A stretch of DNA of 34,779 bases from NCBI GenBank assembly GCA_012838875.1, contig DUOL01000072.1, positions 1 through 34,779 of the forward strand. The letters run 5' to 3'. The DNA is from Bacteroidales bacterium. GTDB lineage: Bacteria > Bacteroidota > Bacteroidia > Bacteroidales > WCHB1-69. The position numbers and the translations under genes were made by a program. The notes beneath the pieces are model-generated. The model was not told where the DNA came from. It worked only from the letters and a program-made list of their open reading frames with translations, and made no database searches. Below are positions 1-34,779 of the stretch, in pieces; the first letter of the stretch is position 1, and every line of letters begins with the position of its first letter.

Positions 1-115
1 CGCGGCGGCAAAAAAGCGAGCTTGTAAGCTCTTTTTGCCGCCTTGCGTCCCCACGGCTTGTGCCCGCGGACTTGGAACCGGGCGCCGACCCCGAGCATAG
101 CGAGGGGGCACGCCC
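1..115 (+). repeat. GC-rich imperfect-palindrome repeat, copy A (left part cut off by window edge)
   Basis: 1-115 aligns almost base-for-base with 23531-23648 and with the reverse complement of 13784-13898. It ends ...ggggcacgccc, followed by an AT-rich tail taattaaaatt. Confidence 0.9.
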
Positions 116-234
116 TAATTAAAATTAAAATTAAAATTATTATTATAAAACTGAAAGATAGAAACCACGAAAATAACCAAAACAGAAAGGTTTATTTTTA
201 AATCCGACTATTTTTGTCGGTGAATAGTGCTAAT

Positions 235-969
235 TTAATGAGCTTTTTTCGTGGCGTTATAGGCAATGACCTCTTCATATTTCCCCATGTCCTGCCAGCT
301 GTCGTCAGAATGGTCGTATGCAACAATTTTATTTTGTGACGCAAGGGTAAGATAGATTTTGGTCAACGAGATTTTTTCATTTTCAGGAATAAGCTCTAAT
401 ATGTTCGGCGACACGATGTGAATACCGCTAAAAGCCAAATTAATAGGGCTTTGCGTAGGGTTTGTTTCAATTTTCTCGCCTGTTTTAATATTTGTCCACC
501 CGCAAAGCTGCTTGGAGTTTTTATCAAAAATAAAATAGCGAAACGTTTCACGATTTCTAACGGCAAGCGTTGCTAAAGGGGCTTGCTGCAAATGGAAATC
601 GCACATTTTTTGCAAATTGATATTAGAAATAATATCGACATTATAGAGCAAAATGGAGTTCGTATTTTGAAAAAAAGGAGAGGCAAATTTCAGTCCGCCT
701 CCTGTGTCTAACAACTTCTCCGACTCATCGGAAAAATAGATATTGGCATTAAAAGGCTTGTGATTATCAATAAATTGGCGTACTAAATCACTAAAATGAT
801 GAATATTGATTACGATATCGGCAATTCCCGCATCGACAAGTTTATTAATTGCATGCTCCAATAGAGTAACACCGTTAATCTCTACTAACGCTTTGGGGCG
901 GTCGGCAGTTAACGGGTAGAGCCTTGTTCCAAGTCCGGCGGCAAAAATCATTCCTTTTAGAGGTAACAT
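235..969 (-). CDS. sugar-phosphate nucleotidyltransferase (NTP_transferase family, MurU / mannose-1-P guanylyltransferase-like)
   Basis: 244 aa. N-terminal GxGTRL nucleotide-binding motif (FAAGLGTRLYPLT). TAA stop. Confidence 0.8.
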   Translation of the reverse strand: MLPLKGMIFAAGLGTRLYPLTADRPKALVEINGVTLLEHAINKLVDAGIADIVINIHHFSDLVRQFIDNHKPFNANIYFSDESEKLLDTGGGLKFASPFFQNTNSILLYNVDIISNINLQKMCDFHLQQAPLATLAVRNRETFRYFIFDKNSKQLCGWTNIKTGEKIETNPTQSPINLAFSGIHIVSPNILELIPENEKISLTKIYLTLASQNKIVAYDHSDDSWQDMGKYEEVIAYNATKKAH

Positions 970-970
970 C

Positions 971-1026
971 TGTTTTGAATTTTGAGTTTTTAGTTTTTAG
1001 TTTTGAGTTATGTGTTTTGAGTTTTG
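971..1026. repeat. degenerate heptamer tandem repeat (AGTTTTG-like, about 8 units)
   Basis: Reads tgttttg aattttg agttttt agttttt agttttg agttatg tgttttg agttttg. It fills the spacer between the tgt stop and the start of the 235-969 gene. Confidence 0.8.
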
Positions 1027-1038
1027 AGTGTGCAAATA

Positions 1039-2166
1039 TTACAATTTTTGTTTTAATTGGGGTATTATTTCATTTTTCCATGACGCGAATACGCCCTCTT
1101 CTATTTTTTGTCTTGCGGTTTTAACTAATTCTAGATAAAAATGGAGATTGTGCAAACTTCCTATCATCATACCCAGAATTTCATCGGAAACGTAAAGATG
1201 TCGCAGATAGGCTTTTGTATATTCTCTATCTGCGAACAGGGAGCTTTGCGGGTCTATCGGCGTAAAATCGTTTTTCCACTTTTCATTTTTCATATTCATC
1301 GTTCCTTCCCAGGTAAAGAGCATACCATTTCTACCGTTACGCGTAGGTAGCACACAGTCGAACATATCGACCCCCATGGCGATACATTCCAATATATTTT
1401 GAGGCGTTCCGACTCCCATGAGATAACGAGGTTTATCTTCGGGCAAGACAGAACAAGCAATATCTACGGCATTATACATCTCTTCGACGTAGCCGCACAT
1501 TCCGCCGATAGCATTTCCTTCACAATTTTGTTCGGCAATAAATTCCGCCGATTGTTTTCTCAAATCCGGAAAAACACTTCCTTGCACAATCGGGAACAAG
1601 GCTTGTGAATAGCCATATTTTGGTTCGGTTCGATTAAAGTGTTCACAACAACGCTTAAGCCATTTATGCGTCAAGTGCATAGACCTTTTTGCGTAGCCGA
1701 TTTCGCACGGATAGGCTGTACATTCATCGAACGCCATAATAATATCTGCTCCGATAGAACGCTGAATATCTATCACTCCTTCCGGACTAAAAAGGTGCTT
1801 AGAACCGTCAATATGCGATTGGAACCAGACTCCTTCTTGCGGTTTTATTTTTCTTCGGTGGCTCAATGAAAAAACTTGGAACCCTCCACTGTCGGTCAAA
1901 ATGGGACGGTCCCAACCGTTAAACTTATGTAAGCCGCCTGCGGCTTCCAGCACTTCTATACCGGGACGTAAATAGAGATGATACGTATTTCCTAAGATAA
2001 TTTGTGCCTTAACCGCCTCTTTCATATCACGAATATGGACGGCTTTCACGGTTCCGAGCGTCCCGACAGGCATAAAAATAGGTGTTTGAATCTGTCCGTG
2101 GTCGGTCGTTAGGACTCCTGAGCGAGCACTACTTTTAATATCTTTTTTTTGAATTTCAAATTTCAT
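1039..2166 (-). CDS. tgt: queuine tRNA-ribosyltransferase
   Basis: 375 aa, full-length Tgt-like sequence (ARSGVLTTDHGQIQTPIFMPVGT, LTDSGGFQVFSL, GVGTP). Confidence 0.95.
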   Translation of the reverse strand: MKFEIQKKDIKSSARSGVLTTDHGQIQTPIFMPVGTLGTVKAVHIRDMKEAVKAQIILGNTYHLYLRPGIEVLEAAGGLHKFNGWDRPILTDSGGFQVFSLSHRRKIKPQEGVWFQSHIDGSKHLFSPEGVIDIQRSIGADIIMAFDECTAYPCEIGYAKRSMHLTHKWLKRCCEHFNRTEPKYGYSQALFPIVQGSVFPDLRKQSAEFIAEQNCEGNAIGGMCGYVEEMYNAVDIACSVLPEDKPRYLMGVGTPQNILECIAMGVDMFDCVLPTRNGRNGMLFTWEGTMNMKNEKWKNDFTPIDPQSSLFADREYTKAYLRHLYVSDEILGMMIGSLHNLHFYLELVKTARQKIEEGVFASWKNEIIPQLKQKL

Positions 2167-2201
2167 CTTGTTTTGTTAGTAAGTCTGTTAGTATTTTAAA
2201 G

Positions 2202-2209
2202 CAAAAATA
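2202..2209 (-). promoter_or_regulatory. Bacteroidota -7 promoter box (TATTTTTG) upstream of tgt
   Basis: Reverse complement of caaaaata matches the TAnnTTTG consensus, about 36 nt upstream of the tgt ATG. Confidence 0.5.
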
Positions 2210-2233
2210 CACTATTTCCTTTTAACTTTAAAA

Positions 2234-2241
2234 TATTTTTG
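2234..2241 (+). promoter_or_regulatory. Bacteroidota -7 promoter box (TATTTTTG) upstream of the GT2 gene
   Basis: tatttttg sits 24 nt upstream of the ATG at 2265, divergent from the tgt promoter. Confidence 0.5.
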
Positions 2242-2264
2242 TTCTCTATTTACGGAGTAATGTA

Positions 2265-3404
2265 ATGTCTTACCAAATTTATATTATTTTCATTACGCTT
2301 TTGGGGATTACCGTTTTAATAAACATCGGTTTTTACGCTATTCTTTTTTCAAAATTTGCCTTTCACAAAGCTAAAAAAGAGAAGCAATCTCCCCAAGAAC
2401 CCGTTTCAATAATAGTAGTAGCAAAAAATGAGGCACACCATCTTATTAACTCGCTGCCGCTTTTATTAACTCAACAGTATAATGATTATGAAGTCATTGT
2501 TGTCAATGACAACTCCGATGACGAAACGGAAGAAGTTTTAGAAGATTTTAAAAATAGGTATCCGCACTTAAAACCTATTAATCTAAAATCATCGGTAACG
2601 ACTATTAAGGGCAAGAAATTTCCTCTTTCGTTGGGAATCAGAGTTGCTAAAAACAATATTATAATTCTTACAGAGCCGTATTGCATACAAGTATCGCCTT
2701 ATTGGTTGCAAAACATGGCAAAACATTACAACCGTAAAACAGAAATCGTATTGGGGTTTGCCAATTACGAGAAAAAGAAAAGTCTCTTTAACGCTATTTT
2801 ACGTTTTGATGCTCTATATAAGACTATTCAAAATTTCTCTTATGCTTTGATGAAAATTCCGATTGCGGGTGACGGGAAAAATTTAAGTTACTCCAAAGAA
2901 CTGTTTATAAACCACGGAGGTTTTACCGCTCACAATCATATTTTTTTCGGAGACGATGACCTTTTTATTAATAAAGCAGCAACAAAAGAGAATTGCAAAA
3001 TTGAATATTCTAAAGATGCAATTATTACGGTAAAATCTAAATTTAACTTTAAATTTTGGCTAAGACAAGAAAAACTAAAGAGTCTTACGCGAAAATTCTA
3101 CTCTAACAAACATAAATTTCTTTTAACACTTTTTGAATCCTCTTCTCTCCTTTTCTACATTTTTCTCACTATAGCTCTCATTTTCCTTCCCTCGTTATCA
3201 CTCACTTGGATTATTCCATTGCTCGTTTTCTTTATCCTTAAGTTTGCTATTCAATATCTTATTGTAGGTTTGTCCGTTTCAAAATTGGGCGAAAAGAAAT
3301 TTATTCCTTATATTTTCGTTTATGATATAGTGTATCTATTTTTGTACTCTTATATTTTGTTGACGGCTAAATGGGGAAAAAACAATAGAAAAAAATGGAT
3401 GTAA
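2265..3404 (+). CDS. membrane-bound family 2 glycosyltransferase
   Basis: 379 aa. N-terminal TM helix, GT-A region (VSIIVVAKNE...YEVIVVNDNSDDET) and C-terminal TM helices. Confidence 0.8.
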   Translation: MSYQIYIIFITLLGITVLINIGFYAILFSKFAFHKAKKEKQSPQEPVSIIVVAKNEAHHLINSLPLLLTQQYNDYEVIVVNDNSDDETEEVLEDFKNRYPHLKPINLKSSVTTIKGKKFPLSLGIRVAKNNIIILTEPYCIQVSPYWLQNMAKHYNRKTEIVLGFANYEKKKSLFNAILRFDALYKTIQNFSYALMKIPIAGDGKNLSYSKELFINHGGFTAHNHIFFGDDDLFINKAATKENCKIEYSKDAIITVKSKFNFKFWLRQEKLKSLTRKFYSNKHKFLLTLFESSSLLFYIFLTIALIFLPSLSLTWIIPLLVFFILKFAIQYLIVGLSVSKLGEKKFIPYIFVYDIVYLFLYSYILLTAKWGKNNRKKWM

Positions 3405-4003
3405 AGAAAAAGATTACCGATAAAGCACAAAGAGATATTCTTTTGGTTACCGATGCTTTGCAAAACGGCAATCAACAGGCGTACGCTCAACTTTTGAAAA
3501 TTTATCGCGACCCTATTTACTATATGTTGTTAAAACTATGTAACAATCCTTATGATGCTGAAGATTTAACCATCGAAGCATTTGCCAAAGCCTTTAAGAA
3601 TCTTCATCAATACACAGACGACTTTGCTTTTTCCACGTGGCTATTTCGAATTGCAACGAACAATTGTATTGATTTTCTGAGACGAAAGAACAAGTCTATT
3701 CGCTGTTTAGACGATGACATTGAGAATTTTGAAGACCAAAGTACAATTTCAGCACTCGTTTCTACGGAGAACAACCCGGAAGAGTCATATATTGAAAAAC
3801 AACGCATACGGACGATGCGTTGGGCGGTGGAACAGCTACGTCCAAAATATAAAGAGCTTATTCGCCTACGCTATTTTGAAGAATTTTCTTACGAAGAGAT
3901 TGCTAATGAGTTGGGAATAAGTATAAATAATGTCAAGATTCAACTTTTTAGGGCTAAAGCCATGCTAACAACGCTGGTAGAAAACTTAAAACATAATATT
4001 TAG
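3395..4003 (+). CDS. RNA polymerase sigma-70 family (ECF-type) sigma factor
   Basis: 202 aa. Region 2 (DAEDLTIEAFAKAF...WLFRIATNNCIDFLRRK) and region 4 HTH (FSYEEIANELGISINNVKIQLFRAK). The start overlaps the GT2 stop by 10 nt. Confidence 0.85.
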   Translation: MDVKKKITDKAQRDILLVTDALQNGNQQAYAQLLKIYRDPIYYMLLKLCNNPYDAEDLTIEAFAKAFKNLHQYTDDFAFSTWLFRIATNNCIDFLRRKNKSIRCLDDDIENFEDQSTISALVSTENNPEESYIEKQRIRTMRWAVEQLRPKYKELIRLRYFEEFSYEEIANELGISINNVKIQLFRAKAMLTTLVENLKHNI

Positions 4004-4013
4004 TTTCCGATTT

Positions 4014-4511
4014 TTATTGTTCCAATTTAAAAAAGTCGTCATAATTCTTTGGATACCACCCTTTTTCGATTGCTTCTTTTTGAGGGAACATAAAGTAGAC
4101 CATTTCCGCCTCCGCACAAAGCTCACCCGCCTCATTTATAATCTCGGCAAAAATATAGCACAAATTTCTCTTTATTTCCCTTATCTTTCCACGAACTAAC
4201 ACGGACGATTGTGTAGACTCCAGCTGTTTTCTATATCGCACTTGTAAACGGGAGGTAACTCCGGAACTCTTTCCTTTGATATAAAGTGTCCATGCTCCGA
4301 TTTCATCGAGAAGGGTCGATTGAATGCCGCCGTGAATAGTTCCCGGATATCCTTCGTACTCTTTGGACGGTTTCCATTCTGCTTGCACATAGTCTCCCTC
4401 CTCAAAAAAATGCAACCGCAAGCCAATCTCATTAGTAGGCGAACAAGCGAAGCAGTGATAGTCATCTTTAGCAAAGACATTATTAATATAACGACGAATC
4501 GGTTTTTCCAT
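4014..4511 (-). CDS. PaaI-family hotdog-fold thioesterase
   Basis: 165 aa with the GTIHGGIQSTLLDE motif typical of PaaI/4HBT thioesterases. Confidence 0.7.
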   Translation of the reverse strand: MEKPIRRYINNVFAKDDYHCFACSPTNEIGLRLHFFEEGDYVQAEWKPSKEYEGYPGTIHGGIQSTLLDEIGAWTLYIKGKSSGVTSRLQVRYRKQLESTQSSVLVRGKIREIKRNLCYIFAEIINEAGELCAEAEMVYFMFPQKEAIEKGWYPKNYDDFFKLEQ

Positions 4512-4722
4512 AATTTTACATTTGTTTTAAATTGATTATTTTAATAAAATAAATAGCCCGTCATCGTAAATTTCATTTTTTCATATCATTTAAACAACTC
4601 TATTACAAAGAGTTAAAAATATGGCGTACAGAATATTTATCTATGCAAAGATAAAATAAAATGTAATAATTAAAAAAAACGTTAATTCGTTGATTTTACA
4701 TTTTTTTTTCAAGCAAAAAATG

Positions 4723-4730
4723 TATATTTG
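4723..4730 (+). promoter_or_regulatory. Bacteroidota -7 promoter box (TATATTTG) upstream of the aminopeptidase gene
   Basis: tatatttgcaac lies 48 nt upstream of the ATG at 4778. The same tatatttgcaa string recurs at 25320 and, on the minus strand, at 16566. Confidence 0.55.
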
Positions 4731-4777
4731 CAACGAATAATCATTCTGATGCTGATTAGTCAATACAATTAATATCA

Positions 4778-6076
4778 ATGAGATACACTCCCTTATCACA
4801 AGAATTTTATCGTCTGAACCGTCAAAATGTTATCAATGAAATTTCAGAAAACTCAATTGTTGTTCTAACCTCTGAAGATGAATATCCGCGTTCCGGCGAT
4901 ACCACACACCCATTCCGTCAAAATTCCAACCTGCTCTATTTATGCGGGATAGACCAAGAAGAGACGACATTAATATTAGCTCCGTGGCACCCTAATCCTG
5001 CCTATCGAGAGATGATTTTTGTTAAGAATCCCACACCCGAAATGATTGTGTGGTACGGACATCGTTTAAGTAAAGACGAAGTTCGTCAAATTTCCGGAAT
5101 TGATACGGTTTTTTACAATGAAGAACTTCCTGCTATTTTACATGACGTTATTATAAATGCCAAGAATATCTATTTACACATACCTGAATATCCACGTTTA
5201 AAGATTGATTTTCCAACTCAAGAGATACGCTTAGCTGAAAGATTAAAACGTGAATATCCACTTCACCAATTTTGCAGATTAGCTCCTATTCTTTATCCAT
5301 TGCGTGCCGTGAAACATGCTGAAGAGTTAAAGGCACTTAAAACGGCTTGTGATATCACGCAGAAAGCCTTCACACGTGCCCTTAAAAGCATTAAACCCGG
5401 AAAATTCGAATATGAAATTGAGGCTGAATTGATATATGAAATGATAAGGAATGGTGCGTCAGGGCACTCTTTTGCTCCGATTGTAGCGTCAGGAAAAGAC
5501 ACCTGCATCTTGCATTACATAAAGAATGACAAACAGATGCAAGACGGAGATTTGCTACTACTTGATTTCGGAGCCGAATATGCCAACTATGCAGGCGATG
5601 CCACCCGTACCGTACCCGTGAACGGAAAATTTTCCCCACGACAAAAACAGGTTTATCAAGCTGTTCTCAGCATTTACAAAGAGACTATTCCTCTCTTTAA
5701 ACCTGGAATGAACATTCATAAAATCAACGATTTTGTTTTCAAAAGAATGGATGAAGAGTTGATTAAGTTAGGACTTTATACCGAAGCCGATGTAAAAGCC
5801 CAATCAAGCTCAGCACCTCTTTTTAAACGCTATTATATGCACAATACAAGTCATTTCATCGGCATGGATGTTCACGATGTAGGGCAACGAGATTGGACAT
5901 TCCAGCCCGGCATGGTACTGAGTTGCGAACCCGGCATCTACATTGCCGAAGAAGGAATTGGCGTAAGGATAGAGACAGATGTCGTAGTGGGTGAACAAAG
6001 TATTGATTTAATGGCAGATATGCCTCTGGAAATTGAAGAAATAGAAGAATTAATGAGCAATAAATCTCATATTTAA
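4778..6076 (+). CDS. Xaa-Pro aminopeptidase (M24B family)
   Basis: 432 aa. Pita-bread fold metal-ligand contexts (LLDFGAEYANYAGDATRT, HFIGMDVHD, EPGIY). Confidence 0.9.
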   Translation: MRYTPLSQEFYRLNRQNVINEISENSIVVLTSEDEYPRSGDTTHPFRQNSNLLYLCGIDQEETTLILAPWHPNPAYREMIFVKNPTPEMIVWYGHRLSKDEVRQISGIDTVFYNEELPAILHDVIINAKNIYLHIPEYPRLKIDFPTQEIRLAERLKREYPLHQFCRLAPILYPLRAVKHAEELKALKTACDITQKAFTRALKSIKPGKFEYEIEAELIYEMIRNGASGHSFAPIVASGKDTCILHYIKNDKQMQDGDLLLLDFGAEYANYAGDATRTVPVNGKFSPRQKQVYQAVLSIYKETIPLFKPGMNIHKINDFVFKRMDEELIKLGLYTEADVKAQSSSAPLFKRYYMHNTSHFIGMDVHDVGQRDWTFQPGMVLSCEPGIYIAEEGIGVRIETDVVVGEQSIDLMADMPLEIEEIEELMSNKSHI

Positions 6077-6093
6077 GCTAAATAAAAAATTTT

Positions 6094-6744
6094 ATGAAAA
6101 GTAATTCAATTTTTTCCTTTTTACTTCCGAAAGAGAGTAAATTTTTCCCTTTAATTAATCATATTGGGGAACTCAACAAGAATGCTTCGTCCACACTTGT
6201 TAAGTTTATCACCTGTGACGACAAGCAAAAAATGCAAGATCTCTACTTTGAGATTAAGGGCTATGAAAGGGAAGCCGATGAGGTATTAAATGTAATTTTT
6301 GATGAATTGAATATTACATTTATCACCCCTTTTGACCGTGAAGATATCCACGAACTGTGCGAACGTCTTGATGATATGCTGGATAATATCAACTCTGCTT
6401 CCAAACGCGTTTTGCTTTTTCAACCGAAATCTATCCCGAATAGTGCGTTAGAATTATGTAAAATTATAGCAGACTGTGGTGATTCTATTTACATTGCTCT
6501 TAAAGAATTGAAAACGATGAATAAAAAACCGGCAGTAGCTCTCGAACAGACTGAAAAGCTACACCAATTTGAACGCAAAGCCGATGAAGTGTACGAACAA
6601 TATATTAAACACCTTTTTGAAGTAGAGCAAGATTCTATCGAACTATTCAAAATCAAGGAGATTATGCAGGAATTTGAACGAACAACAGATGCTGCAAATG
6701 CTGTCGGTAAAATTATCAAAACCATGATTGTAAAATACGCTTAA
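6094..6744 (+). CDS. DUF47 / PhoU-like phosphate transport accessory protein
   Basis: 216 aa helical protein immediately upstream of a PiT transporter, which is the conserved DUF47-PiT pairing. Confidence 0.85.
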   Translation: MKSNSIFSFLLPKESKFFPLINHIGELNKNASSTLVKFITCDDKQKMQDLYFEIKGYEREADEVLNVIFDELNITFITPFDREDIHELCERLDDMLDNINSASKRVLLFQPKSIPNSALELCKIIADCGDSIYIALKELKTMNKKPAVALEQTEKLHQFERKADEVYEQYIKHLFEVEQDSIELFKIKEIMQEFERTTDAANAVGKIIKTMIVKYA

Positions 6745-6750
6745 TAAATA

Positions 6751-7782
6751 ATGACTCTACTAATCATCATCATAGTTATAGCACTAATTTTTGACTTCAT
6801 CAATGGGTTTCATGATGCAGCCAATTCTATTGCTACGGTAGTATTTACCAAAGTGCTTACGCCTGTACAGGCTGTTTTGTGGGCGGCTTTTTTTAATTTT
6901 GTCGCCTTTTTTATTGCAAAATATATCATCGGCGAATTTGGTATTGCCGACACTGTTTCAAAAACAGTATTACCGCAATTTATCACCCACCATGTGATTT
7001 TAGCGGGGTTGATTGCCGCCATTACGTGGAACTTGCTTACATGGTACTTGGGGATTCCCTCCTCCTCTTCCCACACGCTCATCGGAGGATTTGCCGGTGC
7101 CGCCATCGCCGCTTCCGGTTTCCAAGCTATACATGTCGGCGTTATTACATTGATAATTGCTTTTATATTTGCCGCCCCGATTATTGGATTGATTGCAGGA
7201 ACACTTGTCTCATCTTTAACACTACACATTGCACGAAAAGCTAAACCACACCGCGCCGACAAATGGTTTAAACGTTTACAACTCGTCTCCTCCGCCTTAT
7301 TAAGCATCGGACATGGTCTTAATGATTCTCAAAAAGTAATGGGAATTATTGGTGCCGCTCTTATTGCTTTCAATGCCGAATATGCGGGTGAAATTCCTCA
7401 TTGGTTACAACTTACAGATATCCATGATATGCACGATTGGGTTCCTTTTTCTTGCTTTACGGCTATCGCCTTAGGAACAACAGCAGGAGGGTGGAAAATT
7501 ATTAAAACAGTAGGAGGTAAAATAACGAAAATAACTCCGGTAGAAGGATTCGCCTCTCAGTTGGCTGCATCTATAACCCTCTCAATTTCGGAAACTCTTA
7601 AAGTTCCCGTAAGTACTACACACGTTATTACCGGTAGTATTATGGGCGTAGGTGCTGTAAAACGACTATCCGCAGTACGTTGGGGGATTACTATTAACCT
7701 TGTTTGGGCATGGGTACTCACAATTCCCGTGAGTATCATCTTCGGAATAATCTCATACTACATTTTTTCAATTTTCTTGTAA
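6751..7782 (+). CDS. inorganic phosphate transporter, PiT family
   Basis: 343 aa polytopic membrane protein with duplicated PiT signatures (NGFHDAANSIAT and HGLNDSQK). Confidence 0.9.
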   Translation: MTLLIIIIVIALIFDFINGFHDAANSIATVVFTKVLTPVQAVLWAAFFNFVAFFIAKYIIGEFGIADTVSKTVLPQFITHHVILAGLIAAITWNLLTWYLGIPSSSSHTLIGGFAGAAIAASGFQAIHVGVITLIIAFIFAAPIIGLIAGTLVSSLTLHIARKAKPHRADKWFKRLQLVSSALLSIGHGLNDSQKVMGIIGAALIAFNAEYAGEIPHWLQLTDIHDMHDWVPFSCFTAIALGTTAGGWKIIKTVGGKITKITPVEGFASQLAASITLSISETLKVPVSTTHVITGSIMGVGAVKRLSAVRWGITINLVWAWVLTIPVSIIFGIISYYIFSIFL

Positions 7783-7862
7783 CGATTAATTGAAAAAAAA
7801 TCCATTCTATTTTTTTTAAGATATTTTTTTTAAAATTGTGAAAAACATATCAAAATTAATTG

Positions 7863-7870
7863 TATTTTTG
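7863..7870 (+). promoter_or_regulatory. Bacteroidota -7 promoter box (TATTTTTG) upstream of rplV
   Basis: tatttttg lies about 107 nt upstream of the rplV ATG. It implies this ribosomal-protein block has its own promoter. Confidence 0.5.
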
Positions 7871-7976
7871 CACCCAATTTCATTTTGAATAAAGTATAGG
7901 GAAGCGAGAGGGAAGTAAATAATTGAAATTAAAATAAATAGAACTGAACAAAGAGTAGAATTTAAGAAATAAACCC

Positions 7977-8435
7977 ATGGGAGTAAGAAGAAAAAGATTA
8001 GCAGCAGAAGCACGAAAAGAGTCAAAAAAGAATATATACATGGCTCGTTTAATGAATAACCCTACATCACCTCGTAAAACACGACTCGTAGCTGATATGG
8101 TTAGAGGGAAAGATGTAGATTATGCTTTAAATGTATTGAAACACAATAATAGAGAGTCGGCAGAAAAGATTTTTAAACTCTTAAAATCAGCTATCGCTAA
8201 CTGGCAAACCAAAAATGAAGGTGTAAGATTAGAGGATGCTCAATTGTACATAAAAACAATTACGGTTGATGGTGGTAGAATGCTTAAACGTATTCGTACT
8301 GCTCCGCAAGGAAGAGCAAACAGAATAAGAAAACGCTCAAATCACATTACCATCATTCTCGGTGATAGAAATGCCAATATGGATATTGATATAAATGATA
8401 ATAATATAATAGAAGAAACTGAAAACATTAAATAA
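7977..8435 (+). CDS. rplV: 50S ribosomal protein L22 (uL22)
   Basis: 152 aa. [16 protein letters not shown] and [15 protein letters not shown] motifs. Has a short acidic/Asn-rich C-terminal tail. Confidence 0.96.
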
Positions 8436-8443
8436 ATTTTAGC

Positions 8444-9166
8444 ATGGGGCAAAAAGTTAATCCAATAGGTTTAAGATTAGGAATTATTAGAAGCTGGGAT
8501 TCTAATTGGTACGGTGGAAAAAATTTCGCTGATAAAATAGTTGAAGACGACAAAATCAGAAGATATTTGAATGCTCGTTTATATAAAGCCGGCATATCAA
8601 AAATTTATATAGAGAGAACACTTAAGCTTGTTACAGTTACTATCCACACCGCTCGTCCGGGTCTTATTATAGGAAAAGGAGGAACTGAAGTTGATAAACT
8701 GAAAGAAGAGTTGAAAAAAATTACTAATAAAGAGATACAAATTAATATCTCCGAAGTAAAACGCCCTGATTTAGATGCTGTACTGATTGCTCAAAATATT
8801 GCAAAACAGATAGAGGGTAGGATTTCGTACAGAAAAGCTATTAAAACTGCCATTGCTTCTACAATGCGAGCAAATGCAGAAGGGATAAAAGTTTCCATCT
8901 CCGGTCGTTTGGGAGGTGCTGAAATGGCAAGAACAGAGCATTTTAAAGAAGGAAGAACTCCATTACATACTCTACGTGCAGATATTGATTATGCTAAAGC
9001 CGAAGCTCATACGACCTACGGTCGAATCGGTCTCAAAGTATGGATATGTAGAGGTTTAGTTTATGGCAAAAAAGATTTGTTTAACTTGGCAGACAGTGGA
9101 AAAGATGCTAAAGGAGCCGGTGGAAGAAGACCTCCAAGAAGAGTAAGAGCCGAAAAGAATAGATAA
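8444..9166 (+). CDS. rpsC: 30S ribosomal protein S3 (uS3)
   Basis: 240 aa, starts [14 protein letters not shown]; KH domain; position in cluster. Confidence 0.97.
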
Positions 9167-9203
9167 TATTGAATAAAGTAGAAAACAATATAAATATATA
9201 GCG

Positions 9204-9629
9204 ATGTTACAACCAAAAAAGACGAAATACAGAAGACCGCAAAAGGGGAGAATGAAAAATATCACCAAACGTGGAAGTGAGATAGCTTTCGGGTCGTTTG
9301 CCATTAAGACGTTGGAACAACAGTGGATAACCGGTAGACAGATTGAAGCGGCACGACAAGCCATTACACGTTACATGAAACGTGAAGGACAGTTGTGGAT
9401 ACGTATTTTCCCGGACAAACCAATTACTAAAAAACCTGCCGAAGTTCGTATGGGTAAAGGTAAAGGTTCGCCCGAGTTATTTGTTGCTCGCGTTAGTCCC
9501 GGTAGAATTTTATTTGAAGCTGACGGCGTTCCCTTCGAAGTTGCAAAAGAAGCCCTTCGCTTAGGAGCTCAAAAATTACCCGTAGCTACAAAATTTGTTG
9601 TTAGAAGAGATTATTCCGAAGAAATATAA
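9204..9629 (+). CDS. rplP: 50S ribosomal protein L16 (uL16)
   Basis: 141 aa, starts [16 protein letters not shown]. Confidence 0.97.
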
Positions 9630-9634
9630 TAGAG

Positions 9635-9844
9635 ATGAAACAAAAAGTTATACATGAACTTTCTACCCCTGAGGTAATTGAAAGATTAGCGGAAGAGGAA
9701 AAACATTTGATTAAAATGAAATTAAATCATGCCGTATCTCCTCTTGAGAATCCTAATAAGATTAAAGAACAACGAAGAACCGTTGCTCGACTTAAGACAG
9801 AATTACGCAAACGTGAAATTAATCAACAATTGAAATCAGAATAA
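9635..9844 (+). CDS. rpmC: 50S ribosomal protein L29 (uL29)
   Basis: 69 aa, helical; sits between rplP and rpsQ. Confidence 0.92.
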
Positions 9845-9849
9845 GGATT

Positions 9850-10107
9850 ATGGAAGAAAGAAATAAAAGAAAAATCAGAGAAGGTCTTGTTGTTAGTAAT
9901 AAGATGGATAAATCTATCATTGTTAGCGTAGAAAGAAGATTTAAACACCCTAAATACGGCAAGTTTTTAAAGAAAAATTCAAAGTTGGCAGCTCATGACG
10001 AAAAAAATGAGTGCAACATCGGAGATAAAGTAAGAGTTATGGAAACCAGACCCATAAGTAAAACGAAGTGCTGGCGTTTAGTAGAAATTATTGAAAGAGC
10101 GAAATAG
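9850..10107 (+). CDS. rpsQ: 30S ribosomal protein S17 (uS17)
   Basis: 85 aa; [27 protein letters not shown]. Confidence 0.96.
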
Positions 10108-10109
10108 TT

Positions 10110-10478
10110 ATGGTACAACAAGAATCAAGATTATTAGTAGCTGATAACAGCGGTGCAAAAGAAGTACTCTGCATCCGCGTGTTAGGTGGAACTAGAAAAC
10201 GCTACGCCGGCGTAGGAGATAAAATTATTGTTACTGTTAAAAGTGCTATCCCCGCCGGAAATATTAAAAAAGGAACAGTCTCTAAAGCTGTTATAGTAAG
10301 AACTAAAAACCGAATACGAAGAGGGGACGGCTCTTATATCAAGTTTGACGATAATGCCGTAGTTCTGCTTACAGCAGCGGAAGAACTAAGAGGAACCCGT
10401 ATTTTCGGACCTGTAGCTCGCGAACTTCGCGAAAAACAGTATGTGAAAATTATCTCTCTAGCTCCTGAAGTTCTTTAA
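10110..10478 (+). CDS. rplN: 50S ribosomal protein L14 (uL14)
   Basis: 122 aa, starts [18 protein letters not shown]. Confidence 0.97.
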
Positions 10479-10541
10479 GAAAGCAAAAATTAATAAATAT
10501 AAATGGACAATTGACAAAGACCAATTGCAAAAAAAAGAAAA

Positions 10542-10856
10542 ATGAAAATACATATTAAAAAAGGTGATATCGTAAAAGTAATAGCCGGTAATTCAAAAGG
10601 ATTACAAGGTAAGGTACTGAAAGTGGATAAAGATAAGTATAGAGCTTTAGTAGAAGGTATGAACCTCATACAAAAACATACGAAAGCTAATGCTAAAAAT
10701 CCACATGGTGGCATTATTAAAAAAGAAGCCCCTATTCATCTCTCAAATTTGATGGTTGTAGATTCTAAAGGAAATGCAACCCGAATTGGCAGAAGATTAG
10801 GCGAAAAAGGTAAATTAGTTAGATATTCTAAAAAAACAGGAGAGGAGATTAAATAA
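10542..10856 (+). CDS. rplX: 50S ribosomal protein L24 (uL24)
   Basis: 104 aa; [18 protein letters not shown] motif. Confidence 0.96.
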
Positions 10857-11410
10857 TGTACACACCAAGATTTAAAGAGAAATATTTAAAAGAAATCGTT
10901 CCCGCTTTAAAGGAACAATTTGGTTTTACTTCCGTAATGAGAGTACCGAAAATTACCAAAATTTGTCTAAACCAAGGACTTGGTAAATATGGAATCGCCG
11001 ATAAAAAACTCCTCGATGTCGGAGTGGAAGAGATGACAATGATTGCAGGGCAAAAAGCTGTTCAGACAAAGTCTAAAAAAGACATCTCGAACTTTAAATT
11101 AAGACGCGGCATGCCTATCGGCGTTCGAGTAACGTTACGCGGCGAAAGAATGTACGAATTTCTCGATAGATTAGTATCGGTTTCCATTCCTCGTATTCGC
11201 GACTTTAGAGGTATTAGCGATAAAGGATTTGACGGTCGTGGAAATTATACGTTAGGTGTTCCCGAACAGATTATCTTCCCCGAAATTGATATCGACAAAG
11301 TGGCAAAAATTAACGGAATGGATATCACATTCGTTACTACCGCCCGAAACGACAAAGAGTGCTTAGCACTATTAAAAGAATTTGGATTACCGTTTAAAAA
11401 TCAAAAATAG
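10856..11410 (+). CDS. rplE: 50S ribosomal protein L5 (uL5)
   Basis: 184 aa. The ATG overlaps the rplX stop (taATG). Contains IPRIRDFRG. Confidence 0.97.
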
Positions 11411-11413
11411 AAT

Positions 11414-11719
11414 ATGGCAAAAGAATCATTGAAAGCAAAAGAGGTAAAAAGAGCACGTTTAGTGGCTAAATATGCCGCAAAACGGACTGAATTAAAGAAG
11501 ATTATTAACAGCAATGATAATGATTATGAAGCAAAACAAGCGGCTATTATTGCTTTGCAAAAATTGCCACCCAATTCTAACCCGATTAGAATGCATAATC
11601 GCTGTAAATTAACGGGACGTCCAAAAGGATATATACGTCAGTTTGGCATTTCTCGTATTAATTTTAGAGAAATGGCTTTAGCAGGGCTTATTCCCGGAGT
11701 AAAAAAAACAAGTTGGTAA
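11414..11719 (+). CDS. rpsN: 30S ribosomal protein S14 (uS14, long non-zinc form)
   Basis: 101 aa; C-terminal [26 protein letters not shown]. Confidence 0.95.
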
Positions 11720-11743
11720 TATTTTAAAAAGAAGTAGAGAATT

Positions 11744-12142
11744 ATGAATACCGATCCGATTTCAGATTATTTAACAAGAATAAGAAATGCCATTATGGCA
11801 AATCATAAAGTTGTAGAGATTCCAACCTCAAAAATCAAAAAAGAGATTACCAAAATTTTGTTTGAGAAAGGTTATATCTTAAATTATAAATTTATTGACG
11901 ATACCCACCCCGGCACTATCAAAATCGCTCTAAAATATCACCCCGTTACTAAATTGTCTGCTATTAATAAATTGCAACGTGTTAGTAAACCGGGACTGCG
12001 TAAATATGTGAATGTTGAACAAATGCCTTCCGTGTTAAATGGGTTGGGCATTGCCATTATTTCTACATCACGTGGCATGATGACCGATAAAGAGGCTAAA
12101 GCGCAAAACGTTGGTGGAGAAGTTTTATGTTACATTAGTTAA
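11744..12142 (+). CDS. rpsH: 30S ribosomal protein S8 (uS8)
   Basis: 132 aa, starts [16 protein letters not shown]. Confidence 0.97.
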
Positions 12143-12160
12143 AAATAAGGAGAGAGAGAT

Positions 12161-12718
12161 ATGTCAAGAATTGGAAAATTGCCAATCACGCTCCCTAAAG
12201 GAGTCGAAATTTCAAGAGATGAAAAAACAAATATTGTTACCGTTAAAGGTTCTCTTGGCGAACTAAAACAGTATGTTGACGGGGCTATTAACTATACAAT
12301 CGAAGATGGTCATGTAGTTTTAACAAGAGCGACCGAACAAAAAAGACACAAAGCCTTACATGGGCTATACAGATCGCTGCTTGCCAATATGATAAAAGGA
12401 GTTTCCGAAGGTTTTGAAGTTAAACAAGAACTTGTCGGTGTCGGATACAAAGCTGAAGCTAAAGGGCAACAATTAGAACTTTCATTAGGCTACTCACACA
12501 ATATTCTTTTTGAACTACCTCAAGAGGTAAAAGTAGAAACCATTACGGAAAAAGGGAAAAATCCTATTATTGTGCTTAAAGGAACCGACAAACAACTCTT
12601 AGGACATATTGCAAGTAAAATTCGTTCCTATAGAAAACCTGAACCTTACAAAGGAAAAGGTATCCGCTTTGTTGGAGAAGAAGTTAGAAGAAAAACAGGT
12701 AAAACAGCTGAAAAATAA
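12161..12718 (+). CDS. rplF: 50S ribosomal protein L6 (uL6)
   Basis: 185 aa, starts MSRIGKLPITLPKGVE. Confidence 0.97.
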   Translation: MSRIGKLPITLPKGVEISRDEKTNIVTVKGSLGELKQYVDGAINYTIEDGHVVLTRATEQKRHKALHGLYRSLLANMIKGVSEGFEVKQELVGVGYKAEAKGQQLELSLGYSHNILFELPQEVKVETITEKGKNPIIVLKGTDKQLLGHIASKIRSYRKPEPYKGKGIRFVGEEVRRKTGKTAEK

Positions 12719-12736
12719 TAAAAAGGAGATACGAAA

Positions 12737-13096
12737 ATGGCTTATAATCAAAAAGAATATAGAAGAAAACGAATCAAACAAAGAATTCGTAAAATTGTTA
12801 ACGGTACGCCGGAACGCCCGAGAATGTCCGTCTTTAGAAGTAATCACGATATTTACGTTCAGCTTATTGATGATATCGCAGGGCACACCCTATTGTCCGC
12901 CTCTTCTGCTATTCCCGAAATACAAGAACAGAAAATTACAAAAACAGAAAAATCTGCTCTCGTAGGGAAATTAATCGCACAAAAAGCAAAAGAAGCCGGC
13001 ATCGAAAAAGTTACATTCGACCGTAACGGCTATTTATATCATGGTAGAGTTAAATCTTTGGCAGAAGCAGCTAGAGAAGGTGGTTTAATTTTCTAA
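12737..13096 (+). CDS. rplR: 50S ribosomal protein L18 (uL18)
   Basis: 119 aa; [20 protein letters not shown] and [13 protein letters not shown]. Confidence 0.96.
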
Positions 13097-13106
13097 GAAA
13101 AAAAAT

Positions 13107-13625
13107 ATGACAAATATTAATATGCAACGAGTAAAATCAGCCGAAATTGAATTTAAAGACAGATTAGTAGCTGTTAACAGAGTAACAAAAGTAACAAAAG
13201 GGGGACGTACGTTCAGTTTCTCCGCTATTGTCGTAGTGGGTAACGAAAATGGCGTAGTAGGTTACGGCTTAGGAAAAGCAAAAGAAGTTTCAGCAGCGAT
13301 ACAAAAAGGAATTGACGATGCAAAAAAGAACCTTATTCGCGTTCCTATTCTTAAAGGCACCCTTCCGCACGCTCAGGAAGGAAAATATAGCGGTGCGTCC
13401 GTCTTTATGAAACCTGCCGCTCCCGGTACAGGAGTTATTGCCGGTGGTGCTATGCGTGCCGTTTTGGAAAGTGTCGGCATTAAAGACGTTCTCGCTAAAT
13501 CTAAAGGAGCTTCCAATCCTCATAGCGTAGTAAAAGCTACCATCAGAGCTTTGGCACAAATTCGCGACCCCTACGCCGTGGCACAAGTTAGGGGTATCCC
13601 TCTCGAAAAAGTTTTTAACGGCTAA
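13107..13625 (+). CDS. rpsE: 30S ribosomal protein S5 (uS5)
   Basis: 172 aa; [24 protein letters not shown]. Confidence 0.97.
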
Positions 13626-13671
13626 GAATTTATTGCAAAACCTCTATTTTAGAATAAAATATAGCATAAGG

Positions 13672-13708
13672 ACAAGGATTAGCATAAAACTAATCCTTGT
13701 TTTATTTT
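13672..13708 (+). terminator. rho-independent terminator after rpsE
   Basis: Perfect 11-bp stem acaaggattag/ctaatccttgt, 7-nt loop, then tttatttt. Confidence 0.8.
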
Positions 13709-13783
13709 ACGTGGGGTTAAGTAATATCTGAAGTCCTCGACAAATATCTTCTGTTAGGATAAAAATATTTTTATTTTTCTTTT

Positions 13784-13963
13784 GGGCGTGCCCCCTCGCT
13801 ATGCTCGGGGTCGGCGCCCGGTTCCAAGTCCGCGGGCACAAGCCGTGGGGACGCAAAGCGGCAAAAAGAGCTTACAAGCTCGCTTTTTTGCCGCAGCGTC
13901 CCCAACGGCTTCCGCCCTTGCGGGCTTTCCACCTAAGCGCCTCACGCAACCAACTTACTCATG
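13784..13963 (-). repeat. GC-rich imperfect-palindrome repeat, copy B (reverse orientation)
   Basis: 13784-13898 is the near-exact reverse complement of 1-115. The core ends at ...cctcacgc (13947). A further 16 nt (13948-13963) still match the inner flank of copy C at 12/16 positions. Confidence 0.9.
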
Positions 13964-14121
13964 CAGAAATATTAAACTTTGAGCTTTACACGCTTTTTGG
14001 AATAGTATCCGAAAAACTTGTAGAACACAGTGTCCTCTTGTGCCCTCCCAAGTTGTTGTACTACAAGAAAAACGTAATTTGGGGTATGAAACATGAGTTA
14101 GGACTTCACGTTTAAAATTTT

Positions 14122-14327
14122 TTAAAAAACTATTTGACTTTCCTTATCTTGTTTGGGATGTAACGAACGAGGTATCAATTTTCCCAACCATGTCGTTTTA
14201 ATAGTCTGTAAATAGTTGTTTTATGGACTTTCTTTCCATCTAATTTTTCAAAATCCTCTTGTATCTCATGAATCGTAACCAACTCCCCTTTTTCTAAACG
14301 AGAAATATACGAATTAATAAAATCCAT
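14122..14327 (-). pseudogene. IS630-family-like transposase N-terminal remnant (winged-HTH segment, frameshifted and truncated)
   Basis: A 50-aa ORF at 14175-14327 (below the track cutoff) reads MDFINSYISRLEKGELVTIHEIQEDFEKLDGKKVHKTTIYRLLKRHGWEN. After a +1 shift it continues ...KLIPRSLHPKQDKESQIVF*. The pattern xxTIYRLLKRxGW..k.pr..hpkqd..sq resembles the winged-HTH part of IS630/Tc1-type transposases. No DDE domain follows. Confidence 0.55.
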
Positions 14328-14350
14328 TTCTTATAGCCTGTGTAACACTG

Positions 14351-15031
14351 CTATCTTTTCTTTATTTCGTAATACCGTTTGTAATTTTCAATTTGTTTGA
14401 AAAAGTTTTCAGGGGACAATTTTTCTGTTATTAGTTTTGCAAATTGCTTTCCAAACCCTCTTTCCAAATTTGTTTTAATTACTTTGCCTGTTTTTTCGTC
14501 GATATTAACTAAAAATATACAAAGTTCATTGGGTCGGTGTGCTTGCGGAACGTCATAAATAAGTTTCAAATATTTTGTAATGTCTTTTTCATTGATAACT
14601 TCTATTTTTGAGGGCGTTACAGGATCGTTTTTCTTATAATACGGTGTTTGATAACGCATTATAATAATGTGTGCGTATGGAATTTGTTTTGCCTGTATGT
14701 TAGCGGTTTCGCCCATCATATTCTCAAAATAATTGTTAGCATTTTGCTTGTAATTGCTAGTTATAAACTTTATCCCCAAACAAAAGACTGGCGTTCCACC
14801 TTTCAGAACAGCAATATCAACATCTTTCGGATAATACTTTCCTTCAATTGTTGCTTCTTTTGAGCTTTCACTTAGATAGTGAATCTCGTACTTTTTACCC
14901 CATATCTCTTTGAGCGTATCTGCCATAAATTTATGAATTGGAAGAAGTTTTTGGGTACTTCTTGCTCCGTATTCTTTATATTTTTCAAATGAGTTTTTTA
15001 TGGCTTGTATTATTTTTTTTTCTTGGTACAT
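14351..15031 (-). CDS. putative type II restriction endonuclease (PD-(D/E)XK-like), partner of the adjacent methyltransferase
   Basis: 226 aa from the ATG at 15031; the track starts 2 codons earlier at TTG 15037. Candidate nuclease core is PKDVDIAVLKGGTPVFCLGIKF (D...x-K). It starts 2 nt after the methyltransferase TGA. I did not recognise a named REase family. Confidence 0.6.
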   Translation of the reverse strand: MYQEKKIIQAIKNSFEKYKEYGARSTQKLLPIHKFMADTLKEIWGKKYEIHYLSESSKEATIEGKYYPKDVDIAVLKGGTPVFCLGIKFITSNYKQNANNYFENMMGETANIQAKQIPYAHIIIMRYQTPYYKKNDPVTPSKIEVINEKDITKYLKLIYDVPQAHRPNELCIFLVNIDEKTGKVIKTNLERGFGKQFAKLITEKLSPENFFKQIENYKRYYEIKKR

Positions 15032-15033
15032 AC

Positions 15034-16536
15034 TCAAAATAATGTTAATGGATTTTTATAATTTATTTTAAATTCTTTTATCTGCTTGGATGTTATAGAC
15101 TTATAACCGCCTGAAAAATCTTTACTTGTCAAGCGGATATATTTATAAAACTCTTCGGATTGCAACGTATTTTCAATAATTCGCCATTCTGAATGTGGAT
15201 TTTTTTTAATAATAAATAACCCTGAATACATAAGTACATCTTTTGGCAACTTATAAAATTCAATACCATCATTGACGAGTGTACTTAATACAATTTTCTC
15301 ATTATGAATTGATTGCACTCCTTGACTTCGCCCGTATTCGTACCACAAAGCACCTTTATCAATGTCTCTATTTTCCAATTCAGTCCTATTTTTTAGAAAA
15401 TAATTATAGCAATTTGGATAATTTGTTTTCATTTTATCTTCTGGAATAACGTAATACCTACCTTTTATCAATTCATAGGGAAAGATAATTTTGATGTTTG
15501 CATCAATTACTCCTTTAAAACGCGACCCTTTTACAACGGTTTTTAATATACTTTTTTCAATCAATTCATTGTTAAACCACACAAGATTTTTGTTGTCTGA
15601 TTGCGTAATTTTCGCAATAAACACTTTATCTCTCAACGTAGCAAAACCATACTGAACATCAAAAAAATCTTTGATTGCTGAGTTTCTTCCGTTGTTTAAA
15701 TCGTTGAGAAAAACCGTATTCTCATTGTTTGAGAAAGACCAATCTTTGCTATTTAACTCACTGTATTTCACATTATTTACAAAAATAATTTTGTCGTTTT
15801 CTAATTCTTTGTATGTAAAAAAATCTTTATTGTAATTTTTCTGAAATACTGAAATAGCTGTGTATGTGGAAAATCCTTTGAAAAGTTTATTTGCTTTGAA
15901 ATCGATGAGAGTATGTACAGTTTTTTCGCGTTTCAGGAATTCTCTAAATTTCTTATACGAAGAATTGTGAAGATAACTATTTGGGGTAATATACCCTAAC
16001 AAACCACTAGTTTTTAACATTTTAAGCCCCATTTCAAAAAACGAAAGATAAATATCAATCGTGCCTTCCGAAAACTGAAAATCATTTTTCAGAGTTTCCC
16101 TTGTTTCCAAATCTAAGTTGTGTATTCGTATGTAAGGCGGATTGCCAACAACAAAATCAAATTTTGAAATATTGTTTTTATAGAAATCTAATGTATTGGT
16201 ATTTAATATGTTCCAATTTATTTTAGGGAGTTGGAATTCGTTTTTGAGTAATGTATTTAAGTTTTCAATGCATTTAGCATATTCTTTTTCATCTATCTCT
16301 ACACCAACTATATACGTTTCAATATCTAAAATTATTTGTTTGTCGTCTGCCTGATTTTCTCTTGCAATTTTTATATATCGTCTGACAATTTCGGTCAAAA
16401 ATGCTCCATCACCACAAGACGGCTCTAGGATATATTTCTTCAAAATATCTTTGCCATTATAGCCTACAATATCTAATATTTCGCAGACAATCCATTGTGG
16501 TGTATAAACTTGTCCTAGTGTTTTGTGTTTCGACAT
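15034..16536 (-). CDS. gamma-class N6-adenine DNA methyltransferase (TaqI/Eco57I-like with C-terminal target-recognition domain)
   Basis: GQVYTP near the N-terminus, motif I EPSCGDGAF, motif IV GNPPY, and a long C-terminal TRD-like region. I place the start at ATG 16536 (MSKHKTLGQVYTP) because a TATATTTG promoter box lies inside the longer track ORF. It is the only CDS in the window that ends in TGA. Confidence 0.9.
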   Translation of the reverse strand: MSKHKTLGQVYTPQWIVCEILDIVGYNGKDILKKYILEPSCGDGAFLTEIVRRYIKIARENQADDKQIILDIETYIVGVEIDEKEYAKCIENLNTLLKNEFQLPKINWNILNTNTLDFYKNNISKFDFVVGNPPYIRIHNLDLETRETLKNDFQFSEGTIDIYLSFFEMGLKMLKTSGLLGYITPNSYLHNSSYKKFREFLKREKTVHTLIDFKANKLFKGFSTYTAISVFQKNYNKDFFTYKELENDKIIFVNNVKYSELNSKDWSFSNNENTVFLNDLNNGRNSAIKDFFDVQYGFATLRDKVFIAKITQSDNKNLVWFNNELIEKSILKTVVKGSRFKGVIDANIKIIFPYELIKGRYYVIPEDKMKTNYPNCYNYFLKNRTELENRDIDKGALWYEYGRSQGVQSIHNEKIVLSTLVNDGIEFYKLPKDVLMYSGLFIIKKNPHSEWRIIENTLQSEEFYKYIRLTSKDFSGGYKSITSKQIKEFKINYKNPLTLF

Positions 16537-16565
16537 CGTACTTTTTCTTTCTATATTCTGTCTTG

Positions 16566-16573
16566 CAAATATA
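16566..16573 (-). promoter_or_regulatory. Bacteroidota -7 promoter box (TATATTTG) for the M-R operon
   Basis: Reverse complement of caaatata, 30 nt upstream of ATG 16536. Confidence 0.55.
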
Positions 16574-16858
16574 ATACTTTTTTTTGCCAACATTCTTCTT
16601 TTCGCAGCATTGCGTGCAACGGTTCGGGCATTTTACGAAATGATTTGCACTCAACAGCTGATTTATGCAACAAAGATACACATAAAAATAAAATTTTCAA
16701 TTCAATGATTTTAGCTTTTTTATCATTAGGTTACTTTGTATTGTAACTACCTTATAATTAGTGATATAAATTGGCATATTTTATAATTGCTTTAAAGTCA
16801 AGAGTTTTGAATTTTCAATTTGCACTTCTTAATATTTTCTCTTTCCTAAAATCCTTTG

Positions 16859-17040
16859 TACGAGCAAGTTGGCTGCGTGAGGGCGCAGGCGGAAAGCCCG
16901 TAAGGGCGGCAGCCGCTGGGGACGCGGCCGCAAAAAAGCGACTTTAGAAGCTCTTTTTGCCGCCTTGCGACCCCACGGCTACCGCCCGCGGACTTGTAGC
17001 CGAAGACCGACCCGTGAGCGCTAGCGAACGGGGCACGCCC
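16859..17040 (+). repeat. GC-rich imperfect-palindrome repeat, copy C (forward orientation)
   Basis: Core 16875-17040 runs gcgtgagggcgc...ggggcacgccc. It is collinear with copy E, with a variant central loop (gcgactttagaagc) and variant arm segments. Followed by the tail aaaagaaaaata, shared with copy B. Confidence 0.9.
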
Positions 17041-17259
17041 AAAAGAAAAATATGATTTTTATAATGCTTTTACCTTTTTTTATAATTTTAAGTATGGTAA
17101 TTCTGCTATTTTTTTACTACTTTTGTATCCGTTTTGATAAAGAAATATGCGAATGAATAAAATTTCGATATTTGTCGTAAAACGCTTTAAAAATGCACCT
17201 TTATATGCTAAAACTGCAGAAAAGACTTATTTTTATTTATACAAACAATTTCACTAATA

Positions 17260-18486
17260 ATGACTGAATCCCCTATTTTTACCCCTTGCCAAATCGGTCC
17301 TGTAACATTACGCAATCGCACCATAAGAGCTTCGGCTTTTGAGAATATGTGCGTGAATAATGAGCCTGCAAAAGAGTTGTTCGATTATCACCTTGCGGTT
17401 GCAAAAGGCGGAATCGGAATGACTAACGTTGCATACGCGGCAGTCAATAAAAGCGGTTTATCTTTCAATGGACAATTATGGATGCGGGAAGAGATTGTTC
17501 CGGCATTGAAAGAATTAACCGATGCGATACATGCCGAGGGAGCTAAAGTAGCAATCCAGCTTGGGCATTGCGGAAATATGACACATTTTTATACCTGCGG
17601 GCAAATTCCTGTGGGTGCGTCAACAGGCTTTAATTTATACTCTCCCACAATTGTACGTGCACTGAAAGAAAAAGAGATTGAGCAGTTTGCTAAGGATTTT
17701 GGACATGCGGTTAATTTGTCTCGAAAAGCGGGCTTTGACGGAGTAGAAATTCATGCCGGACACGGCTACCTAATCAGTCAATTTCTTTCTCCCTATACGA
17801 ACAAACGAAAAGATAAGTACGGCGGGAGTTTGGAGAATAGAATGCGTTTTATGCGCATGGTGATGAAAGAGGTAATGGAAGCGGCGGGCGATGATATAGC
17901 GGTAATGGTTAAAGTGAATATGTATGACGGCTTTAAATCCGGAATGCAAATTGACGAGTGTATTGAGGTTGCCAAAGAATTAGAACGACTTGGAGCTCAC
18001 GCCTTAGTGCTAAGCGCCGGATTTGTGAGTAAAGCACCTATGGCAGTGATGCGTGGAGCAATGCCCCTTAAAACATTAGCACACTACATGAGCTGGGCTA
18101 AGTTTTGGTGGCTGCGTCTTGGCTTAAAATTAGTCGGCAAATGGATGATTCCGCCAGTTCCGTTTGAAGAAGCGTTCTTCCTTGAAGATGCTAAAAAATT
18201 TAGAAAAGCACTCTCCTTGCCTTTAATATATGTGGGCGGTTTGATAGATAGAAAAAAAATAGAAGAGGTGTTAGGAGAAGGCTTCGTAGCAGTGCAAATG
18301 GCTCGTGCTTTGATTAACGACCCCGCCTTTGTCAATAAAATGAAAGCGGGCGAAGATAGAAACGGTTGTAAACACTCAAACTATTGCATCGGACGTATGT
18401 ATACGCTTGACATGCAATGTCATTGCCACGTTGAAAATCTACCTAAAAAATTACAACTTGAAATAGAAAAAGCAGAAAATTCGTAA
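17260..18486 (+). CDS. NADH:flavin oxidoreductase (Old Yellow Enzyme family)
   Basis: 408 aa; TIM-barrel OYE signature GFDGVEIHAGHGYLISQFLSP; Cys-rich C-terminus. Confidence 0.85.
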   Translation: MTESPIFTPCQIGPVTLRNRTIRASAFENMCVNNEPAKELFDYHLAVAKGGIGMTNVAYAAVNKSGLSFNGQLWMREEIVPALKELTDAIHAEGAKVAIQLGHCGNMTHFYTCGQIPVGASTGFNLYSPTIVRALKEKEIEQFAKDFGHAVNLSRKAGFDGVEIHAGHGYLISQFLSPYTNKRKDKYGGSLENRMRFMRMVMKEVMEAAGDDIAVMVKVNMYDGFKSGMQIDECIEVAKELERLGAHALVLSAGFVSKAPMAVMRGAMPLKTLAHYMSWAKFWWLRLGLKLVGKWMIPPVPFEEAFFLEDAKKFRKALSLPLIYVGGLIDRKKIEEVLGEGFVAVQMARALINDPAFVNKMKAGEDRNGCKHSNYCIGRMYTLDMQCHCHVENLPKKLQLEIEKAENS

Positions 18487-18503
18487 TAATTATAATAAAA
18501 ACA

Positions 18504-21338
18504 ATGAAAAAAATGAAAAAATTTATTCTAACATTTTTTGTCGCAATCTATACCTTCGGAATGGTTGGGATGGCGCAAAATCTTAATTCACCGATTAATA
18601 ACGACCCCAATGTTAAAATCGGCAAACTTGACAACGGACTAACCTATTACATTCGTGAAAACAAGAAGCCTGAAAATCGCGTTGAACTCCGACTTGCCGT
18701 AAATGCAGGTTCTAATCAGGAGAATGACGACCAGCAAGGTCTCGCCCACTTCACGGAACACATGGCTTTTAACGGTATTAAAGGCTTTCCGGGTAATAAG
18801 GTAATCAGTGAATTGCAAAAAATCGGAGTCTCTTTCGGAGGTGGAATTAATGCTTATACCTCTTTCGATGAAACCGTTTATATGATTCAAATGCCGACAG
18901 AAAATAAAAAACATGTCGACATGGGACTCAACATATTAAAAGGTTGGGCTTCCGGTTTGCTTTTTAATGCTAAGGAAATTGAAAGTGAGCGCGGCGTCAT
19001 CGCTGAAGAGTATCGTATGGGCTTGGGCGCTAGCGACAGAATGAGAAAAGTGTGGTGGCCTGTTCTCTTTAAAGATTCACGTTATGCAGAACGTATGCCT
19101 ATCGGCTTAATCGAAATTATTAACGGCTTTGAACATCAAACGATTAAAGATTTTTACAAAGATTGGTATCGTACTGATTTACAAGCTGTTATTGTTGTTG
19201 GAGATATCAATGCCGAGGAAATTGAGAAAATGATTATTAAAAAATTCAGCTCCATTAAACCGGTTAAAAATCCAAGAGAAAAATTGATTTATCCTATTAA
19301 GGAAAATAAAGAGCCGTTAGTTTCTATTTGTACCGACAAAGAAGCTATGGGAACGCAAGTTATGTTAGTGCGTAAACACCCTCATAATGTTATGAAAACC
19401 GTGGCAGATTATAGAAATTATATGGCAACGGAACTTTATAACATCATGTATGAATCACGGTTGACCGAGCTACAACAAGAGCCTAATTGTCCTTTTATAC
19501 AAGCCTTTACCGGTTACGGGGATTTTATCGGAAATACGGACGCTTACGTTTCACAAGCCGCCTGTAAAGAGAACAAAATTAATGAAACTATTGAGACATT
19601 AATTCGTGAAGATTACCGCGTTTTAAATCATGGGTTCTTAGAAAGTGAATTAAAACGTGCCAAAGAAGATTTGTTAAATAGGTACGAAATTGCGGCAAAA
19701 GAGGTTAATAAGACGGAATCTGCCAGATTTGCCAATGAATATGTAGCGCACTACTTGCATAAAGACCCGATTCCGGGAGCAAAAAGAGAATTATCGTATG
19801 CACAAAAATATCTTGAGGATATTACGATTGATGAAATTAATGCGTTGGCAAAAGAATGGATTACCGATGAGAACCGAGTAGCTATTATAATGGCTCCGGA
19901 CAAAGAAGAGTTAATTATGCCTACGGAGCAAGAAGTTCTTAGCATTATGAACGACAAAGAATTAGCTAACGTTTCCCCATACATTGACACTTACAAAGAA
20001 CAAGAAATTGTAGAAAAAGAATCTCTTCAGCCGGGGACCATTGTCAACACTAAAATGCTTGATGAGATTGGAGCTAAAGAATTAACTCTCTCTAACGGTA
20101 TTAAAGTTATCACTAAGAAAACCGATTATAAAAATGATGAGATTCTTTTCTCAGCAAGAAGTCGTGGCGGTTATAGTTTGTACGAAGAAGCCGATCTTGC
20201 CTCAGCCATGTTTGCTGCCGATTTGATTGACCGCGCTGGCATCGGGGAACTCAATTTATCTTCATTATTGAAAAAAATGAAAGGTAAAAAAGTCGGCGTA
20301 ACGCCCTATATTTCAGCATTAGAAGAAGGGTTGTCAGGCTCGTCCACCCCAAAAGATTTAGACTTTTTCTTCCAATATATAAATGCATTTTTCTCAGCTC
20401 CAAGATATGATACTGCCGTTTATCATTTAGTAATTAATGAAACCATAGAACAGCTGAAAATGATAAAAGCAGCGCCGATGTATCAATTTTTCGGAGAATT
20501 TTTCGGTGAAATAACTCAACATGACCCTTACCAGCATAGTATCTTGACCTATTCCGATGAATTTATCAATACGGCTAATTATGAAAGAGCTTATAATTTA
20601 TATAAAGAGAGATTTGCTAATCCCGCCGACTTCACTTTCATTTTTGTAGGGAATTTTGACGAAGAGATAATGAATGAATTGCTCACAACCTATATCGCCT
20701 CCTTGCCAACAACTTCAAAAACGGAAGAGTTTAGAGGAGAAATAATTAAGGGATTTCCCGACAAACAAGTTGATAAAGATTACTTTGCCGGCATGGAAGA
20801 GCAAAGTTGGGTAGGAATCACCTATAATAAAGAGTACCCTTGGAACGCGAAAAACAACATGATTATCGACCAAATTGGCGAGGCACTTCAAATAGAACTT
20901 ATTGAAACGATTCGTGAAAAAATGAGCGGTGTCTACTCCCCTATGTTACAAATGGGATGCGAAAAATATCCGACCTCAACTTACACGCTTCTGGTAATGT
21001 TTAGCTGTTCTCCCGATAACACGACAAAACTCTCCGATGCCGTTTTTAACATTCTCAAAACGTTCCAACAGCAAGGACCGAAAGCCGAAACGCTGGCGAA
21101 GGTTAAAGAGCAGATGATTCTTCAACATCAAAATGATTATCAAAAAAATGAAAAATGGTTAAGCTATATCTCCGGACTTTATTACAATCAGGAAGAAAAT
21201 TGGTTAGACCATGTAAATACATACAAACAGCGAGTAAACGAGATAACCAACAAGGACATCGTTAACTTTATGAACCAATATTTCGATATCAACCATTTTG
21301 TAAAGATGGAGCTTTACCCGGAAGCAATGAAAAATTAA
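18504..21338 (+). CDS. secreted M16-family (insulinase/pitrilysin-like) zinc peptidase
   Basis: 944 aa; signal peptide; inverted zincin motif HFTEH (HxxEH). Confidence 0.9.
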   Translation: MKKMKKFILTFFVAIYTFGMVGMAQNLNSPINNDPNVKIGKLDNGLTYYIRENKKPENRVELRLAVNAGSNQENDDQQGLAHFTEHMAFNGIKGFPGNKVISELQKIGVSFGGGINAYTSFDETVYMIQMPTENKKHVDMGLNILKGWASGLLFNAKEIESERGVIAEEYRMGLGASDRMRKVWWPVLFKDSRYAERMPIGLIEIINGFEHQTIKDFYKDWYRTDLQAVIVVGDINAEEIEKMIIKKFSSIKPVKNPREKLIYPIKENKEPLVSICTDKEAMGTQVMLVRKHPHNVMKTVADYRNYMATELYNIMYESRLTELQQEPNCPFIQAFTGYGDFIGNTDAYVSQAACKENKINETIETLIREDYRVLNHGFLESELKRAKEDLLNRYEIAAKEVNKTESARFANEYVAHYLHKDPIPGAKRELSYAQKYLEDITIDEINALAKEWITDENRVAIIMAPDKEELIMPTEQEVLSIMNDKELANVSPYIDTYKEQEIVEKESLQPGTIVNTKMLDEIGAKELTLSNGIKVITKKTDYKNDEILFSARSRGGYSLYEEADLASAMFAADLIDRAGIGELNLSSLLKKMKGKKVGVTPYISALEEGLSGSSTPKDLDFFFQYINAFFSAPRYDTAVYHLVINETIEQLKMIKAAPMYQFFGEFFGEITQHDPYQHSILTYSDEFINTANYERAYNLYKERFANPADFTFIFVGNFDEEIMNELLTTYIASLPTTSKTEEFRGEIIKGFPDKQVDKDYFAGMEEQSWVGITYNKEYPWNAKNNMIIDQIGEALQIELIETIREKMSGVYSPMLQMGCEKYPTSTYTLLVMFSCSPDNTTKLSDAVFNILKTFQQQGPKAETLAKVKEQMILQHQNDYQKNEKWLSYISGLYYNQEENWLDHVNTYKQRVNEITNKDIVNFMNQYFDINHFVKMELYPEAMKN

Positions 21339-21358
21339 AAGCTCTTTCTACGTTTCTG

Positions 21359-21408
21359 TCTCTCCTTTATCTCTTTCTTAATTGAGTAGGTAAAGGAGAG
21401 ATTTTTTT
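21359..21408 (+). terminator. rho-independent terminator after the M16 peptidase gene
   Basis: 11-bp stem tctctccttta/taaaggagaga, 21-nt loop, then ttttttt. Confidence 0.65.
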
Positions 21409-21444
21409 ATAATCTTATTTTCTTAATAATCAGATTTTTTATTA

Positions 21445-21553
21445 GGGCGTACCCCCTCGCTGCGCTCGGGGTCGGTCTTCGGTTCCAAGTCCGCGGGCAC
21501 AAGCCGTGGGGTCGCAAAGCGGCAAAAAGAGCTTCTAAAGTCGCTCTTTTGTG
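21445..21553 (-). repeat. GC-rich imperfect-palindrome repeat, copy D (reverse orientation, truncated just past the centre)
   Basis: gggcgtaccccctcgctgcgctcgggg...gcttctaaagtcgctcttttgtg. Similarity to the other copies stops at about 21553, where a gene remnant begins. Confidence 0.85.
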
Positions 21554-21738
21554 TCGGAAGGGCAAACTTTTACACGATATTACGGTCGTGTTTGAATATC
21601 TTCTTTAGGATAGCCATAGTCTTCAACTAATTGACGTGAAAATACTTGGACTGCTTCAATTTCTTCAGGCGGCGCAAGCTCATCTCTCCCTGATATGTAG
21701 TCAGCCTGGCAGTTTTTCTTATTCTGTAGTATATGCAT
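21554..21738 (-). pseudogene. remnant of a restriction-enzyme N-terminal (HsdR_N-like) domain gene
   Basis: A 52-aa ORF at 21580-21738 reads MHILQNKKNCQADYISGRDELAPPEEIEAVQVFSRQLVEDYGYPKEDIQTRP. After the TAA the same frame continues YRVKVCPSD and then runs into repeat copy D. The PEE..vq.f...L.edYGYPKE.I motif is typical of HsdR_N-type nuclease N-termini (recognised from memory). Confidence 0.5.
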
Positions 21739-22171
21739 TTGCTGAAAACGAAACTTTTTACTGTAAAAAAATTAATCCCTCACAACGCTAAAATTTCCCA
21801 CATTTTTCATGTTCGCTACGATAACAGTTTCGAGGGCGGTAGGGCGTCAGGAATATGGTTGGTTTACACTGGGAAGTGAGTATAGATATCATCACCCTAC
21901 TCCGGATATATCAGTAAAAGACGGGCATGTTAATAGGTATATAGTAAGATATAGAGGGAGACCATTCATTATTGAACGAAATTTTCGATGGTAATCATTT
22001 CAAAATAAAGAAGTTATTTAACTTCGTGATTTAATACTATCCTATAAATCAATCGCTGAAAAATCATTTTGTAACTTCAACAACGCTTACTCTACCAAGA
22101 ATTACATTAAAAATTGCAACGTTTAATTTCACTCTATTATTTAATTTCATGAAAAACTGTCATTCAATACA

Positions 22172-23233
22172 CTACTCATAATATTGAAATTCACGCTCTG
22201 TGATTTCTTTCGGTGTATCATTTTCGAATGCGATTCGCTTAGTCCAGTTCTTATGTTCGTCATATTCATATTGCCAACTAAATTTCTCCGATGACTTTCC
22301 TTTTGCGTTGCGTCTATTTCCTTCTATCTTATTTCCTTGCTCATCATATTTATAAGTAGTCTTCCAATCTAAACCACCTGTTGAATTGTACTCATTTATC
22401 TCTATCAACTCTCCCTGTCTATCATATTTATAACTATACTTCTCATTTAAGGTGCCGTCAAAATTGTAACGAATCATATTATATTCCATCTTATTTCCAT
22501 GCTCGTCATAATTATAAATACCCTTCCAATTAAAATTACCGTCTGCATCGCACTCATTTTCCTCAATCAATTCTCCCTGCTCATTATATTTGTATGTATA
22601 TTTATAATTTAAAATACCCTTTGCCTTATCATACTCATTTTTTTCAATCAATATCCCCTTCTCATCATATATATAAGTACGCATAATGGAGATGGCATCT
22701 CTTAAACTGTAATTTTTTTCTTTTATCATGTGTCCTTGCTTGTCATATTTATAAGTAGTTCTAAGGAATGATTTACCTTGTAAATTGTATGAACACCACT
22801 TTTCTTTAATCATTTTTCCTTTCTTGTTATACTTATAAATTTTCTTCTCTTTCAAACTATCGTTTGAAAGAGAACCTTTTTCTTCAATCATCTTTCCTTG
22901 CTTATTATATTTATAAGTATACTTCCTATCTAAACTACCATCAGAAAGATACTCATTACTTTCAATCATATTCCCTCGCTCATCATATTGCCGTTGAAAA
23001 TGATATATTACGTTTCCCTTTTTAACTTTTCCCAAACTATTAATCGCTTCATATGTGAATTGGGTATAAGTCTTAACTTTACCTTTAAGACCATCTTTCG
23101 CCCAATTGTTGGATGGTTCGCTATTCTCGCAACCTTGTCCTTGCGTTTGATTTATAAAACCAAATAGTACTAACAACACAAATGCTGTTATTCTCATCTT
23201 TTTTAAGTGTGCTAAATACATTCTATTTTTCAT
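22172..23233 (-). CDS. lipoprotein built from about 9 YD-type repeats
   Basis: 353 aa. Signal peptide with Cys (FINQTQGQGC). Recurrent Y-x-Y-[DN]-x-x-G-x-x-I-E units (YKYNKQGKMIEE, YKYDKQGHMIKE, YKYNEQGELIEE, YKYDRQGELIEI, YKYDEQGNKIEG). Confidence 0.7.
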   Translation of the reverse strand: MKNRMYLAHLKKMRITAFVLLVLFGFINQTQGQGCENSEPSNNWAKDGLKGKVKTYTQFTYEAINSLGKVKKGNVIYHFQRQYDERGNMIESNEYLSDGSLDRKYTYKYNKQGKMIEEKGSLSNDSLKEKKIYKYNKKGKMIKEKWCSYNLQGKSFLRTTYKYDKQGHMIKEKNYSLRDAISIMRTYIYDEKGILIEKNEYDKAKGILNYKYTYKYNEQGELIEENECDADGNFNWKGIYNYDEHGNKMEYNMIRYNFDGTLNEKYSYKYDRQGELIEINEYNSTGGLDWKTTYKYDEQGNKIEGNRRNAKGKSSEKFSWQYEYDEHKNWTKRIAFENDTPKEITEREFQYYE

Positions 23234-23332
23234 AATTTTTTATTTTATAACTATTTACAATCCTATTTTTAAAAGTAAATCAAACCGTCTATCGCTCAAA
23301 AAAACGTTTGATTTTTTTCAATTATATTACGA

Positions 23333-23340
23333 CAAAAGTA
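23333..23340 (-). promoter_or_regulatory. possible -7 promoter box (TACTTTTG) upstream of the YD-repeat lipoprotein gene
   Basis: Reverse complement of caaaagta, about 100 nt upstream of the ORF start. Confidence 0.3.
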
Positions 23341-23481
23341 AATATTTTTTTTTATAAATCAATAGTTTTTTTTTGCCTTATTATTTATCCCGTACTTGTA
23401 TCTTTAAATGCAACAAAAATTTCTGATTTCGAAATTTATAATGTATCCCCTTTGAGGTTAATTTTTCACTTTCCACTTTCC

Positions 23482-23648
23482 GCGTGAGGCGCTTAGGTGG
23501 AAAGCCCGCAAGGGCGGAAGCCGCTGGGGACGCGGCGGCAAAAAAGCGAGCTTGTAAGCTCTTTTTGCCGCCTTGCGACCCCACGGCTTGTGCCCGCGGA
23601 CTTGGAACCGGGCGCCGACCCGTGAGCGCTAGCGAACGGGACACGCCC
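23482..23648 (+). repeat. GC-rich imperfect-palindrome repeat, copy E (forward orientation, full length)
   Basis: 167 nt, gcgtgaggcgcttaggtgg...gggacacgccc, with 113 G+C by hand count. Followed by the tail aaaagaaaa. Confidence 0.92.
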
Positions 23649-23758
23649 AAAAGAAAATTATTACAAATTTAATTATACATTTTTTAAAGTACTTTTTTGT
23701 AAAATCCTTCGTTATTCATTATTATCATAAAAACATAATATATTTCTCAAACTGCAAA

Positions 23759-25216
23759 ATGAGAGACTTAAATCCTTTACCGTCAACACCTTACAAACTT
23801 AAAAACTTTTTAATAGGAGGAGTTATTTTTCTTACCTTGATTAGCTCTTTTCTCTTTTCTTCTTGCAGAAAGATAGAGGTTGATGAGAATGCGAGACTAC
23901 ATTTTTCCACTTCGACTATTACCTTTGACACCATTTTTTCGACTGTTGGGTCTATTACAAAACGACTTACCGTATATAATCGTAATAATTTTCCGGTTTC
24001 GGTTAATGTGCGATTGGCGGAAGGAAGCAACTCTTTTTATAGCTTAAATGTTGACGGAGAGGCTGGTCGTGAAGTGAAAAATGTTGAAATTGCCGCTCGT
24101 GACAGCATGTTTGTGCATGTAAAAGTTACATTAAATCCCGGCAACCAAAATACGCCTTTTCTTGTTCTTGATTCTATTCTTTTTCAAGTGGGAAGGAATA
24201 TTCAAGATGTTGATTTAGTGGCGTATGGACAAGATGCTCACTTTATTGTTGCCGATAAACAGGTCGGGAATATTCACTATAAAGTGGTAGCGGCGGAGCA
24301 TGAAACGACCGTTTGGACAAAGGATAAGCCGTACGTAATTTACGGTTGGGCAGCGGTGGATTCGCTTGGCAAATTGATTATTGAGCCCGGCACGAAAATA
24401 TATATACATCGAGGGGGCGGAATTTGGGTCTACCGATACGGAAATATCCAGGTGAACGGGACAAAGGACGAGCCTGTACTCTTCCGCGGAGACCGTCTCG
24501 AAAGTTGGTTTGACACAGATTACTCACAATGGGATAGAATTTGGATTAATGAAGGAAGCGAGGATAATGTAATTAAACATGCGATTATTACGAATGCTTT
24601 TATAGGGATTCAAGTGGAAGCGCTAAAAGAGTCTTTATACAATAATAATATCATTCGGCACACAATTATTAAAAATACGGCAGGAACGGGTTTACTTGCT
24701 CGAGCGAGCAAACTAACGGTTGATAATTGTCTAATCACAAATAACGGCGTTTGCGGATTGCAATTGGAAATTGGACAATACCAGTTCGAGCATGTTACCA
24801 TTGCTAACTATTTTTCACAAACTGTCAGAAAAAATCCCGCAGTTTATCTTGCCAACAGTTACACAACGCCGCTCGCGACATACGTTGGAGACGCTTCTTT
24901 TTCGTTCACCAATTGCATTGTTTACGGGAACATAGAAAATGAATTGATGATAAAAAAGTATAATGACAATACCATACAACTCCATAAAATATTTGAAAAT
25001 TGTCTTTTAAGAACTACGCTACGTGACGAAAATTTCATTGCATGCTTATACAATGAAAATCCTCAATTTAGCGATTATAGAAAACTTGATTTTACCCTTA
25101 AAGAAAATTCTCCTGCTATTGATGTGGGAAAGGTGGGACTGCAAAATAGTTACGATTTAGCAGGAAATTGGCGTGACGCTTTGCCGGATTTGGGCGCTTT
25201 TGAGTTTATCAGATAA
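23759..25216 (+). CDS. lipoprotein, probable right-handed parallel beta-helix protein (function unknown)
   Basis: 485 aa. Lipoprotein signal (LISSFLFSSC). Repetitive I/V-x-N segments (IIKNTAGTG, LITNNGVCG, VTIANY, CIVYGN) suggest beta-helix turns. Confidence 0.65.
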   Translation: MRDLNPLPSTPYKLKNFLIGGVIFLTLISSFLFSSCRKIEVDENARLHFSTSTITFDTIFSTVGSITKRLTVYNRNNFPVSVNVRLAEGSNSFYSLNVDGEAGREVKNVEIAARDSMFVHVKVTLNPGNQNTPFLVLDSILFQVGRNIQDVDLVAYGQDAHFIVADKQVGNIHYKVVAAEHETTVWTKDKPYVIYGWAAVDSLGKLIIEPGTKIYIHRGGGIWVYRYGNIQVNGTKDEPVLFRGDRLESWFDTDYSQWDRIWINEGSEDNVIKHAIITNAFIGIQVEALKESLYNNNIIRHTIIKNTAGTGLLARASKLTVDNCLITNNGVCGLQLEIGQYQFEHVTIANYFSQTVRKNPAVYLANSYTTPLATYVGDASFSFTNCIVYGNIENELMIKKYNDNTIQLHKIFENCLLRTTLRDENFIACLYNENPQFSDYRKLDFTLKENSPAIDVGKVGLQNSYDLAGNWRDALPDLGAFEFIR

Positions 25217-25319
25217 AAAAATAAAACTCTTTTCAAATTATATTTATCTGAAAATAAAATAATTAAACTTTTTTTAACAAAAAAATAGGTTTTTATGTTT
25301 TTTTATGATAAAAAAACAT

Positions 25320-25327
25320 TATATTTG
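25320..25327 (+). promoter_or_regulatory. Bacteroidota -7 promoter box (TATATTTG) upstream of the T9SS cargo gene
   Basis: tatatttgcaac lies 59 nt upstream of the ATG at 25386. Confidence 0.55.
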
Positions 25328-25385
25328 CAACCTGAAACTTTAGTTTATGAATATTATTTTTAATTGACAATTTAAAAAAATTATT

Positions 25386-26858
25386 ATGAAAAAATTAAAA
25401 CTTTTTACCATTCCATTTTTAATGATGTTTTTGGTGTTTGCATTTGGTATAGCTAAGGCACAGGAGACCATTTATTCCGAATCTTTCGGAATTATTGAAG
25501 CAAACACAAACATTGAAGACCATACGGATTTTGATGAAACTAACGTTACCTATTCCGTATCGGCTGCAACTGTAAACTTACGTATGACCAATAGTTCTGC
25601 TAACCAGTATGCGTTAGCTTCCGGAGAGGCTAATGTATTTCTAAATACTCAAGATGCTTGGTTGCAAGTTGAAGGTATTAACACTAGTCGTTATAATAAC
25701 CTTACATTAAGTTTTGGTTATCGTAAAGGTTTGAATGCGGCAACATTAGCAGATTTCCGTATTGAATACTCTACGGACGGCACAACTTGGACAGAAATAG
25801 TTCCAACTTACTGGACAAGAGGATTGCCCATTACTCAAGAAGGAACGCCCGACCAGTTTCCAACCACAAGCTCTACGGGTTGGTACTATATTACTTGCGC
25901 TGCCTCTGCCAATACTATTCCAACTACTGATAACCTCTACCTTAAATTTACAAATTTAAGACTTATGGGGAATAATGAAGTTCGTATTGATGATATTTTA
26001 TTAGTTGGTGACCGTATTCCATACGTAGCTATTATTTCTCCCGAAGATGGAGCTGTACTATCTCCTTGTGATACTGTAACTTTTGATATTGACATTCAAG
26101 ACTTCACGCTTTATTCTTCATTTCCTCCCCCAAGTGGTGACGGTTTCTTAAAAATTGAATCGGAACTTCTTGAACATCTTCCTATCCCTAACATTACAAA
26201 TCCTTATTATTGTGACCGATTAACAGCTATGGCTCTCGCTAACTATGGAGGCATGACACTCCCTGAAGGCGAATATGATATAACCGTGTCTTTGGTTGGA
26301 TTAGACAGTTTACCGCTAACTCCTCCGGCAACTCATTCTATTCATATTTCCGTAATTCGTGAAGTGGTTGCAGATCCTGAGTTTTCACTTCCCGAAGGAA
26401 CTTATAATACTCCTCAAGTAGTTGAAATTACAACTACCACCGAAGGGGCTATTATCTATTACACCGTAGACGGCACGGAACCGGACGAAACCAGCCTCGT
26501 TTATACGGAGCCGATTAACGTTGATTCTACTATGACAATTTCGGCTGTTGCTATGAAAGAGTGCGCTACGACAAGCGAGGTTATTACCGCTACTTATGAA
26601 ATTGAAGAAGAACCTTCTGCTATTGCTCATACCGCTACTTCTTCCATTAGAATCTCCCCAAATCCTGCTACCGACCTTATCACTATTACTGCAAAAGGTT
26701 ACAACCAAGTTGAAATCGTTAACTTCCTCGGTCAAGTAGTTTATCAAAATGATTTCACCGATGTACGTCAAATTAACATTGCCGACCTTAATGCAGGCAT
26801 CTATTTTGTTCGTTTAAAAGGTGATACCACTATTACAAAGAAATTCATTAAGAAATAA
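25386..26858 (+). CDS. secreted T9SS cargo protein (unknown N-terminal jelly-roll-like domain, chitobiase/Hex C-terminal-like domain, type A sorting domain)
   Basis: 490 aa with signal peptide. FSLPEGTYNTPQVVEITTTTEGAIIYYTVDGTEPDETSLVY resembles the CHB_HEX_C-type domain. The C-terminus ISPNPATDLITI...LNAGIYFVRLKGDTTITKKFIK matches the T9SS Por-tail pattern. Confidence 0.85.
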   Translation: MKKLKLFTIPFLMMFLVFAFGIAKAQETIYSESFGIIEANTNIEDHTDFDETNVTYSVSAATVNLRMTNSSANQYALASGEANVFLNTQDAWLQVEGINTSRYNNLTLSFGYRKGLNAATLADFRIEYSTDGTTWTEIVPTYWTRGLPITQEGTPDQFPTTSSTGWYYITCAASANTIPTTDNLYLKFTNLRLMGNNEVRIDDILLVGDRIPYVAIISPEDGAVLSPCDTVTFDIDIQDFTLYSSFPPPSGDGFLKIESELLEHLPIPNITNPYYCDRLTAMALANYGGMTLPEGEYDITVSLVGLDSLPLTPPATHSIHISVIREVVADPEFSLPEGTYNTPQVVEITTTTEGAIIYYTVDGTEPDETSLVYTEPINVDSTMTISAVAMKECATTSEVITATYEIEEEPSAIAHTATSSIRISPNPATDLITITAKGYNQVEIVNFLGQVVYQNDFTDVRQINIADLNAGIYFVRLKGDTTITKKFIKK

Positions 26859-26880
26859 TAGTCTTTAAGAGACTTTTTTA

Positions 26881-26919
26881 AGAGAGAGAATTTAGTTTTA
26901 AGTTCTCTCTCTTTTTTTT
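26881..26919 (+). terminator. rho-independent terminator after the T9SS cargo gene
   Basis: 10-bp stem agagagagaa/ttctctctct, 12-nt loop, then a run of T. Confidence 0.75.
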
Positions 26920-26920
26920 G

Positions 26921-26928
26921 TATTTTTG
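26921..26928 (+). promoter_or_regulatory. Bacteroidota -7 promoter box (TATTTTTG) upstream of valS
   Basis: tatttttg ends 19 nt upstream of the valS ATG. Confidence 0.5.
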
Positions 26929-26947
26929 CTTTTCAAAAAAAAGATAG

Positions 26948-34779: not shown

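Follow-up and report, generated by a model that had tools for sequence, protein, structure and literature searches.

The five G+C-rich sequences found in a 34,779-nt window (the whole stretch of DNA analysed) from the Bacteroidales bacterium contig DUOL01000072.1 are copies of a real family of non-coding mosaic repeats, which is lineage-specific and very abundant in an uncultured Bacteroidales bacterium. The fold of its core is strongly supported by pairing and covariation, and the copies are arranged as head-to-head pairs, a new result, which often bracket restriction and toxin genes. On the searches made in Rfam 15 and in plasmids, phages and viral contigs, the family is so far uncatalogued.

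The copies, designated A to E, had been recognized in an initial annotation, of which the coordinates and strands, the 47-mer shared identically by positions 1-47 and 23531-23577, and the count of 113 G+C in the 167 nt of copy E were all reproduced. As had also been described, the element is G+C-rich in A+T-rich DNA: the G+C fractions of A, B, C, D and E are 0.68, 0.67, 0.68, 0.62 and 0.68, i.e., 62-68%, versus 0.36 (36%) in the remaining window. The GCGTG/CACGC ends were seen as reported, together with both kinds of tail (AAAAGAAAA in copies B, C and E, TAAT.AAAA in copies A and D), and a conserved 19-base pattern has five matches in the window versus 0.02 in shuffles. The unit of about 165 nt first proposed holds for the core (161-167 nt), but the repeated unit runs past this core on both sides. 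Copy A is indeed cut, by the window edge alone, and is found complete in another assembly; copy D, said to be truncated, lacks model positions 1-55 and is therefore 5'-truncated. Head and tail extensions, covariation for one specific fold and head-to-head pairing had been missed. The parts of the five copies are the following:

1-115, plus strand: copy A core, incomplete at the window edge (model positions 49-163; complete copy with 5' head module, L139:10860-11058)
116-146, plus strand: copy A 3' tail, A/T-only (TAATTAAAATTAAAATTAAAATTATTATTAT; 99 copies gave the tail consensus)
13758-13783, minus strand: copy B 3' tail (AAAAGAAAAATAAAAATATTTTTATC), facing the S5 gene end
13784-13947, minus strand: copy B full core, 164 nt, type I (covariance-model score 191 bits)
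13948-14010, minus strand: copy B long 5' head module (GGATACTATTCCAAAAAGCGTGTAAAGCTCAAAGTTTAATATTTCTGCATGAGTAAGTTGGTT), which also precedes cores in L114, L049, L105, L030, L075 and L125
16845-16874, plus strand: copy C short 5' head module (CCTAAAATCCTTTGTACGAGCAAGTTGGCT)
16875-17040, plus strand: copy C full core, 166 nt (covariance-model score 177 bits)
17041-17064, plus strand: copy C 3' tail; the TACTTTTG -7 box of the OYE gene lies about 50 nt downstream
21422-21444, minus strand: copy D 3' tail (TAATAAAAAATCTGATTATTAAG), facing the M16 peptidase gene end
21445-21553, minus strand: copy D 5'-truncated core, model positions 56-163
23440-23481, plus strand: copy E alternative head-side modules, a small hairpin (CCCCTTTGAGG) and then TTTTTCACTTTCCACTTTCC
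23482-23648, plus strand: copy E full core, 167 nt (covariance-model score 183 bits)
23649-23672, plus strand: copy E 3' tail (AAAAGAAAATTATTACAAATTTAA)

Written as 5'-GCGTGAGG...CACGCCC-3', the unit comprises optional A/T-rich 5' head modules, the G+C-rich core and an A/T-only 3' tail of about 25 nt, which holds a small palindrome of its own. A short head is almost always accompanied by a core, which comes after 91 of 104 fuzzy matches, and only about two real heads are coreless. The folded core consists of a 5-bp closing stem, a long bulged hairpin (about 45 pairs) in which the internal loops and the apical region are invariant, and a small 3' hairpin; for copy E the folding energy is -104 kcal/mol (z = -7.3). 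Across 93 distinct cores, 99.2% of the cells of 52 pairs are paired, and compensatory, both-side changes occur in 19 of these pairs versus 7.7 +/- 1.3 in shuffled and at most 6 in slid controls. The closing stem alternates between GCGTG/CACGC and GTGTG/CACAC, and helix 3 exists as GGT/ACC, GGC/GCC or GCC/GGC. In a subfamily of 57% G+C the middle helix is swapped for an AT-richer sequence with pairing kept, and the base, apex and 3' hairpin are retained. The strands are asymmetric, with about 144 G-U cells on the written strand versus 9 A-C cells, three positions being dominant.

The high copy number and dispersal expected from the window alone were borne out. At least 120 further stretches were matched in one metagenome scan, and among the stretches listed there are at least 202 non-overlapping profile hits, at least 99 full-length copies with distinct flanks and at least 93 distinct core sequences; moreover, contigs from five different, independent assemblies all end at copy A. 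No copy lies within a long ORF, in agreement with the intergenic location initially claimed, and orientation with respect to neighboring genes is unbiased (16, 23, 22 and 19 over four configurations). Copies were looked for in 37 kb from relatives with 70-87% M16 identity, and none was found there. Cores that are 97-98% identical can be found beside coding DNA that is just 63-72% identical. The element had been thought to match no described RNA family, and none matched it in Rfam 15 at gathering scores, at which the whole window returned a tRNA-Leu alone. With the Rfam limit relaxed to E values of up to 10 and up to 1, copy E and a doublet matched only generic miRNA-hairpin (miRNA-precursor) models and other sub-threshold families, scoring 13-27 bits versus cut-offs of 37-168. 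No match to the element was found among plasmids or phages, or in two scans of viral contigs.

Regarding the arrangement of copies, 59 of 65 unique adjacent pairs among the copies listed are inverted (p = 5e-12), and 42 of 48 when spacers of 300 nt or less are left out (p = 1e-7). The median length is 1.06 kb for intervals between heads versus 7.5 kb for those between tails (p = 1.5e-8), and an inverted partner within 3 kb is found on the head side of 39 of 66 copies versus the tail side of only one. Seventeen doublets have spacers of 55-260 nt. Doublets that are alike in sequence, spacers included, recur between different outer flanks, and the partner of every divergent core subfamily, in a short doublet, is a type I core. 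Palindromic tail-to-tail junction forms are present in L090 and L037. Within the window, two head-to-head intervals are found:

14125-16593, minus strand: contents of interval B-C, comprising the next three features
14125-14327, minus strand: frameshifted IS630-type HTH remnant, adjoining B
14351-15037, minus strand: 228-aa ORF with no Pfam hit
15034-16593, minus strand: Eco57I-family methyltransferase
21580-23233, minus strand: contents of interval D-E, a 52-aa ORF (21580-21738), which we take to resemble the HsdR N-terminus, and a YD/RHS-repeat protein (22172-23233)

In the wider set, head-to-head intervals carry EcoRI R and M genes, Eco57I and N6_N4 methylases, GmrSD and Rhs tips, some of them carrying ordinary genes (TrmD/RimM, Lgt), and tail-to-tail intervals carry SecA, tRNA synthetases, PEPCK and ribosomal proteins. 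In the relative L134, the 300-nt orthologous S5-OYE spacer is devoid of B, the restriction-modification genes and C, so that the whole B..C block is missing; this sole empty site lies in a relative too diverged for junction placement, and a search for an exact empty site or a target duplication yielded none. The copies were kept in all the strain-level contigs compared. L037 and L010, from two independent assemblies, diverge from the window at 21475, inside copy D, and there are contig pairs, possibly assembly chimeras, which are colinear to the core edge and then differ.

Tentatively, and at somewhat less than an even chance, the family can be explained as a non-autonomous, structure-dependent, trans-mobilized repeat of the REP/BIME/REPIN-MITE kind. 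The repeat would be recognized as a folded single strand of DNA, not as duplex, by an enzyme whose gene would lie elsewhere in the genome; the best candidate is a RAYT-like HUH nuclease. It would move mainly as head-to-head inverted pairs with tails outward, and the space between the heads may gain or exchange accessory DNA, e.g., restriction-modification systems and Rhs toxin tips. With REP, BIME and REPIN sequences the core has in common that it is high-copy, intergenic, G+C-rich, lineage-specific and formed of non-coding hairpins kept by compensatory change. Its inverted doublets are like REPINs, its alternating orientation with conserved linker motifs is like BIMEs, and its closing stem from complementary ends is like a double-foot REP; as in REP systems, the enzyme, if any, would act in trans from a single-copy gene. 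Among RAYTs, the Bacteroidetes subclass 2.6 is associated with "atypical secondary structures" and subclass 2.4 with "double-foot" REPs (PMC6006769, PMC2817692, PMC3116915). In contrast to a REP of 20-40 nt, the core has a branched fold and is four to eight times longer, as the initial annotation had noted in calling it much longer than a REP unit. It is also without the GT[AG]G or CGTC foot, GCGTGAGG being the invariant 5' end and GTAG occurring at a variable loop position only, and, unlike in REP, BIME or REPIN sequences, orientation alternates over kilobases and genes are enclosed by pairs. No counterpart to the RAYT of REP systems was found in the roughly 1 Mb around the listed copies, either by tblastn for HUH/RAYT and IS200 with approximate RayT-like and IS200-like queries or by a scan for HUH plus Y..NP motifs. 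Mobility through the lagging-strand template predicts a replication-related orientation bias; alternation is seen instead, which is a poor fit to a simple ssDNA model.

Bacterial MITEs (Correia/NEMIS, ERIC/IRU, RUP, BOX, Nezha, bcr1) are similarly non-coding, intergenic, hairpin-folding sequences of 100-300 nt with many copies, and a doublet taken as the unit is MITE-like in its long inverted ends, the whole core plus tail making an inverted end of about 190 bp. A single core, however, has a terminal inverted repeat of 5-7 bp (just GCGTG/CACGC, extended by the long imperfect internal palindrome) versus about 15-30 bp in MITEs; covariation conserves its fold and not just its termini, and no parent IS sharing its ends was found in the same 1 Mb. 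The flanks are A/T-only with fuzzy edges, and a TA fits the TAAT-type tails but not the AAAAG-type tails. Yeast mitochondrial GC clusters are mobile G+C-rich palindromic elements in an A+T-rich organelle genome. Repetitive hairpin-forming elements have been described in sponge mitochondria (PMC2800124). These organellar elements are likewise G+C-rich, hairpin-forming, proliferating and intergenic in an A+T-rich background with no encoded enzyme; they differ in being mostly under 60 nt and unrelated in sequence, and they are not known to be paired around gene cassettes.

Alternatively, the cores could form the long inverted termini of a family of cut-and-paste (DDE-type) transposons, the short doublets being MITEs and the 1-7 kb pairs deletion or cargo derivatives whose transposase is lost or located elsewhere. 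We regard this as unlikely, even if it accounts for head-to-head pairs with tails outermost and partners nearly all on the head side, for complete doublets recurring at different sites and for the absence of the B..restriction-modification..C block from the relative's orthologous spacer. The flanks of most cores read ...TTA|GGGCG and CGCCC|TAA..., as a TA duplication would allow, yet the AAAAG-type tails are a misfit. An IS630-type HTH remnant lies just inside B, but it is found at a single locus and its nearest database relatives are fragments. The earlier claim that no intact transposase lies in or beside the copies thus stands, with this remnant to be added, and none was found inside, beside or between copies in the 1 Mb around those listed. 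Moreover, 27 of the 66 copies lack a partner within 3 kb, and duplex-binding repeats explain neither the compensatory changes along an intra-arm hairpin of about 45 pairs nor a helix swap with pairing kept.

The fold could instead be selected on a transcript, the copies being dispersed small structured RNA genes or co-opted cis-acting 3' structures (terminator, insulator or mRNA stabilizer), a role proposed earlier for REP/BIME and ERIC. Covariation, the invariant internal loops (possibly tandem G.A pairs), the invariant apical sequence and G-U wobbles confined to one strand are consistent with this. One doublet class has a leader, conserved over about 100-130 nt and directed into the core, with TAAGTTTG as a -7-like box; another box, TAACTTTG or TAGTTTTG, is directed into the partner. 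Transcripts exiting a head-to-head interval would traverse both cores in the sense direction. Selection on RNA nevertheless seems improbable: orientation with respect to the upstream gene shows no preference (46 same, 38 opposite), the sense strand upstream of the copies shows no enrichment of the Bacteroidetes -7 motif (20 of 95 copies), the closing stem is not followed by a U-tract, no Rfam family matches, and it is unusual for an RNA gene of bacteria to exist in hundreds of near-identical copies. Downstream -7 motifs vary in distance and sequence, and the 45 copies having one are about as many as the 46 followed by a co-oriented gene, so that these motifs are taken as host gene promoters.

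Finally, by analogy with the pdif modules of Acinetobacter plasmids and with folded attC sites, the cores might be sites of a dedicated site-specific recombinase, delimiting exchangeable or invertible gene modules rather than transposing. The core resembles attC in a putative folded-strand recognition with conserved unpaired bases, and pdif in sites alternating in orientation around accessory-gene modules. Orientation alternating across kilobases, defense and toxin genes between heads with housekeeping genes between tails, the alternative haplotype breaking inside copy D in two independent assemblies, contig pairs diverging at the core edge and the palindromic junctions of L090 and L037 all fit such sites. 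This reading is nonetheless very unlikely. No recombinase gene is linked to any listed copy, some head-to-head intervals contain essential genes, and several of the variants could be assembly chimeras. Known systems have sites of 28-141 nt; those of pdif are 28 bp and plasmid-borne. The copies have no integrase or Xer link. An integron attC array was rejected, as attC arrays are co-oriented and adjoin an integrase, whereas the copies alternate and no integrase is found near them within the window.

Beyond the preferred reading of a trans-mobilized repeat, it is conceivable, if doubtful, that Bacteroidales have a mobile or cassette-exchange system not described before, with the head-to-head pairs as its ends. 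Elements of about 200 nt, recognized as folded single strands by a dedicated enzyme, would in that case bracket and move 0.05-7 kb of DNA. The DNA moved would often be a restriction-modification system, GmrSD or an Rhs toxin tip, and the mechanism would have left its footprint in the alternating orientation seen genome-wide.

The five copies (A to E) of the G+C-rich element can be found in the window in the positions and orientations proposed in the initial annotation, with 62-68% G+C against 36% elsewhere in the window.

1-115, plus strand: copy A, cut in the window by its edge only and complete in another assembly
13784-13947, minus strand: copy B
14125-14327, minus strand: IS630-type remnant adjoining copy B, a frameshifted N-terminal winged HTH, with PF13592 in its database relatives
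16875-17040, plus strand: copy C
21445-21553, minus strand: copy D, with the first 55 core positions missing
23482-23648, plus strand: copy E
31732-31818, minus strand: tRNA-Leu (CAG), the sole Rfam or ARAGORN match in the window

A conserved 19-base pattern is matched 5 times in the window, compared with 0.02 times in shuffles. The folding energy of copy E is -104 kcal/mol (z = -7.3) and its opposite strand folds nearly as stably, as is expected because the copy is a near-palindrome. A weak similarity of 26 nt with 81% identity (921-946), inside the NTP-transferase gene, is taken as chance. The proposed length of about 165 nt holds for the core, not for the full repeated unit, which is larger and comprises a head of optional 5' modules and a 3' tail. 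The Rfam search proposed earlier returned no match for the element in Rfam 15, relaxed thresholds included, nor was any found in the plasmid and phage records searched; in viral contigs, one pattern gave 0 matches and another three chance matches. A scan of a genome collection with the G+C-only pattern CACGGCNNNNGCCCGCGGACTTG listed chance matches in G+C-rich genomes, with the alignment confined to the pattern. The element is a real, high-copy, structured repeat family, uncatalogued in Rfam 15 and in the plasmid, phage and viral collections searched.

The high genomic copy number that had been anticipated is borne out by at least 120 metagenome stretches matching the apical motif, which come from about twenty datasets among the matches listed, one of them titled activated sludge. 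A profile search of about 1 Mb of the matches listed gave 202 non-overlapping matches, of which 99 are full-length copies with distinct flanks, standing for 93 distinct core sequences. Metagenome contigs from ENA, JGI and Logan encode the window proteins in the same gene order, and contigs matching the window come from ERZ27280799, ERZ27249274, JGI 3300002898 and JGI24712J26585. The M16 peptidase has its nearest named relatives in proteins labelled 'MAG: Bacteroidales bacterium' (at most 65% identity), and the taxon is assigned from such protein names. Three relatives with an M16 identity of 70-87% harbor 0 copies in 37 kb, covariance model included, where about five would be expected at the window density of about one copy per 7 kb. 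Copy A, the single case looked at in this respect, forms the contig end in 5/5 assemblies read; no assembly extends beyond it, all of them stopping there.

With regard to structure, the fold of the core comprises a bulged hairpin of about 45 pairs and a small 3' hairpin, closed by the stem GCGUG/CACGC. Across the 93 distinct cores among the matches listed, 52 pairs are 99.2% paired, and changes on both sides occur at 19 pairs, against 7.7 +/- 1.3 in shuffled and 1-6 in slid controls. Compensatory changes affect the closing stem (GCGTG/CACGC to GTGTG/CACAC) and include GGGC/GCCC to AGCC/GGCT and GGGG/CCCC to GAAG/CTTC, as well as the variants GGT/ACC, GGC/GCC and GCC/GGC. A subfamily of 57% G+C (nine copies among the matches listed) has an AT-richer middle helix with pairing maintained; its base and 3' hairpin are kept, together with the GGAAAG//ACUUG internal loop and the apical AAAAAGAGCG..UUUAGAAGCUC region. 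On the written strand, i.e., that reading 5' head, core, tail 3', about 144 G-U cells were counted versus 9 A-C cells, the wobbles falling mostly at three positions; since they sit on this strand, it is the one under constraint, either as RNA or as single-stranded DNA. A coding reading, with an ORF of about 65 codons that starts at an ATG of the head module and ends at tail stops, is ruled out because 1-nt indels separate the copies (161-167 nt long) and their variation follows base-pair covariation; the ORF reflects a lack of stops in G+C-rich sequence rather than a gene.

The tail consists of about 25 conserved A/T-only bases 3' of the core, TAATAAAAATTAAAATTATTTTTAT or AAAAGAAAAATA..., and contains a small palindrome. 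The 30-nt head CTTAAATGGCTCTGCACGAGCAAGTTGGCT lies 5' of the core in about 60% of copies among the matches listed, some having a longer version of 63 nt, and other copies display alternative heads, namely small hairpins (xxxATGGCA-loop-TGCCATxxx) or a TTTTCACTTTCC module. Since the head module is almost never found without a core, it is ruled out as an independent IS end or target site. A T/G-rich module, GTTTTGAATTTTGAGTTTTTAGTTTT..., present in the window at 972-1039 and 16804-16836, flanks many copies at other loci on their head side, and in the window it is also found as a solitary module separating two genes, with no core.

The intergenic location noted in the window extends to the family, with 0 copies inside a long ORF and the four flanking-gene configurations about equally frequent (16, 23, 22 and 19) among the matches listed. 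Cores 97-98% identical occur beside genes only 63-72% identical, which fits recent spread or strong constraint. Bacteroidetes -7 boxes can be found 3' of 45 copies and are taken as host promoters, because their distances and sequences vary and their number matches the 46 copies preceding a co-oriented gene. The survey of -7 boxes does not support an own promoter 5' of every copy. Some doublets, i.e., short-spaced inverted pairs, have two diverging -7 boxes in their spacers (metagenome loci L042:10613-10851, L025:156-393, L096:1875-2097 and L073:10136-10392), TAAGTTTG on one strand and, on the opposite strand, TAACTTTG or TAGTTTTG; both boxes are aimed into a core in sense, and a leader of about 100 nt, conserved in the same spacers, includes a CGACTTAAAAGTCG hairpin. 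Seventeen large secreted proteins starting MKKSLQILMLVAVFSVIGG... represent a family recurring beside copies (loci L074, L078 and L026), and in three diverged members the element lies about 155 nt 5' of the start codon. Within the window, the segment 25201-25400, just 5' of the gene for a T9SS-sorted chitobiase-domain protein (25386-26858), has only 13.5% G+C.

The main new result, and an unexpected one, is the head-to-head pairing of copies, with heads facing and tails outermost, around accessory genes. Among the matches listed, 59 of the 65 unique adjacent pairs are inverted (p = 5e-12), 40 being head-to-head and 19 tail-to-tail, with 6 direct; without short doublets, the proportion is 42/48 (p = 1e-7). 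No hidden copies explaining the six same-orientation pairs were detected by the covariance model. Head-to-head intervals have a median of 1.06 kb, 17 of them measuring 55-260 nt, and tail-to-tail intervals are longer (median 7.5 kb, p = 1.5e-8). Among the matches listed, an inverted partner within 3 kb is present on the head side of 39 of the 66 informative copies and on the tail side of 1/66, and a direct-orientation neighbour within this distance in 0/66. EcoRI R and M genes, Eco57I and N6_N4 methylases, GmrSD and Rhs tips can be found in head-to-head intervals, where TrmD/RimM and Lgt are present as well; tail-to-tail intervals contain SecA, tRNA synthetases, PEPCK and ribosomal proteins. 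The window obeys this alternating, head-to-head arrangement, in the order A (plus), 13.7 kb of housekeeping genes, B (minus), the IS630 remnant and a restriction-modification system, C (plus), OYE and M16, D (minus), an HsdR-like fragment and YD/Rhs, E (plus). Related spacers are shared by doublets located at sites whose outer flanks are unrelated; the doublet has therefore been copied as a unit. Among the matches listed, each divergent core subfamily is paired with a canonical core in a short doublet, which suggests that the two ends differ.

Regarding the genes between D and E, a 52-aa ORF (21580-21738, minus strand) ending ...QVFSRQLVEDYGYPKEDIQTRP abuts the truncated copy D and presumably resembles the HsdR-like N-terminus of type I restriction enzymes. 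The lipoprotein-like gene 22172-23233 (minus strand) matches the RHS_repeat (YD) family and has internal repeats at 22315-23011 with a period of 78-84 nt. Nine short ORFs with a MET..YFYHPDHLGS-like start (L099, L101, L103, L120, L130 and others) are taken by us to be orphan Rhs C-terminal tips; such ORFs are found in clusters close to copies, frequently downstream of a CCCCTTCGGGG hairpin module.

In the closest relative (L134, M16 87% identical), OYE lies 300 nt after S5, without the element and without restriction-modification genes. The window flanks align to both ends of this spacer, the junction and any target duplication being blurred by divergence, so that one lineage has the whole block from B to C and the other lacks it. 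No empty sites were found among strain-level contigs. The ribosomal-protein operon ends after S5 (window 7977-13625 and 13626-17259; L134:1565-2400), with no L30, L15 or SecY, and the conserved gene that comes next encodes an OYE-type oxidoreductase; as this junction is also found in the closest relative, the operon break is older than the element insertion. Two independent assemblies depart from the window at 21475, inside D, carrying a tail-to-tail form of the junction. Further pairs of contigs remain colinear as far as the edge of a core and differ from there on; these cases could be assembly chimeras. Internally truncated copies mostly retain the 3' end. In the rearranged copies L090:2535-2721, L037:6400-6470 and L010:4573-4617, the 3' end is joined reversed to an internal point of another copy at GGGCG microhomology, giving tail-to-tail palindromes.

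Like REP/BIME/REPIN repeats and MITEs, the element is abundant, intergenic, lineage-specific, non-coding, hairpin-forming and found in inverted doublets. However, it differs from REPs in size and in lacking their GT[AG]G/CGTC foot, and from MITEs in having neither a parent IS in the loci nor a demonstrable target duplication. We tentatively regard it as a repeat of this general kind, possibly mobilised by a trans-acting enzyme, the mechanism being inferred. It can be argued from the covariation of the whole hairpin and the one-strand wobble that a folded single strand would be recognised, and such recognition would favour a trans-acting enzyme of HUH/RAYT type. A RAYT subclass particular to Bacteroidetes has 'atypical secondary structures' (PMC6006769). 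Among the matches listed, tblastn with approximate RayT-, IS200- and IS630-like queries and a HUH/Y-motif scan found nothing. The IS630-type remnant occurs at this locus only among contigs of the matches listed; IS630 as parent element is unsupported, given a remnant at one locus and database relatives that are short fragments.

That the element acts at the RNA level, which a constrained written strand would also suit, seems unlikely, and no general promoter was found upstream of copies among the matches listed. It is similarly doubtful that the cores are the ends of a DDE transposon family, a reading in keeping with their inverted pairing; no transposase family recurs in the loci among the matches listed. 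Recombinase sites delimiting modules, for which the contigs diverging at core edges might speak, are quite improbable.

Given the density in the window, short-read assemblies of this lineage are expected to fragment at the element, and a covariance model of it would make such breaks easier to recognise and to bridge. The fold with its invariant loops provides a concrete substrate for finding an enzyme or an RNA-binding partner. If the reading as a trans-mobilised REP/MITE-type repeat is true, the element would be among the largest and best-structured of these repeats in bacteria, in a phylum where they have barely been described. Its paired, head-to-head occurrence on both sides of restriction and toxin genes suggests a way in which uncultured Bacteroidales may organise or exchange defence cassettes.

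What the first reader, a model, noticed from the sequence alone, without database searches (positions are those of the whole stretch)
13784..17040. Inverted pair of GC-rich repeats brackets a restriction-modification / transposase-remnant island inserted after rpsE
Copy B (-) and copy C (+) face each other. Their gcgtgagg ends point inward and their cacgccc-aaaagaaaaata ends point outward. B and C alone also share about 16 more inner-flank bases (aaccaacttactcatg versus the complement of tacgagcaagttggct, 12/16). Between them lie only accessory genes: an IS630-like remnant, a nuclease candidate and an m6A methyltransferase. The methyltransferase is the only CDS in the window ending in TGA. The geometry resembles a cassette bounded by inverted structured repeats (composite-transposon or MITE-pair-like). 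The outer flanks are inverted rather than direct, so I see no target-site duplication.
Basis: partly seen in the sequence, partly recalled or inferred. Interest (0 to 1): 0.65.

Follow-up and report, generated by a model that had tools for sequence, protein, structure and literature searches.

The report
Alternating structured repeats bracket R-M genes
The two facing GC-rich repeats are real, but they belong to a several-hundred-copy hairpin repeat family of an uncultured digester Bacteroidales; its copies alternate in orientation genome-wide, and head-to-head pairs enclose short, mostly accessory-gene slots, one of which holds this restriction-modification pair.

Summary
Repeat B (13772-13947, -) and repeat C (16875-17053, +) face each other. 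Between them lie an IS630-like stub, a restriction-endonuclease-like ORF and an m6A methyltransferase.

The composite-transposon reading is only partly right. B and C are two of five copies in the window and of at least 104 distinct intergenic sites in related metagenome contigs. DNA depth suggests several hundred copies per genome. There is no Rfam match. The fold (closing stem, long hairpin, small 3' hairpin) is kept through compensatory changes.

B resembles C (82%) less than it resembles E (97%). The "extra" shared inner bases are family consensus. The R-M pair occurs elsewhere without repeats. I found no empty site, no target duplication and no transposase.

The new result is that adjacent copies alternate in orientation: 42 of 46 pairs (p=5e-9).
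- Head-to-head gaps are short. They are empty or hold mostly defence, accessory or unknown genes.
- Tail-to-tail gaps hold housekeeping genes.

Strain-level synteny breaks concentrate at the repeats. Two "double-tailed" elements look like collapsed head-to-head pairs.

Best reading: a new REP/REPIN/MITE-like family. Its palindromic arms make the head-to-head intervals recombination-prone variable slots.

The parts
1..127 (+). Repeat copy A. The window start cuts off its 5' part. Its tail faces the 3' end of gene 235-969(-).
13107..13625 (+). rpsE, the last gene of a truncated r-protein cluster (rplV..rpsE).
   Evidence: Pfam Ribosomal_S5 and S5_C; cluster content
13669..13703 (+). rpsE's own intrinsic-terminator-like hairpin plus T-run. 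It lies upstream of repeat B.
13772..13947 (-). Repeat copy B core: GCGTG/CACGC closing stem, long hairpin, 3' small hairpin and A-rich tail. The tail end is at 13772.
13948..14095 (-). 5' extension of B. The first 60-70 nt are shared with at least 15 other sites. The whole 148 nt is 78% identical to the interior of the L185 head-to-head doublet.
14101..14327 (-). IS630-like transposase stub: N-terminal HTH plus a frameshifted continuation. There is no DDE domain. It occurs only at this locus in the sampled contigs.
   Evidence: Pfam HTH_Tnp_Tc3_2 E=1.5e-4 and NCBIfam IS630 E=2.8e-3, both below cut-off; translations; tblastn
14351..15037 (-). 228-aa restriction-endonuclease candidate. It overlaps the methyltransferase stop codon by 4 nt.
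   Evidence: 559 homologues with no Pfam family. Always next to an Eco57I-type MTase elsewhere. AF2 model pLDDT 92.8. Best PDB fold matches are all weak (E>=0.01) and nearly all PD-(D/E)XK restriction enzymes or NucC.
15034..16593 (-). Gamma-class N6-adenine DNA methyltransferase, with motif I LEPSCGDGAF and motif IV NPPY.
   Evidence: Pfam Eco57I 1.5e-26; PADLOC MTase_II 1.3e-84; PDB M.BseCI, CamA and M.TaqI; sequence
16594..16845 (.). AT-rich leader and promoter region of the R-M operon. RNA contigs begin at about 16641 and run to 13950.
16846..17053 (+). Repeat copy C: consensus 5' extension 16846-16874 and core 16875-17053. Its tail faces the OYE gene at 17260.
21436..21551 (-). Repeat copy D, the 3' half only. 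This site is polymorphic between strains (three alternative junctions at 21475).
23482..23660 (+). Repeat copy E. It is 97% identical to B and has a different 5' extension. Strain synteny breaks at its tail (23648).

Best explanation
B and C are ordinary members of a species-restricted, several-hundred-copy family of structured intergenic repeats. The core is about 180 nt, or up to about 245 nt with the 5' extension. The family is REP/BIME/REPIN- or MITE-like and matches nothing in Rfam.

Each copy has three parts: a closing stem (GCGTG...CACGC), a long imperfect hairpin, and a REP-sized 36-nt terminal hairpin followed by an A-rich tail.

Along the chromosome the copies alternate in orientation. 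The tails face blocks of core genes. The 5' heads face each other across short intervals ('slots') that are empty or carry mostly accessory or defence genes.

The island after rpsE is one such slot. It holds a horizontally acquired two-gene type II R-M module (an m6A methyltransferase and a PD-(D/E)XK-like endonuclease, co-transcribed) and a dead IS630-like stub. The repeats do not carry the module as a transposon.

Inferred, not shown: in a head-to-head pair, the reverse complement of one copy's 3' arm is a direct repeat of the partner's 5' arm. Recombination or slippage between the arms can therefore delete or exchange slot contents. Ordinary recombination between inverted copies reshuffles the blocks. 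This would make slots the variable part of the genome, with the repeats as its breakpoints.
For: Family size and position:
- 5 copies in the window.
- 120 metagenome loci with at least 83 distinct full-length copies and about 104 distinct sites in all, every one intergenic.
- Repeat unitig depth is 200-1200 times single-copy depth in 4 DNA runs.
- Absent from 80 relatives' loci.
- No Rfam hit, even at E<=10.

Structure:
- Fold z-scores of -4.6 and -6.9.
- 54-pair consensus with double compensatory changes at 18 pairs and few broken pairs.

Alternation:
- 26 head-to-head, 16 tail-to-tail and 4 direct pairs; p=5e-9, and gap sizes differ at p=3e-6.

Cargo:
- (slots) against (core blocks).
- Fisher p=0.004 for non-housekeeping content and 0.053 for defence/mobile content.

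The R-M module is independent of the repeats.

Co-transcription: a 2.7-kb RNA contig covers 13950-16641.

Breakpoints:
- 36 of 50 internal synteny breaks between >=97% identical contigs lie within 40 nt of a repeat, against 3.7% expected.
- In 29 of those 36, the conserved side is the tail side.

Collapsed pairs:
- Double-tailed elements at L167 2535-2721 (joining the OYE block directly to a dnaE-like gene) and at L211 2804-2987.
- No double-headed element in 1.3 Mb.
Against: - No enzyme that moves or recombines the repeats was found. There is no Y1/RAYT-like ORF in about 1.3 Mb of repeat-flanking DNA, and no transposase among the multi-copy protein families.
- Four of 16 gene-bearing head-to-head slots hold housekeeping genes: rimM-trmD, FKBPs, CitMHS, and an endonuclease/exonuclease/phosphatase-family gene with yegS.
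- The cargo classification is partly subjective.
- The sample consists of repeat-centred, redundant short-read metagenome contigs, not a closed genome.
- Assemblers can misjoin at 180-nt repeats, so some 'strain breakpoints' may be chimeras. The L167 arrangement rests on a single contig.
- The B-C slot itself shows no variation in any assembly.
- Neither double-tailed element is the empty form of the B-C slot.
Confidence: 0.55

Rival explanations
1. One reading: B and C are the terminal inverted repeats of a composite transposon or MITE pair. A trans-acting transposase moves the R-M/IS630 island as one unit.
For: Inverted geometry with conserved inner extensions. Accessory-only content with low GC. 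Head-to-head pairs around accessory genes recur.
Against: The arms are about 82% identical, while B is 97% identical to E. There is no target duplication. No empty site or second copy of the unit was found. The R-M module occurs elsewhere without repeats. The IS630 stub has no DDE domain and is unique to this locus. No transposase is linked to the family.
Confidence: 0.08
2. Slot integration by hairpin recombination. Double-tailed elements would be empty chromosomal sites (attB-like). A circular cassette carrying a double-headed element (attP-like) would recombine within the long hairpin. The result would be a head-to-head pair (attL/attR-like) around the cargo. The family would then be a dispersed, integron-like cassette system.
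For: It explains several observations at once:
- the strict alternation;
- tails next to core genes at a median of 54 nt from stop codons;
- the conserved 5' extension on the inner side;
- double-tailed but never double-headed elements in the chromosome, with junctions at the base of the long hairpin in both cases;
- divergence on the 5' side at 29 of 36 breakpoints.
Against: No recombinase and no circular form were seen. There are only two double-tailed sites among about 104. Some slots hold essential-looking genes. The R-M homologue elsewhere has no head modules. The short doublets show almost no RNA and no other sign of activity. Everything can also be explained by occasional hairpin-mediated deletion.
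Confidence: 0.17
3. Chance adjacency. The repeats are passive, abundant intergenic elements (roughly one per 7 kb) with a structural role such as terminator, insulator or nucleoid site. The R-M module merely landed between two of them. Alternation would result from selection against deletion-prone direct repeats.
For: 5 copies in 35 kb. Enrichment at gene 3' ends and in convergent intergenic regions. The hairpin apex matches a bidirectional terminator pattern. The R-M transcript contig ends at B. The structure is conserved.
Against: Selection against direct repeats is too weak to give 4 direct pairs out of 46. It also does not explain why head-to-head and tail-to-tail intervals differ in size and content, or why the double-tailed forms exist. 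The tail is A-rich, not a U-tract. rpsE has its own terminator upstream of B.
Confidence: 0.2

Closest known systems
REP / BIME elements of Enterobacteria and Pseudomonas
   Same: GC-rich imperfect palindromes that are strictly extragenic, often just after stop codons, and present in hundreds of copies. Orientation alternates. The terminal 36-nt hairpin is REP-sized. The abstract of PMC2817692 states that REPs in BIMEs alternate in orientation.
   Different: The unit is 180-245 nt, with a conserved three-part fold, not 20-40 nt. Alternation extends over kilobases with genes in between, not within a tight cluster. There is no GTAG or CGTC head motif. The host is an uncultured Bacteroidales.
REPIN-RAYT systems
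   Same: Inverted doublets recur at different sites: short head-to-head pairs 210-270 nt apart, such as L123 and L146, which share an interior. Inheritance looks vertical and species-restricted. The family forms a large population of diverged copies.
   Different: No RAYT or Y1 transposase was found in 1.3 Mb of flanking DNA. Doublet arms belong to different subfamilies (67-81% identical). Many pairs enclose genes.
MITEs such as Neisseria Correia elements, RUP and BOX
   Same: Non-coding, high-copy, intergenic and structured. They are associated with rearrangements and sit next to gene ends.
   Different: Single copies have no terminal inverted repeats beyond a 5-bp closing stem. No target-site duplication could be defined. 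No parent IS is known. Only the rare double-tailed variant looks like a TIR-bounded MITE.
Integron attC sites and cassettes
   Same: Structured, imperfectly palindromic sites border small accessory-gene cassettes.
   Different: attC sites lie in direct orientation in one array next to intI. Here the sites are inverted pairs scattered around the chromosome, and no integrase is seen.
Type II restriction-modification modules (M.BseCI, CamA and M.TaqI-type methyltransferases)
   Same: A gamma-class NPPY methyltransferase with an adjacent, overlapping small nuclease-fold ORF. The pair is co-transcribed and conserved across phyla.
   Different: The endonuclease family has no Pfam, PADLOC or NCBIfam model. 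The recognition site is unknown.

Membership tests
Composite transposon | Two copies of one IS, each encoding or derived from a transposase, flanking the cargo | tested here: not met
   The repeats are non-coding hairpins. The only transposase trace is an internal IS630-like stub that is not part of the repeats.
Composite transposon | Target-site duplication and occupied versus empty sites | tested here: not met
   The outer flanks are unrelated. All assemblies and at least 20 runs carry the island.
MITE | Terminal inverted repeats | tested here: not met
   Only the 5-bp GCGTG/CACGC closing stem is present in standard copies. TIR-like symmetry appears only in the two double-tailed variants.
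MITE | High copy number, non-coding, under about 600 bp | tested here: met
   About 104 distinct sites, depth 200-1200 times single copy, length 180-245 nt.
MITE | Target-site duplication | tested here: inconclusive
   The flanks are AT-rich and low-complexity. The only clean indel (site D) is a partial deletion, not an insertion.
REP / BIME | Extragenic position, GC-rich imperfect palindrome, more than 100 copies | tested here: met
REP / BIME | Unit of 20-40 nt | tested here: not met
   The conserved unit is about 180 nt. Only its terminal hairpin (36 nt) is REP-sized, and it occurs alone at two sites.
REP / BIME | Alternating orientation of neighbouring copies | tested here: met
   42 of 46 adjacent pairs alternate, but at spacings of 0.08 to 13.6 kb.
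REPIN-RAYT | A cognate single-copy Y1 (RAYT) transposase flanked by the repeats | tested here: inconclusive
   A profile of four IS200/IS605 TnpA sequences found nothing (best E=0.25) in 7029 ORFs from about 1.3 Mb. The genome is not complete.
Rfam RNA families | Match to a curated covariance model | tested here: not met
   Only a tRNA at gathering threshold. At E<=10, only generic miRNA-hairpin models below threshold.
Type II R-M system | DNA N6-adenine methyltransferase with SAM motif I and catalytic NPPY | tested here: met
Type II R-M system | Cognate endonuclease with a nuclease fold | tested here: inconclusive
   The model is confident. The Foldseek matches to BspD6I, BstEII, NucC, AgeI, BglII and others are all E>=0.01 with TM<=0.46. 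There is no profile hit.
Type II R-M system | Conserved gene pairing and co-expression | tested here: met
   The pair occurs together in L220-L224. One RNA contig spans both genes.
IS630 family | DDE transposase domain and TA-flanked inverted repeats | tested here: not met
   Only about 75 N-terminal residues remain, they are frameshifted, and the scores are below cut-off.

The most novel reading that the evidence does not exclude
The repeat family may be the footprint of a chromosome-wide cassette system. Double-tailed hairpin elements would be empty docking sites. Cassettes would integrate by recombination inside the long hairpin. Every integration would leave a head-to-head pair of full-length repeats (attL/attR-like) around the cargo. 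The genome would then be partitioned into fixed core blocks and hundreds of exchangeable slots for defence and accessory genes.
Probability: 0.17. Interest if true: 0.8.

Novelty: new variant of a known kind. Interest (0 to 1): 0.55.

Why it matters
If the alternation and the slot/core dichotomy hold in a closed genome, this would be a bacterial chromosome in which a single structured repeat family marks where accessory and defence genes sit. The same family would mark where strains rearrange. That would give a testable handle on how defence islets are gained and lost without classical mobile elements. It would also add a REP/REPIN-like population in Bacteroidota; I found no report of one there in a limited literature search. 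For annotation there are two practical points. Gene callers place spurious ORFs of about 100 aa inside these repeats. The repeats also break or misjoin metagenome assemblies of this abundant digester organism.

Tried and rejected
The second scan, with the S5 protein, found only relatives at 76-88% identity, none carrying the repeat.
- Possible repeat remnants at 7903-7938 (upstream of rplV) and 921-946 are chance matches. The first is plain AT-rich DNA and the second lies inside a CDS.
- I tested whether the frameshifted continuation of the IS630 stub (13958-14086) is transposase. It is not: it is repeat-family DNA shared with other sites.
- I tested whether 'T2' copies, which have a 5' GGAGAGAGATGGCA...TGCCATCTCTCTCC hairpin, are promoter-driven RNA genes. 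Four of five have a TAAGTTTG Bacteroidetes-type -7 box pointing into the copy. But RNA contigs over the unique interior of the L123 doublet and its T2 arm are near zero.
- RNA over the repeats is about 10-30 times that of neighbouring genes, while DNA is 200-1200 times. Most copies are therefore poorly transcribed.
- An inverton reading (invertible segment between inverted repeats) fails. All independent assemblies have the same orientation of the B-C interval.
- The search for a linked transposase failed. The multi-copy protein families near the repeats are surface proteins, ABC ATPases and sigma factors, and there is no Y1 transposase.
- Looking up the exact OYE protein for other contexts gave only the known arrangements.
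- Literature searches found nothing on this family.
Full report
**Observation.**
- Repeat B (core 13772-13947, minus strand) and repeat C (core 16875-17053, plus strand) are inverted copies of one GC-rich sequence in an AT-rich window. The matching arms are 127 nt long and 83% complementary (sequence).
- Their GCGTGAGG ends face inward and their CACGCCC-AAAAGAAAAATA ends face outward.
- A 26-nt core motif occurs five times in the window and never in 100 shuffles.
- The five copies are A 1-127(+), B(-), C(+), D 21436-21551(-, the 3' half only) and E 23482-23660(+). They alternate in orientation.

**Genes between B and C.**
All features lie on the minus strand.
- *IS630-like stub.* This is a 50-aa HTH fragment with a frameshifted continuation (14101-14327). 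Its matches to HTH_Tnp_Tc3_2 and to NCBIfam IS630 are weak and below cut-off, and there is no DDE domain.
- *228-aa ORF (14351-15037).* It has no match in Pfam, NCBIfam, PADLOC or PDB sequences. It has 559 homologues at 58-81% identity across phyla. In the other genomes looked at it sits next to an Eco57I-type methyltransferase. A confident AlphaFold model (pLDDT 92.8) gives only weak Foldseek matches (E>=0.01). Almost all of these are PD-(D/E)XK restriction enzymes or NucC. "Nuclease candidate" is reasonable but not proven.
- *519-aa methyltransferase (15034-16593).* It is a gamma-class N6-adenine DNA methyltransferase with motif I LEPSCGDGAF and motif IV NPPY. Supporting matches are Pfam Eco57I at 1.5e-26, PADLOC MTase_II at 1.3e-84, and M.BseCI, CamA and M.TaqI in the PDB.
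- *Expression.* The two genes overlap by 4 nt. One 2.7-kb metatranscriptome contig running from about 16641 to 13950 covers both.
- *Composition and stop codons.* Island GC is 0.29-0.32 against 0.366 for the window. TGA also ends the stub and ORF 33384-33929, so the "only TGA" remark is wrong.

**Source organism and fixation of the island.**
- Exact-protein look-ups place the locus in many anaerobic-digester and biogas metagenomes.
- All 19 contigs read are colinear with the window across 13.1-17.3 kb at more than 99% identity. None shows an empty site or an inversion.
- At least 20 DNA runs from 2015-2025 hold 94-96% of the region's 31-nt words.
- The nearest genomes in GTDB are unnamed Bacteroidales MAGs at 76-88% S5 identity.
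- The closest of these (L020, L021, L022, L042, L067, L069, L073, L076) also lack rpmD-rplO-secY after rpsE. More distant ones keep the canonical order.
- None of the 80 relatives' loci has the repeat.
- The break after rpsE is therefore older than this species and does not depend on the island.

**The R-M module is independent of the repeats.**
Window 14367-16613, which is exactly the two genes, is 79.5% DNA-identical to a pair in another MAG lineage (L220-L223). There the pair lies between an FtsX permease gene and rlmH-rpsL-rpsG, with no repeats and no IS stub. The stub occurs only at the window locus in the sampled contigs.

**The repeat family.**
- *Size.* A metagenome scan with a 31-nt core pattern returned 120 loci (about 1 Mb) from digester samples. 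These hold at least 83 distinct full-length copies and about 104 distinct sites. All are intergenic.
- *Consensus.* A moderately conserved 5' extension (TTAAATAGCTCTGTACGAGCAAnTTGGCT) comes first. A strongly conserved core of about 180 nt follows, running from GCGTGAGG to GGGGGCACGCCC. Last is an A-rich tail.
It is present in 80 of about 125 untruncated copies. A longer version of about 65 nt is shared by B and at least 15 other sites.
- *Copy number.* Unitig depth over the repeat is 200-1200 times single-copy depth in four DNA runs. That implies several hundred copies per genome.
- *No known RNA family.* No Rfam family matches.
- *Structure.* Single copies fold far better than shuffles (z = -4.6 and -6.9). 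An 83-sequence alignment gives a 54-pair consensus with three elements: a GCGUG/CACGC closing stem, a long hairpin, and a small 3' hairpin. Eighteen pairs show double compensatory changes and few are broken.
- *Modularity.* A diverged subfamily shares only the 3' module. Solo 36-nt terminal hairpins also exist.

**Is B-C a matched pair?**
No. B is 97% identical to E and 93% to A, but about 82% to C. Across 13 head-to-head pairs, partner identity averages 0.83, against 0.86 for random pairs. The tightest pairs are the least alike.

**Alternation and slots.**
- *Orientation.* Among 46 distinct adjacent pairs, 26 are head-to-head (as B-C is), 16 are tail-to-tail and 4 are direct. The binomial p is 5e-9.
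- *Not tied to transcription.* Orientation is not linked to the direction of neighbouring genes (18 co-directional against 16 anti-directional tandem contexts). However, the tail lies a median of 54 nt from the stop codon of a convergent gene.
- *Gap size.* Head-to-head gaps are short. Ten are 83-412 nt with no gene and the rest are 1-6.3 kb. Tail-to-tail gaps are 1.4-13.6 kb (p=3e-6).
- *Head-to-head cargo, accessory or unknown.*
  - the window R-M pair
  - the window RHS fragment
  - a type II methyltransferase (L102; PADLOC 7e-133)
  - GmrSD (L174)
  - HNH, PD-T7-4/DUF4145 and an MBL-fold protein (L118)
  - a RhuM/PDC-S05-like protein (L164)
  - a polysaccharide flippase with ATP-grasp genes (L194)
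  - several unknowns
- *Head-to-head cargo, housekeeping.* There are four such slots: rimM-trmD, FKBPs, CitMHS, and an endonuclease/exonuclease/phosphatase-family gene with yegS.
- *Tail-to-tail cargo.* All ten annotated intervals are housekeeping apart from one MORN-repeat protein. They include r-proteins, RNR, ftsZAQ, ftsH, uvrD, lysS and PreP.
- *Statistics.* Fisher p is 0.004 for non-housekeeping content and 0.053 for defence or mobile content.

**Breakpoints and collapsed pairs.**
- Between contigs at least 97% identical, 36 of 50 internal synteny breaks lie within 40 nt of a repeat, against 3.7% expected. Most of the others lie at the solo hairpin of site D.
- In 29 of those 36, the conserved side is the tail (core) side.
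- Site D has three alternative junctions, all at 21475. E is also a strain breakpoint.
- Two independent "double-tailed" elements exist, each consisting of a reverse-complemented 3' module, the long hairpin and a 3' module. One is at L167, where the OYE block joins a dnaE-like gene directly. The other is at L211.
- No "double-headed" element occurs in 1.3 Mb.
- Because the 5' arm resembles the reverse complement of the 3' arm, the arms of a head-to-head pair are direct repeats. A crossover or slippage between them deletes the slot and leaves exactly such a double-tailed element. This mechanism is inferred, not demonstrated.
- Neither example is the empty form of the B-C slot.
- Assembly chimeras at 180-nt repeats cannot be excluded for single-contig variants.

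**What was not found.**
- No transposase or recombinase is tied to the family.
- No target duplication was found.
- The repeats show no strong transcription relative to their copy number.

**Conclusion.**
The composite-transposon reading does not fit this island. The element is best filed as a new, unusually large REP/REPIN/MITE-like family. Its kilobase-scale alternation defines variable slots. The cassette-integration reading remains possible but unproven.

Noticed in passing
window 7977-13625; L109 4883-6092 and 6409-6845: The r-protein cluster is cut at both ends. It runs only from rplV to rpsE and is preceded by PhoU-like and PHO4 genes. In the same organism the infA-rpsM-rpsK-rpsD-rpoA-rplQ cluster lies elsewhere and starts right after a head-to-head repeat pair. 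rpmD-rplO-secY-map were not found in the sampled loci. The break after rpsE is shared with the closest Bacteroidales MAGs.
   Followed up: partly
window 21330-21800 against L013 18242-18440 and L011 18232-18560: Three strain variants occur downstream of the M16 peptidase gene, all diverging at 21475 inside repeat D. One has the half copy plus 200 nt. One has only the 36-nt terminal hairpin, then a jump to 21756. One has the hairpin flanked by tails on both sides, followed by murF-mraY genes instead of the RHS region.
   Followed up: yes
window 13801-14115 (+): A 104-aa ORF with 50% GC lies inside repeat B and its extension. Some assemblies (L014, L019) call the equivalent ORF a gene of 108-109 aa. 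It is almost certainly a gene-calling artefact of the GC-rich repeat. Similar ORFs form a 'multi-copy family'.
   Followed up: partly
window 22172-23233 (-): A 353-aa RHS/YD-repeat ORF with internal DNA repeats of about 78-84 nt (families D1 and D2) sits in the D-E head-to-head interval. It looks like a fragment rather than a full RHS toxin gene.
   Followed up: no
L220-L223 (other MAG lineage, e.g. GCA_041845865.1): The homologous R-M pair lies next to rlmH and an unusual r-protein arrangement: rpsL-rpsG is followed directly by a 65-aa ORF, then rpmJ-rpsM-rpsK-rpsD-rpoA-rplQ. Operon scrambling is therefore widespread in this group.
   Followed up: no
L123 10437-11027, L146 2-573, L185 2876-3467, L152 9960-10567, L171 1691-2272: Composite doublets of about 600 nt recur. 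They consist of a standard arm, a conserved interior of about 230 nt and a diverged 'T2' arm preceded by a GGAGAGAGATGGCA...TGCCATCTCTCTCC hairpin. L123 and L146 share the same interior but sit at different genomic sites. The interior carries a TAAGTTTG (-7-like) box pointing into the T2 arm, yet shows almost no RNA.
   Followed up: partly
L158 5386-5450 and the 'gactatgctattcatagctccttcct' copies (L112, L125, L132, L154, L194, L200, L204, L212): A second subfamily has a strongly diverged long hairpin. Internal-deletion derivatives that lack the hairpin centre also exist. Both share only the 3' module (GCGGACTTGG...small hairpin...tail).
   Followed up: partly
window 33384-33929 (-): This 181-aa ORF has no Pfam family, very low GC (0.27) and a TGA stop. 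It may be another foreign gene, and no repeat lies beside it in the window.
   Followed up: no
window 31735-31818 (-): A tRNA gene. It is the only Rfam match in the window at gathering threshold.
   Followed up: no

Follow-up and report, generated by a model that had tools for sequence, protein, structure and literature searches.

The GC-rich repeat at 16875–17040 of the 34,779-nt window, which is the whole stretch of Bacteroidales DNA analyzed here, folds into a branched structure, and it appears well supported that selection keeps it foldable. The explanation toward which we lean, with slightly better than even confidence, is that this core would be a self-folding module within a terminal inverted repeat of ~220–250 bp that bounds transposon-like units. 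Read from left to right, such a unit would consist of an A/T tail, a core on the (−) strand, an inner module of ~50 nt, cargo or a spacer, a second inner module, a core on the (+) strand and a second A/T tail, with the cacgccc ends facing outwards. The window would hold two of these, unit 1 between copies B and C and unit 2 between copies D and E.

The core bounded by gcgtg (16875) and cacgccc (17040) comprises 166 nt on the (+) strand. Along the window the copies follow one another as A(+), B(−), C(+), D(−) and E(+). They are listed here with the cargo of the two proposed units.

1–145 (core part 1–116), (+) strand: copy A, the 3′ two-thirds of the core and the A/T tail, the rest being cut off by the contig start
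13759–14005, (−) strand: copy B, left end of proposed unit 1, with A/T tail 13759–13786, GC-rich core 13787–13950 and inner 5′ module ~13951–14005
14351–16593, (−) strand: cargo of proposed unit 1, encoding a 226-aa protein and a 519-aa Eco57I-type restriction-modification methylase
16822–16874, (+) strand: inner 5′ module of copy C, ~53 nt with CTTTCC-type short repeats, a small hairpin and CAAGTTGG
16875–17040, (+) strand: core of copy C, right end of proposed unit 1
17041–17066, (+) strand: outer tail of copy C, A/T-rich and an inverted repeat of the copy B tail
21425–21551 (core ~21445–21551), (−) strand: copy D, left end of proposed unit 2, made up of the tail and the 3′ ~107 nt of the core, 5′-truncated with the inner part gone
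22172–23233, (−) strand: cargo of proposed unit 2, encoding a 353-aa RHS-repeat protein
23482–23675 (core 23482–23650), (+) strand: copy E, right end of proposed unit 2, A/T tail included, with only CTTTCC-type repeats in its 5′ flank

Copy A is the right end of a unit that continues on another contig.

Fold, covariation and strand preference of the core

RNAalifold, a hand-refined structure and single-sequence folding concur on a three-way junction in which the 165-nt core forms three helical arms. P1 is a 5-bp closing stem, GCGUG/CACGC (16875–16879 with 17034–17038 in copy C). P2–P7 make up a long irregular rod of ~50 bp (~16882–17009 in copy C) that holds conserved G·A mismatches, bulges and an A-rich helix, and P8 is a 3′ hairpin (17011–17032 in copy C). 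The unpaired motifs GAGG, GGAAAGCCCG, GCGGACUUG and CCGAC are invariant across genera. The folding energy of copy C is −88.4 kcal/mol, which corresponds to z = −4.6 against 200 shuffles.

The test set for this structure comprised 35 sequences, drawn from three species of the host genus. Standard pairs fill 92.9% of the cells as compared with 83.3% after shuffling, and none of 500 shuffles scored as high. The initial annotation had proposed compensatory substitutions in the terminal hairpin, and these are borne out on the larger set: double changes occur in 24 of the 56 pairs, versus 4–9 when the 3′ partners are slid by 1–3 columns, the covariation score is 0.24 versus 0.05–0.07 in the slid controls, and P8 is among the covarying helices. 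Compensatory changes affect P1, P3, P5, P6, P7 and P8 and are seen among copies of one genome as well as from species to species and from genus to genus. Between subfamilies, entire helices are swapped for unrelated complementary sequences.

The sequence features described earlier at 16875–17040 had all been read correctly. The terminal hairpin has the form CCCC-gagc(ata/gca)gcga-GGGG in copies A, B and D and the form CCCGT-gagcgctagcga-ACGGG in copies C and E. In the host genome (G000; 2.03 Mb, 36.5% GC, 261 contigs, 96% complete), the short CCCC...GGGG form of P8 is found in 176 copies and the long CCCGU...ACGGG form in 42, with variable loops, while sister species have CGGC-GAA-GCCG or GGCC-AAC-GGCC at this site; in another genus, P1 is GCAUU/AAUGC. 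The central stem likewise has an A-T pair in copy B and an A:A mismatch in copies C and E, as had been claimed. The position concerned is T in copies A and B and A in copies C, D and E, and genome-wide the A-T pair occurs in 120 copies and A:A in 65.

A second hairpin, GCCC-GNRA-GGGC, fared differently. Its GCAA or GTAA motif is present, but the hairpin is not conserved and does not covary: tested directly on the 35 sequences it is 74% paired and shows no double change, and in 12–18 of the 35 two of the four pairs do not form. The same GGGC columns pair instead with a 3′ GCCC, as illustrated by column pair 35–120, which is formed in 35 of 35 sequences (GC 21, AU 12, GU 2), and single-sequence folds likewise choose GGGC with the downstream GCCC. 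Because the hairpin is not conserved, the use of its GNRA tetraloop as an argument for strand specificity fails.

The strand-specific fold itself is favored by other evidence. On the gcgtgagg→cacgccc strand, G:U pairs occupy 89 cells among the copies of the host genome versus 12 for A:C; for variants present in ≤3 copies, a tally that is nearer to counting events, the numbers are 27 and 12 (p = 0.024). With RNA parameters, 81 of 97 copies fold more stably as this sense strand than as the complement. With DNA parameters the two strands of copy C are about equal, at −48.8 and −49.0 kcal/mol. On these grounds the preference for one strand is real but moderate, and compatible with RNA or with single-stranded DNA. 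Thus, of the proposal that the repeat is selected as a folded nucleic acid, the fold has held up, and the sequence data alone fit RNA and single-stranded DNA alike.

It is very unlikely that this pattern arose with no selection for folding at all, from palindrome arms whose likeness was maintained through intrastrand repair or gene conversion and through the need of both to bind the same protein. The rod is a long imperfect palindrome, copy C as DNA has nearly equal folding energies on its two strands, and the copies are homogenized within each species, all of which this reading would accommodate. Arm-to-arm copying, however, leaves the excess of G:U over A:C unexplained, as it does the conserved asymmetric bulges and G·A mismatches, the covariation of P8, which has no partner arm, and the change of P1 from GCGUG/CACGC to GCAUU/AAUGC between genera.

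Copies as paired inverted ends

The host genome contains ~230–270 copies of the repeat. Blastn returned 316 pieces that make up 2.1% of its DNA, with 199 5′ starts, 238 3′ ends and 97 full-length internal copies, 89 of which are intergenic. Genuine 5′ truncations and 3′ truncations are both rare. All copies have the A/T-rich 3′ tail, ~20–25 nt of the CTAATAAAAATTAAAATTATT type, and about half have the conserved inner module of ~53 nt on the 5′ side. This module is followed by the core in 92 of ~93 real occurrences, and no empty target sites for it were found. Of the 522 contig ends, 174 lie inside the repeat and a further 40 inside a variant subfamily. One repeat family accordingly accounts for ~2% of the genome and for more than 40% of its contig breaks, which is of practical value for the assembly and binning of these common anaerobic-digester and sediment bacteria.

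Clustering of the contig ends revealed one minor second repeat besides the element. This unrelated sequence of ~150 nt, with the motifs GTACTTTTGT...ACAAAAGTAC and GGAGGAAATGC, ends at least eight contigs (C104_R, C166_L, C152_R, C183_L and four others). Self-comparison of the genome gave gene pairs only and no other multi-copy insertion sequence. At three further loci (C198:20347–20369, C116:1855–1876 and C188:279–301) only the first ~23 nt of the core (GCGTGAGGCGCTTAGGTGGAAAG) are present, with an identical break base; these stubs could be footprints of excision or of recurrent deletion.

Of 76 pairs of adjacent copies in the host genome, 67 are oppositely oriented and 9 are oriented alike (p = 4e-12). 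In 40 pairs the copies stand head-to-head, (−)(+), so that their 5′ ends face each other; the median interval is 1.7 kb, and the spacers measure 24–244 nt in 14 pairs and 1.2–10 kb in the remainder. Tail-to-tail intervals are longer, the median of the 54 being 8.7 kb and the shortest measuring at least 1.6 kb. The outer A/T tails of a pair are inverted repeats of one another, and partner ends in the window are 83% (B–C) and 88% (D–E) complementary, with 97% for B and E, so that ends of different units resemble each other more closely than partner ends do. The 14 close doublets are short non-coding units bounded by terminal inverted repeats. As doublets at different loci have homologous spacers in common, they were copied as units. 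From the alternating orientation and the head-to-head enclosure, the copies would be the two inverted ends of transposon-like units, and the repeat at 16875–17040 is, as far as its arrangement indicates, one end of such a larger unit. The earlier treatment of the repeat as a stand-alone unit has to be given up for this, while the option of hairpins that act during transposition stays.

No target-site duplication of 6–9 bp was detected around single copies or units, as shared 6–9-mers at symmetric offsets were not in excess over shuffled pairs; the outer tips within the variable A/T tails are ill-defined, which makes this a weak test. A SINE-like retroelement was considered in view of the A-rich, microsatellite-like tails and the truncated copy D, and was rejected as no RVT_1 reverse transcriptase was found in the host genome.

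Accessory or defense genes are located in ~10 of the ~22 head-to-head intervals examined in the host genome. They include Eco57I, AlwI with a D12 methyltransferase, an EcoRI methylase, a second D12 methyltransferase, GmrSD, a CBASS SMODS cyclase, RloB with AAA_21, a NERD-helicase, an HTH protein with an M78 peptidase, and RHS. Other intervals contain genes for a release factor, RecX, RecG, FKBP, pyruvate:ferredoxin oxidoreductase (POR) and a glycosyltransferase, and such housekeeping genes fit poorly with simple cargo. Either the units carry accessory cassettes or the elements are drawn to variable regions. All units found in the host genome are non-autonomous; in the explanation that we favor, the short doublets would be MITE-like and the cargo units would resemble mobile insertion cassettes. 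If the units are mobile, they offer a route for defense genes within and between Bacteroidales.

We consider it rather unlikely that the module goes further than this and is a required folded cofactor, either RNA or single-stranded DNA of the transferred strand, of a new type of cargo-carrying transposon that shuttles restriction-modification and other defense cassettes around Bacteroidales chromosomes. In that case the exchange of rods and the alternation of paired ends would be functional features, for example self-folding ends that tolerate very long inverted repeats, or a replication-linked choice of orientation.

Related elements and candidate transposases

The same ends also bound an autonomous element, which is present in another genus of the family and on metagenome contigs. 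In the complete genome G043 (3.47 Mb), a core(−), a single 341-aa ORF and a core(+) follow one another in a 2.0-kb unit. The gene is present in 11 full-length copies with 57–100% identity that fall into two subfamilies, and the 2-kb units align end to end inside each of them. The subfamilies have a common terminal framework (P1, the P2 loop, CCGGAGACCGAC and P8) and different rods. The ORF matches the IS1595 transposase model NF033547 with E = 1e-15 and 58 bits, where the NCBIfam cut-off is 75, and the IS1/IS1595 zinc-binding domain NF050000 with 3e-11, above the cut-off; its match to the Pfam Zn_ribbon_IS1595 domain is weak. It is thus predicted to encode an IS1595-like DDE transposase with an N-terminal zinc ribbon, the main family match being below the cut-off. 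Among 151 genomes, homologs with ≥48% identity were found in all five element-bearing genomes of the G043 genus (G043, G057, G069, G089 and G097) and nowhere else.

Independent metagenome contigs show the order core(−), transposase, core(+) again, with proteins that are 55–58% identical. One metagenome element has different rods at its two ends, and in one the right end (contig L261) is a minimal hairpin that has neither rod nor P8. The minimal end and the unlike rods indicate that the GC-rich fold is a modular elaboration of an insertion-sequence end. These comparisons show the core to be homologous to the long terminal repeats that an IS1595-like insertion sequence has in related genomes.

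No homolog of the 341-aa transposase was found in the host genome or in the two sister species, all of which are fragmented MAGs with a contig floor of 1.5 kb, and the failure to find the gene therefore does not equal its absence. An IS1595-like transposase may move, or may have moved, the units of the host genome in trans, and its gene may have been lost there or may be unassembled since the repeats break the assembly. The ability to fold would be maintained on the strand that reads outwards and has the transposon tip at its 3′ end. At the ends, an RNA hairpin directed outwards might act as an insulator or terminator of transcription, or locally folded ends might allow two long inverted repeats to lie near each other and be handled by the transposase. 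The purpose of folding is the least certain step of this explanation. IS1595-family elements make 8-bp duplications (ISfinder), and the failure to detect target-site duplications around the units counts, as a weak negative, against this explanation.

Short tandem repeats of 6–8 nt lie just outside the cacgccc-type tips in G043 and on metagenome contigs (L207–L226 and L261–L263). They vary by copy (GACNACN, AATGAAGA, GAGTTAA or AATGTGCT) and are TTAAAA in the host genome; slippage, repeated footprints or target preference are candidate origins.

A covariance model built from the alignment detected the element in 24 of the 151 genomes and in 10 of the 22 genera of the family, a patchy distribution. 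A sequence-pattern search of genome contigs was too loose, most of its hits being chance matches in GC-rich genomes, and only the Lentimicrobiaceae and Bacteroidales MAGs with hits on several contigs were informative. Named MAGs with the element on several contigs are Lentimicrobiaceae, Bacteroidales or Bacteroidetes. The element family occurs within a single Bacteroidales family, probably the Lentimicrobiaceae. Carriage by phages was rejected, as each of the 19 pattern hits on viral contigs proved to be a chance match within coding sequence and the covariance model gave no hit there.

In each of the three species of the genus, copy B follows the gene for ribosomal protein S5, yet every ortholog has its own species' version of P6 and P8, a pattern that points to homogenization inside genomes or to repeated replacement. 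Around the orthologous genes in G001 and G002, where synteny is broken, nothing corresponding to copies C and E lies within 1.8 kb. The identical arrangement around copy C is present in other metagenomes.

The synteny of one copy across three species, the covariation and invariant unpaired motifs across genera and the excess of G:U over A:C on one strand could all be expected of stand-alone small RNA genes or cis-regulatory RNAs with a role independent of mobility, for which spread would be secondary. We regard this as highly improbable. An Rfam scan of the window at gathering thresholds gave only a tRNA and no family at the element, and a local Rfam scan of the element by E-value gave only sub-threshold look-alikes of microRNA hairpins. 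The orientation of copies is random with respect to neighboring genes and no gene family is enriched beside them, which also led us to reject a partner gene adjacent to the copies. Neither the strict inverted pairing nor the role of the module at the ends of insertion sequences would be expected if these were RNA genes, and the same is true of an insertion-sequence end that lacks the rod and P8 entirely. The ωRNA of a TnpB/IscB system was rejected as well, as the host genome gave no TnpB-type match above the cut-off and no HEARO or other Rfam match was found; both flanks of the scaffold are conserved modules and not variable guides.

A second enzyme has to be weighed against the IS1595-like transposase. 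In a REPIN/RAYT-like system, a Y1 (HUH) transposase of the IS200-like or REP-associated kind would move the units in the form of folded single-stranded DNA, and the conserved fold would be its substrate. We hold this to be possible but doubtful. Y1_Tnp genes lie 200–950 nt from a copy at 7 of the 12 loci examined, in three genera, and both Y1 genes of the sister species G002 are near copies. In relatives, Y1 is flanked by copies on both sides in three loci (L233, L235 and L237) and on one side in four (L231, L232, L234 and L236). In G043 the order for one Y1 clade is core(−), an array of 53-nt repeats, Y1, an inverted array and core(+), and many copies there have one 53-nt repeat unit on the inner side. 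The inverted doublets, the absence of a detected target-site duplication and the hundreds of copies are REPIN-like traits, and a switch of orientation in one G043 subfamily (0–1.73 Mb versus 1.96–2.82 Mb) recalls the replication-linked bias of single-stranded DNA transposons.

Several observations are difficult to reconcile with Y1 as the driver. Y1 genes occur in 115 of the 151 genomes of the family whether the element is present or not, and none was found in the fragmented assemblies G000 and G001. The Y1 proteins adjacent to copies belong to several clades and are only 41–51% identical to each other. They score above the cut-off of the IS200 model but reach only 20–26 bits with the RAYT model NF047646, which requires 80, and in G043 the Y1 gene is not single-copy as expected for a RAYT but has three copies of 91–96% identity. 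The 53-nt repeat with its small hairpin is a more likely Y1 substrate than the core, and the Y1-bearing units could be cargo of the DDE enzyme, which is present in 11 copies in G043. As for the orientation switch, dnaA lies away from the switch points and the second G043 subfamily has the opposite bias. The Y1 genes between the same ends nevertheless count against a settled choice of the IS1595-like enzyme as the driver.

Inverted tandem arrays of the 53-nt repeat are present on both sides of Y1 genes at the G043 loci L236, L237 and L239, for example at L237:1176–1405 and 1960–4108, with ~40 units on one side. The unit consists of a small imperfect palindrome and GTCTCCN heptads, a REP/BIME-like organization in Bacteroidales. 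Copies of one G043 subfamily are on the (−) strand between 0 and 1.73 Mb (9 of 9), mostly on the (+) strand between 1.96 and 2.82 Mb and on the (−) strand at 3.36 Mb; the orientation of a second subfamily is the mirror image, and the gene-strand bias shifts at about the same places. Replication-linked insertion, a polarity of units with unlike ends or an old inversion are possible causes of these domains. A replichore explanation was rejected, as dnaA, at 2.646 Mb, is inside a domain and GC skew, taken from 20-kb samples, was uninformative; the gene-strand bias agrees with the domains but is indirect evidence. Nor is orientation set by the better-folding strand, as the sense strand is more stable in both subfamilies and yet their biases are opposite. 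In the host genome copy orientation has no relation to the majority gene strand of the contig.

Comparison with known mobile elements, and other features of the window

The element is most likely not a new RNA gene; its closest kinds are structured MITEs, IS1595-type insertion sequences with cassettes, and REPIN-RAYT systems. Like the MITEs Correia (Neisseria), ERIC (enterobacterial) and bcr1 (Bacillus cereus), it is non-coding and intergenic, with 100–250 copies per genome, and it shares with them an inverted-repeat architecture, long hairpins and a partner enzyme that is often unknown. Compensatory changes have been reported in ERIC and bcr1. The present element differs from these in that each end is a 165-nt three-way-junction fold and two ends make up the mobile unit, in that the units often have 1–5 kb of cargo with no TA or 8-bp duplication detected, and in its host, an uncultured Bacteroidales lineage.

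With IS1595 elements it has in common the inverted ends, the many copies and an autonomous relative with one ORF, in which an IS1/IS1595-type N-terminal zinc ribbon precedes an IS1595-like catalytic region. Unlike in IS1595, the protein falls below the family cut-off, the terminal repeats are ~230 bp and internally structured as compared with the typical 15–40 bp, the rods may differ between ends, one end is without a rod, and no 8-bp duplication was seen. The passengers without a transposase and the inverted insertion-sequence-type ends recall mobile insertion cassettes (MICs) and composite-transposon-like modules, whose inverted repeats are short in the case of MICs, whereas the ends here are long and structured. 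The strict alternation of end orientation along the DNA is also found in pdif modules; these, however, use 28-bp Xer sites on plasmids, while the units described here are chromosomal and very numerous.

The likeness to REPIN-RAYT systems extends to inverted doublets, hairpin folding, hundreds of copies, Y1 genes between inverted copies in relatives, long-term vertical persistence and within-genome homogenization. REPs, in contrast, are simple hairpins (20–40 nt palindromes with a GTAG or CGTC tag), whereas the cores measure 165 nt, and the Y1 genes here are multi-copy, score as IS200 and were not found in the host genome. If the ends are those of a transposon, the element offers a clean natural case in which compensatory change preserves the internal fold of a transposon end from genus to genus even as the helices are exchanged like modules.

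Other features of the window were recorded along with the repeat. A ribosomal protein operon occupies 7977–13625 on the (+) strand, with L6 and S5 confirmed by Pfam. Its last gene is that for S5, and where L30/L15/SecY would usually come next there are a terminator-like hairpin and copy B. The direct-repeat families D1 and D2 (~78–81 nt spacing) at 22307–23011 are coding repeats within the 353-aa RHS gene and are unrelated to the GC-rich element. A Por_Secre_tail protein is also encoded in the window, in keeping with Bacteroidota, and an 84-nt tRNA gene with a long variable arm at 31735–31818 on the (−) strand is its sole Rfam hit. Elsewhere in the host genome, a frame of 1309 aa (C46:3107–6178, locus L011) has a weak match to the Cas12f/TnpB zinc ribbon (E = 5e-4, below the cut-off), and its product may be a Cas12-type protein.
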